IMG/VR virus record: IMGVR_UViG_3300027672_001796
Length of the DNA: 64,000 nucleotides
Source of the DNA: a virus
Lineage: Duplodnaviria > Caudoviricetes
Reading direction: 5' to 3' (one strand)
Shown here: piece by piece, positions 1 through 64,000 of the stretch
Layout: every line of letters begins with the position of its first letter
Position numbering within the stretch: the first letter of the stretch is position 1
Program-made: the position numbers and the translations under genes
The notes under the pieces: model-generated
What the model saw: only the letters and a program-made list of their open reading frames with translations
The model's database searches: none
What the model was told of the DNA's origin: nothing

Positions 1-1498
1 ACAAGATCAAGTAGATGAGTGGTACGGCAAAGAAGTAGTATTTGACGAGAGTGGAGAGATGGATTGGGAATCATTTGACATGCTAATGGATGAAGAATAC
101 GCTTATGAAGTGTATGAAGTTTATTCAGACGAAGAAGAACTGATGTACGAAGAAATGATAGCAAAGGATTTTGAAAAATGTCCTACATGTGAGCTTGAAG
201 AATTTTTTGACTTATCGGAAGATGAACTAATAGCATTTGAAAACGAAAGAATGTATGAGGAAGAGGCATACTTTGACCTTGATCCAGAAGAGGCATTCGA
301 AGCCTTTATCAAAGAAGAAGGATTGGAGGACATATTAAGTGCAGACGAATTAGACGACTTTAGAAATGAAGTGTATGCTGACATAGAACTGCATGAAGAA
401 CAGCATGAAGAACAATTTCAAGAAGGCCCAGGCGATTATCAAGTAGCAGAATCTACTACACCCAAGGCACAAGAACAACGACAAGAACAACGACAAGAAC
501 AACAAAAAACAGACACCCAGTTTCTTAGTAATGCTGGTTCAGGTGTAATGAGTGTTAGTGTAGCACAATTTAATTTAGACTTTAACAGTAGCGACGGTGG
601 TAGTACACAGGAAGTTGTTGAAGAACTTATTGCTGATATTATTGATGACGGCTCAGGTAGTATTGATGACGGCTCAGGTAGTTTCGACGATGGATCAGGC
701 AGTAGCAATAGCAGTGGTAATGACGGCAGTGGTAGTTATGCTCAAAGCAATGACGGTTCAAGCCAGTCACAAAATTCAAATGGTAGCCAGGACAGCGGAC
801 AAGGAATGTTAGCACAAGAAGATACAAGTGGTGATAGTTTCTTCCAAGAACAAATAGAGCAAAGCATGGGACAAGAAAGTTTCAGTGCTACAACAAGTGT
901 AACAGAATCATTTGATACTGGTGCATTTACAGTTGCTGAAAGTTCAGCTGATGCCCAAACAGTACAACAAGAAGAAACACTACAGTTTGTAGAAAACTTC
1001 GATGACGGTACAAGTGGCATAAGTGGAGCAGACATACAGTTTGAAGATGAACTAACCACAGCATTAAGTAGTGGCACAGGCTTAACAGAATTCCTAAGCC
1101 AAGCACCGGCAGATTACAGTAGGTTTGAAGTTGAAGCACCTACGTTCCAAGAGCAACGACAATCAGACGCAGTAGAAAGTTTAGCAGATACAATGGGAGC
1201 AACAGTTGCCGCCGCAAACTTACAAGCAGAATTAGACACAATACAAGCAGGTAATGAGGACTCCAATGAATATGGCGACCAAACTATTGCTGTTGCTTAT
1301 ATTGGTTATACAGCAGGCTTTAGTGAGTACACTAGCCAAATACAATTAGCAGACCAACAAGCATGGTATGGTAGTTCGCAAGTGTACAAAGGACAAAAGA
1401 ATGTTGATAACGTACAGAGTTTTTACATGATGGCTGGAAATACTCAAGAGAAACTAAAAGAAATGATATACAGCCAATATAAATTAAAAGAAAAATAG
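1..1498 (+). CDS. Large acidic low-complexity protein, 5'-truncated (frame open from window start)
   Basis: The frame of ORF 59..1498 has no stop back to position 2 (QDQVDEWYGKEVVFDESGEM...). It is very D/E-rich, has QEQR and IDDGSGS repeats, and ends in a non-repetitive C-terminal domain. Confidence 0.8.
   Translation, partial: QDQVDEWYGKEVVFDESGEMDWESFDMLMDEEYAYEVYEVYSDEEELMYEEMIAKDFEKCPTCELEEFFDLSEDELIAFENERMYEEEAYFDLDPEEAFEAFIKEEGLEDILSADELDDFRNEVYADIELHEEQHEEQFQEGPGDYQVAESTTPKAQEQRQEQRQEQQKTDTQFLSNAGSGVMSVSVAQFNLDFNSSDGGSTQEVVEELIADIIDDGSGSIDDGSGSFDDGSGSSNSSGNDGSGSYAQSNDGSSQSQNSNGSQDSGQGMLAQEDTSGDSFFQEQIEQSMGQESFSATTSVTESFDTGAFTVAESSADAQTVQQEETLQFVENFDDGTSGISGADIQFEDELTTALSSGTGLTEFLSQAPADYSRFEVEAPTFQEQRQSDAVESLADTMGATVAAANLQAELDTIQAGNEDSNEYGDQTIAVAYIGYTAGFSEYTSQIQLADQQAWYGSSQVYKGQKNVDNVQSFYMMAGNTQEKLKEMIYSQYKLKEK
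470..505 (+). repeat. 3 x 12-nt tandem repeat (QEQR/QEQR/QEQQ)
   Basis: caagaacaacga x2 followed by caagaacaacaa. Confidence 0.9.
641..703 (+). repeat. 3 x 21-nt tandem repeat encoding (I/F)DDGSGS
   Basis: attgatgacggctcaggtagt x2 followed by ttcgacgatggatcaggcagt. Confidence 0.9.
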
Positions 1499-1508
1499 GA
1501 GAAATAAA

Positions 1509-1961
1509 ATGGCAGAAGTAGAATATGCAGGTGTAAAAATGAGTGGTTCAAAACTTATGATTATGCTTCCTTTACTTGGTACTATAATCGGTGGACTATG
1601 GGGAGGCTTTGAACTCTACAGTAGACTACTTGAAGCAGAAGAAACATTAGCAAACTTACAACCAGAAGCAATTCAGACTGAACTAGTAAGACTAACTGAA
1701 CTTACTGAAGTTATTAAAACGGATTTGAGAGCAGATATTAATTCAGCTAGAGACGAAGTTAAAGTAGCAATGGACTTATCAAGGGAAACTGAAAAAACAT
1801 CAGCTGACACACAAAGAGAAATTAGAAATGATGTGTATGCTATGGAACGTGATATGAATACACGTTTTAAAGAGATGGATGCAGAAACTAGAGAGTTAAG
1901 AAAAGAGCTGGAAGACAAGATAATGACTATACTTGAAAATCCACTCAACGACACTGAATAA
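1509..1961 (+). CDS. Membrane-anchored coiled-coil protein
   Basis: SD aggag; hydrophobic N-terminal segment LMIMLPLLGTIIGGLWGGF followed by a heptad-rich helical region. Confidence 0.75.
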   Translation: MAEVEYAGVKMSGSKLMIMLPLLGTIIGGLWGGFELYSRLLEAEETLANLQPEAIQTELVRLTELTEVIKTDLRADINSARDEVKVAMDLSRETEKTSADTQREIRNDVYAMERDMNTRFKEMDAETRELRKELEDKIMTILENPLNDTE

Positions 1962-1965
1962 CAGC

Positions 1966-1971
1966 TAAATA
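1966..1971 (+). promoter_or_regulatory. T4-late-like promoter TAAATA, ATG 5 nt downstream
   Basis: gcTAAATActgttATG; no SD present. Confidence 0.6.
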
Positions 1972-1976
1972 CTGTT

Positions 1977-4073
1977 ATGAAATTTTTATATAGTGGTTAT
2001 GCAGTATTGATATCTATTGTGTTGCTACTTGCATTGCGAGTAGCAGATCCAACGGCACTACAGAGTGTTAGAGGGCAAACATTTGATGCATATCAACAGT
2101 TAGATGAAATTAAGCAAAGCCAGGATGTTGTACTATTAAACATCGGGGAAAAAAGTTTAGCAGTTAATGGTCAATACCCTTGGCCCAGACAATACTATGC
2201 ACAACTGGTGATAGATGTTGCAGGAGCCGGAGGCGGTGTGCTAGGCTGGACTATTATGTTTCCTGAAGCAGATAGATTCGCCGGAGATGAAATATTTGCT
2301 AATTACTTGATGGAAAATAAAGTTAATGTGCAAGGAGCAAGACGTAATCCTATTAACTTTAATGTATTAAGTCAAGCAACTAGTACAAGAGGCATTAAAA
2401 CATCAGGCCCACATATAGGAACAGGCACAATCGGTCCTGTGCCAGCAAAAAATTATTTACTAAAGTGGCCCAACTTAGTTACAAACATTCCGCTACTAGA
2501 AGCAGTAGCAAACGGCAAAGGCGTAACAGCGTCAGCGCCACAGCCAGATAATCAAACACGAACATACCCATTAGCAATTACAGTTGGCGATAGACTGTAT
2601 CCTAGTTTTGCTATTGAAATGCTAAGGGTAAGTAAAGGTCAAAAAAGTTATATAGTTAAAACTAGCGAATTAGGAATACAAGAAGTTACAGTTAAAGGAT
2701 ACGATCCAATTGTAACACAGTCAGACGGCACAGCATACATTCGCTTTAATAATACATTCGAGGAAATTGAATACTTAGGAGCCGAAACTCTGACCCATCT
2801 TGCAGGCAAAATGGTTATAGTAGGTGTTACAGCAGAAGGTATTGCAAATCCTGTGCCTACACCAAGAGGCAACTTGTATCCACAGCAAATACACGCTCAT
2901 ATGCTACAAAACTTTATAGATAGCAGTAACATTACCAGGAACGAGTTAAGTGCTGTGTACGAGCTTCTGTGTGCGTTACTGGGCATGATATTAATAGGTC
3001 TAGCAATATATAAATCGCACATTTGGGTAGGTTTAGTGACCACAGTTACTATTATAGGCGGAATTGTATATTATAGTATATATTCTTATACTGCAAACTT
3101 AGTATTATTTGATGCTACTTTTCCAGCAATAGCAAGTTTCTTAATATTTACACAGGCAAGTTTTAATAACTTCTGGATACAATTTAAACTAAGAGCTGAG
3201 ATACAAAAACAATTTGCCGGTTACGCCTCTCCTACAGTGGTTCGTATGTTGCAAGAAAACCCAGAACTAATTAAGCAGGGTATGAAGAAGGAAGTAAGTA
3301 TATGCTTCTCAGATTTACGTGGATTTACCCCATTAGGCGAGAGCTTTGGCGATGATGTTAAAGGGTTAACAGAAATAATGAACGGGTATATGGATGCAAT
3401 TACACAACCTATACTAGATGCAAACGGCATGGTGATTAAATATATCGGTGATGCCAGTATGCATATACATAATGCTCCAATGGATGATCCAGACCACCCT
3501 AAGAGTGCGGTGGAAACAGGCATATTAATGCTCAGGGCAGTAGAGAAATTCAATGATAAAATTGTTAAAGAAGGCAGACCACCCATTGGTATGGGTGCTG
3601 GTATTAATACTGGGCTCGGTTATATTGGGGAAATGGGCTCCACTGCCAGGCACAGTTACGACATACTCGGAGATGCAGTTAGTACCGCGGCAAGAATAGA
3701 AAGCAAATGTAAAGAGTACGGATGTTTACTCCTTGTGGGCGGTGATACATATAAACATACTAAGAATAATTTCTTTTATTTAAAAGTAGATGACTTGCAA
3801 GTAAAAGGTAAAAGCGTTGGCATAGAAATATATACTGCATTAGATATTAAGCTAACTAAGTATGTTAAAGGCAAACAACTACATGCACAAATGCATGAAC
3901 ATTATCGCAATCAAGATTTTGATAAAGCAATTAAATTATGTAAGCAATTATCTAAAACGTTTGACGGCAAAATGAAAGGCTACTATACTATGTGGATTGA
4001 ACGCTGTGAATTTCAAAAGACACAAGACTTGCCTAAGGATTGGAACGGAATTATGATAGCCACAGGCAAATAA
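1977..4073 (+). CDS. CHASE2-domain class III adenylate/guanylate cyclase
   Basis: N-terminal TM; CHASE2-like motifs (YPWPR, DxxFA); three TM helices; cyclase motifs FSDLRGFT, KYIGDA, GAGINTG, YDILGDAVSTAARIE. Confidence 0.92.
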   Translation: MKFLYSGYAVLISIVLLLALRVADPTALQSVRGQTFDAYQQLDEIKQSQDVVLLNIGEKSLAVNGQYPWPRQYYAQLVIDVAGAGGGVLGWTIMFPEADRFAGDEIFANYLMENKVNVQGARRNPINFNVLSQATSTRGIKTSGPHIGTGTIGPVPAKNYLLKWPNLVTNIPLLEAVANGKGVTASAPQPDNQTRTYPLAITVGDRLYPSFAIEMLRVSKGQKSYIVKTSELGIQEVTVKGYDPIVTQSDGTAYIRFNNTFEEIEYLGAETLTHLAGKMVIVGVTAEGIANPVPTPRGNLYPQQIHAHMLQNFIDSSNITRNELSAVYELLCALLGMILIGLAIYKSHIWVGLVTTVTIIGGIVYYSIYSYTANLVLFDATFPAIASFLIFTQASFNNFWIQFKLRAEIQKQFAGYASPTVVRMLQENPELIKQGMKKEVSICFSDLRGFTPLGESFGDDVKGLTEIMNGYMDAITQPILDANGMVIKYIGDASMHIHNAPMDDPDHPKSAVETGILMLRAVEKFNDKIVKEGRPPIGMGAGINTGLGYIGEMGSTARHSYDILGDAVSTAARIESKCKEYGCLLLVGGDTYKHTKNNFFYLKVDDLQVKGKSVGIEIYTALDIKLTKYVKGKQLHAQMHEHYRNQDFDKAIKLCKQLSKTFDGKMKGYYTMWIERCEFQKTQDLPKDWNGIMIATGK

Positions 4074-4700
4074 TTATTCGTCCGGAGTCCAGTTTCTAAA
4101 TTCCGTAAATAATTTTGCATACTCAAGTAAGTCTGTGCGTAACGTTTGCAAATGTTTTAATTCAAACGGAATATTTAATCCGGCAGTAATATAAGCAGGA
4201 TGATAAAAATTTAAAATTATATCTACACGTTCTCTGTCTTTAATTATATCTTGTATTACTCTATGATAAAAGTTTGGATCTGTTATTAAATCAGACAGCC
4301 ATTGGTGATGACTACTTGAAGCATTACCCACATACGCCATTTCTCGAACATCAAATGTTAACGCTCTTATAGGATTGATGTTATGTCGATACTTATTCAT
4401 CACCGGTGGATAGTACCATCGTTGATCTCGAGTAGTCTGAGTAGATAGAAACGCTTTATACTCGTTTACTAAACTTTTATACAAACCTTCACTACTAGAT
4501 TGAACAGATACTTTATACTGCTCGATTAAGTTATCAGCTATATTTTGGTGATAACTCTCTAACTCATCGTAAATCTTTAGTAAATGGGGTATTGTCCACG
4601 TACCGTTAAAAAACGATGTAGGTATAGATTTGTGTTTGTGGTATTTGTTCAGCTCGGTGGTCAGTCTAACTACATCAAAATTTATAATATCTTTTGACAT
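4074..4700 (-). CDS. Hypothetical protein (start revised to ATG at 4700)
   Basis: ORF track 4074..4715; late-like TAAGTA-ctagt-ATG on the minus strand. Confidence 0.65.
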   Translation of the reverse strand: MSKDIINFDVVRLTTELNKYHKHKSIPTSFFNGTWTIPHLLKIYDELESYHQNIADNLIEQYKVSVQSSSEGLYKSLVNEYKAFLSTQTTRDQRWYYPPVMNKYRHNINPIRALTFDVREMAYVGNASSSHHQWLSDLITDPNFYHRVIQDIIKDRERVDIILNFYHPAYITAGLNIPFELKHLQTLRTDLLEYAKLFTEFRNWTPDE

Positions 4701-4711
4701 ACTAGTACTTA

Positions 4712-5203
4712 TCACATATTGATTTTTAGGATGGTATGTAGTTTATCTGTGCCTTTATTTCTGCCAAGTGTAGACCTTGCACCGTCATGTAACGGCTTGG
4801 GCCACTTGCCGATATCAACCCAGGCATACCCGGCACTTTCATCGTTTAACGTAGGAATAAACTCACTCGGCACAACAGCAACGAAACTGTAATACATAAA
4901 GTTTTTGTTTCTACTTTGATAAACATCTATAGGATTTAATTTTTGTAGTTCTGGAACGAACCCAATTTCTTCTTCTAATTCACGTTGTATACATTCAAAT
5001 GGAGTCTCACCATTATCAATCATGCCACCCCAAAAACCCCAAGTATTCTTATGACGCTTATCACTATTCCTTAATTGGAATAAGCATCGTCCAGTGTCTT
5101 TAGCAAGAAACAAAACTCCTGCTCCAGCAATCCCTTCGAATGTTTTTACAGGTTCAGTTTCCAATATCCTGGGTTGTACTGACCTTCGTGTGTGCTTGTC
5201 CAT
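4712..5203 (-). CDS. Nudix hydrolase
   Basis: Nudix box GGMIDNGETPFECIQRELEEEIG. Confidence 0.92.
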   Translation of the reverse strand: MDKHTRRSVQPRILETEPVKTFEGIAGAGVLFLAKDTGRCLFQLRNSDKRHKNTWGFWGGMIDNGETPFECIQRELEEEIGFVPELQKLNPIDVYQSRNKNFMYYSFVAVVPSEFIPTLNDESAGYAWVDIGKWPKPLHDGARSTLGRNKGTDKLHTILKINM

Positions 5204-6582
5204 GAGGCGTTCTCGTATTTGTATTGTTTGTTTGTGTATAAGTTTTTAACGTATTGTACTGTAGTTTGAGCACTAGCATCAAGCGATACAATCCATTTAG
5301 CACCATCGTATTCTATAATATCGTGAACATCTGCATTAAAGATGCCCCAGTTGTCTCCAACAATTTCATTAGTAAGCAAGTATCGTTGTCCAGTTGCAAC
5401 TGCAACTAGTGTGCCGTCTCCTGGATAATTATTAAGCGGATTAACAATTCTTGTTACATCAGTTTGTGTTGTACTAGGCAATGTATCACTGTCTAATGTG
5501 AACACTAACTTAGCAGTATCTGTCACTGACCTGACAATAGTTCCTGTGATTAACGAGGCACTTTCAAGGTCATTATTGATATTTAATTGTAGTGTACTTC
5601 CAGCCGTTAACGGAATATCTGCAAGGTTTACAGCATTCGAGCCAGCAGATCCACTGCTAGTTTGAGGTGCTAACACTTCTAATAAGTCATTCCAATTTGC
5701 TTTCACGGTAGTTCCGTCATCGTAAACACTTTGAGCTGGAGTACCAGTTGGAGCACTTTTAAATAGTGTTGCTTCAGCACCATCTATACTTACCCAATAG
5801 TTATTTGGTGTAATAGTTTGAATTTCCATATCACCGTCTATGGTTCTAAAGAAGTCGTAAATATCTGAATCGTACCCTAAGTCGCCTGTGCTATCTGTCT
5901 TGTACACATTAGCAGTAATAGAGTTAATAATTTTTTGACGTTTAACTGCCGCCGGCGGACTTAGCCATATAGGCATAACAAATGTCAGCGTAGCAACATC
6001 GAGCGTTTCATCGACACCAGCTGGAATACTTCTATTACTCCACTGTATATCAGTTAATTCAACTTCGAATATATTAGCCCAATCCAACGGATTTGAGTTT
6101 TGTTGTAACTGCAAACTTGGATTGAATAATATTAAAATTTGTTCTAACAACTGTAGTTTCTGGTCAGTATTACTACTCCAAATATCTACTTGCATTGTTA
6201 AGTTGTAAGGTACAGGCATTATTCTGTCTGTACTATATAAGTTTCCTTTTCCAGTGCCGTACGTTGAAGTATTAGTATCGTATGCCCTTTCAGCCACTTG
6301 CACTTTGGAAACTAGTGTTGGATCTTGTGTCCTGTCTCTAGCAATTAATAAACTTTGTATACTACATGCAATAAATGGAGTGCTGTTAATCATGTTCTCG
6401 CCACCCTTAGTAAGGATGTGAGCAACCATTCGGCTCATGTCTGAATATCTAACAGGAGCTTTGTTATAATATGTAACACCGCCACGTTTACCTTCGGAAA
6501 CTTTAAATTCACCAAAGATCCGCATGAACTGTAGTAAGTATCTTCTTACCTGTGCGTCATAAAAATAATCCATATTTGCCAT
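5146..6582 (-). CDS. gp15: Tail terminator / proximal sheath stabiliser, T4 gp15-like, with C-terminal extension
   Basis: YFYDAQVRRYLLQFMRIF and MPVPYNLTMQVDIWSSNTDQKLQLLEQILILFNPS, both typical of gp15-like proteins. Confidence 0.7.
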   Translation of the reverse strand: MANMDYFYDAQVRRYLLQFMRIFGEFKVSEGKRGGVTYYNKAPVRYSDMSRMVAHILTKGGENMINSTPFIACSIQSLLIARDRTQDPTLVSKVQVAERAYDTNTSTYGTGKGNLYSTDRIMPVPYNLTMQVDIWSSNTDQKLQLLEQILILFNPSLQLQQNSNPLDWANIFEVELTDIQWSNRSIPAGVDETLDVATLTFVMPIWLSPPAAVKRQKIINSITANVYKTDSTGDLGYDSDIYDFFRTIDGDMEIQTITPNNYWVSIDGAEATLFKSAPTGTPAQSVYDDGTTVKANWNDLLEVLAPQTSSGSAGSNAVNLADIPLTAGSTLQLNINNDLESASLITGTIVRSVTDTAKLVFTLDSDTLPSTTQTDVTRIVNPLNNYPGDGTLVAVATGQRYLLTNEIVGDNWGIFNADVHDIIEYDGAKWIVSLDASAQTTVQYVKNLYTNKQYKYENASWTSTHEGQYNPGYWKLNL

Positions 6583-6583
6583 A

Positions 6584-7606
6584 CTAGTCTGCCTTCGGTT
6601 TCACTATTTTACTGAGATTAGTTTTAACTGAATCAGTTGTACCATCAGTATTAATTCTTTGGTCATCATTGTTAACAAACGAAGTAAGTATCTTGTTAGC
6701 CGCCGACCATGCCTGTGTCTTATCATCACTAACCCTACGCCAAACACTCAAGTTCTTTAAGAATAATCTGTGCGGTGAAAAGTCTGTTCTTAGGAAGTAA
6801 TCGCCTTCGTTTGCATCTGCCGGGAATGTTGCGCCACTGCCAACTATAACTGCTCCGTTTGGAGGAGTGCCATCGACATTAGGAAGATAAATTCCAGGTG
6901 CGTCACCTTCTACATACAAATGACCACCAGCTACATAGTCTGCATCATACGGTGTTTCAGCCGCCGCCAATGCTTGAACTTTATCTGATATAGCAATTTC
7001 TGTGCTGTAAGTACTTAATATATTTCGTAAATCGTCAGCACTTTCACCAGTGCCAAGTATATCTCTGTACTCTGGACTGTCTGTTATGTTAGTTAGTTTC
7101 ACTCTCCACAAGTGGGGCCACCATCTTGCATCGTAGCCTTCTGCTGGTCTGCCTGCATCACTAACAACAAAATATCTATTAACGGCTTCACCGCCACCAA
7201 GTAATAAGTCATCTCGTAAATGAGGTAGCTCAACAACATCACCTGCCATTAAACGTCTGCCTAATAAACTAGCTAAGGTATTCATATGGAAAGTCATAAA
7301 CAATGAGTCATTGTTAACAAACAGTCCAAACTGTGTTAAGTCAAACTCTGGATCACCGGGAGTATAACTGCCACGTAATTCGTAGATATCAGTATCATAC
7401 TTCCTGTCTCTGTTTTCTAAAAACAGTACATCTTGTATATACAAGTCTCCTGTTCCGGTACTTGCAGTGGTGTCATCAGTGTATGTTCCTATGTATTTGT
7501 GTACATAGACTCCTGTTCCACCCGCGTTGATATTCTCGGCAATAATTCTATCTTGAAAATCATAGTCGTTTGTTTTGTTCTTGTTCCATAAACTTAATCT
7601 AGGCAT
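6584..7606 (-). CDS. gp14: Neck protein, T4 gp14-like (start revised to ATG at 7606)
   Basis: IQDVLFLENRDRKY, DLTQFGLF and GDVVELPHL motifs; adjacent to the gp15-like gene; TAAATA-ctgct-ATG. Confidence 0.7.
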   Translation of the reverse strand: MPRLSLWNKNKTNDYDFQDRIIAENINAGGTGVYVHKYIGTYTDDTTASTGTGDLYIQDVLFLENRDRKYDTDIYELRGSYTPGDPEFDLTQFGLFVNNDSLFMTFHMNTLASLLGRRLMAGDVVELPHLRDDLLLGGGEAVNRYFVVSDAGRPAEGYDARWWPHLWRVKLTNITDSPEYRDILGTGESADDLRNILSTYSTEIAISDKVQALAAAETPYDADYVAGGHLYVEGDAPGIYLPNVDGTPPNGAVIVGSGATFPADANEGDYFLRTDFSPHRLFLKNLSVWRRVSDDKTQAWSAANKILTSFVNNDDQRINTDGTTDSVKTNLSKIVKPKAD

Positions 7607-7611
7607 AGCAG

Positions 7612-7617
7612 TATTTA
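7612..7617 (-). promoter_or_regulatory. Late promoter TAAATA for the gp14-gp15-Nudix operon
   Basis: Minus strand reads tgaTAAATActgctATG. Confidence 0.65.
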
Positions 7618-7633
7618 TCACTTTCTAAAGTTC

Positions 7634-7662
7634 TTGACACAAGACGTGATAACTACTATAAT
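7634..7662 (+). promoter_or_regulatory. Sigma70-like promoter for tRNA-Ser
   Basis: TTGACA-17-TATAAT, perfect consensus. Confidence 0.85.
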
Positions 7663-7672
7663 GTCTACATAC

Positions 7673-7762
7673 GGAGAGTTGGCTGAGTGGTCGAAAGCGC
7701 CTCCCTGCTAAGGAGGTATATGGGTAACTGTATCGAGGGTTCGAATCCCTCACTCTCCGCCA
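7673..7762 (+). tRNA. tRNA-Ser(GCT)
   Basis: Acceptor GGAGAGT/ACTCTCC; anticodon arm CCTCC-CT-GCT-AA-GGAGG; long variable arm; TTCGAAT loop; G discriminator; encoded CCA. Confidence 0.97.
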
Positions 7763-7767
7763 CTTAC

Positions 7768-8241
7768 TTAACTAGCTGATGTAATTAAACTAGCCATAAA
7801 GCCTATTATACCACCACATGCTGTTATGCCCACAGCAATAGCACCCATATCAAACCAGAACCTTCTAGACTCTGCCTTGAGCGTTGCCGCCCGCATTCTA
7901 GCTTGTTGGATTGCTCTGCGTTCTTTCATCATATCTTCATAGAACCCAGCTTGTCCTGAATATATTAAAAACTCTCTGAGTTCCTTCTCAAGATTTGCCA
8001 TTTTATGTTTGGCGGCTGTTATTTCTAGTGCCTGTGCTTCTACACTACTGCCACTGAATAACTTTTTAATCATTGGTTGATTTTGACCGTATTGGCTAGC
8101 ACCTATTATCTGATCCTTAGCATCAAAGAACTTACCAAAATATCCAGCAACATCTTCTATTTCTCGACCCGCCGCGACTGCTCGTTGAATGCCCTTGAAG
8201 GCGGCATTTGCCAGGCTAATTGCCCCTGCTATCTCTATCAT
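7768..8241 (-). CDS. Hypothetical protein with C-terminal TM helix
   Basis: SD aggag; helical body; hydrophobic C-terminus; late-like TAAGTA at 8276-8281. Confidence 0.75.
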   Translation of the reverse strand: MIEIAGAISLANAAFKGIQRAVAAGREIEDVAGYFGKFFDAKDQIIGASQYGQNQPMIKKLFSGSSVEAQALEITAAKHKMANLEKELREFLIYSGQAGFYEDMMKERRAIQQARMRAATLKAESRRFWFDMGAIAVGITACGGIIGFMASLITSAS

Positions 8242-8296
8242 GTGCGTCTCCTACGACCCGTATGACCTACAATAGTACTTATCTAAACCACAAATA

Positions 8297-8338
8297 CCGG
8301 TAAAAAACGGTTGACTTACCAGCAAAATACTGTATAAT
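8297..8338 (+). promoter_or_regulatory. Sigma70-like early promoter with GGTAAAA upstream element
   Basis: ccGGTAAAAaacggTTGACT-16-TATAAT. Confidence 0.75.
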
Positions 8339-8372
8339 AGTATACATATTAACGCAAAGAGGCAGTAGTTAC

Positions 8373-8651
8373 ATGGCATATTACACTCATACAGCAGATC
8401 CAATAGGCGTTTTCACTGAAAAAGAATACGGAAATTACTTTGAATTTAGTAATAATCCAGATAATTTTGCATTTTGCGAAGACCACCCACATGTTGTATG
8501 GGTAGGATCTCATGGAGTTGGGGGAGATAGCGGACGCCGTTATGCTACTGTTAAGAAGACAGTTGCTTATGTGGTAGTTGGTGAAGACGAGTTTGGACTT
8601 CCTGTTGTTGAGAAGTGGAATATCAAACAGCGTAAAGATTATTTCGTATAA
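8373..8651 (+). CDS. Small hypothetical early protein
   Basis: 92-aa ORF with SD gagg directly after the promoter. Confidence 0.7.
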   Translation: MAYYTHTADPIGVFTEKEYGNYFEFSNNPDNFAFCEDHPHVVWVGSHGVGGDSGRRYATVKKTVAYVVVGEDEFGLPVVEKWNIKQRKDYFV

Positions 8652-8821
8652 CAGACAAGCACATTAACTCTGTGCTAGTAGTAAGTTGTTCCTTCTATGA
8701 TAGAACTTAGGGTAGTTCCTAAGAATTGGAACACGATGACAGTAGTCCGTACACTTGGGTACGATAGTTTGAAGCGGTGGAGAACTGAAGATCTCGGTTC
8801 CGGGAAGCTGTTAAAACACCA
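8649..8821 (+). ncRNA. Candidate structured non-coding RNA ending in ACCA
   Basis: No ORF; at least six short stems including a multi-branch junction; 3' end ...aaaacACCA lies 12 nt before tRNA-Trp. Confidence 0.6.
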
Positions 8822-8833
8822 ATACTTATTTAT

Positions 8834-8908
8834 GAGTTAGTGGTCTAATGGTAAGATGCAGGTCTCCAAAACCTTGCGATTGGGGTTCGAATCCTTACTA
8901 GCTCGCCA
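8834..8908 (+). tRNA. tRNA-Trp(CCA)
   Basis: Acceptor GAGTTAG/CTAGCTC; anticodon loop CT-CCA-AA; TTCGAAT loop; encoded CCA. Confidence 0.93.
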
Positions 8909-8929
8909 AATTGAAATAGGATAGATGTA

Positions 8930-9325
8930 ATGACAGATACAGATTATCGTATGATACGCAATGCAATGAGAACCCCAGACGGCACATTATTGCAAAGCCG
9001 ACACCGGCATGATTATGTTACTCACAAGGATAAGAACGGCAACGAGTACATGGTTGATGGTGGATTAAGTTATATTCGTTCCAGTGCTAACGGTGACGAA
9101 GAATTGTTGACCGTTACACTTGCAGATTCTCATGAACAGGTTAGAGAGTCATGTGATTGGGGAACATATGGCATTGCCGGCGATCAACCGCTGTCATATA
9201 TTACTTTGTGTGACATGACCACTGACCACATTGAAGCAGTCATTAAGAATGTGCCGTCAATCAATCCAGCAATTAAAATTGCTATGCAGAACGAGTTGGA
9301 GTATCGCAATGACAATGCCAAATGA
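8930..9325 (+). CDS. Hypothetical phage protein
   Basis: 131-aa ORF containing SRHRHDYVTH...YMVDGG. Confidence 0.75.
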   Translation: MTDTDYRMIRNAMRTPDGTLLQSRHRHDYVTHKDKNGNEYMVDGGLSYIRSSANGDEELLTVTLADSHEQVRESCDWGTYGIAGDQPLSYITLCDMTTDHIEAVIKNVPSINPAIKIAMQNELEYRNDNAK

Positions 9326-9518
9326 AAGGTGTAATGCTGTAAATAACACAAGGCAGTTCCTTGTAGACTTAATGGATCCCAAGAAAACTCCACGAGTACC
9401 GAGTGCTGTACGAAAAGAAGCATATCGTTGCCTAAAGCATTACCCTGGTGAATATCATATGGAAGAGGCGGAAAAACAAGCACCTAAAATATTTGGGGAT
9501 TGGAATAGTGGATTATAA
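9309..9518 (+). CDS. Small conserved phage protein (BPSL0761-like)
   Basis: MTMPNERCNAV...KTPRVPSAVRKEAYRCLKHYP; start revised from the ORF track. Confidence 0.6.
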   Translation: MTMPNERCNAVNNTRQFLVDLMDPKKTPRVPSAVRKEAYRCLKHYPGEYHMEEAEKQAPKIFGDWNSGL

Positions 9519-9834
9519 TCCCGACAACTGGGTAATATTAAAGATCAAAGAAGGCAAAGGTACATTCCCCTTCTACAAAGTTCTAGCAGGATGGAGTGGT
9601 GGTTACTTAGATGGTGACAGTTGGCGAATGAACAGTGGTATTACTCTTGTGTTTGATCGTGAAGATGAAATTCATTTTCATGGTGAAAGCGGATCACTCT
9701 ACAGATGCCACAAAGAAGGTTATGGTTTGCGTATGAATAACGCAGGTGTTTATAATCAGTTAATAGAGCAACAACAATTCAAAGGTCAAGTACAAATGAT
9801 GCCAGAAGATACTGATTGGATGAAGTTAGTATGA
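9508..9834 (+). CDS. Conserved T4-like phage hypothetical protein
   Basis: YNPDNWVILK...YKVLAGWSGGYLDGDSWRMNSGI; probable GTG start. Confidence 0.7.
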   Translation: MDYNPDNWVILKIKEGKGTFPFYKVLAGWSGGYLDGDSWRMNSGITLVFDREDEIHFHGESGSLYRCHKEGYGLRMNNAGVYNQLIEQQQFKGQVQMMPEDTDWMKLV

Positions 9835-10181
9835 TTAGTTATAGCACAAACTGGATGGGTCCAGTAATGAATCGTTGGTACGAAGAACGAGGCATACCTT
9901 TCGAGTTGCGAAAGACTTCTGGTAAGATACTACCAGTAATGGAGTACAAACAATTTCTTGAATCCTATTCATGTGGACGTATTGATATCTATGGACTTGA
10001 TGAAGACGCATATTGGTGTGGTAAATCCGAATATAGTGTTGCTCCTATGCGTACAGAAGATTGGAATGCATTAAGTGAATGGTTATATGGCTTTGAGTCT
10101 AAAGAGCTTGTATCAAAAGACTCTCTCATAGAACAATTTGAAAATGATTATGGTAAAAAGATAAGGTGGTGGAAGAACTAA
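9831..10181 (+). CDS. Hypothetical protein
   Basis: ATGA overlap with the upstream gene. Confidence 0.7.
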   Translation: MISYSTNWMGPVMNRWYEERGIPFELRKTSGKILPVMEYKQFLESYSCGRIDIYGLDEDAYWCGKSEYSVAPMRTEDWNALSEWLYGFESKELVSKDSLIEQFENDYGKKIRWWKN

Positions 10182-10660
10182 TGAAAATTAAAATAGGAAA
10201 GTATCCGACACATCGTTGGTATCATAACTTTCTATACGAAAAGTTTGGTATTGGTAATGAGCCTAAAGTATCTGTGCATATAGATGACTTCGACACTTGG
10301 AGTATGGATCATACCCTTTCATATATCATTGAGCCAATGCTCAAGCAACTCAAATTAACCAAGCATGGTGCTCCTTATGTGTACCCTGAAGATGTCCCGG
10401 CAGAGTTGCGTCCTACTAAAAAAGAACTAACAGCATACACTAAAAATGGTGAGACTGATAACAAGTTCTTTGAGCGTTGGGATTGGGTAATGGATGAAAT
10501 GATCTTCGCCTTTGAGAGCAAACATAACGATTGGGAAAATCAATTCCAAATTGATGAGATTGTCGCCCTTTGGGATTGGGAAGGACGTACTGCATACCAA
10601 GAACGTATTAGTAACGGCTTTAAACTATTCGGCAAGTACTACGAAAATTTATGGGATTAA
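10181..10660 (+). CDS. Conserved phage hypothetical protein
   Basis: TAATG coupling; DTWSMDHTLSYII...KHGAP...WDWVMDEMIFAFE. Confidence 0.75.
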   Translation: MKIKIGKYPTHRWYHNFLYEKFGIGNEPKVSVHIDDFDTWSMDHTLSYIIEPMLKQLKLTKHGAPYVYPEDVPAELRPTKKELTAYTKNGETDNKFFERWDWVMDEMIFAFESKHNDWENQFQIDEIVALWDWEGRTAYQERISNGFKLFGKYYENLWD

Positions 10661-10661
10661 T

Positions 10662-10742
10662 ATGATAGAAATTTTCGTGTATGCGTTCGGGTGTGTTGTG
10701 TTCATAGTCTGGATCATAATCAAAGGAGAAGAGGACGAGTAG
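10662..10742 (+). CDS. 26-aa single-pass membrane peptide
   Basis: MIEIFVYAFGCVVFIVWIIIKGEEDE, 1 nt after the upstream stop. Confidence 0.5.
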   Translation: MIEIFVYAFGCVVFIVWIIIKGEEDE

Positions 10743-10744
10743 GG

Positions 10745-10752
10745 TATAAATA
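10745..10752 (+). promoter_or_regulatory. Late promoter TATAAATA inside an inverted repeat
   Basis: Exact T4 late consensus. Confidence 0.65.
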
Positions 10753-10824
10753 CATGTGCTGTAATACAAACTATATATCGGTAATGATATATTACACATA
10801 CACATGTATTGCACGGAGATAGAA

Positions 10825-11064
10825 ATGGTAAAAGCAAAAAAAGTTGCAAAAAAAGTCGAGTCAATTAATAAATTCGGTCCGCAAAAAGATTCAAAAGGAC
10901 ACTATTGGTTCGAATACGTTGGTAAAAACGTACAAGCAAATGCAGAACAAATTAGTAAAAACATTAGAAAAAATTCTGAACAAATAGGTAAAAACATAAC
11001 TGCTAACGCTAACTCAGTTGGCGATAGAATGAAAGCATACTTAAATAGAAAAATATCTAAGTAA
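10825..11064 (+). CDS. Small basic protein with 11-residue amphipathic repeats
   Basis: SD ggag then ATG at 10825; VGKNVQANAEQ/ISKNIRKNSEQ/IGKNITANANS/VGDRMKAYLNR. Confidence 0.7.
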   Translation: MVKAKKVAKKVESINKFGPQKDSKGHYWFEYVGKNVQANAEQISKNIRKNSEQIGKNITANANSVGDRMKAYLNRKISK

Positions 11065-11077
11065 CAACATATTTACT

Positions 11078-11102
11078 AAGAGCTCATTGTATGGGCTCTT
11101 TT
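11078..11102 (+). terminator. Intrinsic terminator / processing hairpin before tRNA-Ala
   Basis: aagagctca-ttgta-tgggctctt followed by tt. Confidence 0.65.
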
Positions 11103-11109
11103 AATTTCT

Positions 11110-11185
11110 GGGGATGTAGCTCAGTTGGGAGAGCGGTTCCCTTGCACGGAACAGGTCGTAGGTTCGATCCCTATCATCTCCACCA
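11110..11185 (+). tRNA. tRNA-Ala(TGC)
   Basis: Acceptor GGGGATG/CATCTCC with G3:U70; anticodon arm GTTCC-CT-TGC-AC-GGAAC; encoded CCA. Confidence 0.97.
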
Positions 11186-11207
11186 GGTATTAAGACAAGG
11201 ATAAACA

Positions 11208-11933
11208 TTGAACATAGAAACTGTAACATGGGTCCATCATTGGACAGACAAGACTTTTAGTTTTAAGACCACACGAAGCCAAACTTTTCGTTTTATAAAT
11301 GGCGAGTTTGCTATGATTGGATTAAAAGGAGAAGAGGAAGGATCACGTCCTTTAATTAGAGCATACAGTATTGCAAGTGCAAACTATGAAGACGAGTTAG
11401 AGTTCCTTAGTATTAAGGTACCGGACGGACCTCTTACAAGCCGTCTACAGCATTTAAAAGTTGGAGACGAAATAGTAGTAATGCCTAAGACAACCGGCAC
11501 ACTAACGATTGATAACATAACTAAAGCAAAGAATTTAATTTTACTTTCAACTGGAACAGGAATTGCACCCTTCCTAAGTATAATCAGAGACCCTGATACA
11601 TACGATAAGTTTGAAAATGTTACATTGGTACACACCACACGAACACACGCAGAGCATACTTACACTGACTTAATGGCAGAATTAGCAGAAACATTTCCAC
11701 TTAAATATTACGACACTTGTACCCAAGAAGATTATGTACGTTCAGGACGCTTCTGGGAACATGTAAATAATTTTACAGATGGAGGCTTTAATAAAGATAC
11801 AGATCGAGTTATGGTGTGCGGAGGCCCAGAGATGAATTACGAGTGTAGAGATTTTCTCGAAGAGCATAATTTTCAAGAAGGAAATTTAGGTGAGCCGGGC
11901 GACTTTGTGTTAGAACGTGCATTCGTAGACTGA
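11208..11933 (+). CDS. fpr: Ferredoxin/flavodoxin-NADP+ reductase
   Basis: RAYSIAS, GPLTSRLQHL, LSTGTGIAPF, MVCGGPEM and the C-terminal ERAF motif; TTG start. Confidence 0.93.
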   Translation: MNIETVTWVHHWTDKTFSFKTTRSQTFRFINGEFAMIGLKGEEEGSRPLIRAYSIASANYEDELEFLSIKVPDGPLTSRLQHLKVGDEIVVMPKTTGTLTIDNITKAKNLILLSTGTGIAPFLSIIRDPDTYDKFENVTLVHTTRTHAEHTYTDLMAELAETFPLKYYDTCTQEDYVRSGRFWEHVNNFTDGGFNKDTDRVMVCGGPEMNYECRDFLEEHNFQEGNLGEPGDFVLERAFVD

Positions 11934-11944
11934 TAAATATACAT

Positions 11945-13876
11945 ATGACAGAAGCAACAAAACATGTACCGGATCTAACGTATACAGATTTTACCTTAGA
12001 GTTGTATAAGCAATTCCATAACCAGCCTGGTTTAATTAATCCTTTTAAAAACATCGAAGTAACACATACACCTGTACAGGTTTTATTGTTCACAGACTCA
12101 CCTGGCTGGGGGAACCTGCATCCATTACAATCTATGAGCGAAACTACTATCGACCATCACGGTATAAAACGTGATGGATTAACTCGTACAACAGGTGTAA
12201 ATGATGTAGACAAATGGAAAGACGGTAGGTATGACAGATCAAATTTTAATACAAGTAGAGCAATGGGTGTGTATAAACTAGCACACGAATGCAGAGAGCA
12301 TGGCTTTACAGTTCAAGTTATAGATAACATGTTTCATTTAGACATCGAAACAACAAAACGAGTTATAGACAAGTTTGTAGGTAAAGAAACTTTAATGTTA
12401 GGAGTTAGTAGCACATTTAGAAGTTTTCAATTACTATCACAACGACCATCCATATCAAACTTTGATCCGTTTGAAGGGTTTGACCGAGAAGAAAAAGACG
12501 AATGGATAAAAGACTTAACAGTTACTCGTAAACATTTCTTTTCAACTGGTGCAAAAGGCGACAAGATACTAGGCAAATATATACATGATATAAATCCTAA
12601 TGTAAAATATATTATTGGCGGAGCAAACGTTACTGCACAATATTCGCATCCAGATCCTAACGAAAAAGGTTTAATGGACTATGTGAATTTAGGATTTGGC
12701 GATGTAACAATGCCACAAATATTACAACACCTTAAAGATGGCGGCAAAGCAGACCATTTACCCACAAATAAAAATAAGGTAATGGTAACTGCTGATGGCG
12801 AAAGTAAGTTAGACATAAAACATTCAACCCAAGTGTGGCAATCAGAAGATTTAGTCCAACGTGGCGAAATATTACCCTTGGAAGTTGCTCGAGGATGTAT
12901 ATTTAGATGCAGTTTTTGTTCTTTCCCACTGAACGGCAAAGCTAAAGGCGAAGCAGTAAGAGATTTCAGTTATATCAGAGAAGAACTAATAGAGAATTAC
13001 GAAAAGTATGGTATAGAAGATTATTGGTTAACAGATGACACGTTTAATGATGACCATCAAAAAATGATTGACTGGCATGCAATGACACAGACGCTTCCAT
13101 TTAAATTAAAGTGGAGTTCGTACATTAGATTAGATTTAGTATACATGAATCGTAAACATAATCCACCACAAGCACAGTTAATTGCAGAAAGTGGTTGCAG
13201 ACTGACAAACTTGGGTATTGAAACAACTGATCCTGAATGTGCTAAAGATATTGGCAAAGGATTAAACCCAAATATACAATTTGCATATTTGAGAGAGTTA
13301 GCAGACGGCTATTGGAAGGGCATGACATTTATGAGCGGTATGATAGCCGGTCTACCCAGTGATACTAGGAAAACTCTTAACAAGATGAGTAAGTTTTTAC
13401 TTTCAAAAGACAATCCTTTACATACTATTAACATGAATCCGTTGTATATTAGAAAAACTGATGATGATGCTCACTATTTTACTGAACTTAGTATAAGTGA
13501 ATTTAGTGCTAACTGGAAAGAGCATGGATATGAGTTCACAGAGTTTGATAAAAACGGTGAAGAAATACCAATGGATGCTAGAGGCACGTTAATGAAAAGT
13601 ACGCTGAGTTGGAAAAATAGAAATGGGCTAACATTTTACGACATAGTAAAGTATGCCATGAAGTTTAACAATAGATTAACTTCAGCAAACAAACATGTAT
13701 CAAGTCCATTATTTGTTGCACACGGATTACCGTACCACGATGAAAGATTAGCCGCTCCAGGCGAGCTATACGATGAACAAAACAACTTTTATTTCAATTA
13801 TAAAGAATATTGTAAAGTAAACGATTACTTTTACAAATTATTTACGGAAAATCACACCCACTACTACAGGAAATAG
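11945..13876 (+). CDS. Radical SAM enzyme with N-terminal B12-binding-like domain
   Basis: CxxxCxxC in EVARGCIFRCSFCSFP; DDTFN; GIET; TAAATA-tacat-ATG. Confidence 0.88.
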   Translation: MTEATKHVPDLTYTDFTLELYKQFHNQPGLINPFKNIEVTHTPVQVLLFTDSPGWGNLHPLQSMSETTIDHHGIKRDGLTRTTGVNDVDKWKDGRYDRSNFNTSRAMGVYKLAHECREHGFTVQVIDNMFHLDIETTKRVIDKFVGKETLMLGVSSTFRSFQLLSQRPSISNFDPFEGFDREEKDEWIKDLTVTRKHFFSTGAKGDKILGKYIHDINPNVKYIIGGANVTAQYSHPDPNEKGLMDYVNLGFGDVTMPQILQHLKDGGKADHLPTNKNKVMVTADGESKLDIKHSTQVWQSEDLVQRGEILPLEVARGCIFRCSFCSFPLNGKAKGEAVRDFSYIREELIENYEKYGIEDYWLTDDTFNDDHQKMIDWHAMTQTLPFKLKWSSYIRLDLVYMNRKHNPPQAQLIAESGCRLTNLGIETTDPECAKDIGKGLNPNIQFAYLRELADGYWKGMTFMSGMIAGLPSDTRKTLNKMSKFLLSKDNPLHTINMNPLYIRKTDDDAHYFTELSISEFSANWKEHGYEFTEFDKNGEEIPMDARGTLMKSTLSWKNRNGLTFYDIVKYAMKFNNRLTSANKHVSSPLFVAHGLPYHDERLAAPGELYDEQNNFYFNYKEYCKVNDYFYKLFTENHTHYYRK

Positions 13877-13888
13877 TTAAATACTGGT

Positions 13889-14311
13889 ATGGAACTACCG
13901 CACAGACACCCAATTGCATTAATAGACTCGCATAATATATTAGATGACGAGAATGTTGTTGCAACATATACTATCCAAGCAGACCATCCAGTCCTAGAAG
14001 GACACTTCCCACACATTAAAATATGGCCCGGGGTGTATCTCATCGAAGGTATGAATCAGTGTGCTGGATTACATGCATTACATTTAGCAAAAGACAAAAT
14101 TAGCGAAGTTGGACATAGTGGATATGTTACTTTTGTTACCAGTGTAGATAGAGCAAAATTTAGAACTCCAGTATTCCCCGGAGACCAATTAACACTCACA
14201 GCCAAACTTATTAAACGTAGAAGAGACCACATTTTTTACTCTTGTGAGGTCTGGAAAAACGATAAAGTGTGTGCAAGTGCTACAATCGGACTCACAGCCA
14301 AGCAACTTTAG
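13889..14311 (+). CDS. fabZ: 3-hydroxyacyl-ACP dehydratase (FabZ/FabA hotdog fold)
   Basis: LPHRHP..LID; GHFP..IWPGVYLIE..Q; AKFRTPVFPGDQL. Confidence 0.9.
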   Translation: MELPHRHPIALIDSHNILDDENVVATYTIQADHPVLEGHFPHIKIWPGVYLIEGMNQCAGLHALHLAKDKISEVGHSGYVTFVTSVDRAKFRTPVFPGDQLTLTAKLIKRRRDHIFYSCEVWKNDKVCASATIGLTAKQL

Positions 14312-14333
14312 TAAATGACGTCAAAATAACCTA

Positions 14334-14362
14334 TTGACATTCCTTTTTTGTGGTGCTATACT
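14334..14362 (+). promoter_or_regulatory. Sigma70-like promoter
   Basis: TTGACA-17-TATACT. Confidence 0.75.
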
Positions 14363-14388
14363 AACTACCAATTAAGAAGGAGATAAAA

Positions 14389-14622
14389 ATGTCATCAGAA
14401 ATAATGATTATAATAGGCTTGTTTATAATAGCAAATTCATATTTTAGTTACAAAGCAGGATTTAGAGAAGGTCAATTCGTAGGGATTGCCGGACTTGCAC
14501 TTACACTAAAGATTCACAATATTCTAAAAGACAAATCTACTATACATAACTATGAACTGTTACCGACAGCTATTAAGCAAGTGTTGGAAAATCCAGAAGC
14601 AGTATTAACAGAGAGTAAATAA
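14389..14622 (+). CDS. Small membrane protein
   Basis: SD aaggag; hydrophobic N-terminus. Confidence 0.7.
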   Translation: MSSEIMIIIGLFIIANSYFSYKAGFREGQFVGIAGLALTLKIHNILKDKSTIHNYELLPTAIKQVLENPEAVLTESK

Positions 14623-14624
14623 TT

Positions 14625-15788
14625 TTGGCAAAGCGAAAAGCAAAGAACGTATACTTTACACCAGAACCCGAATGGAAGAAATACGCCGACATAGTCGATC
14701 CTGAAAAACAATTAAAAAGTTTTCGAGACTGCGAGTATTTTGCTAGGACTGAAATCGCAGACAAGAAGAAAGTAGAGCTAACTCGAATTTGGATTAAAGA
14801 ACAATCCAATTGGGACGAAGCAGATATTAAAGCAATCCTTAAAAACCCAGATTGGGTATTTGGAGCTTCAGCAACTAACTTTTATATTGCTCATAAGATA
14901 GGGTTTATGCCAGAAGCGGTATTAGTGCATATTAATACGAGACGGGCTGACTGGATAGAGGCAGGCAACAAGATTATTGAAGAGAAAAAAGAAGCAACTG
15001 CTGAAGCAAAACTAAAACCTGTTATCTCTATACAACAACGAATGCGAGAGCAAGTAGAAAACTTACAAGGTGATTGGGAAGGTAAACTAGATGACTTTAT
15101 AGCCGGCACACAAACACTACCAGACTTCGACCCTTATCAAGATATGCTAGTGTATGCTGGAGGAGTAGTTAAGCCGGCCCATGCAAAAATTATTAGAGAT
15201 AGTGTTGAGCCCCAAATAGCTGAAGCACATGAAATTATTGCTTGGGATTGTGACCAAATTAAAGAAGGCTATTCATTTATGACACCCAAGTTTCGTAAAG
15301 AATATCTTAAATGGTTTCAAAAGATTCAAACAGCATGTGATACATTAATTGAAACAGGTAAAACAACTCGCAAGCCTAGAAAGAAACGTTCAGTAAGCAA
15401 AGAAAAAATGGTTACTAAACTAAAGTTTCAGGTAAACGAAAGCACATTAGGAATTGCAAGTATATCTGCAGAAGAAGTAGTGTATGCCAATGAAGTTTGG
15501 GTATATAATACTAAGTCTAGAAAGATAGGGGTATACAAAGCAAGTCATCCGGATCCTAAAAACATGAAAAGAGAAGGTGCTGGCTTAAAAGTTAAAGGTA
15601 CTACTATCATTGACTTCGATGCAAAGACTAGTGTACAAAAAACATTACGCAAACCAGCAGACCAAATGCCTGTATTTAAATCAAGTGCTAAGACTAAATG
15701 TCAAAAGTTCTTTGAAGAAATTAAAGCAGTAGAAACATCACTCACCGGACGCCTAAACGATACTACAATCATTCTTAAAGCCTTTTAA
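14625..15788 (+). CDS. Hypothetical protein
   Basis: 387-aa ORF with TTG start and basic C-terminus; function not recognised. Confidence 0.8.
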   Translation: MAKRKAKNVYFTPEPEWKKYADIVDPEKQLKSFRDCEYFARTEIADKKKVELTRIWIKEQSNWDEADIKAILKNPDWVFGASATNFYIAHKIGFMPEAVLVHINTRRADWIEAGNKIIEEKKEATAEAKLKPVISIQQRMREQVENLQGDWEGKLDDFIAGTQTLPDFDPYQDMLVYAGGVVKPAHAKIIRDSVEPQIAEAHEIIAWDCDQIKEGYSFMTPKFRKEYLKWFQKIQTACDTLIETGKTTRKPRKKRSVSKEKMVTKLKFQVNESTLGIASISAEEVVYANEVWVYNTKSRKIGVYKASHPDPKNMKREGAGLKVKGTTIIDFDAKTSVQKTLRKPADQMPVFKSSAKTKCQKFFEEIKAVETSLTGRLNDTTIILKAF

Positions 15789-15812
15789 TAGCAAAAAGTG
15801 ATAAATAGTTGT

Positions 15813-16580
15813 ATGGCAACTAGAATCGATCAAATAGGTTACAACGACAGACAAGAAATTATTGAAGAGATATCTTTAAGACTTGCTGACGGCATGGTGG
15901 ACGTTGAGTTAGACAGAGCCCATTACGACATAGCAATTAACAAAGCACTTCAAAAATATCGTCAACTGAGCAGTGGTAGTGTAGAAGAAGCAGTTATTTT
16001 TATACAAACTACAGCAGGTGTAGTAGAATACACCCTTCCAGATGAAGTAATTGACGTCAAACGATTATACAGACGTGGTATAGGTACAAACAGCGGCGGC
16101 GGAACAAACTTTGATCCGTTTGATGTTGCGTTTAATAACATGTACATGCTACAAGCAGGGCAAATAGGCGGACTAGCAGTATTTGATGCTTTTGCACAGT
16201 ATAAAGAAACAATTGGTCGAATCTTTGGTAGCGAATACAACTTTACCTTTAATAGAAATAGTAAGCAACTTACTATATTACGAAATGTTAACCATGCAGA
16301 AGATATTGCAGTAGGTGTAAACAATTTTATACCTGAAAGTGTATTGATTAAAGATGTGTATGCAAGTGACTGGTTAAGTAACTATGCACTAGCACAATCT
16401 AAACTAATGTTAGGTGAAGCAAGAAGTAAGTTTACAGGTGGACTACCAGGCCCAGGTGGAGCAATACAGTTAAATGGTGATGCTCTTAAAAATGAAGCAC
16501 TCTCAGAACTAGAGCAATTAGTAGCCGGCATCCATAATATGGAAGAAGGAAATTCCCCTCTAGGTTTTGTGATGGGATAA
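15813..16580 (+). CDS. gp13: Neck protein, T4 gp13-like
   Basis: LRLADGMVDVELD...LGEARSKF..LPGPGGAIQLNG; TAAATA-gttgt-ATG at 15813. Confidence 0.8.
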   Translation: MATRIDQIGYNDRQEIIEEISLRLADGMVDVELDRAHYDIAINKALQKYRQLSSGSVEEAVIFIQTTAGVVEYTLPDEVIDVKRLYRRGIGTNSGGGTNFDPFDVAFNNMYMLQAGQIGGLAVFDAFAQYKETIGRIFGSEYNFTFNRNSKQLTILRNVNHAEDIAVGVNNFIPESVLIKDVYASDWLSNYALAQSKLMLGEARSKFTGGLPGPGGAIQLNGDALKNEALSELEQLVAGIHNMEEGNSPLGFVMG

Positions 16581-16585
16581 AGATT

Positions 16586-17464
16586 TTGTATACTCCGAAC
16601 GGATGTTACATTGATTTAGATTTACCCTTACCCATTACAGCAGATGAATTATTCGATGAAGTCGATTTTGAGTTCATTAATTGCAAACACCCAGAACAAC
16701 ACAATTTATTTTTCGAAGCATTCAGTACAACAAACATTTTTTGGAATCTTCCTCAAGGTGGCCCAACTCCAGACGGCACACTTGGGTATATAACCAATCC
16801 AGAAATAGTTCAAAGACTCACAGAATACTACCACTTACATTTTGCTATTGATATATTAAATTGGCACCCAGCTTCAAATGTCCCAACTATATCACCGTTT
16901 TCTGTAGTAAAATTCTCCGAGTCATCGCAGTATCATAAAGAAGGAGCGAGTGCCAATCGCCATCACATAGACTCCGACGAATATAAATCTACCTTCTTCG
17001 CCAGATTCCCCTATTGTGTCAACTTTAAACTAATTGGAAATGTTGAAGACTCGTCAGTACATTTTGGCGAGCCATCAGACGATTTGGTCCAAGAAGAAAA
17101 GTTTTTAGAAAAAAAGTTGTTAAATAACACTAAGCGAAGATTAGAAACACACCAGCATCCAGAAAACTATATCGGCGGTGCCCGAAGACGCCAGGCAAAG
17201 TCAAAAAAATATGACTTTGGTGTATTTTATGGCAGGACAGGATTCCATTCTGATATAGAAGAACAAGAATTATTAACAACAAAAGTTGAACGTAAAGGAA
17301 ACTACCAACCATTCATAATAAATGTAGAAGAATGGCACAAAGTTTTATTACATACGCAAGACGAGGCACGAGTAACATTAAGATTCATGGGATCCGAACG
17401 TTATAAGTTTAATGAATTAGAAGAACTACAAAAAAATAAAAAATTATTGGCAAAGACAAAATGA
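16586..17464 (+). CDS. Putative 2OG-Fe(II) oxygenase / cupin-like protein
   Basis: HxE (YHKEG), CVNFKL, PFIINVEEWHKV and RVTLRF; paralogous to the next gene. Confidence 0.5.
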   Translation: MYTPNGCYIDLDLPLPITADELFDEVDFEFINCKHPEQHNLFFEAFSTTNIFWNLPQGGPTPDGTLGYITNPEIVQRLTEYYHLHFAIDILNWHPASNVPTISPFSVVKFSESSQYHKEGASANRHHIDSDEYKSTFFARFPYCVNFKLIGNVEDSSVHFGEPSDDLVQEEKFLEKKLLNNTKRRLETHQHPENYIGGARRRQAKSKKYDFGVFYGRTGFHSDIEEQELLTTKVERKGNYQPFIINVEEWHKVLLHTQDEARVTLRFMGSERYKFNELEELQKNKKLLAKTK

Positions 17465-18300
17465 GCGACAACCACTTTCAATTACCATCCTCGGAGCTAG
17501 ATCCAATTTTTACTTTTGCTAAAGATTGTTTTACTCGTAGCTACGAACGTTTCACTGGAGATGTAAATGAATTTAATCGAAACGGTAACAATGATTTCTT
17601 TATAACCGAACATGCGATGGGCTACATATACCTGTGGAAAACAGGTGTAATAAACAAGTTAGTTAAAGACCTCCAAAATAAGTTGACAATTCCGGTACAT
17701 GACGTTATAATTTTACATACACCGGCCTACGGTTCATACCAATGGCATAATGAAGGAATGGAATATACTGACAATGCACCAGAGCAATACAGAAAAGCCG
17801 TTAGAGCAACAAGACGCTCAGTTGCACTTAACTATCCAGTTTCGGAGTCAGACTTGTCTAACAGTAAAGTTGAATGGGCCCAAGCCAGTGATAGGGTAAG
17901 CGAATTGTTAATAGAAGGATACAGTAACATAATGGATAGCGTTGGACTAAATCCTCCACAAGCAATGATAGAAAGCCATATAAGATTACGTTCTGCTACA
18001 ATGCCAGATTCAGATATAACTGACATGGCTGAAATGCTATATATCACACATGATAGTGGCGAAGGTGTAAGAATTAAATCAGGGCACAGTATTGTGTATG
18101 ATAATCATGATGAGTTACTTACTAAAGTAGATGAGTATTACGGAATGCCAGTACCTACATTAATAAGAACGAATCAGTGGCACAGGATAGATAACACTCA
18201 GGTCGAGGAAGATAGAAATATGGGATCAATAAGTTTTGATCCAGATTATTCATACTTCGATATTAAGAAGTTAATTATGGATAACGAGTTTATAAAATGA
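17461..18300 (+). CDS. Putative 2OG-Fe(II) oxygenase / cupin-like protein
   Basis: HxE (WHNEG), VALNYPV, PTLIRTNQWHRI and RNMGSISF. Confidence 0.55.
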   Translation: MSDNHFQLPSSELDPIFTFAKDCFTRSYERFTGDVNEFNRNGNNDFFITEHAMGYIYLWKTGVINKLVKDLQNKLTIPVHDVIILHTPAYGSYQWHNEGMEYTDNAPEQYRKAVRATRRSVALNYPVSESDLSNSKVEWAQASDRVSELLIEGYSNIMDSVGLNPPQAMIESHIRLRSATMPDSDITDMAEMLYITHDSGEGVRIKSGHSIVYDNHDELLTKVDEYYGMPVPTLIRTNQWHRIDNTQVEEDRNMGSISFDPDYSYFDIKKLIMDNEFIK

Positions 18301-18953
18301 TAATAGGAATAACTGGACTAATAGGATCGGGCAAAGATACTGTTGCAAACTTTTTTGTTAATAGAGGATGCCTGCAGGATAGTTTTGCTTCACCACTTAA
18401 AGATGTGTGTGCTTCTATATTTGGCTGGAATAGAACAGACTTAGAAGGCGACACAACCGATAGTAGAGATTTTAGAGAAACTCCGGATATGTTTTGGACA
18501 CGCAAATTAGGTATAGACAATTTTACTCCCAGACTAGCATTACAACTTATGGGTACTGAAGTAATGCGTAACCACTTTCATAAAGATATATGGATTGACA
18601 GTTTAGAATATAGAATGCGTAGAGCAGAACAAGACCACCCATGTGTTGTTATTAGTGATACTAGATTTACAAACGAGCTAGATTTAATTAAACGTTTAGG
18701 TGGAGTTGTGATTAATGTTGAACGTGGCGAAAAGCCTGAGTGGTATAAAACGGCTACTAACGCCAATACTGGGCATGTACCATCACAACACATGATGCAC
18801 ACCCGATATAAAGATGTGCATTTAAGTGAATGGAATTGGATCGGCTATGACTTTGACCACATAATTACAAACGACGACACGTTAGACATGTTACAAACTG
18901 ATGTAGACTTTTTACATGAACTTATTACAGCAAACGATAACGAAAACACATGA
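18297..18953 (+). CDS. Deoxynucleoside monophosphate kinase (T4 gp1-like)
   Basis: IIGITGLIGSGKDT P-loop; SFASPLKD; TPRLALQLMGTE; VVISDTRF.NE. Confidence 0.9.
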   Translation: MIIGITGLIGSGKDTVANFFVNRGCLQDSFASPLKDVCASIFGWNRTDLEGDTTDSRDFRETPDMFWTRKLGIDNFTPRLALQLMGTEVMRNHFHKDIWIDSLEYRMRRAEQDHPCVVISDTRFTNELDLIKRLGGVVINVERGEKPEWYKTATNANTGHVPSQHMMHTRYKDVHLSEWNWIGYDFDHIITNDDTLDMLQTDVDFLHELITANDNENT

Positions 18954-19834
18954 ACGACACTGATCCCGATTGGCTGTTAAGATATTCGCATATTGCGAAA
19001 AACGTAGATGAATTCATTAATCATCCGCTTATGCAACAGCCAAAGATAAAAGAATACATAGAAAAAAATGATATATTATTCCTAGACGATTCCGAGTTCG
19101 GCGCCAACGAAATAGCGGACATAAACAACATAGACTATATTCAAGATATTAAGCACATGTATGATGTAGTTAAAGACAAATCAGTACTAGAAATAGCATG
19201 TGGTAATGTTCGTTTTATAAAAGGGATATACAATGCATATGGTATTAAATCGTTTACAGGAGTAGAACCGTATGAACAATGGTGTAACGGAGGCTCAGTA
19301 CAACTTACAAAATCTGCTAACTTCAAATGGGATATGGTACATAGTAGGTATGAGGATTATGTAGTAACAGAAGTGCCAGATGTAGTTGTTTGTTGTGGAT
19401 TATTATATCATTTAAGTAGTCCATTTCATTTGTTGGAATGGCTAGCTAATACCAATGCTGAATATATAATACTTGAAACAACTGGAACTGTAGAACACAC
19501 CTCTGGTAAAGGCACTACTCAAAATACTATGGAAAGAGTTAATGCTCAAATAAGTGAAGCAGGTGGACTTAAAGAGTGGATACAAGGCACCGATTTCCGC
19601 AATACAATTTATAGGCTTGGCTATGAGAAAACAGATGCGCCTGGTAATTCTTTCCATAATACATTACGGAGTGTCCCATTCATGTTGCACGGAGTAGGAA
19701 ATGACGTGATAGTATTATCATTCTCAGAAATGGGGTATGACCTAGACGCATCACATGAACGTTATGATAGTCTTGAATTCAGCAAAATGACTACTACTAC
19801 ATATCGCTTTAAACGTAACGATACAACAAAATAA
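18950..19834 (+). CDS. Class I SAM-dependent methyltransferase
   Basis: VLEIACGN motif I; TGVEP; DVVVCCGLLYHLSSP. Confidence 0.85.
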   Translation: MNDTDPDWLLRYSHIAKNVDEFINHPLMQQPKIKEYIEKNDILFLDDSEFGANEIADINNIDYIQDIKHMYDVVKDKSVLEIACGNVRFIKGIYNAYGIKSFTGVEPYEQWCNGGSVQLTKSANFKWDMVHSRYEDYVVTEVPDVVVCCGLLYHLSSPFHLLEWLANTNAEYIILETTGTVEHTSGKGTTQNTMERVNAQISEAGGLKEWIQGTDFRNTIYRLGYEKTDAPGNSFHNTLRSVPFMLHGVGNDVIVLSFSEMGYDLDASHERYDSLEFSKMTTTTYRFKRNDTTK

Positions 19835-19906
19835 ATCGTATTTATCAAAACCTTCCAAATTTCTTGTACCCCGCCTTGTAATAATACCTTTTCTACGCTT
19901 TTTTGA

Positions 19907-19912
19907 TAAATA
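19907..19912 (+). promoter_or_regulatory. Late promoter for the tail sheath gene
   Basis: gaTAAATAttcgtA, then SD aaggag. Confidence 0.7.
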
Positions 19913-19951
19913 TTCGTATAATTAGATTCATATACCAAAGGAGAATATAAT

Positions 19952-22732
19952 ATGGCTACATTAGTATCACCAGGTGTTTCCATTAGTGTATCAGACGAAT
20001 CGTTCTATGCCGCGGCAGGAACAGGATCAGTACCGTTAATAATTATAGCGACTGCACAGGACAAGAAAACTCCTGACGGTTTAAGTACTGCGTCAAATAC
20101 AACTAAGTTAGGAGCTGGAAAATTAAAACTTATTACTAGTCAACGAGAATTGCTACAAACATATGGTAACCCATTGTTTCATAAAAGTGGTTCAGTTGCA
20201 CTAAACGGATATGATCTCAACGAATACGGGTTATTAGCCGCACACAGTTTCTTAGGACTTGCCAACAGAGCATACGTTTTAAGAGCTGACATTGACTTAG
20301 GCGACCTTAAAGCAGACAGCAAGGCACCAACTGGCGCAATCGCAGACGGTACTTACTGGCTTGACACTACAAGTTCTTTATTAGGACTTAGAGAATGGTC
20401 AGGTACAGCTTGGACTAAAAAATCAGTATCAGTTGTAGATTCAACACAAATAGATTCCGGAACAGCAGGACCTAAAAGGTCATTTGGATTAAATGGCGAC
20501 TATGCCGTTGTAGCCAATACAGCCGCTGGCGGAACAGCAACACAAGTAAAATATTACGAAAAATACAGTAATGACTGGTACCAAGTTGGTACTGCAAGTT
20601 GGGTTAGTGCTACTAGTAGCGACTTCCAATTTAAAACTCATTTAGCTGTGCCTACATTACAGTCAGACGGAGTTACATCTCTTTCTACAGGTGATGTTTT
20701 CATTCAAACTACTACACCAAACACTGGTGCAAGTTTAAGTGTTAAGAGCTACAGCTTATCAAAGAAAACTTTCAGTACAGTAAGTACTCCATTATACGCT
20801 ACAACAGACTTGGCATATACCGATATTGGTATGGCTAACGTTGCTGTTGGAAGTCTTGTAGGAATTACAGGCGGAACTGAAGCAGAAGTTGATTTAAAAA
20901 GACATAACGGAACTAAAACTGTTATCGCAACGAGCACAGCTATTTCTAGCTTAGACGTTTCAGGTAACTCTAGCTTTGATATTGTTTATAACGGCACAAC
21001 TGTTGTTGTAACATTAGCTGGTACTATATCAGGAACTCCTGCAACTTCAACAGCCGATGATGCTATTTTTGACATCAACGCGGCATTGGCGGCGGCAAGT
21101 GTTACTGAAGTAATAGCAAGTTCAGGTACAGTAACTAATACAGTTGTACTAACTTCAAGCACTGGTAGAGATATTAAATTGCAAAGCAACCACGCAGACT
21201 TTGGTCCAAGTTCAGTAGGATTTGGCGCACAGGCAGTGGCGGCTAGCATTACATATACTAACTTTGCGGCACTAAGCTATCAAGCAAGTAAAACTACATT
21301 AACTGGTACATTAGCACAAGGTACATATTGGTACAATGCTACTGTTTCTAACACTTCAATTGATATGTTAGAGCATAACGGCTCAACTTGGGTAACTTTA
21401 ACAAAAGACTTCCAAGCTAAAGCAACTGCTCCAACATTACAATCAGACGCAACAGCACTAGTGGCTGGTGATGTATGGTTAGATTCAGACGATACTGAAA
21501 ACTTCCCTTCCCTGAACAAATGGTCAGGAACAGCTTGGGTGGCAGTAGTTGGATCAGATCAAGTAACAGCAGACGGTGTTGTATTTGGTGACTTCAGACA
21601 GTCAACTGCAGGTTCTTTAGATGCTGACGCTCCGGCGGCTAGCAAATACCCAAGTGGAATTTTAGCTTGGAACAAAAGAGCTTCAGCTGGTAACGTAAAA
21701 GAGTACAAACTCAATTACACACCTGCTTCAACAAACATTGGTAATGTTTGGGTTGATGCTTCTGGAAACAAAGCAGACGGTAACATGTTTGGACTAAGAA
21801 AAGCAGTACATAACTTAGTTAAAACTAAAATGCAAGGCGCAATAGCATCTAATGATGACATTAGATCAGAAGTTAATGCGTTTAATATTATAGCGGCTCC
21901 AGGTTTTCCTGAAATGCTAGACGAGATGATTACACTAAGCACAGACAGAAGAAATACTGCCTTTGTAATTGGTGACAGTCCTTTCAGACTTAAAGCAGAC
22001 GCAACTAGTACTACTGCATGGGCAACCAACAGTGGTAAAGCAAGTGAAAACGGCGAAGACGGACTTGTTTCAAGTTCACCTTACGCGGCTATTTACTACC
22101 CTAGTGCATTAACAACTAACCTAGACGGAACTAACGTAGTTGTTCCTTCAAGTCATGTTGCTTTAAGAACTATTGCATATAACGATAACGTTTCTTATCC
22201 TTGGTTTGCACCAGCTGGCTTCCAAAGAGGACTAGTAAATAACGCAACTAGCGTTGGTTATGTAGATCCTACTTCAGGCGAGTATGTTAGTGTAACACTT
22301 AATGAAGGACAAAGAGATACTTTATATCAAAACAAAATTAACCCTATTGCTTCTTTCCCAGGAAGAGGACTTGCAGTATTTGGTCAGAAAACTCTGAACC
22401 CAAGTGCTAGTGCATTAGATAGAGTTAACGTTGCTAGACTTATGGTTTACATCAGAGAAAGACTTGATGATATCGTTAAACCTTTCTTGTTTGAACCGAA
22501 TGATTCAGTTGTAAGAGCAAATGCTAAAAATACTGTTGATAGACTATTATCACAGTTAATCACACAGCGTGGTTTAGTTGACTTTATCACAGTTTGTGAT
22601 AGCTCAAACAATACAGCGGCTAGAATAGACAGAAACGAACTTTACATTGACATTGCAGTACAGCCAATGAAAGCAGTTGAGTTTATTTACATTCCGATTA
22701 GAATCCAGAACACTTTGGGCTCTACAGCGTAA
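19952..22732 (+). CDS. gp18: Contractile tail sheath protein
   Basis: LVSPGVSISV N-terminus; YPWFAPAGFQRG; LYQNKINPI; FGQKTL; LDRVNVARL; FLFEPND. Confidence 0.97.
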   Translation: MATLVSPGVSISVSDESFYAAAGTGSVPLIIIATAQDKKTPDGLSTASNTTKLGAGKLKLITSQRELLQTYGNPLFHKSGSVALNGYDLNEYGLLAAHSFLGLANRAYVLRADIDLGDLKADSKAPTGAIADGTYWLDTTSSLLGLREWSGTAWTKKSVSVVDSTQIDSGTAGPKRSFGLNGDYAVVANTAAGGTATQVKYYEKYSNDWYQVGTASWVSATSSDFQFKTHLAVPTLQSDGVTSLSTGDVFIQTTTPNTGASLSVKSYSLSKKTFSTVSTPLYATTDLAYTDIGMANVAVGSLVGITGGTEAEVDLKRHNGTKTVIATSTAISSLDVSGNSSFDIVYNGTTVVVTLAGTISGTPATSTADDAIFDINAALAAASVTEVIASSGTVTNTVVLTSSTGRDIKLQSNHADFGPSSVGFGAQAVAASITYTNFAALSYQASKTTLTGTLAQGTYWYNATVSNTSIDMLEHNGSTWVTLTKDFQAKATAPTLQSDATALVAGDVWLDSDDTENFPSLNKWSGTAWVAVVGSDQVTADGVVFGDFRQSTAGSLDADAPAASKYPSGILAWNKRASAGNVKEYKLNYTPASTNIGNVWVDASGNKADGNMFGLRKAVHNLVKTKMQGAIASNDDIRSEVNAFNIIAAPGFPEMLDEMITLSTDRRNTAFVIGDSPFRLKADATSTTAWATNSGKASENGEDGLVSSSPYAAIYYPSALTTNLDGTNVVVPSSHVALRTIAYNDNVSYPWFAPAGFQRGLVNNATSVGYVDPTSGEYVSVTLNEGQRDTLYQNKINPIASFPGRGLAVFGQKTLNPSASALDRVNVARLMVYIRERLDDIVKPFLFEPNDSVVRANAKNTVDRLLSQLITQRGLVDFITVCDSSNNTAARIDRNELYIDIAVQPMKAVEFIYIPIRIQNTLGSTA

Positions 22733-22747
22733 GACAGTAGTAATACT

Positions 22748-22777
22748 AAAGAAAGGGCTTAATTGCCCTTTCTTTTT
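22748..22777 (+). terminator. Intrinsic terminator
   Basis: aaagaaagggc-ttaatt-gccctttcttt followed by a T-run. Confidence 0.85.
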
Positions 22778-22885
22778 GGGTCTATTAAACTACTGTTTAA
22801 TATTTTTGCAACGAATATGATAAATAAGTATTAACAATAATCCTATAAATTATATTTAGGATATATGGTTTAGGAGAATAAACAA

Positions 22886-23527
22886 ATGGCAATAGATAAC
22901 AAAACACTAGATAAATTTGGTGTACCAACAACTGGAGCAACCGGCACCGGCATTTTGATGCCTAAACTCAAGTTTAGATTTAGGGTGATGTTCTATGCAG
23001 GATTTGGTAATGGCGCTGAAACATTAGCAATTACACAAAATGTGCAAAACGTTACTAGACCTAAAGTTGCGTATGAAGAAGTAATGATCGATAGTTACAA
23101 TTCAAAAGTATACGTTCAAGGCAAACATGCTTGGGAACCTATTACGGTTGTAATCAGAGACGACATCAGAAATACAGTAGCTAAGGCAGTTGGCGAGCAG
23201 AACAACAGACAGTTAAATCACTTTAATCAAGCGGCGGCGGTTTCCGGTGCAGATTACAAATTTGATATGGCTATTGAAGTTCTAGACGGACAGTCAGCTG
23301 ATGCAACAGAATCTTGGGCACTAGAAGGATGTTTCATTACTCAAACAGATTACAGTGATTCAGACTACTCAACTAATGAGCCAGTACAGATTACTATGAC
23401 AATCAGATTTGATAATGCGATACATCAAGATGGTTCAAAAAATACTATTACTGATAACACCCAAGGAATTGGCGGTTTAAGTAGTGATACAACGAAATAC
23501 ACAACTGGCGGATCAACTGGTACCTAA
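22886..23527 (+). CDS. gp19: Tail tube protein
   Basis: Follows the sheath gene; LMPKLKFRFRV, GKHAWEPITV, WALEGCFI, ITMTIRFDNA; late promoter at 22821-22826. Confidence 0.88.
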   Translation: MAIDNKTLDKFGVPTTGATGTGILMPKLKFRFRVMFYAGFGNGAETLAITQNVQNVTRPKVAYEEVMIDSYNSKVYVQGKHAWEPITVVIRDDIRNTVAKAVGEQNNRQLNHFNQAAAVSGADYKFDMAIEVLDGQSADATESWALEGCFITQTDYSDSDYSTNEPVQITMTIRFDNAIHQDGSKNTITDNTQGIGGLSSDTTKYTTGGSTGT

Positions 23528-23599
23528 AATATTTAATTTTGTGAGGTTAGACAACTAGCCTCACATATTATTTAAATACTAGACCCACAAGAGGATTTC

Positions 23600-24664
23600 A
23601 TGGGAACTATTAATGATATCATATATGACGCGGCCGGTAACATACTTACCGATGCTGTACGCGACTCTCTCGGCATGAGGGGAATGTTCAATGGGTATGC
23701 AGGATTCAAAGGGTATGATAGAGACGACTCTCATCCATCACAATACTTTTTAAAAGCACCACAAGAAGCTGACCAATTTAAACCGTCAAACAATCCAGTA
23801 AGACAAAAGTTTAATGGTTATGTTAACTTTGTTTTTAACTCAGCTCTATACCCCAATTCAGAACACATGAATCCCTCTGCAGAATTTACAAATAAATTAA
23901 GTAGTTTAGTAAGAACAGCTACTATGCCTTCGGCAGAATTTGCCACAGCAGTACAAAATCAATATAATAGAAAACGTATAACAGTTTCATCTGTTGACTA
24001 TAAGCCTGTACAAATTGCTGTGTTTGACACAGTAGATAGTGTATGGGTTGCTATGTTAATGAGAATGTATGCACATTTATTCACTAACCCTACTAATTTG
24101 TATCCCGGCAGTGGTGAAACAAATAAATCTGTTATTGAAAATGATATTGTTCCAGAAATAGTTGCTTCAGGTGATGGTAACGGAACATCGGGTAGTTTTA
24201 ATAGACCATTTAACAGTAACTCCGCAGGCTTAAATTTACAGCCAGCACAAGAACGTAACTTTATTACTAGTATAGACATTGTACAGTATCATGGAGGACG
24301 AGCAATTAAGTATACATTATTTAATCCTATGATAACATCATTTGAAATCGACGGAATAGATTATAGCGATTCATCTGCTAACCAGATTAATTTAAATATT
24401 GAATATGAAAATTTTACTATAGATCCTGATATAAATGCATTTATTGAAGAAGACGACTTAAAAAGATTTTCAGACTTTAATAAGAAAGAATGGGAAGTAG
24501 CACAAAAAGGAAACGCTCAGTCTCTGCCGACAGTTGGTAATAACTATGTGTACCCATTAGATTTACACGAACGAAAAGTAGAATTTTTAAATGGAGTATC
24601 TAGAAGAGAGCAAGTAGATTTTTTATCTTCGTTCGCAAGTAGCAATGATCAAGGCGATCTGTAA
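23600..24664 (+). CDS. Tail-tube-like baseplate/tube initiator protein (gp48/gp54-like)
   Basis: Tube-fold pattern QYNRKR...YKPVQI.VFD...YTLFNPMITSF...LNIEYE. Confidence 0.55.
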   Translation: MGTINDIIYDAAGNILTDAVRDSLGMRGMFNGYAGFKGYDRDDSHPSQYFLKAPQEADQFKPSNNPVRQKFNGYVNFVFNSALYPNSEHMNPSAEFTNKLSSLVRTATMPSAEFATAVQNQYNRKRITVSSVDYKPVQIAVFDTVDSVWVAMLMRMYAHLFTNPTNLYPGSGETNKSVIENDIVPEIVASGDGNGTSGSFNRPFNSNSAGLNLQPAQERNFITSIDIVQYHGGRAIKYTLFNPMITSFEIDGIDYSDSSANQINLNIEYENFTIDPDINAFIEEDDLKRFSDFNKKEWEVAQKGNAQSLPTVGNNYVYPLDLHERKVEFLNGVSRREQVDFLSSFASSNDQGDL

Positions 24665-25098
24665 TGTCTACTAGTTTATATGAAACATTCGGTAACGAAG
24701 TAAGTTACGAAGTTCGCAAAGACAAACTTGTTAAGTTTTTAGAAAACTCTACTATAGCATTTCCAATACCAGAAGCAAGTGTCGAGATACTAACAACAAT
24801 GTTAGGAAAACAAAACGCTGGAATGAATGGCGATGAAATCGACTTAATATATAACAGACTTACTAGTATTGGCTTTAACAACGCAACAGGTAAAACACTT
24901 GCAGTTGCACTAATACAAATTGCTAAACAGCAAGGTGTACATCCTATGGAGTACTTTGAAATAAACGAATCTTCTATTAAGTTAGCAGAATCTACATACA
25001 AATCCATAAATAAAATTAGACCAAAAGGCAATCTTATTGGTTTAACAGTTTCCAAATCAAATAGGCAGAGCAAACTAGCAAACGTAATCAGGCCTTAA
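24664..25098 (+). CDS. Hypothetical structural-module protein
   Basis: TAATG coupling within the tail operon. Confidence 0.7.
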   Translation: MSTSLYETFGNEVSYEVRKDKLVKFLENSTIAFPIPEASVEILTTMLGKQNAGMNGDEIDLIYNRLTSIGFNNATGKTLAVALIQIAKQQGVHPMEYFEINESSIKLAESTYKSINKIRPKGNLIGLTVSKSNRQSKLANVIRP

Positions 25099-25100
25099 CA

Positions 25101-25568
25101 ATGACATCTCGTTATTCCCAAGGGCTATACACGCCTCAGAATCCAGAAAAATACATAGGACCTAAAAAGCCTTTTGCACGAAGTAGTTGGGAAACTGCTT
25201 TTATGAGATTTTGTGATGGACATCCTAACATATTAAAATGGGCAAGTGAGAATGTAAAAATTCCTTACAGACATCCTTTAACAGGAAAGATAACAAACTA
25301 TGTACCCGACTTTATGGTACAGTATCAAGACAAGAACGGAAAAACATTAGTAGAACTTATAGAAATTAAACCTAAAAGCCAAACAGTAATTGAAAATGCT
25401 AAAGGTAGGGGCGATAAAATGGCAACTATAGTAAATGCCGCCAAGTGGACAGCCGCACAGCAATGGTCAGAAGCAAAAGGTATACGATTTAAAGTAATAA
25501 CAGAAGATCAGATATTTAGAAACAATTCTAAGAAAAGAACAAAACCAAGAAAAACAAAACGTAAATGA
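25101..25568 (+). CDS. gp4: Head completion nuclease, T4 gp4-like (TnsA-N endonuclease fold)
   Basis: PQNPEKYIG; RSSWE; WASE...IPY; YVPDF; IEIKP; VNAAKW. Confidence 0.9.
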   Translation: MTSRYSQGLYTPQNPEKYIGPKKPFARSSWETAFMRFCDGHPNILKWASENVKIPYRHPLTGKITNYVPDFMVQYQDKNGKTLVELIEIKPKSQTVIENAKGRGDKMATIVNAAKWTAAQQWSEAKGIRFKVITEDQIFRNNSKKRTKPRKTKRK

Positions 25569-26158
25569 TACAAAGCAAATATCTTAGTGAAGTATTGGAT
25601 TGCAATCACAATACTCCGAAACATTTTTCTCATCAATACGGACAATTCAAGCCATTTTTTATAAAAAACAAACTTTTTTGTTTTATAAATATACCAAAAT
25701 GTGCCTCACAAGACACTGAACATGCTATTGCAGAACATCCAGAAGTTAAACTATTTGATACCCAAGCCGAGGTCTCTACCTTAGAGAGAATTATTTTTCA
25801 CACTGGCACTACCCCTTCGGCAATCAATGGCCGAGACCAATTTTTTACACCTAAGCATATTCAACAAGCAACATGGTTTTGTAATACACGTGATATAAAT
25901 CAAAGATTAGCATCAGGATATGATCCTAGTTGGTTAAATTTTGCACAAAGAACTAATAGACAAATTTTACCATTACATGAATTATTAAAAGTACCCACAG
26001 AGTGGGACGAACATATTCAACCACAAGAATCCTTTTTACAAATTTTTAATGATTCGCATATACAATATACAAAATTAAAAATAGACAGTACAAACCCGCA
26101 ACAATTAAGTAATTCGTTATCAAATTTTTTAGATATAGATATAAAAGTAGGTAAATAG
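25565..26158 (+). CDS. Sulfotransferase family 2-like protein
   Basis: FINIPKCAS (5'-PSB-like); TRDINQRLASGY; DEHIQPQ. Confidence 0.65.
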   Translation: MIQSKYLSEVLDCNHNTPKHFSHQYGQFKPFFIKNKLFCFINIPKCASQDTEHAIAEHPEVKLFDTQAEVSTLERIIFHTGTTPSAINGRDQFFTPKHIQQATWFCNTRDINQRLASGYDPSWLNFAQRTNRQILPLHELLKVPTEWDEHIQPQESFLQIFNDSHIQYTKLKIDSTNPQQLSNSLSNFLDIDIKVGK

Positions 26159-26162
26159 TGTT

Positions 26163-26681
26163 ATGACAAAGAAACTAGAAGAAGAATTTAACTTACCACC
26201 AATTGTAGACACCTACGAATCAATACCAGAGTCTGTACCCCAAAAAGAAATAAATGACAAGCAAGTAACAGAATTTGAGACTATTGATGTGGAAGATATT
26301 CAAACAGCATTAACTACCGCAGAAAAAATTGATAACGCTCTACAGAATGTAAAGGGTCTTGAAGAGCATGATTTAGAAATGGATAGCATTGCTCAACAGG
26401 CAGTTGACAGTTACACGCAGTTAATGAACTTGGGTATGAATGTTGGAGATAGAGAAGCTGGCAGTATATTTGATAGTGCCGCAAAAATGTTAAAGACTGC
26501 CTTAGAAGCAAAAGACAGCAAAGTTAATTCAAAACTAAAACAAATTGATATGATGATTAAGAAAGCAAGACTTGATAGTAATGCTGGTAATTATGATGAT
26601 GGATCACCGGCGACCGCTGTAATGGATCGTAACGAACTGTTGAAAATAATTAATACTAAGGTAGATGACGTTACTGACTAG
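26163..26681 (+). CDS. Probable terminase small subunit
   Basis: MTKKLEEEFNLP start; helical body; C-terminal MDRNELLK; lies upstream of the large terminase; TAAATA-gtgtt-ATG. Confidence 0.55.
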   Translation: MTKKLEEEFNLPPIVDTYESIPESVPQKEINDKQVTEFETIDVEDIQTALTTAEKIDNALQNVKGLEEHDLEMDSIAQQAVDSYTQLMNLGMNVGDREAGSIFDSAAKMLKTALEAKDSKVNSKLKQIDMMIKKARLDSNAGNYDDGSPATAVMDRNELLKIINTKVDDVTD

Positions 26682-26784
26682 GAATAGTCCATTCACCATC
26701 TTTAAAAACTACTACAGTTCCATCGTTCGCCAATGAATATTCGCCGTCAGTTGGATTTTGAGGTTCTTTAACTTTAATGGTCAT
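26671..26784 (-). CDS. 37-aa peptide, not in the ORF track
   Basis: MTIKVKEPQNPTDGEYSLANDGTVVVFKDGEWTIPSQ; exact TATAAATA 5 nt upstream on the minus strand. Confidence 0.55.
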   Translation of the reverse strand: MTIKVKEPQNPTDGEYSLANDGTVVVFKDGEWTIPSQ

Positions 26785-26844
26785 GCTTATATTTATAAAA
26801 AATTGATAAATATGATAAATAAGTGTAACAGGAGTTTATAATAA

Positions 26845-27546
26845 ATGAAAAACTTAAAAGAACTAATTAACGAATCTTTTAGCAAAGAGTACGGCTATAG
26901 AATTAAGTTAGCGAGAGATTGTAGCCCAGATGACCTATCTAAGCTGGAAGGCGTCCTTGCAAAGTATAACTTAGTTAGTGCTACTCCTTGGAAAAGATTA
27001 CCAATTCAAGAAAATCCAATGGAATTTCAAAGACTAAAAGGTGTAAACGTTACATCAGAAGTATGTAGTACAGATGTTGTACTTAAATACCCAGTCAATC
27101 AAAGAATACTAGAAGTATTAATTTGTGTTGAAATGAATATGGATCACGACCATGTATTATGTTACGGTGTTAACGATCCAAGAAAAGTAGAATCAGAACA
27201 GGCAGAGCAAAGACTTGCTGATGACCTAGACAGAAGTGTTGAGACTCCAGAAGCACAACTAGAAGAAGTTGATTCAACTGAAGAACAAGAACATTACACT
27301 GCACAGAACGAAGATTTAGACTTAGCCGTATTTGGTGAAGAGTATAACAGCAAGTTCTTAGCAGAGTTAGAAAGAATTAAAGCAGAGAAAGGTGCAGATT
27401 ACTTTAAGAATTACCCAACAAAAGATGAACTAATGGGCGACAACTTAAGAGCAATGCACGATTCCATAACTGGATTAGCACATGGCGGACTAGCACCTGA
27501 ATCTAAGGTAGCTGACGTTATATCACAAAGCTCGAGAAGAAACTAA
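26845..27546 (+). CDS. Putative prohead core / internal protein
   Basis: N-terminus MKNLKELINE|S resembles the T4 capsid-targeting sequence; tandem late promoters at 26807-26821. Confidence 0.6.
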   Translation: MKNLKELINESFSKEYGYRIKLARDCSPDDLSKLEGVLAKYNLVSATPWKRLPIQENPMEFQRLKGVNVTSEVCSTDVVLKYPVNQRILEVLICVEMNMDHDHVLCYGVNDPRKVESEQAEQRLADDLDRSVETPEAQLEEVDSTEEQEHYTAQNEDLDLAVFGEEYNSKFLAELERIKAEKGADYFKNYPTKDELMGDNLRAMHDSITGLAHGGLAPESKVADVISQSSRRN

Positions 27547-27547
27547 A

Positions 27548-28105
27548 ATGATAAATGACCACGACCTAAACAAAAGATTAATGGAACTGTTTGCAGAAAC
27601 AGAAGAAGTAAACGAAGAACCTAAGAATTGTGGGTGTGGTAAAAGAGTATGTGAAACAACAGGTTTTGTTGACGAAACAATTGAAGAAGAAGGCGCCGAA
27701 GCAGTACAAGAAGAACCAATTGTTATAGAACCAGAAACAGACGAAGCACCATGTGGAATGGAACCAGAACTTGAACTTGCTCCAGAACAAACTGGTGGCT
27801 CAGTTACATTTAGACAAGAAAAGAACACTGATAAAGGTTCAGTAAGTATAGAAGCAAGTGCTGATGATATGCAAGAACTAGCAAAAGTATTAAAACTTGC
27901 AGGAATAACACTTCCGCAAGACATAAACCCAGAACAACCAGAACAACCAGAAGCAGAAGTTGAAGTAGATGCTGATGACGGCAGTCACCCAACTATGGAC
28001 TTTCCACAAACAGACGTTAATCCTAATATGTCCACAGACAAAGCAGTATTAACTAGCGTTATTAGAGATAAACTTAGAGATTATCTTAAAAACAGCCGTT
28101 CCTAG
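27548..28105 (+). CDS. Acidic putative scaffold/core protein
   Basis: E/P-rich with several (L/I)xE sites. Confidence 0.55.
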   Translation: MINDHDLNKRLMELFAETEEVNEEPKNCGCGKRVCETTGFVDETIEEEGAEAVQEEPIVIEPETDEAPCGMEPELELAPEQTGGSVTFRQEKNTDKGSVSIEASADDMQELAKVLKLAGITLPQDINPEQPEQPEAEVEVDADDGSHPTMDFPQTDVNPNMSTDKAVLTSVIRDKLRDYLKNSRS

Positions 28106-28140
28106 TAAACAATCCCTCAAAACTCACATAAATACTTACT

Positions 28141-29736
28141 ATGCCTAAAGGAACAGTAAATACCGAGCTGGTTAAACCAGCCTATCAGAAGATACAATAT
28201 GATCAAGACATGCTTAGAGAGTTTCAGGCGTGTTGTGACCCGGTTGACGGGGCATTGTACTTCATGGAAAACTTTGTTAAGATCCAACATCCTACTAAAG
28301 GCGGCATTGACTTTGTTCCCTTTGATTATCAGAAAGACTTAATATCAAACTACAACGAATTTAGATATAGTATTAACATGCTGGGCAGACAGATGGGTAA
28401 AACTACTGTTGCGGCGGCATACTTGTTATGGTTTGCTATGTTTAAGCCAGACAGTACAATACTTGTAGCGGCTCATAAAGCGGCTGGCTCACAAGAAATT
28501 ATGCAACGTATTAGATATGCATACGAAATGATTCCAGATCATATCAGAGCAGGCGTTTCAGAATATAATAAGACTAGTTTAACATTTGACAACGGATCAC
28601 GTATAGTAAGTAGTACAACTACTGAAAACACTGGACGTGGTATGTCGTTAACATTAGTTTACTTGGATGAGTTTGCGTTTGTACCCCCACGTATCGCCGC
28701 AGAATTTTGGACAGCGTTGTCTCCTACATTAAGTACAGGCGGCAAGTGTATTATGACCTCAACACCTAACAGTGATGAAGACACCTTCGCTAGTATTTGG
28801 AACCAAGCAACTAAAACTGTCGACGAGTACGGTAATCCAAGTGTTGTCGGTGTTAACGGATTTAAAGGTTACATGGCAAAGTGGAATCAACATCCGGATA
28901 GAACGGCAGAGTGGGCAGATGAAGAACGTAGTAGAATTGGTGAAGAGAGATTTAGACGAGAACATGAATGTGAATTCATTATTTACAATGAAACACTTAT
29001 AGATCCTTTAAAACTTGCCACTATGACAGCCATAGATGCCCTATACAAGATGGGGCAAGTACGTTGGTATAAGAGGCCCAGTACAGATAAGATGTATGTA
29101 GTGAGTTTAGACCCAAGTGCAGGCACCGGTGGAGATAATGCCGCAATACAAGTAATAGAACTACCCAGTATGAATCAAGTTGCAGAATGGTGCCATAATA
29201 AAACTCCTATTGAGGGGCAAGTTAGGACTATGATGGAAATTCTAGAAGAAATACAAAACTATGGTGCTAAAGAAATTTATTGGACGGTTGAGAATAACAG
29301 TATCGGTGAAGCGGCACTAGTTGTAATCAGAGATACCGGTGAAGAAGCGTTTCCAGGAACGTTCTTACATGATCCTGTTAAAGTACAAGGACGTAAAGGA
29401 CGTAAAGGATTCCATACTAGTAGTAAAACAAAAATAGAAGGCTGTATTCAAATTAAGCGATACATAGAACAAGATAAGTTAGGTATATGTAGTAAAGCAT
29501 TAATTGGAGAGCTAAAAACATTTGTAGCAAGAGGCAATAGCTTTGCCGGGCAACCAGGTGAGAGTGATGATTTGGTTATGGCTATGGTTGTTGCTTGTAG
29601 AATGGTTTCATATATTGCTACATTTGAAGATGATGTTTTTTCAGTAGTAAATTCTACAATCGGAATAGAAAAATCAGATAGAGATACTGGCCCGTATGAC
29701 GAATATGACGAGCCTATGCCAATCGGATTCTTGTAA
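28141..29736 (+). CDS. gp17: Terminase large subunit
   Basis: LGRQMGKTT Walker A; VYLDEFAF Walker B; TSTPN coupling motif; SLDPSAG nuclease Asp; DDLVMA. Confidence 0.97.
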   Translation: MPKGTVNTELVKPAYQKIQYDQDMLREFQACCDPVDGALYFMENFVKIQHPTKGGIDFVPFDYQKDLISNYNEFRYSINMLGRQMGKTTVAAAYLLWFAMFKPDSTILVAAHKAAGSQEIMQRIRYAYEMIPDHIRAGVSEYNKTSLTFDNGSRIVSSTTTENTGRGMSLTLVYLDEFAFVPPRIAAEFWTALSPTLSTGGKCIMTSTPNSDEDTFASIWNQATKTVDEYGNPSVVGVNGFKGYMAKWNQHPDRTAEWADEERSRIGEERFRREHECEFIIYNETLIDPLKLATMTAIDALYKMGQVRWYKRPSTDKMYVVSLDPSAGTGGDNAAIQVIELPSMNQVAEWCHNKTPIEGQVRTMMEILEEIQNYGAKEIYWTVENNSIGEAALVVIRDTGEEAFPGTFLHDPVKVQGRKGRKGFHTSSKTKIEGCIQIKRYIEQDKLGICSKALIGELKTFVARGNSFAGQPGESDDLVMAMVVACRMVSYIATFEDDVFSVVNSTIGIEKSDRDTGPYDEYDEPMPIGFL

Positions 29737-30512
29737 TGTCCACGGAACTACTGTTGTGTGTTGGTCCAGCCCGAACAGGCACCACATGGCTTTGGGAAAA
29801 CTTAAAAAATAACTATAACTCGTACGATTTAAAAGAAACATACATATGGTGTGAAAAACCATTCCCCGATTTTCCATTACTATATAAAGGCAAGCCTTTT
29901 GAAAAATCATTAAGTGAATACTACACTACTATAGAACAATCTGAAAAACCTTGGATGGACTTTTCGTTGGGGTGGTATCAACCACAGCGAAGTATAAGTG
30001 TAATTAAAGAATTAGACGAACGTTTTGATTTAACTGTTTATTTATGGATTAGAGATCCATACGAAACTTGGATTAGTACGATTAATCATACTAGTTGGTG
30101 GACACATGCCAAGACCCAAATGGGTAATGTATTTGATAGAGAAGCAGAATACTTTAATACACCAGAAGGTGTTGATATACTTAAACGTAAAGTACAGCAA
30201 CATGCAACTAGAAAAATAGAAACACCTGATAAATTAATGTATGCACAGAACAAATACAGTGATATAATACCAAGTTGGGAAGACACTGGTGTTAACTTAG
30301 TACTACTAGACTTTAACAAAATAGGTGATTCAGAGTACTTTAATCGTAAATTAGGAATAGATCATGCATGGGATCATGAAACACGATACTCTATGGAAAG
30401 AAATGTTATAGTTACAGATGAAACAATAGATCCTGGTGTTAGAGACATGATTAAAGAAATTTATAAAAACGATTATCAATACTTAAACTCGATAAAAGAT
30501 AAATACAAGTAG
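29736..30512 (+). CDS. Sulfotransferase (P-loop PAPS-binding)
   Basis: LLCVGPARTGTTWL and IRDPYETWIS motifs. Confidence 0.8.
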   Translation: MSTELLLCVGPARTGTTWLWENLKNNYNSYDLKETYIWCEKPFPDFPLLYKGKPFEKSLSEYYTTIEQSEKPWMDFSLGWYQPQRSISVIKELDERFDLTVYLWIRDPYETWISTINHTSWWTHAKTQMGNVFDREAEYFNTPEGVDILKRKVQQHATRKIETPDKLMYAQNKYSDIIPSWEDTGVNLVLLDFNKIGDSEYFNRKLGIDHAWDHETRYSMERNVIVTDETIDPGVRDMIKEIYKNDYQYLNSIKDKYK

Positions 30513-30524
30513 GAGATATATTAA

Positions 30525-31808
30525 ATGGCGATTTCAGTTAAAACAGTAGCAGACAAAGTATTCAACTTATTAAAAGGATATGGTTTTGCTGTTGACACTT
30601 ACGATAAAGAAGGCGTTACAGTAGGCGATCCTGCAGATGCAGTACGTTTTTACGTTGAAGATCCAGACTTACTAGTTACACTTAATGTACCTCAAGAAGA
30701 AATTAAGTTTAGTGTTAGTGCAAATACAGAAGAAACTGACATTTTACGAAAGCAACTAAAACAGTTAGCCCAAAGTTACTTAATGAATTTAGACTTCAGA
30801 GTATTTGGGAAAACACTTAAACCAATAAGCGATGCAATAAGTGTTGCAAAAGCATCCAAAGAGACAGGTATGGAATCAGTAACAGAAGCAAATTTAGGAC
30901 CGGTTAGCGGTTCAGTGAAAACTAGTTATCAACCACTAGACAACGTTAAGATTATTGTTAAGCACAGTAAAGACGTTAATGAAGAAGTACGTGGTTCGAG
31001 AAGCAGAAACATTAATAAGATTTTTATCCAAGCGAACGAAGAACGTCATTTGTTCCCAAGTAAAAACTTACATGGTGCAAGAGCAATGGCTAGGCATATA
31101 CACAATGGTGGTACAATGCACGATACAGTCGCTGAAAGCATTATTGGAATGTGTAAAGACTTTGGCTCTATTAAAGAGTTTGTTGGCTATGTTACAAAGA
31201 AAGGGTTGGTTAACGAAACCAATGGCGAGTATGTCTCACTTGCTAAAGAACATATTGAAAACATTAGAACTACATTTAAGAAACTTAGCGGTGTAAAAAC
31301 TTATGCAAATGCTGTTGAAAGTTTAGCAGAATTTAATAACGTTGAAATAGTTAATGAAGTAAACTTAGAAGACCACTTCACTGAAACACATTTTGACGAA
31401 AAAGTAGGAAATGCACATCACACATTAAGCAGATTAGTTAATAAGCAGTCCGCTTTTGAAAGTTACATAATGGATACTATCCAAACAGAATCATTTAAGA
31501 ATGCTAAAACACTTATGCAAGAAAGTGAAGTAATGCAGTTTGATACACCTAATGCACAATTAGGATATAGAGTATCACAACTAGGGCAATCTGCAAGTAG
31601 CGAGAAGTTAGGCGGATATTTAAATGGTATAGGTAGCAAGTTATCTGGAGGAGGCAATATGTCTCAGTTTGAATACAGAGCAGTTAAGGCATCATTGCTT
31701 TCAGCACAGAATTCAACACCAGTTATGGCAGAAAGTACAGACGATTTAGGCAAATATGAATCCTTCCTAGACACGTTTACTAATACTGATAAGCCTTTTG
31801 CTCAATAA
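30525..31808 (+). CDS. Hypothetical late protein
   Basis: Late promoter at 30500-30505 plus SD aggag; internal VTE|A and LxE sites. Confidence 0.75.
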   Translation: MAISVKTVADKVFNLLKGYGFAVDTYDKEGVTVGDPADAVRFYVEDPDLLVTLNVPQEEIKFSVSANTEETDILRKQLKQLAQSYLMNLDFRVFGKTLKPISDAISVAKASKETGMESVTEANLGPVSGSVKTSYQPLDNVKIIVKHSKDVNEEVRGSRSRNINKIFIQANEERHLFPSKNLHGARAMARHIHNGGTMHDTVAESIIGMCKDFGSIKEFVGYVTKKGLVNETNGEYVSLAKEHIENIRTTFKKLSGVKTYANAVESLAEFNNVEIVNEVNLEDHFTETHFDEKVGNAHHTLSRLVNKQSAFESYIMDTIQTESFKNAKTLMQESEVMQFDTPNAQLGYRVSQLGQSASSEKLGGYLNGIGSKLSGGGNMSQFEYRAVKASLLSAQNSTPVMAESTDDLGKYESFLDTFTNTDKPFAQ

Positions 31809-31835
31809 AAACCTGGTTTAAAGTGCCGTAAGGCA

Positions 31836-31915
31836 TAAATACTATTACAATAAAGACAACGATTGCTATCACGTGATAGAAAAAGGTTGACAACATGGCA
31901 AAGATATATTATAAT
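31836..31915 (+). promoter_or_regulatory. Dual (late + sigma70) promoter for the SSB gene with a 14-bp palindrome
   Basis: TAAATA at 31836-31841; CTATCACGTGATAG at 31866-31879; TTGACA-17-TATAAT at 31887-31915. Confidence 0.8.
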
Positions 31916-31976
31916 AACCCAAGTTAGGACACAAACACAGAAGTCCTGACACACATGGCACATATGGAGAAATAAC

Positions 31977-32999
31977 ATGGCATCTTTACAAGAAATAAGG
32001 GCAAAACTGGCCTCTATGGAATCTAATTCCAAACCAAACAGTTCATCAAACGGCGACAACGCCATTTACCCCCACTGGAATATCGACGAGAACACTAGTA
32101 CAACACTAAGGTTTTTGCCTGATAGCGATCCTGACAACACTTTTTTCTGGGTAGAAAGACAAATGATTCGTCTTACTTTCCCTGGAGTAAAAGGTGGAGA
32201 CATGAAACCAGTAACAGTACAAGTACCTTGTGCAGAAATGTACGGCGATACTTGTCCAGTATTAACTGAAGTACGTCCTTGGTTTAAGGATGCATCTTTA
32301 GAAGACCTAGGTCGTAAATATTGGAAAAAACGTAGTTACATCTTCCAAGGATTTGTAACTGAAAATCCACTAAGCGAAACAGCACCTGAAAATCCAGTCA
32401 GACGTTTTGTAATCTCACCGCAAATCTTTAACATTATTAAATCAGCACTAATGGACCCAGATATGGAAAACATTCCAACTGACTATGTTGCTGGTACAGA
32501 TTTCAGAGTTACTAAAACAACTAAAGGACAGTATGCTGATTACAGTACTTCAAAATGGGCTCGTAAAGAGCGTGGTTTGGATGAAACTGAACTAGCGGCG
32601 ATTGACGCAAATGGCTTACATACACTTTCAGACTTTTTACCTAAAAGACCTGGACAAGACGAACTTAACGCAATTAGCGAAATGTTCCAAGCATCGGTTG
32701 ACGGTGAATTGTATGATCCAGAGCGTTGGGCAATGTTCTACAAGCCTTATGGCGTAGAAACACCTAAGTCGGCAACACAACCTACTACACCGCCTGTGCA
32801 AACAGCGGCTCCGGTAGCACCTGTAATAGCACCTGTAACTGCACCAGCAGAAGCAGTAGTTGAAACAGCGGCACCAGTAGTAGCAACTGCTCCAGCACCA
32901 GCACCAGTGGCACCAGTTGCCCCGGCGGCTCCTGCGGCAGAAGGTGATGCGAAACCTAGTGCAGATGACATTCTGAACATGATTAGAAACCGTTCTTAA
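31977..32999 (+). CDS. gp32: Single-stranded DNA-binding protein, T4 gp32-like
   Basis: LRFLPD; CAEMYGDTCPV; YWKKRSY; DFRVTK...YADYSTSKW. Confidence 0.9.
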   Translation: MASLQEIRAKLASMESNSKPNSSSNGDNAIYPHWNIDENTSTTLRFLPDSDPDNTFFWVERQMIRLTFPGVKGGDMKPVTVQVPCAEMYGDTCPVLTEVRPWFKDASLEDLGRKYWKKRSYIFQGFVTENPLSETAPENPVRRFVISPQIFNIIKSALMDPDMENIPTDYVAGTDFRVTKTTKGQYADYSTSKWARKERGLDETELAAIDANGLHTLSDFLPKRPGQDELNAISEMFQASVDGELYDPERWAMFYKPYGVETPKSATQPTTPPVQTAAPVAPVIAPVTAPAEAVVETAAPVVATAPAPAPVAPVAPAAPAAEGDAKPSADDILNMIRNRS

Positions 33000-33009
33000 G
33001 GAGTACAAC

Positions 33010-34128
33010 ATGCAGAAACCATTTGACTTAACAAAGTTCCGAACAGGAATCACGAAAAGTATCGCTGGCATCAGTGCTGGCTTTCATGATCCACAGGATT
33101 GGATATCAACTGGTAACTACACTCTTAACTACCTAATTAGTGGGGACTTCCAAAAGGGAGTTCCTCTAGGCAAAGTAAGTGTATTTGCAGGAGAGTCTGG
33201 TTCAGGTAAATCGTTTATCTGTTCAGGTAACTTAGTGCGTAACGCACAACAACAAGGCTGTCAAGTAGTATTATTTGATAGTGAGAATGCACTAGATGAA
33301 GATTGGCTACAAGCATTAGGCGTTGATACAACTCCTGAGAAATTATTGAAGATTGGCGTCTCAATGATTGATGATGTAGCAAAAACAATTAGTGACTTCG
33401 TAAAAGACTATAAGTCTAACTATGGTGACTTACCATATGCAGAGCAACCTAAATTACTATTCGTAGTGGATAGTTTGGGAATGTTGCTTACACCTACAGA
33501 TGTTGCACAGTTTGAAAAAGGCGACATGAAAGGTGATATGGGTAGAAAGCCTAAGGCATTAACAGCCCTAGTTAGGAATACAGTTAACCAACTAGCACCA
33601 CATCCAATCGGACTTGTTGCAACTAACCACACTTATGCATCGCAAGATATGTTTGACCCTGATGATAAAATCAGTGGCGGACAAGGATTTGTATATGCAT
33701 CAAGTATTGTAGTAGCAATGAAAAAGTTAAAACTTAAAGAAGACGAAGACGGAAATAAAGTATCGACAGTACAAGGTATTAGAGCGGCATGTAAAGTAGT
33801 GAAAACACGTTACAGCAAACCGTTTGAAAGTGTACAGATTAAAATTCCGTATGAATCAGGAATGAATCCATACTCAGGTATTTTAGAATTGCTTGAGCAG
33901 AAAGGAATCGTTGTAAAAACTGGTAATAAACTAGAATACACATCACCTGTTACAGGCGAAGTTATTAAAGAGTTTAGAAAGCAGTGGACTGAAGAGAGAC
34001 TTCAGATAGTAATGGATGAATGGAATCAAATACCTGATGCAAACTATCATGATGATTTTAGTGATTTAGTTGACGATGAAACTTTAGTAGATGAACCTAC
34101 TGTAGAGGAGTTGGCAAATGAATCCTGA
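33010..34128 (+). CDS. uvsX: RecA-like recombinase UvsX
   Basis: AGESGSGKS; FDSENALD; VVDSLGML; TNHTY; ISGGQG. Confidence 0.95.
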   Translation: MQKPFDLTKFRTGITKSIAGISAGFHDPQDWISTGNYTLNYLISGDFQKGVPLGKVSVFAGESGSGKSFICSGNLVRNAQQQGCQVVLFDSENALDEDWLQALGVDTTPEKLLKIGVSMIDDVAKTISDFVKDYKSNYGDLPYAEQPKLLFVVDSLGMLLTPTDVAQFEKGDMKGDMGRKPKALTALVRNTVNQLAPHPIGLVATNHTYASQDMFDPDDKISGGQGFVYASSIVVAMKKLKLKEDEDGNKVSTVQGIRAACKVVKTRYSKPFESVQIKIPYESGMNPYSGILELLEQKGIVVKTGNKLEYTSPVTGEVIKEFRKQWTEERLQIVMDEWNQIPDANYHDDFSDLVDDETLVDEPTVEELANES

Positions 34129-34348
34129 TTTAGATTTTCTAGTAGAAGTTTGGGACGGTATGAAAAATTATATTACCAAGAAAGACAGGCTACAGGCGGC
34201 AGAACAAATCATTACTATTTTTGATGAGAATGCCGACCTTGCTGATATCCAAGCAAATATCAACATGTTCGACTCAGCTATGAAAAATGCAATTATTGGG
34301 CATTTTGGATTAGACGAAGATGAAGATGATGACGACTGGGAAGAGTAG
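34118..34348 (+). CDS. Small acidic hypothetical protein
   Basis: Lies between uvsX and uvsY, overlapping the uvsX stop. Confidence 0.75.
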   Translation: MNPDLDFLVEVWDGMKNYITKKDRLQAAEQIITIFDENADLADIQANINMFDSAMKNAIIGHFGLDEDEDDDDWEE

Positions 34349-34350
34349 AC

Positions 34351-34812
34351 ATGGCAGGGTGGTATAATTCAGTTGTTGAGGATCTGAGTAAGATTGTAGG
34401 CTCTATAGACTACTTTGAAAAAGAACTTCAAGAAGCAAAATACGAATGTCACATTAAAGGGAGCCTCGAGAAATTGAGTGCCTCCCTTCCTGGTATTACT
34501 GAGCATCGCTTTAATCAGCTACAAGAGATTGAAGCAATTCTCGAACACTTAAATATAGAACTTCGTAGAGAACGTTCTAAAGTATTCCGCAAATTCTTTG
34601 AATCTTATAATAGAACACTTACTAGTAGAGATGCTGATAAGTTTGTTGATGGTGAGGAAAGTGTAATTAACTTACAGCACCTTTGCAACCAATACAGTCT
34701 TTTACGCAATAAGTACCTAGGCATAATGAAAGGCTTAGATACAAAGCAGTGGCAAATCGGACATATTACACGGTTAAGAACTGCTGGTATGGAAGATATT
34801 TCAATAGGTTAG
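34351..34812 (+). CDS. uvsY: Recombination mediator UvsY
   Basis: Helical; RTLTSRDADKFVDGE and KGLDTKQWQI; position downstream of uvsX. Confidence 0.8.
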   Translation: MAGWYNSVVEDLSKIVGSIDYFEKELQEAKYECHIKGSLEKLSASLPGITEHRFNQLQEIEAILEHLNIELRRERSKVFRKFFESYNRTLTSRDADKFVDGEESVINLQHLCNQYSLLRNKYLGIMKGLDTKQWQIGHITRLRTAGMEDISIG

Positions 34813-34846
34813 CGAAATGCAAGATGCTGGATGTAGGAACCAGGAT

Positions 34847-35278
34847 ATGATCCAAGTCCAAGTTATAGGACAAATCAGAAACAAGCAATTAATAGAACGA
34901 GTTAGTGAACTATTACTCGAGAATATTATACCTACAAAATTAAGACGCCCAATAGAAATTACAATCAATATATTAACCGTTTGCGATGAACAAGCCGGCG
35001 GTTATTGTTGGGGCGATAGGTCAACAGTTGAAATAGAAATAGCTAGAACGTCAAACGAACATACATACTCACGTGAAAAAATGCTAACTAATTTAACACA
35101 CGAATTAATCCATGCAAAACAGTTTATAATGGGAGAGATAACCCCTAATATGAACATGTGGAAACAACAAGAAGTAAATCGTGCTAAAGTTCCTTACAGC
35201 CATCAACCCTGGGAGAGAGAAGCATATCGTTGGGAAAAGCGGTTGTATGATAATTACTTTAAGAAATTAAATGTATAA
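34847..35278 (+). CDS. Zinc metallopeptidase-like protein (HExxH)
   Basis: LTHELIHAKQ...PWEREAY. Confidence 0.75.
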   Translation: MIQVQVIGQIRNKQLIERVSELLLENIIPTKLRRPIEITINILTVCDEQAGGYCWGDRSTVEIEIARTSNEHTYSREKMLTNLTHELIHAKQFIMGEITPNMNMWKQQEVNRAKVPYSHQPWEREAYRWEKRLYDNYFKKLNV

Positions 35279-35283
35279 AGTTC

Positions 35284-35312
35284 TTGACATAGGGTACGAT
35301 TTTTAGTATAAT
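35284..35312 (+). promoter_or_regulatory. Sigma70-like promoter
   Basis: TTGACA-17-TATAAT. Confidence 0.85.
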
Positions 35313-35342
35313 TATTAGTACAAAACAAAACTGGTGCAAAAT

Positions 35343-35534
35343 ATGAGTAATGACAAAGTAATAATATCTGAACCCACACATGAATTTACATATAGTAGGG
35401 AAAAAAGTTATTTACAGAACTACCAGAATTGGCGTGTACTTAACCAACAAGAACGTCTTACTTGGAATGAAGAGCAAATGACGGCAGAAGAAGCCGAGCA
35501 ATCATTTGCACAACAATACGGAAACTTTAAATAA
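35343..35534 (+). CDS. Small hypothetical protein
   Basis: Downstream of the promoter; FTYSREKSYLQNY..W. Confidence 0.6.
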   Translation: MSNDKVIISEPTHEFTYSREKSYLQNYQNWRVLNQQERLTWNEEQMTAEEAEQSFAQQYGNFK

Positions 35535-36083
35535 ATGACAACTCATGCAATGATTGATATTGAAACATTAGCTACTAAGCCTAATGCTGTTGTATTAACT
35601 GTTGGCGGAGTTAAGTTTAATCCGTATAGTGCAGAAGACCCGCATACTCCATTTAGTGTAAGACTGAATATTGATGAACAAACTGCCAAAGGCAGAGTTA
35701 TCGATCCTAATACTATTGAATGGTGGGGAAAGCAAGATAAAGCAATTCAAGATGAAGCGTTCTCAGATGAGAACAGAGTTTCAGTAATCGACTTTATTGC
35801 AGACCTTAATAAATGGCTAAATGGCACTGAACTTAAATGGGCACAAGGATCTAGATTTGATTATGGTATCCTTGAAGACCTAATTGAGAATAGTTTCGAA
35901 CAACACAAAAATTGGTTCTTTTGGCAAGAAGCTGATAGCAGAACACTAGGACAACTGGTCCCAAGGGATCTGCGTAAAGACGATTCGGGTAATCAAAAGG
36001 ACTTGCACTCAGCACTCGCTGATGCATACAATCAAGCAAAAGCAGTACAAAAAGCATATAAGCATCTCAATATCATCCAATAA
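35535..36083 (+). CDS. DEDDh 3'-5' exonuclease (Rv2179c-like)
   Basis: MIDIETL; WAQGSRFDYGIL; HSALADA. Confidence 0.85.
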   Translation: MTTHAMIDIETLATKPNAVVLTVGGVKFNPYSAEDPHTPFSVRLNIDEQTAKGRVIDPNTIEWWGKQDKAIQDEAFSDENRVSVIDFIADLNKWLNGTELKWAQGSRFDYGILEDLIENSFEQHKNWFFWQEADSRTLGQLVPRDLRKDDSGNQKDLHSALADAYNQAKAVQKAYKHLNIIQ

Positions 36084-36098
36084 TTTACCACTATTTGT

Positions 36099-36136
36099 GG
36101 TAAAAGGTTGACATCACCCCTAAAAGGTAGTATAAT
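36099..36136 (+). promoter_or_regulatory. Early promoter, copy 1
   Basis: GGTAAAAGG-TTGACA-17-TATAAT. Confidence 0.85.
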
Positions 36137-36184
36137 ATATACTTATTAGACAATAAAGGAAAGGAAGAAAAAGCCAATAAAAAC

Positions 36185-36222
36185 GGTAAAAGGTTGACAT
36201 TGGTCCTAGAATTTAGTATAAT
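36185..36222 (+). promoter_or_regulatory. Early promoter, copy 2
   Basis: GGTAAAAGG-TTGACA-17-TATAAT. Confidence 0.85.
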
Positions 36223-36281
36223 ATACATAAGTTAATAAGAAGGGCTTGTTAACAATAATCATAATGTCGGGGATGACTAAT

Positions 36282-37331
36282 ATGACAACAATGAAGAAAA
36301 ACAAACTAAACTATGTAAAGATTAAGGCTGGTACTTACCGTAAAAACGAAATCGTTGATACAGTATTTCCAATTATTAAGCCACTTAACATAGGTAAGAA
36401 AGGTGCGTTCATTACAGTAAACGGTAGTGAAGTAATGGGAGACCAGTTCGCTAGTATAAGAGTACTTATAGAAGATCCAACACAGGATCTAGAATATGTA
36501 ACTCCTAGTGTTTATGCAGAGCAACCAAAAATTGATCTGAAGCCTAAGAAAGAAGAAAATGACGAAGAAGCAATTGAGCGTATCAGAGAACGTTTTGATA
36601 TTCTTGATAGAATGACTCATGCTGTAGCAGAAGGTACAGTACGTGGTATGATTGTTAGTGGTCCTCCAGGTGTTGGTAAATCTTATGGTGTAGAAACTGT
36701 GCTAGAAGATTACGATATGCTTACTGAGGTTGCTGGCAAGCCTGCAAGAACTGAAGTAGTAAAAGGTTCGGTTACTCCAATTGGTTTATTCCAAACACTA
36801 TATAACAATTCAGAAGCAGGTAACATACTTGTATTTGATGACTGTGATAGTGTGTTGTTTGATGAAGTATGTTTGAATATGCTTAAAGCAACTTTGGACT
36901 CAGGTAAGAAAAGAACTATTACTTGGAAGTCAGAATCACAAGCACTTCGTAGAGAAGGTATTCCAGATAGATTTGAATTCAAAGGTGGTTGTATCTTTAT
37001 TACTAACGTAGACTTTGAAAACGTTCGTTCTAAAAAGATTAAGGATCACTTAGCGGCACTTATGTCAAGATGTCACTACTTGGATCTTACAATGAACTCT
37101 ATAAGAGATAAGTTCCTCAGGATTAACCAGATTGTTAAAGATGGTATGCTTGAAGAATACAAGTTTGGTGTAGAAGGTGATAAAGAAATTATTAACTTTA
37201 TGACCACTAACCAAGAAGCTCTTAGAGAGATAAGTTTGAGAATGGTTTTGAAGATATCGGATCTTAGAAAAATGGATCCTGCTAATTGGGAAAAACTTGC
37301 AAGAACTACTTGTATGAAAGGAACAATTTAA
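36282..37331 (+). CDS. AAA+ ATPase (probable start at 36282 after SD GGGGA)
   Basis: GPPGVGKS Walker A; LVFDDCD Walker B; ALMSRC arginine-finger region. Confidence 0.88.
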   Translation: MTTMKKNKLNYVKIKAGTYRKNEIVDTVFPIIKPLNIGKKGAFITVNGSEVMGDQFASIRVLIEDPTQDLEYVTPSVYAEQPKIDLKPKKEENDEEAIERIRERFDILDRMTHAVAEGTVRGMIVSGPPGVGKSYGVETVLEDYDMLTEVAGKPARTEVVKGSVTPIGLFQTLYNNSEAGNILVFDDCDSVLFDEVCLNMLKATLDSGKKRTITWKSESQALRREGIPDRFEFKGGCIFITNVDFENVRSKKIKDHLAALMSRCHYLDLTMNSIRDKFLRINQIVKDGMLEEYKFGVEGDKEIINFMTTNQEALREISLRMVLKISDLRKMDPANWEKLARTTCMKGTI

Positions 37332-37340
37332 TAAGAAACG

Positions 37341-37427
37341 AACTAACAGTTCCCCCGGTGCTCGATTGTTAGTCATCCCCTAAATGGAGCACCACGAAGC
37401 CCGGATCCCCTCCGGGCTTCACCTTTT
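37341..37427 (+). ncRNA. Candidate C-rich small RNA / structured 3' UTR with anti-SD loop
   Basis: Stem ggtgctc/gagcacc encloses ttagtcatcccc, the exact complement of 36269-36280; three TCCCC motifs; ends in a terminator. Confidence 0.65.
37396..37427 (+). terminator. Intrinsic terminator
   Basis: gaagcccgga-tcccc-tccgggcttc followed by acctttt. Confidence 0.85.
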
Positions 37428-37451
37428 GTGTAATTGAGTAATAGAAATTAC

Positions 37452-37479
37452 TTGACTTTGACACAGTAAAGTGTATAAT
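37452..37479 (+). promoter_or_regulatory. Sigma70-like promoter
   Basis: TTGACT-16-TATAAT. Confidence 0.7.
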
Positions 37480-37528
37480 TACTTATTGTTGAAAGACAAA
37501 GATAATAACATTTAAAAAGAGGAGAAGT

Positions 37529-39196
37529 ATGAACAAGATGTTTACTTTTGCCGCCATAATGCTATTCGCATTCCAGGCCCAGGCAGAAAATATAGAAGAA
37601 GTAGTAGTATATGCCCAAGAGGTTAAAACTACAAAAGCAAGTCCGTTAACAAGTACAACTTTATTCGAGGCAATAATGCCTGATAAGACTTGGATGGCAG
37701 GTGGTTACGGAGCAAGTACAATGTTCAGAGAACGTGGTGCTCAATCTGTACATACCGTAGTATATAAAAATGGTGTTCCAGCAAACAACCCAGGCAGTGG
37801 TTGGTATGATTTTGGACACGACATTACTAGTGGCGAAACAGTAAAAGTTATTAGTGGTGCAAACGGAGTTATGTACGGCTCAGGCAGTATAGCTGGAACA
37901 GTACTAATTCAAGACACTATTGATACTAGTGTAACTGCAAGGCTTGGTTCAAACCACCAGCAGTATATTAGTGTTGCCCCTACAAGTTGGTTCCAGTATT
38001 CAGACTTTAGTGTAGAGCAACAAACAAGGAATGATAATACTGAAACAGACAAGTACGAAAACAAGAGTGCTAAAATTATAGCAGACGCCGGCGACTTTAA
38101 GTTTATAGTTAATGCAGTAGATTATGCTTACGATTATGACAACTGTTATACACCAGAGTTCACTCAATCAAACGATTGTTTACAAGACGGTCAAAAAGTT
38201 ACAGTTAGTGTAAGGAACGAATACTTTACTCTAGGTAGAACAGAAGAGAAAGCAGAATATTTTACTGAAGGTGTAAGTACATATCAAAACGAAAGCAGTA
38301 GAGATTATTTCAGAATAGGCGACACTACAAATTTGTCGACACTACTTGAAGTAACATATGGTGTAGATGGTAGCAAAGAACAATACAATGAACATAGCGA
38401 TGATAACTATGGCGTGTTTCTAAGTGTTGATGCACAATTTATTCTAGACTACAACTTTGGAATTAGGTATGGCAACGATGACCAGAATGCATTGCGTTTT
38501 GGAATAGCTAAAGACCAGTTCTATCTTAACGTAGGTACTAGTTTTAGAAAGCCTAACTTGTACGAGCTTTACGGCGACAGTTACGTTGATGCTAATGATG
38601 AGCTAATGCCAGAAGAAGGCACAGGCTATGAGATTGGTTTTGGTGCTTTAAGTTTATTTAGATATGACTTTGAAGAATCAATTGAGTATACTCCTGGCTT
38701 TAATACTATAATGCCTATTGCAAATGCAATTGACGAAAGCGATGATATTATAGAGATGGTAGAACCAGCTAGTAGTACTGATGTGTGGACCAATGCAAGG
38801 TATTACAATGCAGGCAGTTACTCTACACAGGGTGTTAGATTCTCTAATAACTTTGGACCAGTAAGTGTTATGATAAAGTACAACGATTCTGATAAAGCAA
38901 GAGTGGCACAGTACATTACAGTTCTAACATACAAAAAGATGTGGAAAGAAATTGCATACAAAGTAAGGTATGTAGGATCATTTGACAGAACACCTGGTCT
39001 GTATGATACACTTCCAACTGGACAAGAATACTTAGACGACCTTAAGAAGCTAAACTTTTATGCAGTAAAAAAACTTCCTAATAACACTACTATTTCTTTT
39101 ACAGCATTAAACTTAACAAACGAACAAGCAGAGGTTCTTCCTTATTATAATAATAAAGGCAGAGAATTTAACTTGACAATTCAGTACAACTGGTAG
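37529..39196 (+). CDS. TonB-dependent outer-membrane receptor-like protein
   Basis: Signal peptide (AQA|E); TonB-box-like IEEVVVYA; plug motifs NGVPAN and VISGANGVMYGSGSIAGTV; FRKPNLYELY; PEEG..YEIG; C-terminal aromatic beta-signal (IQYNW). Confidence 0.85.
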   Translation: MNKMFTFAAIMLFAFQAQAENIEEVVVYAQEVKTTKASPLTSTTLFEAIMPDKTWMAGGYGASTMFRERGAQSVHTVVYKNGVPANNPGSGWYDFGHDITSGETVKVISGANGVMYGSGSIAGTVLIQDTIDTSVTARLGSNHQQYISVAPTSWFQYSDFSVEQQTRNDNTETDKYENKSAKIIADAGDFKFIVNAVDYAYDYDNCYTPEFTQSNDCLQDGQKVTVSVRNEYFTLGRTEEKAEYFTEGVSTYQNESSRDYFRIGDTTNLSTLLEVTYGVDGSKEQYNEHSDDNYGVFLSVDAQFILDYNFGIRYGNDDQNALRFGIAKDQFYLNVGTSFRKPNLYELYGDSYVDANDELMPEEGTGYEIGFGALSLFRYDFEESIEYTPGFNTIMPIANAIDESDDIIEMVEPASSTDVWTNARYYNAGSYSTQGVRFSNNFGPVSVMIKYNDSDKARVAQYITVLTYKKMWKEIAYKVRYVGSFDRTPGLYDTLPTGQEYLDDLKKLNFYAVKKLPNNTTISFTALNLTNEQAEVLPYYNNKGREFNLTIQYNW

Positions 39197-39202
39197 TATA
39201 AT
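39173..39202 (+). promoter_or_regulatory. Sigma70-like promoter inside the 3' end of the TBDR gene, ATG 5 nt after the -10
   Basis: TTGACA-18-TATAAT-aactt-ATG. Confidence 0.65.
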
Positions 39203-39207
39203 AACTT

Positions 39208-40665
39208 ATGCCTAAATGTGTTCTAGAGATTCGAGACGAAGTTAACGTAAAGTTTGCAGGATTAGATCCAGCAACAAGACGTAAGATTTCTGATGCGGCA
39301 AAATACTTTTTACCTTACGCCTACCACATGCCAGCTTATAAACTTGGCAGGTGGGATGGGTGTGTTAGGTATTGTGATATTGGCGGTAGAACATATATGA
39401 ACTTATTGGATAGATTACTACCCATAGTTCAAGACTGCGGATATAGTGTTGAAGTAGATGACCAGAGGAGCAAATGGCAGTTTGCATTTGAACCTATAAA
39501 TGAGTTAAGATATGAAAACACTATGTGGCCCAAAGGTCATCCAGCAGAAGGCTCGCCTGTAATACTAAGGGATTATCAAGTAGAAGTTATTAATAACTTT
39601 TTAAAGAATCCACAGAGTTTACAGCAAGTGGCTACAGGAGCCGGTAAGACTCTCATAACAGCCGCCTTAAGCGATATGTGTGAACCTTATGGGCGTAGTA
39701 TAGTTATTGTTCCTAATAAGGACTTAGTAGTACAAACAGAAAGAGACTATAAGAATTTAGGTCTTGATGTGGGAGTACTATTTGGTGACAGGAAACAGTA
39801 TGACAAAACTCATACTATTTGTACATGGCAGAGTTTAGCAGTACTAGAAAAGAAAAGTAAGAAGTTTGAAGCAGACTTTCCAATAGACCAGTTCTTAGAT
39901 GGAGTAGTTTGTATTATGGTAGATGAAGTACACAAGGCAAAAGCCGATGTACTCCAGAAACTATTAGGAGGAGTGTTTGCTAATGTTCCAATCCGTTGGG
40001 GATTAACAGGCACAATACCACAAGATGAACACGAAGCAGTTGGGTGTACTTGTTGCTTAGGTCCAGTTACTGGAAGTTTAAGTAGTAAAGAGTTACAAGA
40101 CAGAGGCGTCCTAGCAGACCTGGATATTAATATTTTTCAAATGCAAGACGGTGTGCAAGGCTTTACAGGTTATGCACAAGAATTAAAATGGCTAGTAACA
40201 GACCCTAAACGTATAGACCACTTGTCTTCAATTATTAATGGATTAGCCGATAACGGAAATACATTAGTGCTAATTGATAGACTTGCAACAGGTGAAATGT
40301 TTAAAGAAAGAAACCCTGAATGGGCATTTATATCAGGTGCAATGAAAGTGAAAGACAGGCAAGAAGAATATGCTGAAGTATCCGATATGGATAATAAAGT
40401 AATTGTAGCAACTTACGGAGTTGCCGCAGTTGGAATTAACATACCTAGAATCTTTAATCTTGTAATGGTAGAACCAGGCAAGAGTTTTGTTAGGGTAATT
40501 CAGAGTATTGGCAGAGGAATCCGTAAAGCAGAAGACAAGGACTATTTACAGGTAATCGATGTAACTAGTAATTTAAAATATAGTAAACGTCATTTGACAA
40601 AAAGGAAAGCCTTTTATAAAGAGCAATCTTTCAAATTTCAAGTTACCAAAGTGGAGTATAAATGA
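39208..40665 (+). CDS. uvsW: UvsW-like SF2 DNA helicase
   Basis: LRDYQ; ATGAGKT; DEVH; GLTGT; GINIP; QSIGRGIR. Confidence 0.93.
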   Translation: MPKCVLEIRDEVNVKFAGLDPATRRKISDAAKYFLPYAYHMPAYKLGRWDGCVRYCDIGGRTYMNLLDRLLPIVQDCGYSVEVDDQRSKWQFAFEPINELRYENTMWPKGHPAEGSPVILRDYQVEVINNFLKNPQSLQQVATGAGKTLITAALSDMCEPYGRSIVIVPNKDLVVQTERDYKNLGLDVGVLFGDRKQYDKTHTICTWQSLAVLEKKSKKFEADFPIDQFLDGVVCIMVDEVHKAKADVLQKLLGGVFANVPIRWGLTGTIPQDEHEAVGCTCCLGPVTGSLSSKELQDRGVLADLDINIFQMQDGVQGFTGYAQELKWLVTDPKRIDHLSSIINGLADNGNTLVLIDRLATGEMFKERNPEWAFISGAMKVKDRQEEYAEVSDMDNKVIVATYGVAAVGINIPRIFNLVMVEPGKSFVRVIQSIGRGIRKAEDKDYLQVIDVTSNLKYSKRHLTKRKAFYKEQSFKFQVTKVEYK

Positions 40666-41165
40666 AAATATTAACAGTTGAGAATACCGTATTTGAAATA
40701 GACCAAGTTCCGGATCAGATAGATGATGTCCGGTTTGCTGTGTTTGATACGACCGATCCGACATTTATGGATTACTATTTCCTACCCCTCATATTCCTAG
40801 AGAGTTTTTATGCTCCAGCAATATGTTTACAAATCGGTGAACACAATATTCAAATGCCGATGGATTGGAGTATAGCAATCACCGATGAAGATTTAACTGG
40901 CGTGGAAGTTATTCCATTAACTAGTTTAAACAATAGAGGCTTTTTAACAGTGGCATTAAATCCACTAAGCGGCTCACTGTTGTCAGCAGAAGAAATTAAA
41001 ATTACAAATATCTTTCAAGATGTGAAGTGGTTCTTTCCAAAGCTAAAAAATGGACACATGTTAATTGTACCTCTAGAAGATGGTCACAATCCTAAGTGTG
41101 TCATGTTTGTTAAAGAAGCAAATAAAATACCACATGAAATAGATATTGGTCAGTTAATTGACTAG
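40662..41165 (+). CDS. Hypothetical protein coupled to uvsW
   Basis: ATGA overlap; beta-rich. Confidence 0.75.
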   Translation: MKILTVENTVFEIDQVPDQIDDVRFAVFDTTDPTFMDYYFLPLIFLESFYAPAICLQIGEHNIQMPMDWSIAITDEDLTGVEVIPLTSLNNRGFLTVALNPLSGSLLSAEEIKITNIFQDVKWFFPKLKNGHMLIVPLEDGHNPKCVMFVKEANKIPHEIDIGQLID

Positions 41166-41174
41166 GAGGCTCAA

Positions 41175-41927
41175 ATGAGTTTAGATACAGATATAGATAA
41201 AATGACGCAGAAACTGAAAGGTGTAAAAAGGCGTTTTAGAATTGAAGCAGGATACCGAGGTGGCGAAGTAACAATTGGTACAGTTAACGAAGATTTCGTA
41301 GACTACTTTATGGATAAAGAAGAAAGCGAGTTAATAGATTATGTTACTAGTTTCGGTTGGGACGATGAAGATATAGATAACGATATTCCAATTCCTTACG
41401 AAGACTTTGAATCGTGGACAGAAACAACGGACATCGAACATATAAATGGTGCTTACTCAGATGACCAATTTACAGTCGAAGAAGTTAAAGCAGACGGTAG
41501 CGATGATTATCCCTACACCAATCAAATTGATATAGATGGATGGCATTTATACGGTAGAGAAGCATACCATGACACAACTAAGCCAGACGACATGACTGAT
41601 TATAAGCCAGTGCTACAATTTCATAGTAGTGAGAAAGGTGGATTTGGTTGTTGGTTTGTTGAAACTATAGGCGAAGATTTCGACCCTAACCAAATTGCAT
41701 TCAATACTGTTGAAACAATGTGTGGCGAAATTGTGGAAGACGTTTGGTATAAAAAAGAAGTATTAGAACAGGAATGGGATAATAACGATACAAACGGTAA
41801 AGGCTACTATGCAAGTGTAGGGTATATGAATATGAAATGGCATGACAACGATACCAAGTACACACCGGAGTATTTAGACGAAAACGAAATGTGGCTTGAT
41901 ATGGAAGATGAATTAAATGCCGAGTAG
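41175..41927 (+). CDS. Acidic hypothetical protein
   Basis: SD aggagg; 250 aa. Confidence 0.75.
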   Translation: MSLDTDIDKMTQKLKGVKRRFRIEAGYRGGEVTIGTVNEDFVDYFMDKEESELIDYVTSFGWDDEDIDNDIPIPYEDFESWTETTDIEHINGAYSDDQFTVEEVKADGSDDYPYTNQIDIDGWHLYGREAYHDTTKPDDMTDYKPVLQFHSSEKGGFGCWFVETIGEDFDPNQIAFNTVETMCGEIVEDVWYKKEVLEQEWDNNDTNGKGYYASVGYMNMKWHDNDTKYTPEYLDENEMWLDMEDELNAE

Positions 41928-42474
41928 TTATAATATTGATTTAAAAGATAGTATTAGAACAGTTTCCGGATTTCCAAAAGCAGGTATTGAATTTAGAGAT
42001 ATTACAAGCCTGCTAGAAAACCCCGAAGCATTTAACAAGTCATTATCAGAGTTAACTTCATTAACAATGGGCTTTGGTGCTACTAAACTTATTGGCATTG
42101 AAAGTAGAGGGTTTGTATTTGGTGCTCCTATTGCCAGCGATCTAGACTTGCCTTTTATAATGGCTCGTAAGCCTGGTAAGTTGCCTGGTAAGATATATAG
42201 GAAAGACTACGAACTAGAATACGGTACTGCAAGTTTAAACATACAATGCAGTACAGACATTGCACCACACGACAAAGTAGTAATCATGGACGACTTAATT
42301 GCTACAGGCGGCACAGCAATAGCGTGTGCTGACATTGTACATGAACATTTTGCTGTACCAAAAGAAAATATTTTAATTTTAGCACTAATAGACTTGCCCA
42401 CACTTAAAGGAAGTGCTATAATAAAACAACATGGATACAGCGTAAACACACTAATCGAATTTGAAGGTGAATAA
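41917..42474 (+). CDS. apt: Adenine phosphoribosyltransferase
   Basis: FPKAGIEFRDIT; GIESRGF; RKPGKLPG; YELEYG; IMDDLIATGGT PRPP loop. Confidence 0.95.
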   Translation: MPSSYNIDLKDSIRTVSGFPKAGIEFRDITSLLENPEAFNKSLSELTSLTMGFGATKLIGIESRGFVFGAPIASDLDLPFIMARKPGKLPGKIYRKDYELEYGTASLNIQCSTDIAPHDKVVIMDDLIATGGTAIACADIVHEHFAVPKENILILALIDLPTLKGSAIIKQHGYSVNTLIEFEGE

Positions 42475-43015
42475 TATCAAAGATATAATTTTAATAGCAT
42501 TGGAGCAAGAAGCTCCTGAAATGGCTACATGGGAAAACGTTTTCTTTACTGGAGTAGGTAAAGTTAATGCAAGTATGACAGCGGCAAAGTTAATAGAAAG
42601 ATACAAGCCTGAACGTGTTTGGAACTTTGGTACTGCTGGAGGAATCACATTGCATAACGGCATACATCAAGTTGGTAAAGTTGTACAACGTGATATGAAA
42701 TGCACACAACTAGGTATCGAACTAGGAGAGACACCATTCGAACCAAACAGCAGAACAATTGTTATTGGTGAAGGCATCTCTTGTAGTACTGGAGATGATT
42801 TTGTTATAAATCCTAAACTGGCAATACCTACAGACATTGTTGAAATGGAAGCCTATGCAATTGCAAAAGTTTGTAAAAATGAAGTCGTAAAATTTTACTG
42901 TTATAAATACATCAGCGATACTGCAGATGAGGAAGCCGGATCTACATGGGCTGAAAATGTTGCTAATGGCGAGGAACACTTTATAAAAACATACAAGGAT
43001 TATCATGGCGGCTAA
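42461..43015 (+). CDS. mtnN: MTA/SAH nucleosidase (PNP/UDP family)
   Basis: TGVGKVNA; NFGTAGG; STGDDFV; VEMEAYAIA; YISDTAD. Confidence 0.85.
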   Translation: MKVNNIKDIILIALEQEAPEMATWENVFFTGVGKVNASMTAAKLIERYKPERVWNFGTAGGITLHNGIHQVGKVVQRDMKCTQLGIELGETPFEPNSRTIVIGEGISCSTGDDFVINPKLAIPTDIVEMEAYAIAKVCKNEVVKFYCYKYISDTADEEAGSTWAENVANGEEHFIKTYKDYHGG

Positions 43016-43478
43016 GAAGAAGGCACCAGCTATACCACTATCAGAAGTTATGAGAGCGATTGACGTAAAGGATCGAGGATGGTATACTAGGCTTGATGCA
43101 GAAAAGAAAAAGGCATTTAGTGCCTGGATGATGATGCGTTATGCTAGTTGTGTTCGAGGCCCAAAGTCAGCTGACTACTTATATATGGTTAACGAATGTA
43201 TTAATAATAGATTTAGTGATGTTAGTAAACATCCAGAATTACAATGGCTATTGTTTACTGTAGCTGGTTGTGGCAAAACGCAAAATCATGAATACATTAA
43301 ACCGCCGAACACTAGAAAAAAGAAAAACAAGGTGTTTACAGCAATATCAGAATTACTGCCACATTTAAAGCATGATGAGTTAGAGTTACTATTAAGTATA
43401 AACACTAAAGACGAACTCAAGCAATATGTTAAAGATGCTGGCGTTGAGGATAAAGAAATAAAAGAGATATTTAAATAA
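43005..43478 (+). CDS. Hypothetical protein, possibly clamp-loader small subunit-like
   Basis: Helical, with KHPELQW...HEYIKP; only a weak resemblance to T4 gp62. Confidence 0.35.
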   Translation: MAAKKKAPAIPLSEVMRAIDVKDRGWYTRLDAEKKKAFSAWMMMRYASCVRGPKSADYLYMVNECINNRFSDVSKHPELQWLLFTVAGCGKTQNHEYIKPPNTRKKKNKVFTAISELLPHLKHDELELLLSINTKDELKQYVKDAGVEDKEIKEIFK

Positions 43479-44146
43479 TGGAATGTAAGTGGTGCAAAAA
43501 ATCATTTAAGTCAGAGACTACTCTGGCAGTTCATATGTGTGTAAAGAAACGCAGATATGCAGACAAGGATATGAGCCACATACGATTAAGCCACCGTGCA
43601 TTCCAAATGTTTTATGATTTAAATACTAGTGCTAAACATCCTAAGACAATGGAAGACTTTATTGTAAGTCCTTATTACGAATCATTTGTTAAATTTGGCA
43701 GAGCATGTCAAGTGAACGAATGGCTACAGCCAGAACAATTTACAGAATGGCTAATTAAGACAGGCGTAAAATTAAAGTTATGGATATCTGATGCACAGTA
43801 CGATAAGTTTTTAAAAGAATATGTAAAAAAAGAGCCTGGTCTAAAAGCATTAGAGCGAACTGTAATTTACATGTCCAAGTGGGGAGAAGAACATAATGAA
43901 ATATGGCAGTCATACTTTATTAATGTATCTCCTAGCAGAGCAGTATATGATATACGTTCAGGCAAAGTAAGTCCTTGGGTGTTGTATTTAAGTGACACAG
44001 GCGGAACATTGTTAGAACGTTTTAACGATGAACAAATAAAAATGATACAAGATAATATAGATCCTCCGTTTTGGATGAAACTATTTAAAAATAACAAAGA
44101 TGAAGTAGCAGAGATTAAAGAAACATGCGTGAGAGCAAATCTATGA
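43478..44146 (+). CDS. Protein with N-terminal C2H2/C2HC zinc-finger motif
   Basis: C-x2-C-x3-F-x5-L-x2-H-x-C. Confidence 0.65.
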   Translation: MECKWCKKSFKSETTLAVHMCVKKRRYADKDMSHIRLSHRAFQMFYDLNTSAKHPKTMEDFIVSPYYESFVKFGRACQVNEWLQPEQFTEWLIKTGVKLKLWISDAQYDKFLKEYVKKEPGLKALERTVIYMSKWGEEHNEIWQSYFINVSPSRAVYDIRSGKVSPWVLYLSDTGGTLLERFNDEQIKMIQDNIDPPFWMKLFKNNKDEVAEIKETCVRANL

Positions 44147-44988
44147 GGAAAAAAAATAAGCTGATGGTCAGTGGAGCAAGTTATTCCGCCGCTAATTGGA
44201 ACGAACCACATTGGGCAGACATTATTGCAGAACAAGGCGACTTTAAAAAAGTAGAATTTGAAGGCATTAATTGGAGTGATTGGGAAGCCGGCGCATTTGT
44301 TACTATTGGTAGATTATTAAACGATAGAAAAATATCCCATTTAATTTATACTGGTACATTTACATTTGTAGAGCAATTACAACAAGAAAACATACCTGAT
44401 AAGAAGAGTTTATTTGACCTAAATGAAAAGATAGTGATAGACATGGCTAGAACTCCAGCATTTTTATCTAAACTTGGAATACTGTTTAGCAATTTCCTGC
44501 CTACTAAGTCCAGAGATCCAGCTGGTAGAAGACTTGGTAATCGTGAATGGGTAGCACATAGAGGAGTTGTTGCAAGTGAAGTACCTGTAGTACCTGCAAA
44601 TAAAGTAGTTGACAAATTTGGTCAAGTGTTTGTAGGGTTAGAAGATAAAGAGTTTTATACTACTCCTCAATATAAACGATATTTAAGAGCATTATCCAGT
44701 ATATCATTAGTTAAAGCGATATGTGACCAATTGGGGGTCAAAGTAATATTATTGCCCTTCCCTTTCACAGACGATTTAACTTCCAGCACATTAACAAGGT
44801 TACCAGACTTTTCGTTAATGGATATTTGGGACATTATTCCAGAATCATTTGGCTCTATTGAAAACTGGAGAAAATTATCATCGGAACGAGGCTGGATACC
44901 TTTAGCTTCGCACTTTGATGATTGGGGACATGACCAAGTAGCAAAAGCATTTTTAAACAACGATAACAATAAGGAATTTTTAAAATAA
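44143..44988 (+). CDS. SGNH/GDSL-like hydrolase or acyltransferase
   Basis: VSGASYS block I; C-terminal SHFDDWGH. Confidence 0.5.
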   Translation: MRKKNKLMVSGASYSAANWNEPHWADIIAEQGDFKKVEFEGINWSDWEAGAFVTIGRLLNDRKISHLIYTGTFTFVEQLQQENIPDKKSLFDLNEKIVIDMARTPAFLSKLGILFSNFLPTKSRDPAGRRLGNREWVAHRGVVASEVPVVPANKVVDKFGQVFVGLEDKEFYTTPQYKRYLRALSSISLVKAICDQLGVKVILLPFPFTDDLTSSTLTRLPDFSLMDIWDIIPESFGSIENWRKLSSERGWIPLASHFDDWGHDQVAKAFLNNDNNKEFLK

Positions 44989-45677
44989 TGAAAGCAAAGA
45001 TAATTAGTTATAGTCAAGCACCAGACCCATCCGGATTAGATAAAGATTCAAGTCTATTAGGCTTAGTGGCATATTGTGCCAGGGTAAGTAATCCAGAAAA
45101 TCAAGACAATACAAAAACAAATGACAAGCTAGTAAAGTATCTAATGAAGCACAAACATTGGAGCCCACTTGAAATGGTAAGTGTTTGTATGGAAGTAGAA
45201 ACTACTAGAGACATTGCTAGACAATTATTGAGACACAGAAGTTTTAGTTTCCAAGAGTTTAGTCAACGTTACGCAGACCCTACAAAAGATTTAGCATTTG
45301 AGATTAGACAAGCAAGATTACAAGATCCTGTTAATAGGCAAAACAGTATTGAACTTGATCCTGAGATGGATGGACATGCAGTACTCCAAGGCGAATGGAA
45401 AAACAAGCAACAACGAGTTATAGACGCATCCTTAGACGCTTACAATTGGGCTATAAGCAAAGGAATTGCTAAAGAGCAGGCAAGAGCAGTACTTCCAGAA
45501 GGAAACACACTAAGCAGGCTCTACGTGAATGGTACACTTCGTAGCTGGATACATTATATTGAATTGCGTGGATCAAATGGCACACAGTTAGAACATATGG
45601 AATTAGCACATGCAGTAGCAGAAGTTATTGCAACGGTATTCCCAATGGCTGGAGAATTTGCTGGAAAAGAGATATGA
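44988..45677 (+). CDS. thyX: Flavin-dependent thymidylate synthase
   Basis: HWSPLE; RHRSFSFQEFSQRY; AKEQARAVLP. Confidence 0.96.
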   Translation: MKAKIISYSQAPDPSGLDKDSSLLGLVAYCARVSNPENQDNTKTNDKLVKYLMKHKHWSPLEMVSVCMEVETTRDIARQLLRHRSFSFQEFSQRYADPTKDLAFEIRQARLQDPVNRQNSIELDPEMDGHAVLQGEWKNKQQRVIDASLDAYNWAISKGIAKEQARAVLPEGNTLSRLYVNGTLRSWIHYIELRGSNGTQLEHMELAHAVAEVIATVFPMAGEFAGKEI

Positions 45678-45853
45678 ATAAGTATTGGAAAGTTTGGGCA
45701 AAAAGTTTAGGCGAGAAAGTCGGCGAAACAGATACCCAAGCAAATACTGTAGCAGGAATTAGAACGGTATGGTGGTTAACTCACATGTTGACATGTGTTG
45801 CTATTATACTTAATGCAATTGCTAACCACGGTTGGGGTTTAATCGGACTATGA
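45674..45853 (+). CDS. 59-aa membrane peptide, not in the ORF track
   Basis: [17 protein letters not shown]...[11 protein letters not shown]; ATGA overlaps at both ends. Confidence 0.65.
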
Positions 45854-46992
45854 ATATGGATACAAAAATAAGAGAAATCTTAGATAAAGAAACAGTACGT
45901 CAAGATAACACAATAGAGCTTATAGCAAGTGAAAACTATGCCAGCGATGCAGTAATGGAATTAAGCGGAAGTGTATTTACTAATAAGTATGCAGAAGGTT
46001 ATCCTGGAGCACGATACTATAACGGTTGCGAACATATGGACGAAATTGAAACCCTTGCAATCGAAGAGGTTAAGAAGTTATTTGGTTGTAACTTTGCTAA
46101 TGTACAACCGCATTGTGGTGCTAATGCCAATACAGCAGTATACCAAGCATTCTTAAAGCCGGGCGATACAATACTTGGCATGGATTTAGCAAGTGGTGGA
46201 CATTTAAGCCATGGCAGTAAGCCAAATATATCAGGCAAGGTTTACCAAGCATATCATTATGGTGTTGACGATGATGGTTACATCGATTATGTTGAAGTTC
46301 AAATGTTAGCCGAACGTCACAAGCCAAAGATGATTGTTGCTGGTGCTAGTGCATACCCACGTGAAATTGATTGGGGATGGTTTAGAGCTATTGCTGATTC
46401 AGTAGGAGCATTGTTATTAGTTGACATGGCACACTACAGTGGACTAGTTGCAGGCAAGGCATATCCAAGTCCGCTACCTTATGCAGATGTAGTTACGTCA
46501 ACTACACACAAGACATTACGAGGTCCTAGGGGCGGCATTATATTGTGGAATAACGAAGAATACTCTAAACGTATTAATAGTGCAATCTTTCCTGGAACAC
46601 AAGGTGGTCCGTTGATGCATTTAATTGCCGCAAAAGCACAATGTTTTATTGAGGCAAACACTCCGTCTTTCAGTCAGTATGCAAAAGATGTTGTTATAAA
46701 TGCTCAGGCATTTGCAAAGCAACTTACAGCAAATGGATTTAACTGCTTGACAAACGGCACAGATTCGCATATAATATTACTTGACTTAACTAATAGAGGT
46801 GTAAGTGGTAAAGATGCCGCGAACATGTTAGAGGCGAATGGTATTACTGTAAACAAAAACGGCATACCAAATGACCCTAGAAGTTTTACAGAAACAAGTG
46901 GTATTCGATTAGGTACTGCCGCTGAAACAACTAAAGGACATGACGCTAAATGGTTTGTAAACTTAGCAAACACGATAGCTAAAATAATATGA
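45850..46992 (+). CDS. glyA: Serine hydroxymethyltransferase
   Basis: LIASEN; NKYAEGYPG; GGHLSHG; DMAH; [13 protein letters not shown]; FPGTQGGP. Confidence 0.98.
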
Positions 46993-47561
46993 ATATAGAT
47001 TTTGACGTAGACATTGATATGGCTGATAGGGATAAGTTACTAGAACTTATTCAACATACGCCAGCAAGTATCAAACGTGGAATAGAATTTGAAAAGCATA
47101 ACACTGGAGTGTATGTGCAACCTATTCCTATGTTTCCGTTAAAAGGCTTTAGTACAATAGACCACAAAGAAGCAGAAGCAGTTGGTTACTTTAAATTAGA
47201 TGTATTGAACAACCACATTTACAATGGCGTTAAAAGTGAACAGCATTTAGATAAACTTTTAGCAACAGAACCTATGTGGGAGTTGTTTGAGCATAAAGAA
47301 ATTGTTGACCAACTGTTTCATATTAGCAAACACCACGACATTGTTAAACAACACTTACCTAATAGTGTGGAAGACTTAGCAATGATACTTGCACTTATAA
47401 GACCAGGCAAACGACATTTGGTTGGTAATACTTGGGAAGTTATTTCAAAAGAAGTATGGGAACAAACTGATGGTTACTTCTTTAAAAGAAGTCATGCAAT
47501 TGGATATGCTACAGCTATTATTGTGCAGTTAAATTTAATCTTAGAGCAATTAGGTAAGTAA
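46989..47561 (+). CDS. Minimal DnaE (family C DNA polymerase) palm-like protein
   Basis: DFDVDID (catalytic DxD); KHNTGVY; YFKLDVL (third Asp); ALIRPG; [10 protein letters not shown]. Confidence 0.8.
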
Positions 47562-47565
47562 CGTC

Positions 47566-47949
47566 TTATTTAAGTTTTGGGTCGATACTTCTAACTAACT
47601 GAATACTTCTTCTTTTGATCCGCTTTTTAAGTATGTTTTGCATACTAGTTACAGGCCCAAACAATATTTCAGTTTCTTTTAGAATAAACGTACTAACACA
47701 GTGCCTGAATTCTTGCATTTCATGGAATAAAAATACATCAATTGGTAACATCCTGTTAGATTCCCACCACCATAAGTCTCCACAATCCATCATGATTTTC
47801 TTTTCTTCACTGTTACGACATTTGTCAATATCGTAAAAACTTATAATCTGGTTGTCCTTGTTTTGCACAATGCCGACATAGTCTTTGCCATTGTACGCCA
47901 TTCCAGTTAAAAAAGGGAATTTCTCTTGTAGGTTAGTCTCATTAGTCAT
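47566..47949 (-). CDS. Hypothetical protein on the opposite strand
   Basis: Exact TATAAATA upstream; CGDLWWWESNRMLPI. Confidence 0.7.
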   Translation of the reverse strand: MTNETNLQEKFPFLTGMAYNGKDYVGIVQNKDNQIISFYDIDKCRNSEEKKIMMDCGDLWWWESNRMLPIDVFLFHEMQEFRHCVSTFILKETEILFGPVTSMQNILKKRIKRRSIQLVRSIDPKLK

Positions 47950-48003
47950 CAAAAGTATTTATAGTACAAATGGATAAATACATAACAAACATGGAATTAA
48001 ATA

Positions 48004-48831
48004 ATGTCCTTTAACGGTAGTCATACAATATATAATTTAGGAAACCAGTCGTTAGACTTAGTTTTAACGATAGAAGGCATAAAAACGGATAACAGACCTA
48101 TGAATCAAAATAAATTAACAGTCCACAAAGGGTTTAATAATAAGTTAAGTTTCTTTGTAAGAAATAGAGATAGAGCTTTGCAAAACATTAGCACCAAGGC
48201 CCTATATGCAACCATCATGAACCCAAACACCAAACGTAGAATAATGCTCAAGCAACTTACATTGGTAAACAGCGGTACTACTGGAGAAGCAACACTTGAT
48301 TTAGTCCCATCCGATTTAAGAAACATTGGCGCAGGACTTTACACAATTGCTATTACAGAATCTGCAGATAACGGTGCATCAGAGTATCCTTTATATGCAA
48401 ACCAAAATGATAGAATTGTAACTGACTTGGAAGTAAAGAGCTCTTTGGAGTACGAACCAATAGCAACACAAGAAACAACAACATTTACACAAACATCAAA
48501 CACTGATTTGGGCGATGCCGCCAATACGTTTGTTACTAGTGCAATGTACGGCAATATGGATAACGATCAGAACGGTAGCCATACATGTGCATTTTATATG
48601 ACTAGCTTTACTGGAAATATCACAATACAAGCAAGTGCATTAGAGACTACACCAAGCGAAACAGATTGGTATGATGTAAATGTGCAAGGAGACATCGGTT
48701 CTCCAAGTATGCCATACAACACAGCATTCAGTGGAGTAGATCCTTTCAACTTCAAGATTAACACTAATTGGATTAGGGTTAAATATCACCCAACAGCCGG
48801 CACAATAGATAAATTTCAACTAAGAAATTAA
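48004..48831 (+). CDS. Putative structural (baseplate, Ig-like) protein
   Basis: Late promoter at 47975-47980; beta-rich two-domain protein. Confidence 0.5.
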   Translation: MSFNGSHTIYNLGNQSLDLVLTIEGIKTDNRPMNQNKLTVHKGFNNKLSFFVRNRDRALQNISTKALYATIMNPNTKRRIMLKQLTLVNSGTTGEATLDLVPSDLRNIGAGLYTIAITESADNGASEYPLYANQNDRIVTDLEVKSSLEYEPIATQETTTFTQTSNTDLGDAANTFVTSAMYGNMDNDQNGSHTCAFYMTSFTGNITIQASALETTPSETDWYDVNVQGDIGSPSMPYNTAFSGVDPFNFKINTNWIRVKYHPTAGTIDKFQLRN

Positions 48832-48860
48832 TTGACTTCTTCGCATTAAGCTGTTATAAT
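48832..48860 (+). promoter_or_regulatory. Sigma70-like promoter with extended -10
   Basis: TTGACT-17-TATAAT with TG at the -15/-14 positions; ATG 8 nt later with no SD. Confidence 0.7.
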
Positions 48861-48868
48861 AACTGAAT

Positions 48869-49846
48869 ATGCATCATCATGAACTAGTAGACCAAGTACA
48901 TCGATTACTTATGGATAATTTGCCCTTAAACTCTGGCAAAACTCCTAGTGGTTGGATAACGTTTGATTGTCCTCTATGTAGCGACAAGAGAAAACGTGCA
49001 GGAGTAATTCAGAGTAATGCTAAAATAAGCTATCACTGTTTTAACTGTAGTTTTACAACTGGCTGGGCACCTAGTCCAAAGTTAGGTCATAAGTACAGGC
49101 AACTATGTGAGACATTAGGTGTGTCTAACAAGGATATACATAAAGTTGTTTTAGACTTAATGAAGCATTCCGAAGAATTAGAGATAGAAGACAGCACTGA
49201 GTATGTTTATACAGCGGCTAGTTTCGTAACACATCAATTACCAGAAGAAACTACACTAGTAGAACACATGGAAGATGGACACCCAATTAAAGAATATGCA
49301 CAACAACGTGGATTGCTAGGCAATTTCCCTTTGATGCACATTAACAACAGTCTATACAAAAAACGTTTAGTTGTTCCGTTTCTATATAACAACGAATTAG
49401 TAGGATGGACCGGCAGACACATTAGCCCACCTAACAAAGAAACTGCAAAGTACCTATTAAATGTACAACCAGGCTATGTGTTTAACATAGACAGGTATGT
49501 AGACAGTGATAGAGACTTTGTTATAGTAGTAGAAGGCGTATTTGATGCAATACTTATAGATGGCATAAGTGTTTTGGGTAATAGTGTAACACCTGAACAA
49601 GCACATTTGATTTCTAAACTTAATAAACGTGTTATACTATGTCCTGATAGAGATAGTGCAGGTAAAGACTTAATAGCAACAGCAGTAGAACTAGGATGGG
49701 AAGTAAGTTTTCCTAAATGGTCGTCTGAATGCAAAGATGTTGCCGATGCAGTAAACAAATATGGCAGGTTATTAACAATGAAGAGCATTACAGAAAATGC
49801 AGTTAGTAACGAACTTAAAATACAAGTTCAGGCAAAAATGCTATGA
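48869..49846 (+). CDS. gp61: DNA primase (Zn ribbon + TOPRIM, gp61-like)
   Basis: CPLC...HCFNC; VVEGVFDA; CPDRDSAG; KDVAD. Confidence 0.88.
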   Translation: MHHHELVDQVHRLLMDNLPLNSGKTPSGWITFDCPLCSDKRKRAGVIQSNAKISYHCFNCSFTTGWAPSPKLGHKYRQLCETLGVSNKDIHKVVLDLMKHSEELEIEDSTEYVYTAASFVTHQLPEETTLVEHMEDGHPIKEYAQQRGLLGNFPLMHINNSLYKKRLVVPFLYNNELVGWTGRHISPPNKETAKYLLNVQPGYVFNIDRYVDSDRDFVIVVEGVFDAILIDGISVLGNSVTPEQAHLISKLNKRVILCPDRDSAGKDLIATAVELGWEVSFPKWSSECKDVADAVNKYGRLLTMKSITENAVSNELKIQVQAKML

Positions 49847-50574
49847 CAAAATTATTTGTAAATGGATGTAGTTTTACAGCAGGTAATGGTGAAGTACATA
49901 CTGCTGATGGCGAACTGGCACCTCCGTTAGAGTATGTTTGGGCAAACCAAATACCCGAATTTGAATCTGTTACTAATTTAGCAATTAGAGGTGCGAGTAA
50001 CGATAGAATACTTCGTACCACAATGGAATATTTTAATTCTCGTAATGCTACAGACTATGTTGCAGTTATACAATGGACTAGTCCTTTGCGTTTTGAACGC
50101 TTTATACCTTCATGTAACGCATTTGCTGGCTTTTGTAATACAACGGGGAAGACTATTAGTTTTAACATGGATAATGCTAATGATTTAGAAAAGCTACAAA
50201 CCAATGGCATGTACGACAGGCTAACAGATGCGGCTGAGAAACAGTTAATGCATGGAAAGAGCATAACTGATTACCAGATAAATTTTTATAAGAAAGTTAT
50301 TTTGATGCAACAGTATTTAGACAGCAAAATGATACCGTATATATTTACATCAATGTCACTTTACAGCCATCTCCTTAGTGATGATGCTGACAAGGAACAA
50401 TACGAACTACATTTAAAGAACAATGTGGATACTGATAAATGGACAGCTCGACCGTTAACAATTTACCAAGAGCGTAATTTTATTAGTGCTGAAGATAAAC
50501 ACCCTAATGAAACCGGACATAAACTTATAGGCGATGCAATTTATAAAGAACTACAACAGAGGAATTATGTATGA
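49843..50574 (+). CDS. SGNH/GDSL-like protein
   Basis: VNGCSFTAG; NLAIRGASNDRI; DKHPNETGH. Confidence 0.7.
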   Translation: MTKLFVNGCSFTAGNGEVHTADGELAPPLEYVWANQIPEFESVTNLAIRGASNDRILRTTMEYFNSRNATDYVAVIQWTSPLRFERFIPSCNAFAGFCNTTGKTISFNMDNANDLEKLQTNGMYDRLTDAAEKQLMHGKSITDYQINFYKKVILMQQYLDSKMIPYIFTSMSLYSHLLSDDADKEQYELHLKNNVDTDKWTARPLTIYQERNFISAEDKHPNETGHKLIGDAIYKELQQRNYV

Positions 50575-51299
50575 ATAATTTGCTTGTGAATGGTTGTAGT
50601 TATACAGCAGGGTCTGGTATGGCTGGCGGAGACAACAATATATCTCCGATAGTATGGTCAAATCATTTAGCAGACAGATTCGATACTGTAGATAATCTTG
50701 CAATGGGCGGAGAGAGTAATGATAGAATAGTACGAACTACATTAGACTTTTGTAATAATCACGATATGACAGACTATGCTGTGATTATACAATGGACGTC
50801 AGTATATAGATCAGAATATTGGAATGCAGAGAGGAAAGAATGGGTAAATGTTGTTGTAAATAATGGACTTCAGGGTGCAGACGAATGGACACTTAGTACA
50901 AACGAGGACACCGATGGCAGAATTAGAGATGCATACGATAAAGAAATGAAATGGCTAAATTCGCCAAATGATTATAATATTGCATACTATAATAACATAC
51001 TAATACTACAAAACTATTTCGAGTATATGGATATTCCATATATGTTTAGTTGTATGACATTACAAGACCATCCTTGCTGTGACCCAACATTAATGGATCT
51101 AATGCATCTATTAAATAGAACAACTACAGAAATAAATTTAAGAAGATTGATGGATAAAAGCAAATGGTCAGAATTATCACTTGCAAAGTACTCAGGCGAT
51201 AACTATATTAGCCAAGAAGATAGCCATCCAAACTTAAAAGGTAATAAATTAATAGCACAGGCTTTATATAAGGAGCTCATGGAAAAATATGGAAGATAA
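50571..51299 (+). CDS. SGNH/GDSL-like protein (paralog)
   Basis: VNGCSYTAG; NLAMGGESNDRI; DSHPNLKGN. Confidence 0.7.
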   Translation: MNNLLVNGCSYTAGSGMAGGDNNISPIVWSNHLADRFDTVDNLAMGGESNDRIVRTTLDFCNNHDMTDYAVIIQWTSVYRSEYWNAERKEWVNVVVNNGLQGADEWTLSTNEDTDGRIRDAYDKEMKWLNSPNDYNIAYYNNILILQNYFEYMDIPYMFSCMTLQDHPCCDPTLMDLMHLLNRTTTEINLRRLMDKSKWSELSLAKYSGDNYISQEDSHPNLKGNKLIAQALYKELMEKYGR

Positions 51300-52668
51300 C
51301 AACTACACACCCGAAATACAAGAACTATTTTTAAGGTTTATTGTCAGTGACCCTGAACTATTTGTAAGGGTAAACACTATTGTACGCCCTTATATGTTTG
51401 ATAAGAAGTTTCAAAAGACAATAACATTCCTTCAAGAGCATACAACTGAATATAATGCAATACCTACTATTGACCAAATAGAAGCGACAACTGGTTTATT
51501 ACTAGAGCGTGTTGAAGGCATTAGTGATAACCATACAGACTGGTTTCTTGATAGTTTAGAAAGATTTTGTAGACACAAAGCACTAGAAAAAGCAATCTTG
51601 GATAGCACGGACTTATTAGAAACGGGCGATTATGGTGCAGTAGAGAATAAAATTAAAGAAGCAACACAGGTTAGTCTCGTAAAAGACTTAGGTCTTGAAT
51701 ATTTTGAAAATCCTAAAGAAAGATTGGAATGGATTAGAGCCCAAAGTGGTGCAACAAGTAGTGGCTGGAAAATGTTTGACCAAAAGTTATATGGTGGCAT
51801 GAACAGAGGCGAGATTACAATCTTTGCTGGAGGATCTGGTGCAGGTAAAAGTTTGTTCTTGCAGAACTTAGGTGTTAACTGGGCATTAGCAGGACTTAAT
51901 GTTGTATACATTAGTTTAGAGCTTAGTGAACAACTTATTAGTATGCGTTTAGATGCAATGGTCAGTGAACATAGTACTAGAGACATCATGCGTAATATAG
52001 ATGATGTTGATTTAAAAGTAAGAATGAAAGGTAAGAGTGCAGGCAAGTTCCGTATTAAGCAAATGTCGAGTGGTATTAATGCAAACGATATTAGAGCATA
52101 CGTTAGAGAGTATGAAATCAACCATGATGTTAAAGTAGACTGTTTACTTGTAGATTATTTAGACTTGATGAGTCCTATTAGTACAAAAATTAGTGCTAAT
52201 GACCAGTTTATTAAAGACAAATATGTATCTGAAGAATTGCGTAACATTGCAATGGAAAGAAACATACTATTTGCAACAGCATCTCAGTTAAACAGAGGAG
52301 CAGTAGAAGAAATTGAATTTGACCACAGTCATATTGCTGGTGGTATTAGTAAAATCCAAACAGCAGATAATGTTGTGGGTATCTTTACTAGTAATGCTAT
52401 GAGAGAACGTGGCAGATATCAAATACAGTTTATGAAAACACGTTCTAGTAGTGGAGTGGGCAGTAAAGTAGATTTAAAGTTTAATCCAGACACTTTAAGA
52501 GTTACAGATTTAGATGAAGATGACGATGATGCACTAACAGTAACAACAAATAGCCTAGTTAATCAGCTAAAAAGAACCAATACTATTAAAACAGACGAGC
52601 CAGAAGCATCCAGCACAGTTAACGCGGCATTAAACATTAGAGAGTTCATGAAGAAAAATGATGTCTAA
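51289..52668 (+). CDS. gp41: Replicative DnaB-like helicase, T4 gp41-like
   Basis: AGGSGAGKS; YISLELSE; LVDYLDLM; ASQLNR; QFMKTR. Confidence 0.95.
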   Translation: MEDNNYTPEIQELFLRFIVSDPELFVRVNTIVRPYMFDKKFQKTITFLQEHTTEYNAIPTIDQIEATTGLLLERVEGISDNHTDWFLDSLERFCRHKALEKAILDSTDLLETGDYGAVENKIKEATQVSLVKDLGLEYFENPKERLEWIRAQSGATSSGWKMFDQKLYGGMNRGEITIFAGGSGAGKSLFLQNLGVNWALAGLNVVYISLELSEQLISMRLDAMVSEHSTRDIMRNIDDVDLKVRMKGKSAGKFRIKQMSSGINANDIRAYVREYEINHDVKVDCLLVDYLDLMSPISTKISANDQFIKDKYVSEELRNIAMERNILFATASQLNRGAVEEIEFDHSHIAGGISKIQTADNVVGIFTSNAMRERGRYQIQFMKTRSSSGVGSKVDLKFNPDTLRVTDLDEDDDDALTVTTNSLVNQLKRTNTIKTDEPEASSTVNAALNIREFMKKNDV

Positions 52669-52700
52669 ATGATAAATATGACTATAACGAGAAATAATTT

Positions 52701-52949
52701 ATGAAAAAGTCAAGAAGTATATTAGAAGAATTGAACTCTATTAGCACAGATAGAAACAAGCACCACGTTTTGGAAAACAGAGTGGAGCACCTAGTTTCTA
52801 GTGCGGCTAACATTAAAGAGATATTATATTCTTTATACGAGGAAGATGTTGCATTGGATTTAGAACGTAGACTCATTAACAGCATTAAAAGTGGCGATCC
52901 TAAAAAATTCTCTCGAGGCATAAACAAAGCCACAAAAGAATCTAAATAA
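52701..52949 (+). CDS. Small late protein (putative core protein)
   Basis: Late promoter at 52673-52678; N-terminus MKKSRSILEE. Confidence 0.65.
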   Translation: MKKSRSILEELNSISTDRNKHHVLENRVEHLVSSAANIKEILYSLYEEDVALDLERRLINSIKSGDPKKFSRGINKATKESK

Positions 52950-52959
52950 GAGAACTTGT

Positions 52960-54378
52960 ATGAAACTCGATGAACTAACTAATGCAGAGATGGTACCAGG
53001 CGGTGTAAAGGATCGTTTAGCAAGGAAGAAAGCGGCTAACCCGGCACCAGCACAACCCACAGCAGAACCAACACCAGAACCTACAGGGCCTACAGGCGCT
53101 CCAGCTGGAACAGTTGTTTCTCAATCAAACGGCGAATTTTATACTAAGTCTGCAGAAGGTACTTGGGCACAGTCCGATGAAAAAGGAACGTTAACTGGCA
53201 GACCAGCTGAAAATCCTAACAGTTCAATGGCGTTAGAATTAGAAAAGCAGTCAGCTCAAGCAGGCGTACAACAGCCAACAGCTACACCAACTGCTACAGC
53301 TACACCAACTGCTACAGCAACACCAACACCAACTGCTACAGCACCAGCAACACCGAGACCTATTAGAAAAGGTGAATTACTTAAAGCATCAGACGGCTTT
53401 GTATACGAGTGGCAAGGTGCTCAATGGATTAATCAAAGAAACGGCAGAATGGCAACAAAGGAAGTAGGAGCAGAACTTACAAAGAAAGCACAGCCAGTAC
53501 AACCTACAGCAACAGCACAACCTACAGCAACAGCACAACCTACAGCAACAGCACAACCTACAGCAACAGCGGCACCAGTACAACCTACAGCAACAGCGGC
53601 ACCAGTTGCCCCACAGAAACCAGTTGGCGGAGTTGTACCACAAGCACCATCAACAGCAGGTATGAGTAGAAGCGGAGCACCGCAGGCAGAAATTGATCCT
53701 AAAACAGGAGTTGTTGCCGCACCAGAGCCAGAAGGCGTAATGGATAAGATTAAACGTGGAGCTCAAGCAGTAGGCGATAAAATTGCAACAGCGGCAGGTG
53801 GACCATTAGCAAGTAAAACAAGACAAAATCCTAATGCAACACGTGGTCAAAAAATTGGCGCAACAGTTGGAGCAGGACTTGGACGAGCAATGTCAGGTGG
53901 AGCAAAAGCTATAGGTCAAATGATGAAAAAGAGAGGCGGACAAGCACCAGCACAAGGTCAAGCACAACCTAAAGCATTAAAGCCAGTCCCAGGGCCTACT
54001 ACAGCAGAACTAAAAAGTTTACAAAAAAGAACACTAGGTGGTGATTTAGAAGCTGGCAAACAATTAGTTGCAACATTAAGTAATTTAAAGAAAGGCGGAT
54101 ATGATGCTGATAACTTTATACAAGCCGCCGCACCAGTATTAAAGAAAGGTGGACTACCGCAATCAGATCCACAAGCATACACACATTTTACTAAACTTGC
54201 TAGAAGTATGAGAGCAGAAGCATACAAGCATGTTTGTAAGATATTAGAACATGCTGGAATTAGTTGGGCTGACTTAGGATATGAAGTATTACTTTCAGAA
54301 TCAGTTACATCACATGTGATGTTAATAGAAACAAAAGACATACAACTATACAACCTCAAAAAATTATCAGGCATTTAA
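52960..54378 (+). CDS. Pro/Thr/Ala-rich putative internal virion protein
   Basis: MKLDELTNAE start; PTATA repeats; glycine-zipper-like segment. Confidence 0.75.
   Translation: MKLDELTNAEMVPGGVKDRLARKKAANPAPAQPTAEPTPEPTGPTGAPAGTVVSQSNGEFYTKSAEGTWAQSDEKGTLTGRPAENPNSSMALELEKQSAQAGVQQPTATPTATATPTATATPTPTATAPATPRPIRKGELLKASDGFVYEWQGAQWINQRNGRMATKEVGAELTKKAQPVQPTATAQPTATAQPTATAQPTATAAPVQPTATAAPVAPQKPVGGVVPQAPSTAGMSRSGAPQAEIDPKTGVVAAPEPEGVMDKIKRGAQAVGDKIATAAGGPLASKTRQNPNATRGQKIGATVGAGLGRAMSGGAKAIGQMMKKRGGQAPAQGQAQPKALKPVPGPTTAELKSLQKRTLGGDLEAGKQLVATLSNLKKGGYDADNFIQAAAPVLKKGGLPQSDPQAYTHFTKLARSMRAEAYKHVCKILEHAGISWADLGYEVLLSESVTSHVMLIETKDIQLYNLKKLSGI
53500..53607 (+). repeat. 18-nt tandem repeat (QPTATA x4) plus two APV-interrupted copies
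   Basis: caacctacagcaacagca repeated; a related ATPTAT run lies at ~53275-53345. Confidence 0.9.
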
Positions 54379-54379
54379 A

Positions 54380-55660
54380 ATGAATATTAATGAGATAGCA
54401 AAGCCTCTTATTACACAATTACTTACAGAGAGTCATTTTCAAGAAGGTAAGGAAGGTAAGAATACTCATTTAGAGCATTTAGAGGATAACATCTTTAACA
54501 AAGGATATCCCGGAGCCAAAGAAGCAGTAAATTATTTGTATAGTTTACATGATATGCTAGATGGCAAATCACAACAAGCAGTAAGCATGACAACTAAGTG
54601 GGACGGCGCTCCAGCCATTATTGCTGGCAAAGATCCAGCAACTGGTAAGTTCTTTGTAGGCACCAAAGGCGTATTTGCAAAAATTCCTAAAATGAATTTT
54701 ACCACTAACGACATCAAACTAAATCATCCTGGACAAGATGACCTGCAGAATAAATTAGCATTAGCATTAACTAAATTAAGTAAACTAACTTGGAATACAG
54801 TAGCACAGGGAGATTTTCTTTTTGCGAAAGACACTCTAAGTGAAAAAGAAATTGATGGAGAAAGTTATTTAATTTTTAAACCTAACACATTAGTATATGC
54901 TGTGCCTTCCCAAAGCGAACTGTCTAGTCAGATAGTAAAAAGTGATATAGGTATTGTTTGGCATACAGAATATGTAGGCGGTCCAACATTAGCAGACACT
55001 CAAGCAAAGTTTGGATTTGATAGTAGTGTATTAGGACAAGCACCTGGTGTTTGGCACAGAGATGCAATTATTAAAGACCTTAGTGGCACAGTTACATTTA
55101 CTGCTACTGAAAGTGCAGACATTATGTCGGCTATTGCTACAGCAGACCAGTACTTAAAAACTGTAGACCAGGATACATTTGCTTGGTTAGGACAGGGCAC
55201 AGACTTAGTAGGCAAAGAGTTCTTACAGCAATTAAAAGCACATGCAAACAATCAAGTAAGGCAAGGACATTTTGACGAACCTACTAAATTTGCACAAGGC
55301 TTTGTACAAAAATATATAGACTACATGACAAAAGAAATAGACAAAGTTAAAACACAAAAAAGTATCGATGCTAAAACAGAAAAAATGGTAGCAGGCGTTA
55401 AATTTATTAGAGAACATTTACAAAGTATTGTATCAGTGTATGACTTATATTTAAAACTTATTGAAGCAAAAATTAAAATAGTTAAGAAGCTAGAACAAAT
55501 CCGTGTAATGAATACATTTGTACCAACAGAAGATGGATATGAAGTAACAGGCGAAGAAGGCTTTGTTGCAGTTGACAGAATGGGCAATGCATTAAAACTG
55601 GTAGACAGATTAGAGTTTAGTAGACTTAACTTTGGATCAGGTAAACCTAGTGGAAAATAA
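54380..55660 (+). CDS. Conserved T4-like phage protein (DUF6267-like)
   Basis: KNTHLEHLED; TTKWDGAPAI; FFVGTKGVF; FKPNT; EGFVAVD...KLVDRLEFSRLNF. Confidence 0.7.
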   Translation: MNINEIAKPLITQLLTESHFQEGKEGKNTHLEHLEDNIFNKGYPGAKEAVNYLYSLHDMLDGKSQQAVSMTTKWDGAPAIIAGKDPATGKFFVGTKGVFAKIPKMNFTTNDIKLNHPGQDDLQNKLALALTKLSKLTWNTVAQGDFLFAKDTLSEKEIDGESYLIFKPNTLVYAVPSQSELSSQIVKSDIGIVWHTEYVGGPTLADTQAKFGFDSSVLGQAPGVWHRDAIIKDLSGTVTFTATESADIMSAIATADQYLKTVDQDTFAWLGQGTDLVGKEFLQQLKAHANNQVRQGHFDEPTKFAQGFVQKYIDYMTKEIDKVKTQKSIDAKTEKMVAGVKFIREHLQSIVSVYDLYLKLIEAKIKIVKKLEQIRVMNTFVPTEDGYEVTGEEGFVAVDRMGNALKLVDRLEFSRLNFGSGKPSGK

Positions 55661-56423
55661 TTTAGACTTAAAGTTAGTTAATAAAGAGTTATGTGAAAGC
55701 AAGTTATATAGATCAACGTCTGGCTTTAAAAGTCTGACAGGTAGAGATATTGCAGATTTATTTTATTTGCAAACACTAAGTCTTATAATGATGTATCAAG
55801 ATAACAAGCAACAGGACTATGCGTTAGTGTATGCAAGAAAAACATGCCAGTATGGACCCTATGCAGTTTTTAGAACAGCGGCAACTGACTTGTACATGTT
55901 AGGGTTTGCTATTAACAATCCTGACTACCAAAGTTTAAAGTTTAAAAGTAAAGATGTAAGTTTTTTAAATTCTTTACAATTCCAAAACAGAAAGCATTAT
56001 GCTTTTATGCAACGTGTACAACGACAGGGTCTTAGTAAAAGTGATATTACAACAACTCTGTTTAGGTTCGAATCACAATTACAAATTAAAAATCCAATAC
56101 TTAAACAGTTAAGACGATTAATTATAAGTTGGCCCAGTCTAAAATTTGCTCAACGACAGTTAGTTGTTAGTAAAATAATCCAGTTAATGAGATTAAAAGG
56201 AAGAGGCAGTGAGATATTTACTCAAGTAAGTTCAATGAGCTCTAGAAAGGAACTTAAACCTATACCAAAAACATCGACTCTTAAACGTGCCGCTGGTACG
56301 GCAGTTGGTGCCTATGCAGGAAGTAAAATCTTGCCAAGAGTATCAAGTAAAATATCATCTGTTTCAGGTGCCGGCATTGGCGCAATCGCAGGGTATTGGG
56401 CAAGTGGACGAAAAAAGGCATAA
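55632..56423 (+). CDS. Hypothetical protein with C-terminal glycine zippers (GTG at 55650 is an alternative start)
   Basis: ELCE|S site; AAGTAVGAYAG and GAGIGAIAGYW. Confidence 0.7.
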   Translation: MDQVNLVENNLDLKLVNKELCESKLYRSTSGFKSLTGRDIADLFYLQTLSLIMMYQDNKQQDYALVYARKTCQYGPYAVFRTAATDLYMLGFAINNPDYQSLKFKSKDVSFLNSLQFQNRKHYAFMQRVQRQGLSKSDITTTLFRFESQLQIKNPILKQLRRLIISWPSLKFAQRQLVVSKIIQLMRLKGRGSEIFTQVSSMSSRKELKPIPKTSTLKRAAGTAVGAYAGSKILPRVSSKISSVSGAGIGAIAGYWASGRKKA

Positions 56424-56437
56424 GGATAAATAGTTGT

Positions 56438-56971
56438 ATGAAAATAAGTGAAATAGAAGCACCGGGCAAAACCTTAGACCAATTACATAAAGAATGGGTA
56501 GTAGCTTATAGTCCGGACGGTGCCACTCAAGCGAGGGTATGGTCACAGGCAATTAAAGCCCAGGCGGCTGGTATGGAACCAGCAAGAGCACATAATTCTG
56601 CATTGTCGGCTGTTAATAGTAGTAATGATCGCAGACAAGATAGGGCGTTAAACCAACGACAAGCTGATAGAAAAGACAAGCCGTTTGTTGGCGTACCAAT
56701 GAAGCAAAAAGGAACTCCACCCACTGCATCAGATTCACCCAAAACTAGAGGCGGACAAATAGGTAACCAAAATGCTTATAGAGGCGGCCCAAAAGCAAAA
56801 GCTGGTCCAGGCAAGAACGCGATTGACGTAATGAAAGACAAATGGGACGATTTCAACAAAGTTGATGGTTTAGCAGGCAAATCTGCCGCTAAAGGAAGTA
56901 TGATATCAAAATATCTCAATAAAGCCGCCGGCGAGATAGTAGCAATGGGTGATAGAGCCCGAAGGAAGTAA
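56438..56971 (+). CDS. Basic putative internal protein
   Basis: TAAATA-gttgt-ATG; MKISEIE start; GGQIGNQNA motif. Confidence 0.7.
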   Translation: MKISEIEAPGKTLDQLHKEWVVAYSPDGATQARVWSQAIKAQAAGMEPARAHNSALSAVNSSNDRRQDRALNQRQADRKDKPFVGVPMKQKGTPPTASDSPKTRGGQIGNQNAYRGGPKAKAGPGKNAIDVMKDKWDDFNKVDGLAGKSAAKGSMISKYLNKAAGEIVAMGDRARRK

Positions 56972-57057
56972 TACCTATTTAACTACAATAAAACACTCTT
57001 AAAATCTCCTATTTTGCATAAATAAACGTAACATTAACAAATTCTAGGAGAATTAAC

Positions 57058-57426
57058 ATGGCACAAACTCAAAACACAGGCGCCGCAGTAGCACCAGGTC
57101 ACTATAGTGGTCTTCCTCTTGCAGGCGTTCAAGTAGATTTCGGTGTTGACGTTTCAGCTAAATTGGCTGTAGGCGGAGCATTAGATATATTTTTAAAAGC
57201 AGTCGGTAACGAAGGCTTAACACCAGTAGCAGTTGGCACAGTCGACGCAACAGGTGGAGCAGGACAAGGACTTAAGGTTCTTTTCGAAGGCACACATGGA
57301 ACAGACAAATATGACGGAACTAACAGTGAAGCTCTAGCGGCTCATTTGGAAGACGTTGTAATTGCTCTTACAGACGCTGATGGCGTTACATGGGCTAACG
57401 TAACTGTTGTAGCATTTACTCTTTAA
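57058..57426 (+). CDS. Small Ala/Gly/Val-rich virion protein (decoration-like)
   Basis: Own late promoter (57019-57024), SD aggag and terminator. Confidence 0.75.
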   Translation: MAQTQNTGAAVAPGHYSGLPLAGVQVDFGVDVSAKLAVGGALDIFLKAVGNEGLTPVAVGTVDATGGAGQGLKVLFEGTHGTDKYDGTNSEALAAHLEDVVIALTDADGVTWANVTVVAFTL

Positions 57427-57445
57427 GATTAAATCACAAACATTT

Positions 57446-57470
57446 AAAAAGCACCTTACGGTGCTTTTTT
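57446..57470 (+). terminator. Bidirectional intrinsic terminator
   Basis: aaaaagcacc-ttac-ggtgcttttt. Confidence 0.88.
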
Positions 57471-57606
57471 TATGAGTTTAACTTTATGCAACATACGAAT
57501 AAACTCTACATTTAGATAAATAAAAGTAACCAGAATACATATCTAATTTAATTTGGTAGTGGTACAAAGACCACAGATATGTAAATTTATAATTAGGAGT
57601 CATATT

Positions 57607-57936
57607 ATGGCATTAGTAAGAGTAGCAGGGGCAGGTTTTGCCCATGGAGTTTCATTTTCAACAGCACAAGTAACAGCGATCGAAATCGATGCAGGTGTAT
57701 CATTAGCGGCTAAAGACGGTTTAGGCGGAGCAGTAGAAAACATCGTATCAGAGTTTTCACCATTGCTTTACATCTCAACAGGCACAGCTGGTAAGATCTT
57801 TGCAATCGTTGACGGCGTTAATATTGACGCGGCATCATTGACAAAAAGATTACAAGCAAAGGGTACAATAGACGGTGTTAATTTATCAGCACAGACAGTT
57901 GTAATCCGCGATTTAGCTTCGTTCAGCGCCGCATAG
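57607..57936 (+). CDS. Small Ala/Gly/Val-rich virion protein
   Basis: Late promoter at 57517-57522; SD aggag; ATG at 57607. Confidence 0.75.
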   Translation: MALVRVAGAGFAHGVSFSTAQVTAIEIDAGVSLAAKDGLGGAVENIVSEFSPLLYISTGTAGKIFAIVDGVNIDAASLTKRLQAKGTIDGVNLSAQTVVIRDLASFSAA

Positions 57937-57993
57937 TAGTTTAAAAATATCCTAACTACCTTAGGTTCGTGACAACGGAAGGCGTCACATTTT

Positions 57994-58021
57994 AAAAGCA
58001 CTCTTAGGAGTGCTTTTTTTT
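57994..58021 (+). terminator. Bidirectional intrinsic terminator
   Basis: aaaagcactc-ttag-gagtgctttt. Confidence 0.88.
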
Positions 58022-58090
58022 GAATATAATTTCTGTATAGTAAAAACTGATAAAGTGATAAATAGTTGTAAGAATACACAGGAGACATAC

Positions 58091-58495
58091 ATGAGTTTAA
58101 TAAGAGGTGGGGCAATGGGCTCCGTAGAAGCACTAACAGGTAATATAGAATTTTTTACTTTGTTTACTTCAATTGACATAACTGTAACCGGTGATTATGA
58201 CGATAACACTCAAAAAGATTTTGAAAGTGTTGTACAAGTAATAGGATTAAGGGCAATGCCTGTAGTGATGAATAATCCTGTAGCACTAAATGGAGTTGGT
58301 ACAAACTTATTACAAACTTATGGAGCACCAACTATGACAGGTGCCGGGTGGATATTTAAATTTGCTACAGAAGTGCCACATGCACATACTGTTGCAACTT
58401 TAGTTAATGAACTTAACGGCATAGTGCTTAACAGCGGAACATTAGATACAACGGGCACCATAAACATGGAGTTCACTAAACAGGATTTATTATAA
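58091..58495 (+). CDS. Small virion protein
   Basis: Late promoter at 58059-58064; SD aggag; ATG at 58091. Confidence 0.75.
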   Translation: MSLIRGGAMGSVEALTGNIEFFTLFTSIDITVTGDYDDNTQKDFESVVQVIGLRAMPVVMNNPVALNGVGTNLLQTYGAPTMTGAGWIFKFATEVPHAHTVATLVNELNGIVLNSGTLDTTGTINMEFTKQDLL

Positions 58496-58496
58496 A

Positions 58497-58748
58497 ATGG
58501 CTAAGAAACTAGACCCAGATGCAGTACCAGAGATACAAGTGTACGCAGATAAAGAAAATTTAGAAGCTCATATCATTGCTGATATGCTTCGGATAGAAAG
58601 TATTACTACAGAACTTAGAGAGTTTAAAGTAGATACTAAAGAAAGATTAAATAAAATTGAAAATTGGGTACTAGCAATTGTTGGTACTACATTTACAACA
58701 TTAGTTACTATTGTAATTGCAATAGGCGTTACTTTGGCAGGTGGCTAA
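58497..58748 (+). CDS. Coiled-coil + C-terminal TM protein (XhlA/holin-like topology)
   Basis: ERLNKIENWV followed by a hydrophobic helix. Confidence 0.6.
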   Translation: MAKKLDPDAVPEIQVYADKENLEAHIIADMLRIESITTELREFKVDTKERLNKIENWVLAIVGTTFTTLVTIVIAIGVTLAGG

Positions 58749-59122
58749 TGAGAATACATGAATATATGAATCCAAGTGATGAGATAACATTAGAAGAAGG
58801 ACAATGTTTTCATGAAGAGTTTGGAGTATTAGCGTATAGCGAGTGCGAAGAAAACGTATTCGAAGCAGAATATCAAGGTCGTAAGGTTAAACTAAACAAG
58901 CCTATGCAAGGCGATTCTAAAAAGTTTAAAGTTTATGTCAAAGATCCTAAAACAGGTAATGTTAAAAAAGTAAACTTTGGACAAGGTGGTGACGCTAAAG
59001 GCGGCACAATGCGTATCAGAAAATCCAATCCAAAAGCAAGAAAAAGTTTTAGAGCAAGACACAATTGCGAGAATCCAGGACCAAAAACAAAAGCCAGGTA
59101 CTGGTCATGCAGGAAATGGTAA
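58748..59122 (+). CDS. Basic conserved phage protein with acidic propeptide
   Basis: MRIHEY...; after VFE|A it is K/R-rich, with KSFRARHNC...KARYWSCRKW. Confidence 0.75.
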   Translation: MRIHEYMNPSDEITLEEGQCFHEEFGVLAYSECEENVFEAEYQGRKVKLNKPMQGDSKKFKVYVKDPKTGNVKKVNFGQGGDAKGGTMRIRKSNPKARKSFRARHNCENPGPKTKARYWSCRKW

Positions 59123-59123
59123 A

Positions 59124-59420
59124 ATGCGATTAGAAGAAATTACAGAAGAATCGATTGTCGAAGCCAGAATGGTTTGGCGCAAAATGGGTAATAAAGTTAA
59201 ACGTGCCGTAAGATGTACTAGTGGCAGACGTAAAGGTAGAGTAGTATCTAATGCGGCTCAATGTCATAAACCAGTAGATATTAAAAAACGTATGGTATTA
59301 AGACGAACCAAAGCCAAGATGGGTGCTAGGATGTCTAGAAAGTCACAAAGATCAAAAAGAATGAATCCAGCTAGTAGAAGGCTAAAAACATTAAACAAAT
59401 CAAGTAATAGAAGAAGGTAA
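59124..59420 (+). CDS. Protamine-like basic protein with acidic propeptide
   Basis: MRLEEITEESIVE|ARMVWRK...SNRRR; only one acidic residue after position 13. Confidence 0.75.
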   Translation: MRLEEITEESIVEARMVWRKMGNKVKRAVRCTSGRRKGRVVSNAAQCHKPVDIKKRMVLRRTKAKMGARMSRKSQRSKRMNPASRRLKTLNKSSNRRR

Positions 59421-59421
59421 T

Positions 59422-62400
59422 ATGAAGTTTACGGATGTAAGGACGTTAAACAGTGTACTCAAGGAATACGGACTACAATCTGGTGCTCCAACTCCTGTGG
59501 GACAACAAGTTACCGGCGCAGTTGCAAAAGCAACAGCGGCACCTACTAAAGCACCTAAAAAAGATTTAGGTAGCCCAACAGTAACACCAGGATTAGACCT
59601 TCCTGATATCGGAGATCCTGAAACAGATACAGTTGCACCAACTTTAATGAAAGCAAAAGATTTTGATGACGGCGCTGAATACTTAGATGATAAAGGCGAA
59701 GTTGCAGGTAAAGTTGTAAGTAAAGTTGGCAAAGGCCCAGCTCTTAAAAAATTAGTTGTACAAGATCCTAAAGGAGAGTACACACTAATAGACCCTGATG
59801 AAGAATTAACAGTTGCGCCAATTACAGAATCAAAAGGCGGCAAGTACAGTAAAAAAGTTCATAAGAACGCTTTACGAAAAACATCTAAAAGCAAAAACAG
59901 TGTATCATCAGTTAAACAAAAAATTAAAAAACTTGCACGAAAAGTACAGATGCAAGAGCAAGGTGAAGAACAATTATTCGAATTAAACTTCAACACTAAA
60001 GAAATAATTGAATCAGCGTTAGATTCTCCTATCAAATGTGGATTTGAAGCAGAAACAGTATGGGGAGGCTATGTAGATTCTGATGCCAATTACGGCGAAG
60101 ATATTGACGACATGTCTTGGAGCGATATCGAAGACAGAATTATGGATGAATTTGGTAGAAGTTACTTAGACGACATCAACGAAGCATACCGTAATTGGAT
60201 CATGGAAGACAAGATGTACGAGTATGAAGGCGACCTTATAAGCGAGTTAGTTACCGAACGTAAAGAAGATCCAGAATACATAGAAAATTTTGTTGATTCG
60301 CAAGGTGGCCCTACAGAATATGCAGTAGAGAGATACAAAGAAGATTTTCGATCCAACAATCCAGAAGAATATGAATCCAGAATAGAAGATGGCTACGAGT
60401 ACATGAACTGGGTGAGAGAAATTGTTGAAGAAGAAATGGAAGACGAATTCATCGAATGGTTAGAACAAGACATCCGAGATAACGGAGAAGTATTTGACGC
60501 CGCCATGGAAGCCGCAGAGGAAGACCTATCTATATCGGATTGGGTAAGTGATACCTATGGAGGCATGAGTGCGATGTTAGGCGAGTTTGAAATTTGGCTC
60601 GCTGATAATAACGAGGCCGGTCTTGAAGGAATCGGAGAAGAACTAAGATCATGGGCCTATGACAATAGTCAGTCCACGCAATTTGAAGTTGGGGAATATC
60701 ATTCCGGTGGTATTAATAATGACTACTGGAGATTAGAAGACGACAGCAGTATCGAAGGCGATGGAGCTGGAGCAGAGATTATATCACCTGTGTATAATAC
60801 ACCAAGAGTAATGCTTGAAGAAATAAAATCATTGTTTGAGTTACTAGCAGACAGAGATGTAGAAACAAATAGGTCAACTGGCTTGCATGTTACTATGAGC
60901 TTAGACCCAACTCGACAAGACATGCCTGCAAATTCAGATGTTAATAAAGTAAAACTTGCTGTGTTGTTAGGCGACAAATATATAGCAAGTACTTTTGGTA
61001 GAGAAAATAACAGTTACTCTAAATCACAGTATGAACGATTAGAAAGGAAAGCGGCTGAACTTAAAGCAAATCCTAACAGTACAAAAACAATACAAGCAAT
61101 TGAAGAAATTTTAGAAGGTGCTATAAGCAGTGACAAGTTTAGTTCAATTAATTTTAAAAATCAAGCGGATAATCAGTCAGGTTACAATCTTATAGAATTT
61201 AGAATTGCAGGCGGTCATGATTACCACGAAGATATACAAAAAATTGTTAAGGCAACTGTGCGTTATGCAGAAACACTTAGGGCGGCATACACTGACGATC
61301 ATCAACAAGATTATGTAAAAGCATTATTTAAGTTAATCAATAACGTTGGTAAAATTAGTAATGATCTTGAGGACAGAGTTAAAGGTAGATACGAAGATTT
61401 AGATCACCCTGTCGTTGATGTGTTAAAAGGTTTCTTTGGCAAAGATCATTATATGGAAAGTGTAGGAACGTTAGCTCGAGCATTTAAACACTTATTCGAC
61501 TACAGAGAGAATATGGCAACAGATGCTGATGCAAAATGGGAACAGCGAGTAGCCCAATGGGAAGAACAGACTGGTGATAAACACGAAAGATTAAAGGAAG
61601 CACCTACACCACGTGAAGCCGCAATAGAAATAATGAAGCCTCAAAAAAGACCACCAAGTGTGCAGGCACCTAAATATCTAAAAGAAGCTCAAAACATGTT
61701 TAGTGCCGCAGTTGCACAGGCAGGGTATGACTTAAATCAAAACATGAATAGAACTCCGGTTAATGCCAAAGCAATTGGTGTGCTGAGAAAAACAATATCC
61801 GAATTTGAATTAACATATGAAACACTTTCTGAATTTGTAAATAGAAATTACAAGCAGATAGAATTTGCTAGAGGCTCTGCAGACCAAGAGACCGAATTTA
61901 GCAGAGTTAAAAATGGCGTCGATAGATTATTTAAGAAAGACATAATTGAATCGCCAGAATGGTTATCGCCATTGCAAGTTGAAAAAATTGTAACAGGAGT
62001 TTGGAACGCAATAAACTCTGAAGATCAAAGTCATTTAACTGATAAAGAACTGGCCCGTGCAATAATCAACGCTTCAGGAAATACGCATGAAGACGATGTT
62101 GAACGTATATTTAACGATGTAACGAAATCAAACTCGACTACCTATGAAAACTTATATCGGCTGATTGCAGGTGGCAGAGGCGACTGGTTCTCAGCTGGTA
62201 ACCCTATACAGGCTAAGGATTATGATACACTACTTAAACGATTAAAATCATATCCTGCATGGGATAAGCCTGTTGCAAGATCATATGATGCAAGAAATGT
62301 CAGTAACGACTCATACGCTAATACATCTATGAGATCTATGTTTGGTAAATTAGATAGACGTATGGATGCATTAGGTAATTTAAACAGCACAAATCCAGAA

Positions 62401-64000
62401 TTATATATTAACAGTTTGAAACAAGTCTTTAACAGTACAAAGCAATTACTTAAAGCTGTAGTCGAAGAGGGTGGGTTCTCCGGTGAACCATCTCGCGATG
62501 CTCCAAACTTCGTTATGCCGCCACGTAATCATGATAGAATAGTTGAGATTATGAAAGATTTAGAAGCAACAAACTATACAGCTAGTCCGTTTGATGATAA
62601 CGCAATACCGCAAGTTTATGGACATGTTAGGTCTTGGTTAGCAGATGCGTTTAATACTTTTAATCGATCAGAGCGAACACCCGAACAAATGGAAGAAATG
62701 AAGCCACGAACAGATGCGATTTCAAAATGGTTAAGTGGGTTAGATGTTATAGCACAGAAATTAGGATTCAGTAGCCAATCAGGTGCAATAGATAGTAAAC
62801 TGAATCAAGTACAAAAAGGTAAAGAATTTCAAATAGCAAATCACGGAGAGTGGCCCGCGACTATCACAGCATTTAACTATGGTGGTCAGGTATATGTTCT
62901 TAACGAGATCATGGAAATGATCCAGTTCACTCAAAACACACCAGGAATGGATGAACCAGTTCCAGAATTTTATGGACAATTTAATTTTAATAGTAGTATG
63001 TTTAGAAGTAGCACCAACGGAGTATTAGTTATACCAAATGCACATTACTTTATAGCTCTCGAAGCCTATGAAATGTTCACTAACAAAGATTACTTCAGTA
63101 AAGCTGGCTGGAGACAAACCAGAATACGAGCAATCCTTGATAAGTTCACTAAGGTATATGGCATACGTTTTGAAACTTTAGATAGTGCATACAAAAAAAT
63201 TAACCTACGTTTACTAAAAGAAATGGGCGTACAAGTTATAGAGAAAGGCGATGGCAGAGAAGGTTTAGCACCGTATAACTTTGCACCATTGTTACCAAGA
63301 GAAGAGATTAACGCTCCAAATGGAGAACCATTTGAACCAGGAAGTGCGGCAACATGGGCATTAGCGAATCCAGACCGCAACAATGCAGGCGTTGAGCGTA
63401 TCCGTGGTGTAACTGAGTTACCAATGGACGGTCTCGACGATGGCCCAACGGCGCCATTTCGCATAGCAAGAGCCGCCTATCCAGTATTTGACAAAATGAT
63501 GCGTGACGGCATGCAAAGGTATCTGCCAGCAGGCGCACCAGTAAATGAATTAGTTGCGTTTTTAAATAACCCAGAAAGACAACTATCGATCAAAGAGGCA
63601 GTGTTGCTGGTGATTTTTCAAGGCGGCGCAACGAGAGGCTCCAATGCCAACCAGCCACCTATCCTTACATTCCAGAACGCTTATTCAAGGGGAACCGAAG
63701 CCCTTCGGAACGGCGAGGTCCCTTACGAACAGGGTCCACTGGCAAGCTCCTCGGCTAACCACATTCCACATGACGAAAGTGTGTTTGACAAATTTGATAA
63801 ACTACCACTGGAAGAACAATTAAACTTACTTGATAAAGTTAACGACAGTAAATTAAATAAAGTGTTTGAAACACTCGCGGCAAATACAACATCATTATCA
63901 CCAGTTACAGAAGGCGAAGAAAGATCAGACATTCAGGCATTAATGAAAGATAAGTGCGACGAATGGTTAAACAGCGTACATCCAGGACAGTATTCAGGCT
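59422..64000 (+). CDS. Giant (>1520 aa, 3'-truncated) protein with an amidoligase (COOH-NH2 ligase, Amidoligase_2-like) domain; not in the ORF track
   Basis: ATG at 59422 (MKFTDVRTLNSVLKEY...); no + strand ORF is closed before the window end; motifs CGFEAE (~60040), WRLEDDSSI (~60730), EIISP (~60780), TNRSTGLHV (~60870), KFSSINF (~61140), IEFRIAGG (~61195). Confidence 0.82.
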   Translation, partial: MKFTDVRTLNSVLKEYGLQSGAPTPVGQQVTGAVAKATAAPTKAPKKDLGSPTVTPGLDLPDIGDPETDTVAPTLMKAKDFDDGAEYLDDKGEVAGKVVSKVGKGPALKKLVVQDPKGEYTLIDPDEELTVAPITESKGGKYSKKVHKNALRKTSKSKNSVSSVKQKIKKLARKVQMQEQGEEQLFELNFNTKEIIESALDSPIKCGFEAETVWGGYVDSDANYGEDIDDMSWSDIEDRIMDEFGRSYLDDINEAYRNWIMEDKMYEYEGDLISELVTERKEDPEYIENFVDSQGGPTEYAVERYKEDFRSNNPEEYESRIEDGYEYMNWVREIVEEEMEDEFIEWLEQDIRDNGEVFDAAMEAAEEDLSISDWVSDTYGGMSAMLGEFEIWLADNNEAGLEGIGEELRSWAYDNSQSTQFEVGEYHSGGINNDYWRLEDDSSIEGDGAGAEIISPVYNTPRVMLEEIKSLFELLADRDVETNRSTGLHVTMSLDPTRQDMPANSDVNKVKLAVLLGDKYIASTFGRENNSYSKSQYERLERKAAELKANPNSTKTIQAIEEILEGAISSDKFSSINFKNQADNQSGYNLIEFRIAGGHDYHEDIQKIVKATVRYAETLRAAYTDDHQQDYVKALFKLINNVGKISNDLEDRVKGRYEDLDHPVVDVLKGFFGKDHYMESVGTLARAFKHLFDYRENMATDADAKWEQRVAQWEEQTGDKHERLKEAPTPREAAIEIMKPQKRPPSVQAPKYLKEAQNMFSAAVAQAGYDLNQNMNRTPVNAKAIGVLRKTISEFELTYETLSEFVNRNYKQIEFARGSADQETEFSRVKNGVDRLFKKDIIESPEWLSPLQVEKIVTGVWNAINSEDQSHLTDKELARAIINASGNTHEDDVERIFNDVTKSNSTTYENLYRLIAGGRGDWFSAGNPIQAKDYDTLLKRLKSYPAWDKPVARSYDARNVSNDSYANTSMRSMFGKLDRRMDALGNLNSTNPELYINSLKQVFNSTKQLLKAVVEEGGFSGEPSRDAPNFVMPPRNHDRIVEIMKDLEATNYTASPFDDNAIPQVYGHVRSWLADAFNTFNRSERTPEQMEEMKPRTDAISKWLSGLDVIAQKLGFSSQSGAIDSKLNQVQKGKEFQIANHGEWPATITAFNYGGQVYVLNEIMEMIQFTQNTPGMDEPVPEFYGQFNFNSSMFRSSTNGVLVIPNAHYFIALEAYEMFTNKDYFSKAGWRQTRIRAILDKFTKVYGIRFETLDSAYKKINLRLLKEMGVQVIEKGDGREGLAPYNFAPLLPREEINAPNGEPFEPGSAATWALANPDRNNAGVERIRGVTELPMDGLDDGPTAPFRIARAAYPVFDKMMRDGMQRYLPAGAPVNELVAFLNNPERQLSIKEAVLLVIFQGGATRGSNANQPPILTFQNAYSRGTEALRNGEVPYEQGPLASSSANHIPHDESVFDKFDKLPLEEQLNLLDKVNDSKLNKVFETLAANTTSLSPVTEGEERSDIQALMKDKCDEWLNSVHPGQYSG

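Follow-up and report, generated by a model that had tools for sequence, protein, structure and literature searches.

Do the late messages of this phage start at the start codon itself? In the 64,000-nucleotide stretch that we analysed (hereafter the window), which comes from an uncultured marine giant phage (Caudoviricetes), the hexamer TAAATA lies exactly five bases before the ATG of several genes, so late messages might start at the start codon, without leader or ribosome-binding site. All the coordinates at which a sequence-only reading had placed such boxes carry the motifs as described (Table 1). The same reading had reported TAAATA followed by N4-T-A at eight late genes with leaders, and this arrangement was found at all eight. 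We regard it as probable that the late box fused to the ATG gives leaderless late mRNAs, with the start site and the leaderless translation deduced from the sequence. The motif, its exact spacing, its conservation, the grammar common to all copies and the sigma factor of the relatives, described below, were observed directly.

Table 1. Late boxes and sigma70-type promoters of the window (N5, N6: number of bases between box and ATG).
Gene	Strand	Motif	Motif span	Predicted +1	Remark
CHASE2-adenylate/guanylate cyclase, 1977-4073	+	TAAATA-N5-ATG	1966..1979	A of ATG	
208-aa gene, function unknown, 4700 down to 4074	-	TAAGTA-N5-ATG	4698..4711		
Virion structural protein, 7606 down to 6584	-	TAAATA-N5-ATG	7604..7617		heads minus-strand block
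643-aa radical SAM, 11945-13876	+	TAAATA-N5-ATG	11934..11947		
FabZ/FabA-like dehydratase, 13889-14311	+	TAAATA-N5-ATG	13878..13891		
Head-tail adaptor (Ad2-like), 15813-16580	+	GATAAATA-N5-ATG	15800..15815		
172-aa gene, phrog_16202, 26163-26681	+	TAAATA-N5-ATG	26152..26165		
37-aa ORF only	-	TAAATA-N5-ATG	26782..26795		doubtful member
Terminase large subunit (TerL), 28141-29736	+	TAAATA-N6-ATG	28129..28143		
127-aa gene, phrog_11637, 47949 down to 47566	-	TAAATA-N6-ATG	47947..47961		
177-aa gene, 56438-56971	+	GATAAATA-N5-ATG	56425..56440		
Tail sheath, ATG 19952	+	TAAATA-N4-TA (box at 19907)	19907..19954	19918	AGGAG
Virion protein, ATG 26845	+	TAAATA-N4-TA	26816..26847	26827	AGGAG
427-aa virion protein, ATG 30525	+	TAAATA-N4-TA	30500..30527	30511	
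130 nt ahead of ssDNA-binding protein gene (31977)	+	TAAATA-N4-TA	31836..31847	31847	assignment uncertain
82-aa virion protein, ATG 52701	+	TAAATA-N4-TA	52673..52703	52684	
Gene with ATG 57058	+	TAAATA-N4-TA	57019..57060	57030	AGGAG
Gene starting at 57553 or 57607	+	TAAATA-N4-TA	57517..57528	57528	AGGAG at 57607
Gene with ATG 58091	+	TAAATA-N4-TA	58057..58093	58070	AGGAG
uvsW-like helicase (39208)	+	TTGACA-N18-TATAAT-N5-ATG	39173..39210		
Primase (48869)	+	TTGACT-N17-TATAAT-N8-ATG	48832..48871		leader at most ~3 nt

The window has 37% G+C, is A-rich and contains TAAATA 97 times. We found nine matches to TAAATA-N5-ATG, against 1.96 ± 1.48 expected, and none of 100 dinucleotide shuffles reached nine. 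Seven of them open ORFs of 140 to 698 aa, and the N5 bin holds seven of the 25 TAAATA boxes located 0-40 nt ahead of ORF-opening ATGs (binomial p = 1.7e-6). The site at 26784 is doubtful because it precedes only a 37-aa ORF and has C instead of T at -1; the ninth match, at 43472, does not open a gene of the leaderless-late class. The starts at 1977, 11945, 13889, 26163 and 28141 are beyond doubt, since none of them has another in-frame start codon between itself and the upstream stop. An upstream co-oriented gene lies only 4-35 nt away at 1977, 4700, 11945, 13889, 15813, 26163 and 56438; the box of the 4700 gene adjoins the TGA stop of its upstream neighbour, and the gene at 47949 is divergent from the one starting at 48004.

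The enrichment of the N5 spacing over shuffled sequence extends to a genome-wide and clade-wide peak. The relative G002 (339,794 bp, 91% complete) shows synteny with the window, at 65-75% nucleotide identity. Ahead of its ORF-opening ATGs no hexamer at any one offset is as common as TAAATA at -11, the Shine-Dalgarno (SD) hexamer AGGAGA ranking lower, and 16 N5 and 7 N6 sites occur among the 76 boxes at most 40 nt from ORF-opening ATGs (p = 4e-11). Around 160 related contigs provided 165 distinct N5 and 31 N6 contexts, and one or the other layout was found in members of 52 gene families. Counts over all distinct contexts were 75 for N5, 18 for N6 and 0-18 for each other bin (p = 6e-55), those of N4 and N7-N9 being 1-9 each. 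Control hexamers of equal composition gave no spacing peak, either among distinct contexts or in G002.

Across the related contigs the late box is in place although the flanking sequence has diverged, and protein N-termini are conserved from the box-proximal ATG. The N5 layout was found in 20 of the 22 distinct contexts of the cyclase family, in 32 against one other for the 208-aa gene, and in 18 against two for the head-tail adaptor, both exceptions having leaders with AAGGA. For radical SAM, 18 contexts are N5, 2 are N6 and 9 are of other kinds; for the FabZ/FabA-like dehydratase the numbers are 6, 4 and 10, and phrog_16202 has 21 N5 contexts, its remaining members being SD-led. Most relatives of the 7606 gene have N7 and a few have N5. 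The TerL box is spaced by N5 or N6 in relatives with 76-97% TerL identity and in one with 54%; its flanks have diverged beyond alignment while the box stays, and a clade at 67% identity has an AGGA site in its place. Orthologues alternate between box-N5-ATG and box-N5-AGGAG-leader-ATG. For example, the 427-aa virion gene reads box-caagt-AGGAG-leader-ATG in the window and box-caagt-ATG in the contig L034, and more distant clades have the N5 layout. SD-like sequences were present in 3 of 202 leaderless contexts versus 80 of 216 other orthologue contexts.

Leaderless and leadered copies have a common grammar, GATAAATA-N3-K-Y-A. At N5 sites the two bases before the box are mostly G (-2, 58%) and A (-1, 78%), and the box is followed by K at position 4, T or C at position 5 (94%), then A. 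Leadered copies have GA before the box as well, position 5 again being Y and position 6 A (58% vs 33% for background boxes). A pyrimidine precedes the ATG in 95% of N5 genes and 91% of N6 genes, versus 52% of SD-led genes. The profile of 165 N5 and 206 leadered contexts gives GATAAATA, near-background composition from -14 to -3 and no conserved -35, to which the 7606 promoter is an exception, with a conserved -35-like TTGTCA and an extended -10 TG upstream. One 14-mer recurs unchanged at 15800, 56425 and 58057.

These boxes lie ahead of sheath, tube, adaptor, terminase and virion structural protein genes, a late-gene location, and resemble the T4 late promoter, a TATAAATA-like, A/T-rich -10 box that ends in TAAATA, lacks a conserved -35 and lies ahead of virion genes. 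T4 reads its late promoters with gp55, gp33 and the gp45 clamp, and TATAAATA spans -13 to -6 (PMC1524935); box-N5 would therefore put +1 on the A of the ATG, and the predicted start lies six bases past the box, as in T4. A gp55-like sigma factor is encoded in G002 (phrog_12791, E = 2e-94; phrog_234, E = 7e-24), in G005 and in at least 595 IMG/VR contigs; it was found in relatives only, not in the 64-kb window. The consensus differs from that of T4 (GATAAATA here, TATAAATA there), and the sigma factor of the relatives is longer (~272-293 aa vs 185 aa). Searches with phrog_223 and with a gp33-like query gave no match in G002 and G005, while the gp33-like query matched a gene of phage HTVC008M, showing that the search works. 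The search for a gp45-type clamp gave no match anywhere and is hence weak evidence of absence. Since these partners went undetected, the late machinery may differ from that of T4, and the start-site rule with it.

The fused genes have features expected of leaderless mRNA. GGAG, GAGG or AGGA occurs within 20 nt in only 6 of 203 N5 contexts and in none of 33 N6 contexts, and positions -11 to -6 before the ATG are occupied by the late box. Start codons were 250 ATG against 3 GTG/TTG in the leaderless class and 334 against 21 in SD-led genes (Fisher p = 0.003). Folding energies over the first 40 nt averaged -2.46 kcal/mol in leaderless and -3.44 in SD-led genes (p = 0.016), and -4.68 kcal/mol at internal ATGs (p = 2e-6 against the leaderless class); lower G+C is a partial confounder of these contrasts. 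With the N6 spacing, either the start would have to shift by one base downstream or the leader would be 1 nt long. The lambda cI mRNA made from PRM is leaderless, and leaderless genes are modelled by GeneMarkS-2 with a -10 box placed a short, constant distance ahead of the start codon. Around a quarter of mycobacterial genes have leaderless mRNAs (PMC4633059). The phage genes resemble known leaderless mRNAs in having a -10 element in single-base register with the ATG, no SD, a strict ATG preference and an unstructured 5' end. They differ in using a phage-specific late promoter instead of the host housekeeping -10 box, and in grouping structural and auxiliary genes of a lytic T4-superfamily phage into a temporal regulon.

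The leadered late boxes stand ahead of sheath, tube and virion protein genes with strong AGGAG sites; at 30511, the predicted +1 is the first A of AGGAG and the leader has 14 nt. Contigs from metatranscriptome (RNA) libraries start at 19932 and 19936, after the predicted +1 at 19918, and at 26831, after that at 26827. These are assembled contigs with ends 4-18 nt past the predicted +1 of two leadered promoters, which cannot fix transcription start sites, and we take them as a weak hint of late start sites. The window has about ten leaderless and about ten leadered late promoters, and strong AGGAG sites are retained by the genes for the abundant sheath, tube and virion proteins, so that the earlier description of a "largely leaderless" late programme was overstated. 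The suggested link to impaired SD-dependent initiation found no support either: a late block of this kind is argued against by the strong SD sites of the late structural genes, and the C-rich anti-SD RNA that had been invoked was described as complementary to the ribosome-binding site of one gene, not to SD sites generally. The proposal that the neck/adaptor, terminase, cyclase, radical SAM and FabZ mRNAs are leaderless fared better. It is strongly supported as promoter geometry, from which the start sites are predicted, by the spacing peak, the Y(-1)A(+1) shared with leadered copies, the T4 geometry of the box, the gp55-like sigma of relatives, the alternation of orthologues with SD-led forms and the near-exclusive use of ATG.

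We propose (G)ATAAATA-N3-K-Y-A as the late promoter of the phage lineage, which would be read by the host RNA polymerase with the phage gp55-like sigma. Transcription would start at the A six bases past the box. For about half of the window's late promoters (10 of ~20), and for roughly a third of those in a full-length relative, this A would also be the first base of the start codon. A fused late mRNA would then begin with 5'-AUG, lacking leader and SD site, and would have to be translated as leaderless mRNAs are, by ribosomes that recognise an AUG at the 5' terminus. At the other late promoters, which probably drive the most abundant virion genes, the same +1 would open a leader of 14-34 nt, often with AGGAG from its first base. 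A likely consequence, which we only infer, is translational gating of the fused genes: on a read-through mRNA from an upstream promoter the same ATG is internal and SD-free, so that the gene product would be made efficiently only once the late promoter fires. If so, the gated set would include the auxiliary genes for the cyclase, radical SAM and FabZ.

We did not find N5 enrichment in T4, Syn9, PA5oct, SP27 or Atu_ph07. Matches of the TAAATA-N5-ATG type numbered 10 in T4, against 5 in the reversed-pattern control and with no enrichment of ATG at +1; the corresponding numbers were 15 and 12 in PA5oct, 6 and 11 in SP27, and 15 and 9 in Atu_ph07. The Rak2-like jumbo phages (CBB, GAP32), which belong to the same wider group as the window phage (TerL 44-58% identical), have an ATAAATA late motif before structural genes and a gp55-like sigma, and gp33 and gp45 were not found in them (PMC5259590). 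Unlike here, their ATAAATA was described as an upstream motif only, without fixed spacing to the ATG (PMC5259590). PA5oct, SP27 and Atu_ph07 are the related phages for which N5 matches were counted.

The layout is also present in an independent lineage, that of HTVC008M, a cultured SAR11/Pelagibacter phage, and the pelagimyophages. HTVC008M is Kyanoviridae-like, has ~147 kb and belongs to a different family from the 340-kb PA5oct-related clade studied here. It shows an N5 peak (12 of 34, p = 1.5e-11), with sites at the RefSeq-annotated starts of cyclase, CsgF, head closure, baseplate and tape-measure genes, the cyclase having the same layout as that of the window. Pelagimyophage contigs show the peak at every identity tier. 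In both, the enrichment is even stronger than in the window lineage: nearly all pelagimyophage boxes near gene starts are N5, compared with about half in the window phage. The two lineages share auxiliary genes (curli genes, cyclase, radical SAM genes and bS21). A published study of pelagimyophages could not find their late promoters (PMC7029224), and our literature search found no paper describing a fusion of late promoter and start codon for these phages.

Among other explanations, we give a minor but real chance to one in which the boxes are true late promoters placed in tight gaps. The genes would be translated mainly from polycistronic read-through transcripts, by SD-independent internal initiation at A/U-rich, unstructured start regions, and the transcripts started at the box would serve mainly genes further downstream. 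This fits the gaps of 4-35 nt at the seven genes given above, the A-rich, weakly structured start regions and the presence in relatives of a bS21 homologue that could alter initiation. Yet tight gaps permit any short spacing, and the N5 and N6 bins stand out over N4 and N7-N9; a start displaced by a few bases would cut the first gene out of its own transcript, leaving no reason to hold the register. The minus-strand genes at 7606 and 47949 head divergent units with no upstream co-oriented gene, and the pyrimidine at -1 and the near-exclusive ATG fit a start on the ATG. Since most sites closely follow a co-oriented gene, read-through transcripts must exist, and alongside leaderless translation some internal SD-independent initiation may take place on them.

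It is considerably less probable that UAAAUA at -11 to -6 is an RNA signal replacing the SD, with no promoter there, and read by a phage-modified ribosome (e.g., with phage bS21) or by a phage protein. The box does occupy the usual SD position, homologues of the ribosomal protein bS21 are encoded in G002, G003, G006 and HTVC008M, and S21 is a core gene of pelagimyophages (PMC7029224). However, the same box and grammar occur 14-34 nt ahead of genes with their own strong AGGAG, where the box cannot be the ribosome site. The RNA-library contigs start just past the box, which matches the T4 late promoter in a lineage with a gp55-like sigma, and PA5oct encodes bS21 yet lacks the N5 enrichment. We also know of no complementarity between UAAAUA and the 3' tail of the 16S rRNA. 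Finally, a compositional or annotation artefact, i.e., AT-rich hexamers near ATGs that are not true starts, might be suspected from the A-richness and the many TAAATA copies, but is refuted by the shuffles, the control hexamers, the five window sites with a single possible start codon, the conserved N-termini and the RefSeq-annotated starts of HTVC008M.

Promoters of the sigma70 type had also been reported to abut the ATG of the uvsW and primase genes, and their sequences were verified. The N5 spacing ahead of the uvsW-like helicase is kept in three more distinct lineages, while L037 has N7 and G002 a 32-nt leader. Such cases are few in the phage, namely this helicase and the primase.

We checked every position at which the sequence-only reading had placed a late promoter box at a fixed distance from a start codon, and each holds the motif as described. 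The spacing was then compared with shuffled controls. TAAATA, the T4-type late promoter hexamer, is followed after exactly five nucleotides by ATG (N5) nine times in the window, for 1.96 expected, and none of 100 dinucleotide shuffles reached nine. Seven of the nine sites open ORFs of 140-698 amino acids at the first ATG, and at five sites with N5 or six-nucleotide (N6) spacing there is no alternative start codon (see table). The genes fused in this way to their promoter encode enzymes (a CHASE2-adenylate/guanylate cyclase, a radical SAM enzyme and a FabZ-like dehydratase), virion or packaging proteins (a head-tail adaptor, the large terminase TerL, at N6, and a virion structural protein), and four proteins without assigned function. 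The site at 26784 (-) is doubtful because it opens only 37 codons; this ORF lies between two plus-strand genes, where it could encode a small late protein or simply match by chance.

The window (G+C 37.5%) comes from a marine jumbo phage that has not been cultured; the DNA was recovered in several marine metagenome studies as well as in RNA libraries of marine origin. The terminase shares 57% identity with its counterpart in Pseudomonas phage PA5oct and 44-53% with the terminases of Atu_ph07 and Rak2-like phages, and the conserved genes align with PA5oct at ~66% nucleotide identity. A tblastn search of the phage collection with the radical SAM protein gave zero matches, and the FabZ query returned from the genome contigs a single sequence, from a Ferrovaceae MAG (33% identical). 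We ran the genome-wide tests on G002, a syntenic relative of 339,794 bp (91% complete) that stood in for the window's own genome. Among its 76 boxes lying ≤40 nt before an ORF-opening ATG, 16 are at N5 and seven at N6 (p = 4e-11). When all hexamers were counted at all offsets, TAAATA at -11 ranked first, above AGGAGA. Distinct contexts from 160 related contigs gave 75 at N5, 18 at N6 and 0-18 in each other bin, whereas control hexamers of the same composition were flat across spacing bins; with more loci added there were 165 N5 and 31 N6 contexts, and the contexts fell in 52 gene families. TAAATA-N5-ATG also exceeded its reversed control in G002 (25/7) and in three further relatives, G004 (12/0), G006 (14/1) and G005 (8/0). 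Hence, the spacing proposed from the window is enriched clade-wide.

Several observations bear on the function of the box. Leaderless N5 sites and leadered sites, i.e., those followed by a short leader and a Shine-Dalgarno (SD) sequence, have a common grammar: G and A before the box and, downstream of it, K at position 4, a pyrimidine at 5 and A at 6. TAAATA copies distant from gene starts are without it. The late box of T4 covers -13 to -6 (PMC1524935), which places +1 at the A six bases downstream of the box. For the related phages CBB and GAP32, a late motif ATAAATA has been reported together with a gp55-like sigma (PMC5259590). We found a gp55-like sigma in G002 and G005 (phrog_12791, E = 2e-94 and 2e-85) and in at least 595 IMG/VR contigs; none was found inside the 64-kb window. 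The protein has ~272-293 amino acids in the G002/G005 clade and 185 in T4. Searches of G002 and G005 found neither a gp33-like protein nor a gp45-type clamp, in line with what was reported for CBB, so late activation may use other partners. On this evidence the box would be the late promoter of this phage lineage.

The ATG is very probably the +1 of the N5 transcripts. Pyrimidine-A across -1/+1 is the usual initiator pair, and the base before the ATG is a pyrimidine at 95% (N5) and 91% (N6) of the genes, compared with 52% of SD-led genes. Of 253 N5 contexts, 250 use ATG as start codon, compared with 334 of 355 SD-led contexts (p = 0.003). Among leaderless contexts, 3 of 202 contain an SD-like sequence, as do 80 of 216 other orthologue contexts, and the first 40 nt of N5 genes have weaker structure than those of SD-led genes or internal ATGs. 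The pyrimidine at -1, the near-exclusive use of ATG and the spacing peak thus support the leaderless claim. Leaderless transcription is the best explanation of the layout and is likely. Translation of these genes from longer RNAs has to be weighed against it. At most sites the gap to the co-oriented upstream gene is 4-35 nt, which means that there are transcripts reading through from upstream, on which these ATGs may to some extent be used as internal starts. Coupling to upstream translation cannot explain the minus-strand genes at 7606 and 47949, since these head divergent units.

Marine RNA contigs from four libraries cover chiefly the sheath, tube and virion genes; the radical SAM region is without cover. 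This pattern records presence only, not expression level. Some contigs start close to the predicted +1 of a leadered promoter, a hint that is weak since 5' ends cannot be fixed from contigs. No listed contig begins at a leaderless ATG, including those over the adaptor gene. On leaderless transcription the RNA evidence is neutral, neither supporting nor contradicting it. Two extensions of the sequence-only reading fared less well. To call the late programme largely leaderless is too strong, as the window has ~10 leaderless and ~10 leadered late promoters. The suggestion that SD-dependent initiation is impaired is at odds with the sheath, tube and virion protein genes: each has a leadered box upstream and a strong AGGAG, which speaks against a late shut-off.

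Positions of the promoters, genes and transcripts discussed (window coordinates unless a genome or locus is named).
Feature	Position	Remark
TAAATA-N5-ATG form of promoter		GATAAATA-N5-ATG
N5/N6 sites, alternative start codon absent	1977, 11945, 13889, 26163, 28141	
37-codon ORF	26671-26784 (-)	behind TAAATA-N5-ATG
14-mer GATAAATAGTTGTA	15800-15813, 56425-56438, 58057-58070	
427-aa virion gene	30500-30527	box-caagt-AGGAG-leader-ATG; predicted leader 14 nt
427-aa virion gene, relative	L034:2300-2327	box-caagt-ATG
427-aa virion gene, relative	L036:2200-2234	second TAAATA within leader
7606 (-) family promoter	7607-7650 (-); L082-L161	mostly N7 to ATG
RNA contig starts	19932, 19936	predicted +1 at 19918
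RNA contig start	26831	predicted +1 at 26827
RNA contig starts, adaptor gene	15844, 15859	
Radical SAM region	11880-13880	no RNA contig cover
RNA-covered region	19884-23885	four libraries
Synteny with G002	2,076-58,699	65-75% identity
N5 ATGs, HTVC008M	6280, 7562, 11972, 16007 (-), 18916 (-), 18943, 19456, 31132	
Pelagimyophage contig loci	L270-L277, L279, L281-L338	
bS21 homologue, G002	G002:145683-146087 (-)	= L174:5683-6087
bS21 homologues, other relatives	G003:93398-93550; G006:542-697	
bS21 homologue, HTVC008M	91237-91392	
bS21 homologue, PA5oct	170985-171143	

N5 enrichment over the reversed control was not seen in T4 (10/5), PA5oct (15/12), cyanophage Syn9 (3/3), Atu_ph07 (15/9) or SP27 (6/11). 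It was found in the cultured SAR11 phage HTVC008M (NC_020484), with 14 occurrences against 4 in the control, TAAATA at -11 as the top hexamer, and 12 of 34 boxes at N5 (p = 1.5e-11). The RefSeq starts hit are those of adenylate cyclase, CsgF, a 2OG oxygenase, tape measure, DNA end protector, head closure, baseplate tail tube cap and wedge subunit. Pelagimyophage-like contigs were taken in four tiers, whose identity to the query, the baseplate tail tube cap protein of HTVC008M, falls from 95% to 41%, and the N5 share of boxes near gene starts was 13/15, 12/18, 27/50 (with 10 more at N6) and 13/16. In HTVC008M and the pelagimyophages the layout is more exclusive than in the window phage, and involves structural and auxiliary genes. 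HTVC008M was the sole close match when the phage collection was searched for further cultured pelagimyophages or methylophages. Curli, cyclase, radical SAM and bS21 genes are common to the pelagimyophages and the 340-kb clade. The G002 bS21 has ~132 amino acids, an N-terminal extension and an SD-led TTG start. We rejected phage bS21 as a marker of the leaderless layout, since PA5oct has bS21 without an N5 peak; an IF3 C-terminal domain was not found in five relatives.

The presence of the layout in two separate T4-superfamily lineages, and its absence from the tested relatives of each, points to a host- or habitat-linked adaptation. It is a hint, but no more, that the host of the window jumbo phage may be SAR11-like, and with this a clue to what an uncultured 340-kb phage can infect. 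An ATG without a ribosome-binding site would be translated only as a 5' end, i.e., from the late promoter, and read-through early or middle transcripts would be silent for the fused gene. It is conceivable, if rather doubtful, that the fusion is a deliberate two-level timing switch in two unrelated marine lineages, the pelagimyophages and the 340-kb clade, adapted to the translation machinery of streamlined oligotrophic hosts, the host of the jumbo phage then being SAR11-like. Occurrence in SAR11 phages and absence from T4, Syn9, PA5oct, SP27 and Atu_ph07 would fit such an adaptation to the hosts' translation apparatus. The layout would unite T4 late transcription with leaderless initiation, both of them textbook mechanisms. 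Each component is known, but in the literature searched we found no description of the two being systematically combined in a late regulon of abundant marine phages; for late transcripts without a leader in T4-like, jumbo, cyano- and pelagiphages, the searches returned gene-finding software citations and unrelated statements alone. If true, these would be the first regulon-scale leaderless mRNAs under a phage-specific late sigma. A survey of pelagimyophages could not detect late promoters in the group (PMC7029224), which would be explained by their location on the start codons. The 14-base rule would also fix start codons and late-gene calls in very abundant ocean phages, and place auxiliary genes (adenylate cyclase, curli, radical SAM, FabZ) in the late class. 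It can be tested in culture, with HTVC008M on Pelagibacter ubique HTCC1062.

Comparison of orthologues indicates that the junction between box and ATG is treated by evolution as a joint. At the leadered 427-aa virion gene of the window, AGGAG has its first A at the predicted +1, and the SD site would thus form the 5' end of the RNA. A relative with the same protein N-terminus (L034) lacks the leader exactly at the joint, several contigs of more distant clades have N5, and other relatives, e.g., L036, carry another box within the leader. TerL keeps the box at N5/N6 in relatives of 76-97% (one 54%) protein identity, with unalignable flanks; in a clade at 67% identity the box is lost and an AGGA site is present. 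The adaptor and 26163 families likewise alternate between leaderless and SD-led forms.

Some of these promoters resemble sigma70 sites. The family of the virion protein gene at 7606 (-) has a conserved -35-like TTGTCA, a 17-nt spacer and an extended -10, TG-n-TAAATA. It would be a full sigma70-type promoter with the late box reused as -10, and the host sigma may also read it. The uvsW-like helicase has TTGACA-N18-TATAAT-N5-ATG, conserved in several clades. TATAAT at N5-N7 occurs six times in G002 for ~2 expected; this enrichment is weak, and apart from the conserved uvsW case we rejected a programme of sigma70-type leaderless promoters. Finally, the 14-mer GATAAATAGTTGTA is found three times in the window (0 expected), running on as ATG twice and as leader once, which suggests that a promoter cassette has spread via copying or recombination.

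What the first reader, a model, noticed from the sequence alone, without database searches (positions are those of the whole stretch)
8649..8821. Unassigned ~170-nt multi-stem RNA ending in ACCA, co-transcribed with tRNA-Trp
Seen: the interval has no ORF and contains several stems. agcaca/tgtgct (8659-8676) is one. tgttcc/ggaaca (8687-8733) encloses two hairpins, ttcta/tagaa and cttagg/cctaag. gac/gtc, cgtac/gtacg (8748-8763) and gaactga/tcggttc (8782-8800) follow, with a possible closing helix taacag/ctgtta and a 3' tail aaacACCA. It lacks tRNA, tmRNA and RNase P signatures. Known: T4 tRNA clusters encode stable CCA-ended RNAs (species 1 and 2, or RNAs C and D) of unknown function. Inference: this is a processed stable phage RNA, such as a tRNA mimic, nuclease decoy or ribozyme.
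Basis: partly seen in the sequence, partly recalled or inferred. Interest (0 to 1): 0.75.

Follow-up and report, generated by a model that had tools for sequence, protein, structure and literature searches.

The report
Folded RNA gene among phage tRNAs
The 180-base gap before tRNA-Trp in this giant uncultured marine phage holds a conserved, intricately folded non-coding RNA that travels with phage tRNA genes, matches no catalogued RNA family, and has no known function.

Summary
Window 8655-~8827 (+) is a structured RNA module, not spacer and not a gene for a protein.

- **Copies:** it recurs in five gene contexts in uncultured marine phage contigs, always on the tRNA strand and always directly before a tRNA (Trp, Met, Pro or Arg).
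- **Conservation:** its first 128 nt are 85-90% identical between phages whose neighbouring genes are 64-77% identical.
- **Structure:** the diverged 3' part keeps its helices through compensatory changes. On five sequences, 10 of 53 pairs changed on both sides, against 4.1±1.5 in shuffles.
- **Fold:** hairpin P1, a three-way junction (P2/P2a/P2b), hairpins P3 and P4, and a long arm (P5-P6) with a consensus kink-turn. A likely pseudoknot joins the P4 loop to the 3' tail.
the proposed closing helix is wrong. The 'ACCA' is not a conserved CCA end; it is ACCCCG in the commonest variant and covaries with the P4 loop. A 47-aa ORF does cross the interval, but it is cut to 23 aa in one lineage.
- **Known families:** no match in Rfam 15. 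A covariance model finds nothing in the T4 rnaC/rnaD region.
- **Still open:** processing, stability and function are untested.

The scan flagged this same stretch once more in an overlapping window. It has also reported other undescribed RNAs in tRNA clusters of other phages.

The parts
8311..8338 (+). sigma-70-like promoter (TTGACT-16-TATAAT) ahead of the 92-aa gene; the only good promoter upstream of the RNA and tRNA-Trp
   Evidence: 11 of 12 matches. The only other + strand match before tRNA-Trp is a weak 9/12 site at 8736-8765.
8373..8651 (+). 92-aa early gene 'pA' (phrog_23785, unknown function), upstream neighbour in this phage only
   Evidence: Other copies of the RNA follow a different gene or a tRNA-Leu.
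8655..8827 (+). the conserved structured RNA module as a whole; homology between copies starts at about 8652-8655 and fades after about 8827
   Evidence: CM R1 scores 135-224 bits in window, L003, L094, L112 and L113.
8655..8679 (+). P1 hairpin (8658-8663/8671-8676, 7-nt loop) with a 2-3 bp extension (8655-8656/8678-8679)
   Evidence: invariant in type A copies. Replaced by a different hairpin at the same place in type B.
8687..8733 (+). three-way junction: P2 (8687-8692/8728-8733) enclosing P2a (8693-8705) and P2b (8706-8723)
   Evidence: pair 8689-8731 changes U-A to C-G in L112, L113 and in an RNA-library contig. Changes in P2b are U-A to U-G only.
8738..8747 (+). P3 hairpin GAC-AGUA-GUC; with the preceding CACGAU it is invariant in every copy, type B included
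8748..8763 (+). P4 hairpin; loop bases 8755-8758 (UUGG) are the proposed pseudoknot partner of 8819-8822
   Evidence: one-sided changes in the stem. Loop and tail read UUGG/CCAA (window), UUGG/CCAG (L112), GGGG/CCCC (L113, L182).
8767..8817 (+). P5-P6 arm: P5a 8767-8770/8814-8817, P5b 8773-8778/8807-8812, P6 8782-8800
   Evidence: P5a reads GUUU/AAAC, GUUC/GGGC and GAAC/GUUC in three lineages. P6 is wholly different in letters and length but always a hairpin.
8779..8806 (+). kink-turn consensus: GGA (8779-8781) opposite a 3-nt bulge (8801-8803) plus GAA (8804-8806), with the C-stem pair G8782-C8800
   Evidence: conserved in all lineages while the bulge varies (CGG, UGA, CGU, AGU). Consensus and the 3b.3n = A.G rule are from PMC4382518.
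8818..8827 (+). 3' tail ACCAAUACUU; CCAA probably pairs with the P4 loop
   Evidence: helix 7
8834..8908 (+). tRNA-Trp (CCA anticodon, encoded CCA end), 12 nt after the ACCA
8697..8840 (+). 47-aa ORF across the RNA, judged not to be a gene
   Evidence: No Shine-Dalgarno sequence. The stop lies inside the next tRNA. Cut to 23 aa in L113. Only one called homologue among 5.8 billion proteins.

Best explanation
Window 8655-~8827 (+) is the gene-like module for a compactly folded non-coding RNA of about 170-200 nt. It belongs to the tRNA operons of a group of giant uncultured marine phages. Shown: it is conserved at the nucleotide level well above the neighbouring genes. Its helices are kept by compensatory changes that work only on the + strand. 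It carries a consensus kink-turn of the kind that folds in Mg2+ without protein. It moves between genomes together with tRNA genes, not with any protein gene. Inferred: it is transcribed from the promoter at 8311-8338 in one transcript with the 92-aa gene and tRNA-Trp. It would then be freed as a discrete small RNA by the enzymes that mature the flanking tRNAs. RNase P cutting at the 5' end of the next tRNA would set its 3' side. Where a tRNA-Leu precedes it by one base, maturation of that tRNA's 3' end would set its 5' side. Its 3' tail would be tucked into a pseudoknot with the P4 loop, which would shield it from exonucleases. It then most likely acts in trans as a folded RNA that binds a protein, a small ligand or another RNA. 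What it binds is unknown.
For: - No Rfam family at gathering or E<=10 for three lineages.
- Five contexts, always before a tRNA on the same strand: pA-RNA-tRNA-Trp (window, L003); another gene-RNA-tRNA-Met-Trp (L094); gene-RNA-tRNA-Pro-Asn-Met-Trp (L112) and tRNA-Leu-RNA-tRNA-Trp (L113); 116-aa gene-RNA-tRNA-Arg (L182-L191).
- Identity of window to L112: 5' domain 89.8%, next genes 69-77%. Window to L113: 5' domain 85.2%, tRNA-Trp 78.7%.
- L094's 15-kb contig shares only this RNA (97%), tRNA-Trp and an 89-nt stretch with the 64-kb window.
- Covariation. Many pairs are G-U, so the fold exists only on the + strand.
- The kink-turn letters are conserved while its bulge and C-stem vary (PMC4382518).
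- Contigs of RNA libraries from three studies carry it. One joins the RNA to tRNA-Met and tRNA-Trp, and two join it to the upstream gene.
Against: - No data show a discrete RNA. The RNA-library evidence is assembled contigs, which cannot show ends, strand or level and could include DNA. Pieces resembling the neighbouring genes have similar depth.
- Only about four independent lineages exist, and the covariation counts come from alignments fitted to my model.
- Complete related genomes of 139 and 165 kb lack the RNA, and close relatives carry tRNA-Met in its place, so it is dispensable.
- The pseudoknot rests on one lineage's double change, and in that lineage an extended P4 competes with it.
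- For the type B 5' domain the free-energy fold prefers another hairpin.
Confidence: 0.7

Rival explanations
1. A cis-acting part of the tRNA operon rather than a trans-acting RNA. It would be a folded leader or spacer that directs processing, stability or the level of the tRNA that follows it, and is then discarded.
For: It is followed by a tRNA within 9-17 nt in every context and has no promoter or terminator of its own.
Against: The tRNA that follows differs (Trp, Met, Pro, Arg). The same tRNA-Met-tRNA-Trp pair works without it in L007 and L060. About 170 nt with a three-way junction, a kink-turn and invariant unpaired stretches is far more than known tRNA leaders need.
Confidence: 0.17
2. 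A tRNA mimic with a free CCA end that is matured, repaired or even aminoacylated like a tRNA.
For: In the window clade and L112, helix P5a is followed directly by ACCA. This phage's tRNAs encode their CCA.
Against: The tail is ACCCCA in L113 and ACCCCG in L182-L191. The CC(AA) covaries with the P4 loop. There is no T-loop, and the 5' end does not pair with the 3' end. ARAGORN (introns allowed) and the Rfam tRNA, tmRNA and YrlA models find nothing.
Confidence: 0.05
3. A small protein gene: the 47-aa ORF 8697-8840.
For: The ORF is open in four of five lineages and was called as a hypothetical protein in some assemblies.
Against: No ribosome-binding site precedes it. It ends inside whatever tRNA follows, so its tail differs each time, and it stops after 23 codons in L113. 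The 42 nt before the ATG are as conserved as the ORF. The covarying pair 8689-8731 spans the start codon. Substitutions within the window clade are 4 non-synonymous to 2 synonymous.
Confidence: 0.02
4. Neutral spacer, a relic of a decayed tRNA or gene, or a DNA-level site such as a promoter or recombination site.
For: Window and L003 differ as much here (94.5%) as in the adjacent gene (96.4%). The single-sequence fold z-score is weak. A relative has tRNA-Met at this spot.
Against: It is 85-90% identical across lineages whose genes are 64-77% identical. Compensatory changes and G-U pairs are specific to one strand. There is no similarity to tRNA-Met.
Confidence: 0.03

Closest known systems
Phage T4 stable RNAs species 1 and 2 (rnaC, rnaD) of the T4 tRNA cluster
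   Same: Small non-tRNA RNAs encoded among phage tRNA genes on the same strand and a few bases from the neighbouring tRNA. Their function is still unknown (PMC3014915; PMC12685909).
   Different: No detectable homology: model R1 with filters off scores about 0-3 bits across the T4 tRNA region. T4 rnaC ends in a tRNA-type T-arm, which this RNA lacks. I saw no kink-turn or three-way junction in the T4 RNAs' predicted folds.
Functional spacers of bacterial tRNA operons
   Same: An RNA segment made as part of a tRNA operon transcript and released by tRNA processing.
   Different: Those spacers are short and act through a single-stranded pairing site. This RNA is about 170-200 nt, highly folded and conserved as a structure. 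No pairing target was sought here.
Kink-turns of ribosomal Kt-7 and the SAM-I riboswitch
   Same: Three-nucleotide bulge, then G.A and A.G pairs, a C-G pair closing the C-stem, and 3b.3n = A.G as in Kt-7. That class folds in metal ions alone (PMC4382518).
   Different: This is a shared motif, not a shared family. The rest of the RNA matches no riboswitch or rRNA model, and a tRNA follows it, not an ORF.
GOLLD and ROOL RNAs (large ornate RNAs often beside tRNAs in phages and prophages)
   Same: Structured RNAs of unknown function linked to phage tRNA genes.
   Different: They are three to five times larger, and no Rfam match to them was found.

Membership tests
T4 rnaC/rnaD (species 1 and 2 RNAs) | encoded inside a phage tRNA gene cluster, on the tRNA strand | tested here: met
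T4 rnaC/rnaD (species 1 and 2 RNAs) | sequence and structure homology to T4 rnaC or rnaD | tested here: not met
   cmsearch with R1, filters off, over L114 2700-4700: best score 2.8 bits and not on rnaC/rnaD. The reverse test, a T4-based model against the marine copies, was not run.
T4 rnaC/rnaD (species 1 and 2 RNAs) | accumulates as a discrete stable RNA cut from the tRNA precursor | not testable with these tools
   only assembled contigs of RNA libraries were available
tRNA, tmRNA, YrlA-type tRNA mimics | cloverleaf or T-arm plus an acceptor stem formed by the 5' and 3' ends; match to the Rfam models | tested here: not met
   ARAGORN, with introns allowed as well; cmscan at E<=10
tRNA, tmRNA, YrlA-type tRNA mimics | conserved single-stranded NCCA 3' end | tested here: not met
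   ACCA in the window clade and L112, ACCCCA in L113, ACCCCG in L182-L191; covaries with the P4 loop
Kink-turn motif | 3-nt bulge followed by tandem G.A/A.G, flanked by a Watson-Crick C-stem | tested here: met
   GGA/GAA conserved, bulge variable, C-stem covaries (PMC4382518). Sequence level only.
Kink-turn motif | kinked three-dimensional geometry | not testable with these tools
   needs FRET, probing or a structure
Riboswitch or other 5' leader regulator | lies in the 5' UTR of a regulated protein gene, with an expression platform | tested here: not met
   followed by a tRNA in all five contexts; no terminator or RBS-sequestering helix
Any Rfam 15 family | covariance-model match at or near the gathering score | tested here: not met

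The most novel reading that the evidence does not exclude
The RNA is a new functional class. It would be a phage RNA matured by the tRNA-processing machinery, whose compact kink-turn and pseudoknot fold specifically captures a host factor during early infection. That factor could be a tRNA-directed defence nuclease, a tRNA-modifying or processing enzyme, or a small metabolite. If so, the long-unexplained non-tRNA RNAs of phage tRNA clusters would be counter-defence or takeover tools. The swapping of whole 5' domains (type A versus type B) on one 3' domain would then reflect changing targets.
Probability: 0.12. Interest if true: 0.85.

Novelty: new variant of a known kind. Interest (0 to 1): 0.6.

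Why it matters
Phage T4's two non-tRNA RNAs in its tRNA cluster have had no known function for about fifty years. This is an unrelated, better-conserved and more elaborately folded RNA in the same kind of place, in giant ocean phages that cannot yet be grown. It has a clear domain structure, a recognisable kink-turn and natural domain swaps, so it gives concrete mutants and constructs to test. Together with other notes of this scan, it adds to the evidence that phage tRNA clusters are a general home for undescribed RNA genes.

Tried and rejected
- **Known families:** Rfam at gathering and at E<=10 gave only tRNAs and noise on three lineages. ARAGORN with introns found only tRNA-Trp, and its relaxed mitochondrial mode gave only low-grade calls.
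- **GenBank phages:** BLAST matched only tRNA-Trp with the window copy, and nothing with the L112 and L113 copies.
- **First homologue searches:** blastn, nhmmer and tblastn over the first 92 loci found only near-identical copies.
- **Pattern scans:** a scan with the tRNA-tail 29-mer read from an RNA contig found nothing. The gapped-pattern hits L115-L118 and all 45 bacterial-genome hits failed the covariance model, so they are chance.
- **Protein search:** the 47-aa ORF gave one near-identical hit.
- **RNA runs:** the RNA runs seemed to hold this RNA and little else. I do not count that as evidence of abundance, because laid contigs show pieces resembling the neighbouring genes at similar depth, and contigs cannot show ends.
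- **Structure ideas dropped:** A J1/2-to-tail helix (AGUA/UACU), proposed by MFE and RNAalifold, is broken in L113.
- **T4:** I thought I saw likeness to T4 rnaD by eye, but the model search did not confirm it.
- **Literature:** I could not check whether the motif is among the 8,495 IMG/VR candidates of PMC10690425, because no supplement is held. Those candidates are 29-151 nt long.

Full report
**What is there**

The window is part of a large uncultured marine myovirus. It encodes a tail sheath and virion proteins, and CheckV figures for related fragments imply a genome of several hundred kb.

A near-consensus sigma-70 promoter at 8311-8338 precedes a 92-aa gene at 8373-8651 (phrog_23785; I call it pA). 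A 182-nt gap follows, then tRNA-Trp at 8834-8908 and a DUF6552 gene (pB). The gap has no good promoter and no + strand terminator-like site. tRNA-Trp is therefore most simply read from the pA promoter, through the gap.

**The sequence on its own**

The fold of the single sequence is only weakly better than shuffles (z -1.6 to -1.7). Rfam 15 gives nothing but tRNAs, even at E<=10. ARAGORN with introns allowed finds only tRNA-Trp.

**Finding relatives**

- Protein-anchored searches with pA and pB first gave only one other version, 95.6% identical (L003 group). They also showed that relatives with 78-88% pA identity (L007, L060) carry tRNA-Met at exactly this place.
- Exact-word scans added L094. 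There the element follows an unrelated gene and is followed by tRNA-Met and tRNA-Trp. L094's 15-kb contig shares only the element (97%), tRNA-Trp and an 89-nt stretch with the whole 64-kb window.
- A degenerate scan of a conserved core found two diverged copies. L112 has gene-element-tRNA-Pro-Asn-Met-Trp. In L113 the element sits one base after the CCA of a tRNA-Leu and just before a tRNA-Trp.
- Look-ups of flanking proteins in other assemblies gave many more L113-type copies. They also gave a further version, which I call type B (L168, L182-L191). It lies between a 116-aa gene and tRNA-Arg(ACG).
- The element is therefore tied to tRNA genes, not to any protein gene. It is not universal: two complete related genomes of 139 and 165 kb lack it.

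**Selection**

Between the window and L003 the element differs about as much as the adjacent gene, which says little. Between lineages the picture is clear.

| Comparison | Element, first 128 nt (8655-8782) | Element, last ~50 nt | Other |
|---|---|---|---|
| Window vs L112 | 89.8% | 58.3% | syntenic genes 69-77% |
| Window vs L113 | 85.2% | 53.8% | L113's tRNA-Trp 78.7% |

**Structure**

I wrote a structure from the window sequence, built covariance model R1 on the three near-identical copies and aligned the others to it.

- On five sequences, 98.5% of cells form standard pairs.
- Ten of 53 pairs changed on both sides, against 4.1±1.5 in shuffles (0 of 500 shuffles reach it).
- Structures slid by 1-3 columns give 0-4 such pairs.
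- RNAalifold, which predicts a structure of its own on that alignment, returns the same helices.

The clearest cases are these:

- **P2:** pair 8689-8731 goes from U-A to C-G. The same two changes appear in a contig from an RNA library.
- **P5a:** it reads GUUU/AAAC, GUUC/GGGC and GAAC/GUUC in three lineages.
- **P6:** its letters and length differ completely (19 to 42 nt), yet it is always a hairpin.

Many pairs are G-U, so the fold exists only on the + strand. P1 and P3 never vary among type A copies and so give no evidence either way. These counts rest on about four independent lineages and on alignments fitted to my model.

**Kink-turn**

Between P5b and P6 every lineage has GGA on the 5' strand. 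On the 3' strand each has a 3-nt bulge of variable sequence (CGG, UGA, CGU, AGU) followed by GAA, and the C-stem closes with G-C. This is the standard kink-turn pattern. Position 3b.3n is A.G, as in Kt-7, the class that folds in metal ions without protein (PMC4382518). The kinked geometry itself is inferred.

**The 'ACCA'**

After P5a the tail reads ACCAA in the window clade, ACCAG in L112, ACCCCA in L113 and ACCCCG in L182-L191. A terminal CCA is therefore not conserved.

The last four bases of the P4 loop change with the tail: UUGG with CCAA or CCAG, and GGGG with CCCC. In L113 the nested minimum-energy fold pairs its 3' C-run tail with a G-rich stretch around the P4 loop, giving up P4. I read this as a pseudoknot, or a long-range helix, that buries the 3' tail. 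It rests on one lineage's double change, so it is a hypothesis.

Its 5' half is the stop-codon region of pA and is not conserved. Its 3' half belongs to P5b.

**Not a protein**

- The ORF has no Shine-Dalgarno sequence.
- It always ends inside whichever tRNA follows, and it stops after 23 codons in L113.
- The 42 nt before its ATG are equally conserved.
- A covarying pair spans the start codon.
- Only one near-identical homologue was ever called as a gene.

**Type B**

In L168 and L182-L191, everything from CACGAU-P3 onward is almost identical to L113. The letters of P1, P2, P2a and P2b are nearly all different. The model aligns type B so that P2 is six standard pairs and P1 is a new hairpin at the same place. 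With this row added, 23 of 50 pairs show changes on both sides.

A free-energy fold of that part prefers a different 7-bp hairpin and is no better than shuffles. Type B is either a far-diverged 5' domain or a replacement. Either way the RNA is modular, with a junction just before P3.

**Expression**

Four marine metatranscriptome runs from three studies hold 50-71% of the element's sampled words. Laid contigs cover it. One contig joins its 3' end through tRNA-Met to tRNA-Trp, and two join it to the L094-type upstream gene. One is a further ~90% variant preceded by a tRNA 3' end.

These are assembled contigs. They show presence in RNA libraries and are consistent with co-transcription. They do not show ends, strand or abundance. 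Pieces resembling pA and pB have similar depth.

**Comparison with what is known**

T4 encodes rnaD and rnaC directly after tRNA-Arg, and their roles remain unknown (PMC3014915, PMC12685909). The present RNA is the same kind of thing by position. It is not a detectable homologue and lacks the T-arm of rnaC. It is not a tRNA mimic, a riboswitch, or a GOLLD/ROOL relative by the tests in the membership table.

Earlier notes of this scan report other undescribed RNAs in phage tRNA clusters. One is a roughly 205-nt kink-turn RNA of giant freshwater phages (e1-5322444). I could not test whether that one is related.

**Verdict**

This is a real, conserved, structured RNA module of the tRNA operons of giant marine phages. 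It is a new family within a known but unexplained kind. The most likely mechanism is release by tRNA-processing enzymes as a stable, compactly folded RNA that acts in trans. That step and the function are inferred, not shown.

Noticed in passing
window 7634-7762: tRNA-Ser(GCT) has its own perfect sigma-70 promoter (TTGACA-17-TATAAT) ending about 10 nt before the tRNA, so it is a single-tRNA transcription unit. In L003 the same tRNA sits about 80 nt before pA, against about 600 nt here, because a 157-aa minus-strand gene (7768-8241) lies between them in the window.
   Followed up: partly
window 8241-9325 vs L003: The block pA-RNA-tRNA-Trp is 94-97% identical to L003, while the sequence just upstream (67%) and the next gene pB (79.5%) are much more diverged. 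This looks like mosaic exchange of a small early-gene and tRNA cassette.
   Followed up: partly
L007 2830-2917 and L060 1331-1421: In these relatives ARAGORN reads the tRNA-Ser anticodon as ACT instead of GCT. An A at the wobble position is unusual for a bacterial-type tRNA-Ser.
   Followed up: no
window 10574-10662 vs L110 84-172: An 89-nt stretch at the end of the 164-aa gene (10166-10660) is 87% identical in the otherwise unrelated L094/L110 contig, about 560 nt upstream of its copy of the RNA.
   Followed up: no
L168 789-880; L182 2859-2950: 'Type B' copies keep the 3' unit of the L113-type RNA but have an almost wholly different 5' domain, with short shared unpaired motifs (UAGUA, AUGAA, GGUCG). 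This suggests more distant family members that my exact-word scans could not reach.
   Followed up: partly
window 11078-11185: A terminator-like hairpin (10 bp, then a T-rich run) ends 9 nt before tRNA-Ala(TGC), so tRNA-Ala may need its own start or read-through.
   Followed up: no
window 8930-9325: The gene after tRNA-Trp belongs to Pfam DUF6552. In several related phages it sits directly after a tRNA (Trp or Arg).
   Followed up: no

Follow-up and report, generated by a model that had tools for sequence, protein, structure and literature searches.

A candidate icaR-like 5'-3' UTR pairing that would cover the translation start of an early AAA+ ATPase message in marine giant phages

In the hok mRNA of type I toxin-antitoxin systems, fold-back inhibition (fbi/tac) brings the 3' end of the full-length message into pairing with its 5' region, and the molecule is translationally inert. 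The hok message also adopts alternative local structures, is activated by 3' processing and stands under the control of Sok antisense RNA. Among phages, the early T4 transcripts e, soc and I-TevI contain local hairpins in the 5' region that sequester the Shine-Dalgarno sequence (SD), and in the RNA phages MS2 and Q-beta long-distance interactions link coding regions of a polycistronic genome. Pairing between the two untranslated regions (UTRs) of one bacterial mRNA has been described for icaR of Staphylococcus aureus, where pairing of the 3'UTR motif UCCCCUG with the SD of its own message prevents initiation and generates a site for RNase III (PMC3868564; Ruiz de los Mozos et al. 2013), and for hbs of Bacillus subtilis, where a 14-bp pairing of the 5' and 3' UTRs overlaps a site for RNase Y, with an effect on cleavage (PMC5737220; Braun et al. 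2017). Section 7 of a 2021 review names only RNAIII/hld, icaR and hbs as cases of same-mRNA 5'-3' UTR interaction and leaves the generality of the phenomenon open (PMC7821165). Our full-text literature search found no phage example of such pairing.

The initial annotation of the phage locus described here drew its comparison with RNAIII and RsaE; we find the closest precedent in the 5'-3' UTR pairing of S. aureus icaR (PMC3868564). Judging from the sequences of the locus and its relatives, a pairing of the icaR type probably occludes the start site of the mRNA for an early AAA+ ATPase and thereby limits its translation.

The source DNA, referred to below as the window, is 64 kb long and contains the ATPase gene in a compact unit of promoters, leader, reading frame and 3' region with terminator. 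The unit and its boundaries are made up of the following features:

36108-36136, + strand: upstream early-type sigma-70 promoter (TTGACA-17-TATAAT), 12/12 match to consensus
36194-36222, + strand: proximal early-type sigma-70 promoter, 12/12 match to consensus
36231-36253, + strand: hairpin in the 5'UTR with a 9-bp stem and an AAGGG loop, from the minimum-free-energy fold; 3 compensatory pairs in 16 relatives
36282-37331, + strand: gene for a 349-aa AAA+ ATPase with T4 NrdC.10/NrdC.11 as relatives (phrog_1250)
37396-37427 (hairpin 37396-37420), + strand: intrinsic terminator with a 10-bp GC-rich stem, a 5-nt loop and a short U tract; 5 compensatory pairs
37452-37479, + strand: promoter of the next gene (TonB-dependent-receptor-like), 11/12 match

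The two perfect consensus matches bear out the claim of the initial annotation that two strong early promoters drive the gene, and a promoter in the position of the proximal one is visible in all relatives. Taking transcription to start at ~36229, as deduced from the proximal promoter, the leader of the ATPase mRNA comprises ~52 nt. Its hairpin probably acts as a 5' stabiliser and lies outside the pairing; it is conserved, yet missing in clades with short leaders, and no consistent partner for its AAGGG loop was found by eye. At the other end, the 3' region of the gene extends over ~100 nt and closes with the terminator, which has the GC-rich stem-loop, the U tract and the conserved structure of an intrinsic (Rho-independent) terminator, the U tract being short and interrupted (CACCUUUU). 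No internal terminator or promoter was seen within the unit, and the separate promoter at 37452-37479 marks its end. A monocistronic ATPase mRNA transcribed from strong early promoters forms part of the explanation that we consider best.

An early promoter follows directly after the terminator hairpin (37396-37479), an arrangement that we take to be the layout of the promoter-early stem-loop cassettes of T4-type phages. In some distant relatives, no promoter is visible for the gene 3' of the ATPase terminator. A search by sequence found no relative of the 349-aa ATPase with a solved structure. The gene has as neighbours a UvsX-like recombinase (33010-34128, +), a DexA/Rv2179c-like 3'-5' exonuclease (35535-36083, +), a TonB-dependent-receptor-like outer-membrane protein and a UvsW-like helicase. 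The outer-membrane protein (555 aa; 37529-39196, +) is encoded between the ATPase and the helicase under its own promoter, and has a signal-peptide-like N-terminus and a match to the Plug domain (E 7.5e-07). The nearest cultured matches of UvsX are the jumbo myoviruses Phosso, Atu_ph07, XbC2, CBB and GAP32 (60-68% identity), and the phages with the closest UvsX infect Sinorhizobium, Agrobacterium, Xanthomonas, Pectobacterium and Cronobacter. By this closeness, the window belongs to a marine branch of that jumbo-phage group. One related viral contig measures 340 kb (91% complete), DNA of the lineage is common in seawater metagenomes, and megablast of the locus against cultured phages gave no match.

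Contigs from RNA libraries of three studies fall only within 36263-37398, two of them running from the coding sequence into the 3' element, and none lies in the flanks 35900-36262 or 37399-37700. These low-depth assembled data, with unmapped ends and possible DNA carry-over, fit a single transcript that includes the element.

The starting point of the analysis was the complementarity between the two ends of this transcript. Direct reading confirmed that 36269-36280 (GGGGATGACTAA) and 37369-37380 (TTAGTCATCCCC) are exact reverse complements, as the initial annotation had claimed, and that the duplex can be extended to 14 bp with one G:U (36269-36282 with 37367-37380), ending on the A of the ATG at 36282. 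The two partners and the structures around the second one are as follows:

36269-36282, + strand: target, the translation initiation region (TIR) GGGGAUGACUAAUA, made up of an atypical SD (GGGGA), its spacer and the A of the AUG
37342-37349, + strand: 5' strand of helix P1, ACUAACAG, pairing with 37366-37373
37350-37356, + strand: C-rich linker UUCCCCC, loop 1 of a pseudoknot; UUCCC invariant
37357-37393, + strand: hairpin P2, GGUGCUC / GAGCACC (37357-63 / 37387-93), with a 23-nt loop carrying the anti-TIR motif
37367-37380, + strand: anti-TIR motif UGUUAGUCAUCCCC, complementary to the TIR, in the P2 loop

Between the TIR (-30..+15) and the 90-nt 3'UTR, uninterrupted Watson-Crick pairing extends over at most 12 nt. 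In 500 dinucleotide shuffles of the 3'UTR the run averaged 5.8 nt and did not exceed 9, so that 0/500 reached 12 nt. When the 69 ORFs of the window were treated alike, the ATPase gene was the sole outlier, all others showing runs of <=8 nt that are AT-rich. Apart from the two partner sites, the 64 kb contain no exact copy of the 9-mer core GGGGATGAC, and SDs of the GGGG type are rare in the window, where AGGAG/AGGA types prevail. The computed duplex energy is -22.2 kcal/mol; opening the two partners costs 2.7 + 3.1, leaving a net -16.4 kcal/mol for the window. The SD lies partly within a weak local hairpin (36266-36277), and in the distant superclade introduced below it is likewise found, by eye, in the loop of a 3-4-bp hairpin. 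Four in-frame ATGs (at 36264, 36273, 36282 and 36291) are crowded into the 30 nt of 36264-36293. Within the SD region, AUGAC has the look of a duplicate of the start (AUGAC A/U), which may explain a shift of the pairing register from the start codon to the SD.

The hairpin that the initial annotation drew around the antisense segment is present and has undergone compensatory changes: P2 consists of 7 pairs (99.6% paired) with 2 compensatory pairs, or 3 when clade C is included. P1 (actaacag/ttgttagt) also has 7 pairs (98.6% paired), one of them fully compensatory (G-C in 24 sequences, A-U in 6). Together with the terminator, both helices are ~99% paired across relatives, with five compensatory pairs in total; a joint alignment of both superclades, which was fitted to the covariance model and is thereby biased towards the structure, gives 3 compensatory pairs for P2 and 5 for the terminator. 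P1 had been proposed as an alternative stem that would mask part of the antisense segment. The stem exists and covaries; P1 and P2 cross in the topology of an H-type pseudoknot (loops of 7, 2 and 14 nt, each helix supported by covariation), and the two stems are therefore not mutually exclusive. By their lengths, the loops would be sterically compatible with simultaneous helices. P1 is limited to the superclade of the window; outside it, as in clade C, a separate AU-rich hairpin is found instead. Since the 5' strand of P1 resembles the target (GACUAA), this strand and the TIR would compete for the UUAG stretch of the anti-TIR motif, and a switch based on this competition is possible.

The TCCCC copies on which the initial annotation had remarked are present at 37351, 37376 and 37406. 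The third forms the terminator loop, which varies among relatives; we rejected a pairing role for it and do not count it as part of the feature. The linker UUCCC(CC) on the 5' side of P2 is invariant across both superclades (L062, L072, L155 and others) and has no consistent pairing partner; it may serve for tertiary contacts, for protein binding or as a second anti-SD. A covariance model built from the window's clade finds a single copy of the element in the window, and also recovers homologues of it from some members of the distant superclade. A further match at 7162-7250 (+; 18.4 bits, E 0.03) has neither a C-rich motif nor a terminator and was discarded as spurious. Rfam gave no match to the + strand of the element at E up to 10, the only overlapping match being NrrF on the - strand with 19.8 bits against a gathering score of 60, and no tRNA or tmRNA was found at the element. 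An antisense ORF (37065-37376) that starts on the reverse complement of the motif is not a gene, because it is open over 103 aa only in the closest relatives and over 4-55 aa elsewhere. A riboswitch or attenuator for the downstream gene was also rejected, since that gene has its own promoter and the motif lies outside the terminator stem.

Two scans of marine viral contigs produced 160 loci with an ATPase 62-98% identical to that of the window, representing 83 distinct TIR/3'UTR combinations, and the protein tree of these loci falls into two superclades. The initial annotation had named a lack of conservation or covariation in homologues as one result that would refute it; the complementarity proved to be conserved, with compensatory changes across clades, in the 83 combinations. 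All of them keep a run of 6-12 nt, with a mean of 8.83 compared to 7.29 +/- 0.20 (max 7.87) when partners are permuted. Within their own clade the runs measure 8.5-9.9 nt, and they drop to 4.2-5.0 nt when partners are swapped between the superclades. On the 3' side, 13 nt of the element (GUUAGUCAUCCCC) are invariant in the 30 distinct sequences of the window's superclade, while the surrounding loop positions vary.

In the window's clade, GGGGAUGAC(UAA) at the SD pairs with GUCAUCCCC. A clade at 65% protein identity has UGUGGGAGG / CCUCCCACA in the same register, with two fully compensatory positions. The other superclade (~62-69% protein identity) has (C)UGUGGGAGG in the SD region and (C)CUCCCACA(G) in the 3'UTR, and alignment of both sides by homology puts its pairing in the register of the window's clade. 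According to an intermolecular covariation table made with a custom anchoring script, with start codons assigned by a simple SD rule, 24 combinations have U-A and 14 have G-C at the register-aligned position adjoining the UCCC core, with 0 mismatches, and at another position 13 have G-C and 14 have U-A. Separate double changes are GUAGGAG / CUCCUAC and GGGAGAAC / GUUCUCCC. The protein tree sets apart, as separate events, L158 (GCUGUAGGAG with CUCCUACAGC), L145 (GUGGGAGAAC with GUUCUCCCAC) and the L090 group (UGUGGGAGA with UCUCCCACA). In L160 an A-to-G change in the 3' motif leaves a U:G wobble, and L054 also has a G:U; these wobbles fit RNA pairing and not the identity of DNA sites.

The register of the pairing shifts among lineages, and the initiation region is always covered. 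In the basal clade, the invariant 3' motif has as its partner the AUG together with the two codons that follow (GAUGACUAAC). One subclade of the window's superclade pairs both its SD (AAGGGGA) and its AUG region with one contiguous 3' stretch, the spacer being looped out, and a further lineage there has GGAUGAC, or GGAUGGC with a G:U. On the protein tree, the SD register arose at least two times from the start-codon register. The contiguous pairing is short in some lineages, with 7 bp in L049 and L129 and 7 including a G:U in L054. The distance of the motif from the stop codon also differs: ~40-50 nt in the window and its superclade, 25-65 nt in part of clade C, and 0-7 nt in 34 distinct combinations from three well-supported subclades of the distant superclade, where the motif has no structured body. 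Lineages are non-independent, deep covariation derives from few independent splits and the A-versus-C contrast represents one split; read with these limits, the covariation pattern can hardly be accounted for without selection for pairing at the RNA level.

Distant homologues of the ATPase in T4-like, PA5oct-like and Ackermannviridae phages do not have the feature. In Paride (PA5oct-like), Acinetobacter phage Acj9 and Aeromonas phage phiA8-29, the gene is part of tightly packed operons, runs are only AT-rich or off the SD, and no comparable SD-3' complementarity was found. On the strength of these comparisons, the complementarity is specific to the marine lineage.

The mechanism we propose would operate as follows. 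The strong early promoters would give rise to a monocistronic ATPase mRNA, in which the structured 3'UTR element and terminator would display the C-rich anti-TIR motif. Once the 3' end is completed, the motif would pair with the SD/start-codon region of its own mRNA or of a sister copy, and the pairing would block 30S binding and so cap the amount of protein per transcript, as in S. aureus icaR. As translation begins co-transcriptionally, ~1.1 kb before the 3' element exists, the pairing would act only on finished, ribosome-poor messages. A 14-bp helix within a 23-nt hairpin loop is topologically strained, so that only 8-10 bp would form or P2 would open. In the window's clade, the target-mimicking 5' strand of P1 could keep a portion of the motif bound within a local pseudoknot, and the 3' element could in principle toggle between a self-closed and a TIR-bound form. 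That the pairing takes place in vivo, represses translation and acts within one molecule is what we infer from the patterns above, as is any switch.

Several other explanations have to be weighed against occlusion of the start site within the message. The element could be processed to a ~90-nt 3'UTR-derived small RNA that represses ATPase mRNAs, and perhaps others, in trans. A compact hairpin and terminator with the seed in a loop are typical of trans-acting RNAs, but no promoter-like site exists inside the gene 5' of the element, and many relatives have their motif 0-7 nt after the stop without a structured body. The covariation, which would be the same for action within or between molecules, does not discriminate. 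A second target did not emerge. A scan for other targets, suggested in the initial annotation, returned nothing convincing: near-matches to GGGGATGAC in the window are not enriched (7, with 4.7 expected), and in the 340-kb relative the 14-mer target with <=2 mismatches was found only at the element and at one site with 2 mismatches. We regard a small RNA as unlikely.

The stop-adjacent motifs invite a different idea, a "closed-loop" mRNA in which the 3'UTR motif shuts the start site, only ribosomes at the adjacent stop reopen it, and the message is later locked irreversibly. This is unlikely in our judgement; if true, the message would be translatable only during the ribosome flow that stems from co-transcriptional loading, and would contain a built-in timer that ends the activity of an early phage gene with neither a protein nor a small-RNA regulator. 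Coupling of the gene to its own termination, with the start closed by default, a ribosome at the stop melting the duplex and freeing the adjacent SD, and a lock when the flow ends, appears quite unlikely. The pairing would juxtapose stop and start, and the 34 combinations with the motif 0-7 nt past the stop place it within the footprint of a terminating ribosome; however, the short distance may reflect merely short 3'UTRs, and the motifs of the window and its superclade (~40-50 nt) and of part of clade C (25-65 nt) lie beyond such a ribosome.

Another reading is that the pairing mainly governs decay of the mRNA by protecting it from, or exposing it to, RNase E, RNase III or exonucleases. It has a model in B. 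subtilis hbs, whose 14-bp 5'/3' UTR interaction modulates RNase Y cleavage (PMC5737220), and the ATPase 5'UTR does contain a conserved stabiliser-like hairpin. The paired segment, however, tracks the SD/start codon in every clade, even when this has moved relative to the 5' end, which points to initiation as the selected target and makes decay as the main function very unlikely. That the motifs act as DNA, as an inverted repeat flanking one gene that would serve protein binding or the inversion or recombination of the gene cassette, can practically be dismissed: coordinated change would also be expected if both copies were sites for one protein, but this was rejected on the basis of the wobble pattern (where the copies differ, the changes are transitions compatible with G:U, seen in L054, in L160 and at the ends of the helix in several clades), by position (the left copy is always on the SD/start codon and never on the promoter, includes coding bases in the basal clade, and has no further copies in the window) and by the constant orientation of the gene relative to the promoter in 160/160 loci.

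If occlusion of the start site by the 3'UTR is confirmed, it would extend the mechanism to phages, and probably also to Gram-negative hosts, and would represent an evolutionarily stable way of dosing a gene with very strong promoters. The lineages would then provide variants made by nature, with pairing in the SD or the start-codon register and with stop-adjacent or loop-displayed motifs, for dissecting the competition between pairing and ribosome, and the NrdC.10/11-like ATPase would be flagged as a protein with a dose that matters.

Compared with the described systems, the locus is nearest to icaR: in both, the 3'UTR has a C-rich anti-SD motif with a UCCCC core that complements the message's own SD, and a block of initiation is proposed. 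The ATPase is, in contrast, a phage gene, probably of a Gram-negative marine host, and its sequence is unrelated to icaR. Its motif is situated in a hairpin/pseudoknot before the terminator or adjoins the stop codon, one clade pairs the AUG itself, and its support comes from phylogenetic covariation. The 14-bp ATPase duplex is short for RNase III. With hbs, the locus shares a long-range UTR-UTR pairing of similar length in one small, strongly expressed mRNA, but the hbs pairing is off the SD, whereas the ATPase segment that is paired is the SD or the start codon. It resembles hok in the pairing of the 3' end with the 5' region and in the alternative local structures; the ATPase locus has neither an antisense partner nor a toxin, and no sequence or Rfam similarity to hok. 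RsaE and RNAIII of S. aureus likewise use UCCC-type loop motifs that pair with G-rich SD regions, but these are stand-alone, trans-acting RNAs with many targets, and the only good target found for the ATPase element is its own start site. T4, MS2 and Q-beta also control phage translation by RNA pairing over the ribosome-binding site; the ATPase pairing differs in linking the 3'UTR to the 5'UTR in a monocistronic mRNA of a DNA phage. We know of no report of natural compensatory changes for RNAIII/hld, icaR or hbs. The ATPase locus would thus represent a rare known mechanism, described for very few bacterial genes, with the unusual variants of a start-codon register, stop-adjacent placement and display in a pseudoknot, and it would place the logic of that mechanism, accompanied by natural compensatory changes, in an abundant family of marine giant phages.

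Follow-up and report, generated by a model that had tools for sequence, protein, structure and literature searches.

We consider it likely that eight of the twelve genes lying directly 3′ of the helicase gene, at 52701–64000 of the 64,000-nt stretch of DNA analysed here (the window), encode head-internal proteins with T4-type capsid-targeting leaders that are removed by a protease. The window derives from a jumbo myovirus of marine origin that is uncultured and has a T4-type core. The known T4 mechanism would thus extend to the block proteins, which are probably capsid cargo, and we infer their targeting, cleavage, head residence and ejection by analogy with T4. Specifically, the eight genes, plausibly expressed late, would yield precursors with a short N-terminal leader that docks them into the prohead scaffolding core, after which a gp21-type (Peptidase_S77) prohead protease would cut behind the leader Glu. 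The cut leader would exit the capsid while the mature proteins would remain inside with the DNA, probably leaving the capsid together with it at infection.

Leader pattern and putative cleavage sites

An earlier note on this DNA had quoted a series of N-termini as T4-like capsid-targeting sequences, and all of these were found in place. For the gene that it listed at 55632, the quoted segment (..ELCE↓S) is present but the start is most likely the GTG at 55650: close relatives start at the equivalent codon or else four codons later, at an ATG whose place is taken in the window by TTA, not a start codon. Six genes (52960, 54380, 56438, 58748, 59124 and 59422) indeed fit a strict form of the pattern (^M[KRN][LIVFM].[ED][LIVFYM], defined after seeing the data). 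This pattern occurred in 6/12 block genes versus 0/63 genes in the rest of the window (Fisher p = 4.6e-6, for a pattern chosen post hoc). A 339.8-kb relative, G002 (77% helicase identity to the window; 18 block genes and 383 others), yielded a similar distribution, with matches in 7/18 block genes versus 3/383 elsewhere (p = 1.1e-8). Of the three matches outside the G002 block, one is a MazG-like gene that probably fits the pattern by chance.

The putative leaders are 5–22 residues long, amphipathic and acidic, start with M-[K/R/N]-hydrophobic-x-[E/D]-hydrophobic and end in hydrophobic-x-Glu. The (I/L)xE site that had been proposed behind them was present, in the form of hydrophobic-x-E at residues 3–26, in every orthologue examined of the eight genes down to ~25% identity (41/41, 6/6, 40/40, 38/38, 4/4, 3/3, 21/21 and 17/17), with the leader assignments of 58748 and 56438 resting on only 3–4 orthologues and the conserved site of the former, ITLE, being no clean fit to the rule. 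The corresponding counts for the four leaderless families were 0/19, 6/19, 3/9 and 2/7. A hydrophobic-x-E near the N-terminus was also found in 149/383 (39%) of the G002 background genes, so the site itself is common. In the alignments, however variable the linker length, the site directly precedes the conserved mature domain. The claim of T4-like capsid-targeting or propeptide leaders thus held up, in that these segments are kept in orthologues, have hydrophobic-x-Glu at their end and are not part of the folded domain.

Products of the block

Table 1. Positions in the window of the block genes, one outlying gene and two promoter-like elements (↓, predicted cut; leaders are predicted)
Feature	Position	Strand	Remarks
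82-aa basic helical protein	52701..52949	+	basic N-terminal stretch, then SILEE↓L
472-aa Pro/Thr/Ala-rich protein	52960..54378	+	leader MKLDE↓L; C-terminal LKKLSGI
DUF6267 RNA-ligase-like nucleotidyltransferase	54380..55660	+	leader ~17–22 residues (..LLTE↓S, ..FQE↓G)
257-aa basic protein, pI 10.2	55650..56423	+	leader ..ELCE↓S; C-terminal Gly-zipper-like tail
177-aa basic accessory protein	56438..56971	+	leader MKISE↓I
122-aa acidic protein	57058..57426	+	no leader
109-aa acidic protein	57607..57936	+	no leader
134-aa acidic protein	58091..58495	+	no leader; virion protein by homology
83-aa acidic protein	58497..58748	+	C-terminal hydrophobic segment; no conserved leader
124-aa basic accessory protein	58748..59122	+	MRIHEY..ITLEE; weak leader assignment
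98-aa protamine-like protein	59124..59420	+	acidic 13-residue leader ending IVE↓A
Giant protein	59422..63999	+	runs past window end; leader MKFTDV..LKE↓Y; amidoligase-like domain
Outlying gene	26845..27546	+	leader MKNLKELINE↓S; phrog_14802 'virion structural protein'
GATAAATA late-promoter-like element	52671..52678	+	upstream of 52701
GATAAATA element	56425..56432	+	5 nt before ATG at 56438

The mature products predicted from the sequence are mostly basic; among them are an 85-residue protamine-like protein, the RNA-ligase-like DUF6267 enzyme and the giant protein, which has an amidoligase-like domain. The leader proteins range from pI 9.3 to 12.0, with two exceptions, DUF6267 at pI 6.1 and the giant protein at pI 4.8. 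The leaderless neighbours are acidic, and the proposal of a dedicated head-cargo locus finds no support in these four genes (57058, 57607, 58091 and 58497). Among them, 57607 may be a distant paralogue of 57058 (26–30% identity), while 58091 shares 38% identity with gp250 of Pseudomonas phage PA5oct, annotated 'structural protein, ESI-MS/MS', and has the hydrophobic-x-E site in none of its 19 orthologue N-termini.

The product of 52701 matched phrog_11854 'virion structural protein' (E 2e-14), has homologues in the jumbo phages PA5oct, RaK2, GAP32 and CBB, and carries L-x-E at about residue 10 in all 41 distinct orthologue N-termini. In the 55650 family, most of the 38 orthologue N-termini have [S/A][K/R]L[Y/F]R after L-x-E, and all 38 contain hydrophobic-x-E. 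The protamine-like 59124 would retain 85 residues after cleavage, with 32 K+R and 1 D+E, and all of its 21 orthologues keep the leader, with [I/V/L/F]-x-E in front of A (in a few, of G, T or N). All 17 orthologues of the giant protein, which comprises 1693 aa in G002, show L-x-E-Y; the G002 orthologue scored 24.3 bits against Amidoligase_2 (PF12224), above the cut-off of 22, and the window copy 16.6 bits, below it (E 0.0076). Of the two accessory genes, 56438 was present in only 4 related loci, every one starting M[K/R][I/L]xE[I/L]E, and 58748 had only 3 orthologues, with differing N-termini. The latter matched phrog_7595, and showed 49% identity to the C-terminal domain of a cytidylyltransferase-like protein of phage Melnitz and 73.6% DNA identity to the Pelagibacter phages Kolga and Aegir.

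The DUF6267 protein matched PF19782 over residues 28–421 (E 8.1e-102; 341.8 bits, cut-off 27) and has the hydrophobic-x-E site in 40/40 orthologues. Residues K73, D75, G76, E393, G394 and K406 were invariant among 26 sequences down to 23% identity, which corresponds to ligase-superfamily motif I (K-x-D-G, here K73-W-D75-G76) and a motif IV/V-like E-G ... K. The predicted structure had a pLDDT of 80 overall, with a confident protein body, and <50 for residues 1–29, the leader being unstructured in this model. VIA-align of this model retrieved 5cot (Z 7.9, 186 aligned, rmsd 4.2), 1xdn (Z 7.6), 1s68 (T4 Rnl2; Z 6.9), and Trl1 and T4 Rnl1 (Z 6.5–6.6), every match being below Z 8. Foldseek gave DNA ligases as best matches (E ~0.1), and no PDB match was obtained by sequence search. 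Distant orthologues begin MKARQFLAE↓A or MRASDFLFE↓A, and that of phage DLP_6 MMKFTQFLAE↓S; all three N-termini come close to MKTYQEFIAE, the capsid targeting sequence of T4.

Relatives, prohead protease and possible late control

Compared across 80 related loci, 7/12 block genes were conserved core genes, and only 52960, 56438, 57058, 57607 and 58748 were variable. The gene order from the tail sheath gene to the block is common to the window and PA5oct, and that of the block is also partly common to Kyanoviridae. These comparisons mark the block as a conserved core module rather than a hypervariable T4-style internal-protein locus, and the idea of a dedicated cargo locus of the T4 internal-protein kind was not borne out.

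The gp250–gp259 region of PA5oct (PMC7318152) resembles the block in its series of structural gene, primase, DnaB-like helicase, small virion protein and run of virion proteins. There, gp259 and gp250 are homologous to block proteins, and gp254 and gp256 start with MRLDEI and MNIAEI, respectively; sequence similarity was nevertheless detectable for these two homologous genes only, and the comparison gave no DUF6267 identification for gp256. The paper describing PA5oct is silent on leaders and processing (PMC7318152). In Kyanoviridae (HTVC008M, Melnitz) and DLP_6, the block reads gp41 helicase – X – DUF6267 – basic protein – cytidylyltransferase, so that, as in the window, DUF6267 comes just after the helicase gene, with neighbours carrying T4-like leaders such as MKKFSEIIE↓A and MKNIKDILE↓A.

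Some homologues are virion proteins: in PA5oct, gp282 (the homologue of 26845, whose G002 orthologue begins MRELKDIINE↓S) was positive by ESI-MS/MS, as was gp250 (that of the leaderless 58091), and gp259, homologous to 52701, carries a virion-protein annotation. The MS-positive proteins further included gp254, at the position of 59124, and gp333 (MKINDI..), whose gene immediately follows that of the portal. They did not include gp256, which occupies the DUF6267 position. Over the first 200 kb of PA5oct, 5/8 CDS starting with the pattern were MS-positive versus 70/289 others (p = 0.027), in a list that also holds obvious cytoplasmic enzymes and is hence noisy. In cyanophage S-CREM2, the cytidylyltransferase gp154 (MKNFSSFLTE↓A) is part of the virion proteome by MS, and the DUF6267-like ORF has no leader and is absent from the virion proteome table (PMC10665884). 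The DUF6267 proteins of S-PM2 and S-CREM2 are leaderless, unlike that of the window, and the cytidylyltransferase-like gene of G002 lies elsewhere in the genome and has no N-terminal leader.

No Peptidase_S77 protease gene was present in the 64,000 nt of the window. The expected gp21-type protease does occur in the lineage, with a Peptidase_S77 match (E 5.8e-25) in a G002 head module of T4 gene order. Its own site, ..IELLE↓SKDGKEL, parallels ..PMLE↓SHDGKDL of T4 gp21, and matching sites occur in the G002 scaffold (..DLIE↓S) and major capsid protein (..HLQE↓S).

The proposed late control of the block genes is plausible. The element GATAAATA occurred in 14 copies in the window versus 5.4 +/- 2.6 expected (0/100 shuffles reached 14), most of them a short way upstream of gene starts, including those of sheath, tube and three genes with virion-protein homologues. 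Four copies lie in the block, upstream of 52701, 56438, 57607 and 58091, and the block genes without their own copy abut or overlap the preceding gene.

Alternatives and wider reading

Similar N-termini are known from T4 proteins with a sole role in assembly (gp22, gp67 and gp68), and the leader proteins could likewise be prohead core or scaffold components, or stay inside the head permanently, for instance as DNA condensers; the protease would process them, but they would be no effectors and play no part in the host after ejection. The leader of 52960 is kept in 6/6 close orthologues, its C-terminal motif, present in all orthologues, is common to the scaffold proteins of G002 (..LRKLAGLSNK) and PA5oct (..LRRLAGIK), and the protein may serve assembly rather than be cargo. 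Moreover, the small products of 52701 and 59124 are helical or protamine-like and come from conserved core genes, and the block as a whole is not hypervariable. For the leader proteins overall, we nevertheless regard an exclusive assembly role as unlikely, as it leaves enzymes unexplained, namely the DUF6267 protein with its invariant K-x-D-G, the giant protein with its amidoligase-like domain and a leader-bearing superoxide dismutase in G002. T4 Alt, from which only six residues are removed, at ITE-6 (PMC5694885), sets the precedent of a packaged and ejected enzyme with such a short leader.

That the N-termini are no packaging signal at all, and reflect a translation-initiation constraint (A-rich codons after ATG), a generic N-terminal helix cap or another location signal (membrane or compartment), is quite improbable: the leader DNA is A/T-rich, K, R or N occupies position 2 in 25% of other genes and the pattern also turns up in some G002 genes outside the block, but the leaders use different codons, which places their likeness and the selection on the peptide rather than on a copied DNA cassette, a translation constraint leaves unexplained the conserved hydrophobic-x-E 10–20 residues downstream and before the mature domain, the leaders are acidic and too short for signal peptides, the leader proteins lack a hydrophobic N-terminal segment, and the absence of a leader from sheath, tube, terminase, the virion protein at 30525 and other late genes, highly expressed ones included, shows that it is no general trait of such genes.

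Capsid-targeting leaders on head-internal proteins remain our preferred reading, and several known systems bear on it. The T4 internal proteins share with the block a leader of 5–20 residues with an (L/I)-x-Glu end on basic proteins, putatively head-internal in the block, and on an enzyme, and, as far as the relative G002 and the GATAAATA element indicate, an S77-type protease and late genes. The block differs in its degenerate leader pattern (T4 has one near-identical decapeptide), in consisting mostly of core genes at a fixed position after the helicase gene instead of a hypervariable locus, and in candidate cargo that includes a protein of >1500 residues and an RNA-ligase-like enzyme. The propeptides of T4 gp24, gp22, gp67, gp68 and gp23 offer a second parallel. 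In NC_000866, gp24 begins MAKINELLRE↓S, which the N-terminus of 26845 resembles, gp22 MLKEQLIAE↓A and gp67 MEGLIE↓A; a small pattern-bearing protein follows the portal gene in G002, as gp67 does in T4. These T4 proteins are, however, shell or scaffold parts, and most block proteins have no T4 homologue. In phiKZ and SPN3US, many head-internal proteins are trimmed after Glu (A/S/G-x-E) by a gp21-related S80 protease, and their propeptides are presumed to work in the manner of the T4 targeting sequence, although most exceed 100 residues and both phage lineage and protease family are different.

If the leaders are what we propose, the T4 rule of address tag and protease cut would be valid well beyond the T-even phages, and capsid cargo would be readable directly from sequence in uncultured marine and jumbo phages. 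A further possible use of the short leaders is as packaging tags for engineering cultured relatives such as PA5oct, Melnitz and cyanomyoviruses. More tentatively, the post-helicase genes might form a conserved capsid-delivered enzyme kit with T4-type leaders, entering with the DNA and acting before phage gene expression. Such a kit could contain the DUF6267 protein, the giant protein with its amidoligase-like domain and DNA condensers of the protamine-like type, to which relatives would add a superoxide dismutase and an enzyme resembling cytidylyltransferases; one example of a role would be the resealing of RNA cut by host defence nucleases, and its range could run from PA5oct-like jumbo phages to the T4-like phages of cyanobacteria and SAR11. 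Under the proposed leader function, the block also provides a testable list of candidate host-entering proteins, including the uncharacterised RNA-ligase-like DUF6267 family, for which tblastn returned matches in 460 phage records, mostly of cyanophages.

N-terminal pattern and candidate late promoter

The earlier note had read genes downstream of the helicase as candidate T4-like, capsid-targeted head cargo on the basis of shared N-termini; the block here comprises the 12 genes at 52701–64000 (genes are named by their start coordinate). Every N-terminus it quoted is present in the window sequence, but the fourth gene, listed at 55632, most likely begins at a GTG at 55650 (55662 was ruled out, the codon there being TTA). 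After curation of the start codons, six of the 12 block genes and 0/63 other window genes opened with the pattern ^M[KRN][LIVFM].[ED][LIVFYM] (Fisher p = 4.6e-6), which was set post hoc from these same window data. Among 401 ORFs called over the entire 339.8 kb of the relative G002, the pattern was found to start 7/18 genes of the corresponding block versus 3/383 elsewhere (p = 1.1e-8). Because these leaders (short N-terminal tags ending in hydrophobic-x-Glu) are encoded by differing codons, their likeness lies at the peptide level.

The window carried 14 copies of GATAAATA versus 5.4 expected, a number reached in 0/100 shuffles, and most copies sit a short way upstream of gene starts, including those of four block genes. 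This enrichment and position make late control of the block plausible. Copies at 7612–7619 (minus strand), 11932–11939, 15800–15807 and 56425–56432 end exactly 5 nt ahead of the ATG of four genes, and TAAATA variants lie at like distances ahead of starts 1977, 13889, 26163, 28141 and 47949. If GATAAATA is a late promoter, late mRNAs arising from it would be leaderless or nearly so.

The gene order from sheath to block is that of PA5oct, a 287-kb Pseudomonas jumbo phage. Between primase and helicase lie tandem paralogues (49843–50574 and 50571–51299), the N-termini of which resemble SGNH/GDSL hydrolases (..NGCS[F/Y]TAG..).

T4-type core genes of the window
Feature	Start	Remark
Tail sheath	19952	T4-type core gene
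Tube	22886	T4-type core gene
Head closure	25101	T4-type core gene
Large terminase, T4-type	28141	core gene
gp32-like ssDNA-binding protein	31977	T4-type core gene
UvsX/RecA-like recombinase	33010	T4-type core gene
Primase	48869	T4-type core gene
DnaB-like helicase	51289	T4-type core gene

Conservation of the leaders and likeness to T4

Orthologues of each block gene were sought, and their N-termini compared, in the best 80 of 594 confirmed IMG/VR matches to the window helicase, two of these loci being carried by 217-kb and 340-kb contigs. Hydrophobic-x-Glu at residues 3–26 was kept in all distinct orthologues of 52701 (41/41), 52960 (6/6), 54380 (40/40), 55650 (38/38), 56438 (4/4), 58748 (3/3), 59124 (21/21) and 59422 (17/17). 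The four leaderless families yielded 0/19 (58091), 6/19, 3/9 and 2/7, and the background for such a near-N-terminal site in G002 is 39%. The site directly precedes the conserved mature domain, while the linker ahead of it differs in length. Leaders of the 54380 product (DUF6267, PF19782) end in ..LLTE↓S.., ..IILE↓AENKNTH.. or ..FLAE↓AAKVG.. (the arrow marks the predicted cut), followed by an invariant HLED box; the ends are ..[I/V/L]-x-E↓A, then RMVWRK, in 59124, ..L-x-E↓[S/A][K/R]LYR in 55650, and ..L-x-E↓Y in 59422. This conservation among orthologous sequences is the strongest line of evidence.

The cleavage rule of gp21, the T4 prohead protease, is (L/I)-x-E. Leaders of distant DUF6267 orthologues (MKARQFLAE↓A) and of phage DLP_6 (MMKFTQFLAE↓S) come very near the T4 capsid targeting sequence MKTYQEFIAE, and MKNLKELINE↓S opens the product of 26845, a window gene lying outside the block, compared with MAKINELLRE↓S in T4 gp24; T4 gp22 and gp67 start MLKEQLIAE↓A and MEGLIE↓A (NC_000866). 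All T4 internal head proteins enter the core via the capsid targeting sequence, with propeptides of 10–20 residues, just six residues being removed from Alt, at ITE-6 (PMC5694885).

The protease and head module are absent from the 64-kb window, and no protease match was found in G001, the 12.5-kb fragment that is the nearest record to it. A Peptidase_S77 protein (E 5.8e-25) is present in G002, within the order portal, 66-residue MRLNEF protein, acidic protein, protease, scaffold and major capsid protein, which is the T4 order except for one extra gene inserted after the 66-residue protein. Sites occur in the G002 protease (..IELLE↓SKDGKEL; T4 gp21 equivalent ..PMLE↓SHDGKDL), scaffold (..DLIE↓S) and capsid protein (..HLQE↓S). 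L087:9684-10499:- (..CGCSWS..), with an N-terminus similar to those of the 49843/50571 pair, is inserted in this module, flanked by the small post-portal protein on one side and the acidic core protein on the other.

The best explanation, and a fairly likely one, is that the leaders are T4-type capsid-targeting propeptides removed by the protease. It is plausible that enzymes of the block would act in the host after ejection. An assembly-only role fits some leader-bearing members. Protein 52960 ends in LKKLSGI (54355–54378), and its L-[K/R]-x-L-[A/S]-G-[I/V/L] motif was observed at the C-terminus of all its orthologues and of the scaffolds of G002 (L087:6963-8075:-) and PA5oct (gp330); the G002 proteome contains 2 versus 0.015 expected. 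This shared motif ties 52960 to the prohead interior, where the protein is perhaps an assembly part. In addition to the leader, the motif could provide a second signal, located at the C-terminus, for attachment to that interior. The motif also terminates a G002 cytidylyltransferase-like protein.

The internal-protein locus of T-even phages is hypervariable, and the block differs from it in being a module of conserved core genes. The literature on 'capsid targeting sequence' covered T4, P1, P22 and SPN3US, with none found on marine or PA5oct-like phages, and no description of a leader/propeptide system in the latter was found in the literature searched.

Products of the block

The leader proteins are mostly basic, and the leaderless neighbours 57058, 57607, 58091 and 58497 are acidic. 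Without its acidic 13-residue leader, the predicted mature form of 59124 comprises 85 residues with 32 K+R and 1 D+E. The giant protein 59422 (1693 residues in G002) has an amidoligase-like domain, and the G002 block goes on with a Fe/Mn superoxide dismutase and more small basic leader proteins. This dismutase (L093:12766-13305:-), located after the giant protein, has a leader of ~12–17 residues (MKLHDFLTE↓D) and adjoins a leaderless AOX/PTOX alternative-oxidase gene.

In DUF6267, K73-W-D-G and E393-G...K406 are invariant, and the predicted model is confident apart from residues 1–29. Its best structural matches were RNA ligases (Naegleria nick-sealing, Z 7.9; trypanosome editing, Z 7.6; T4 Rnl2, Z 6.9), followed by Trl1 and T4 Rnl1, all Z values being modest. 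Sequence searches gave no PDB match, Foldseek no significant match (best E 0.1) and the literature search no paper on DUF6267. Together with motif I, the modest fold matches indicate that DUF6267 belongs to the covalent nucleotidyltransferases and is probably an RNA ligase.

PHROGs and Pfam returned no match for 52960, 56438, 57058, 57607, 58091 or 59124. The 58091 model (pLDDT 62) was too poor for structure search, and aligning this family with 57058/57607 gave a weak profile match (probability 8%). The gene at 58748–59122, for a small basic Cys/His-containing protein, shares 73.6% DNA identity with genes in the Pelagibacter phages Kolga and Aegir. At the protein level its match is to the C-terminal domain of a cytidylyltransferase-like protein in Melnitz, suggesting a mobile module swapped among marine phages.

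Virion proteins of cultured relatives

Two PA5oct proteins were detected by ESI-MS/MS: gp250, which shares 38% identity with 58091, and the 26845 homologue gp282. A third, gp259, shares 42% identity with 52701 and carries a virion-protein annotation. The post-helicase genes of PA5oct are largely MS-positive, including gp254 (81 residues, starting MRLDEI). Across its first 200 kb, 5/8 annotated CDS with the pattern were MS-positive versus 70/289 others (p = 0.027), in a list that is noisy because it also includes cytoplasmic enzymes. The PA5oct paper makes no mention of propeptides or processing (PMC7318152). PA5oct gp256 (MNIAEI.., EKIDG motif) could not be linked to DUF6267: it had no Pfam hit, and hhalign (probability 1%) aligned only an 'EGxV..KxVD' stretch.

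A related post-helicase block (X, DUF6267, basic protein, cytidylyltransferase-like protein) with leaders of the same kind occurs in HTVC008M, Melnitz and DLP_6. The S-CREM2 cytidylyltransferase gp154, which starts MKNFSSFLTE↓A, is in the virion proteome, and the DUF6267-like ORF of that phage is leaderless and missing from the virion table (PMC10665884). S-PM2 DUF6267 likewise has no leader; its region (L090, p141/p142) is annotated as two genes. The second of these, p142, has a match to the cytidylyltransferase-like domain as well; in HTVC008M and Melnitz that domain forms a protein of its own. This suggests a functional link between DUF6267 and the cytidylyltransferase-like enzyme.
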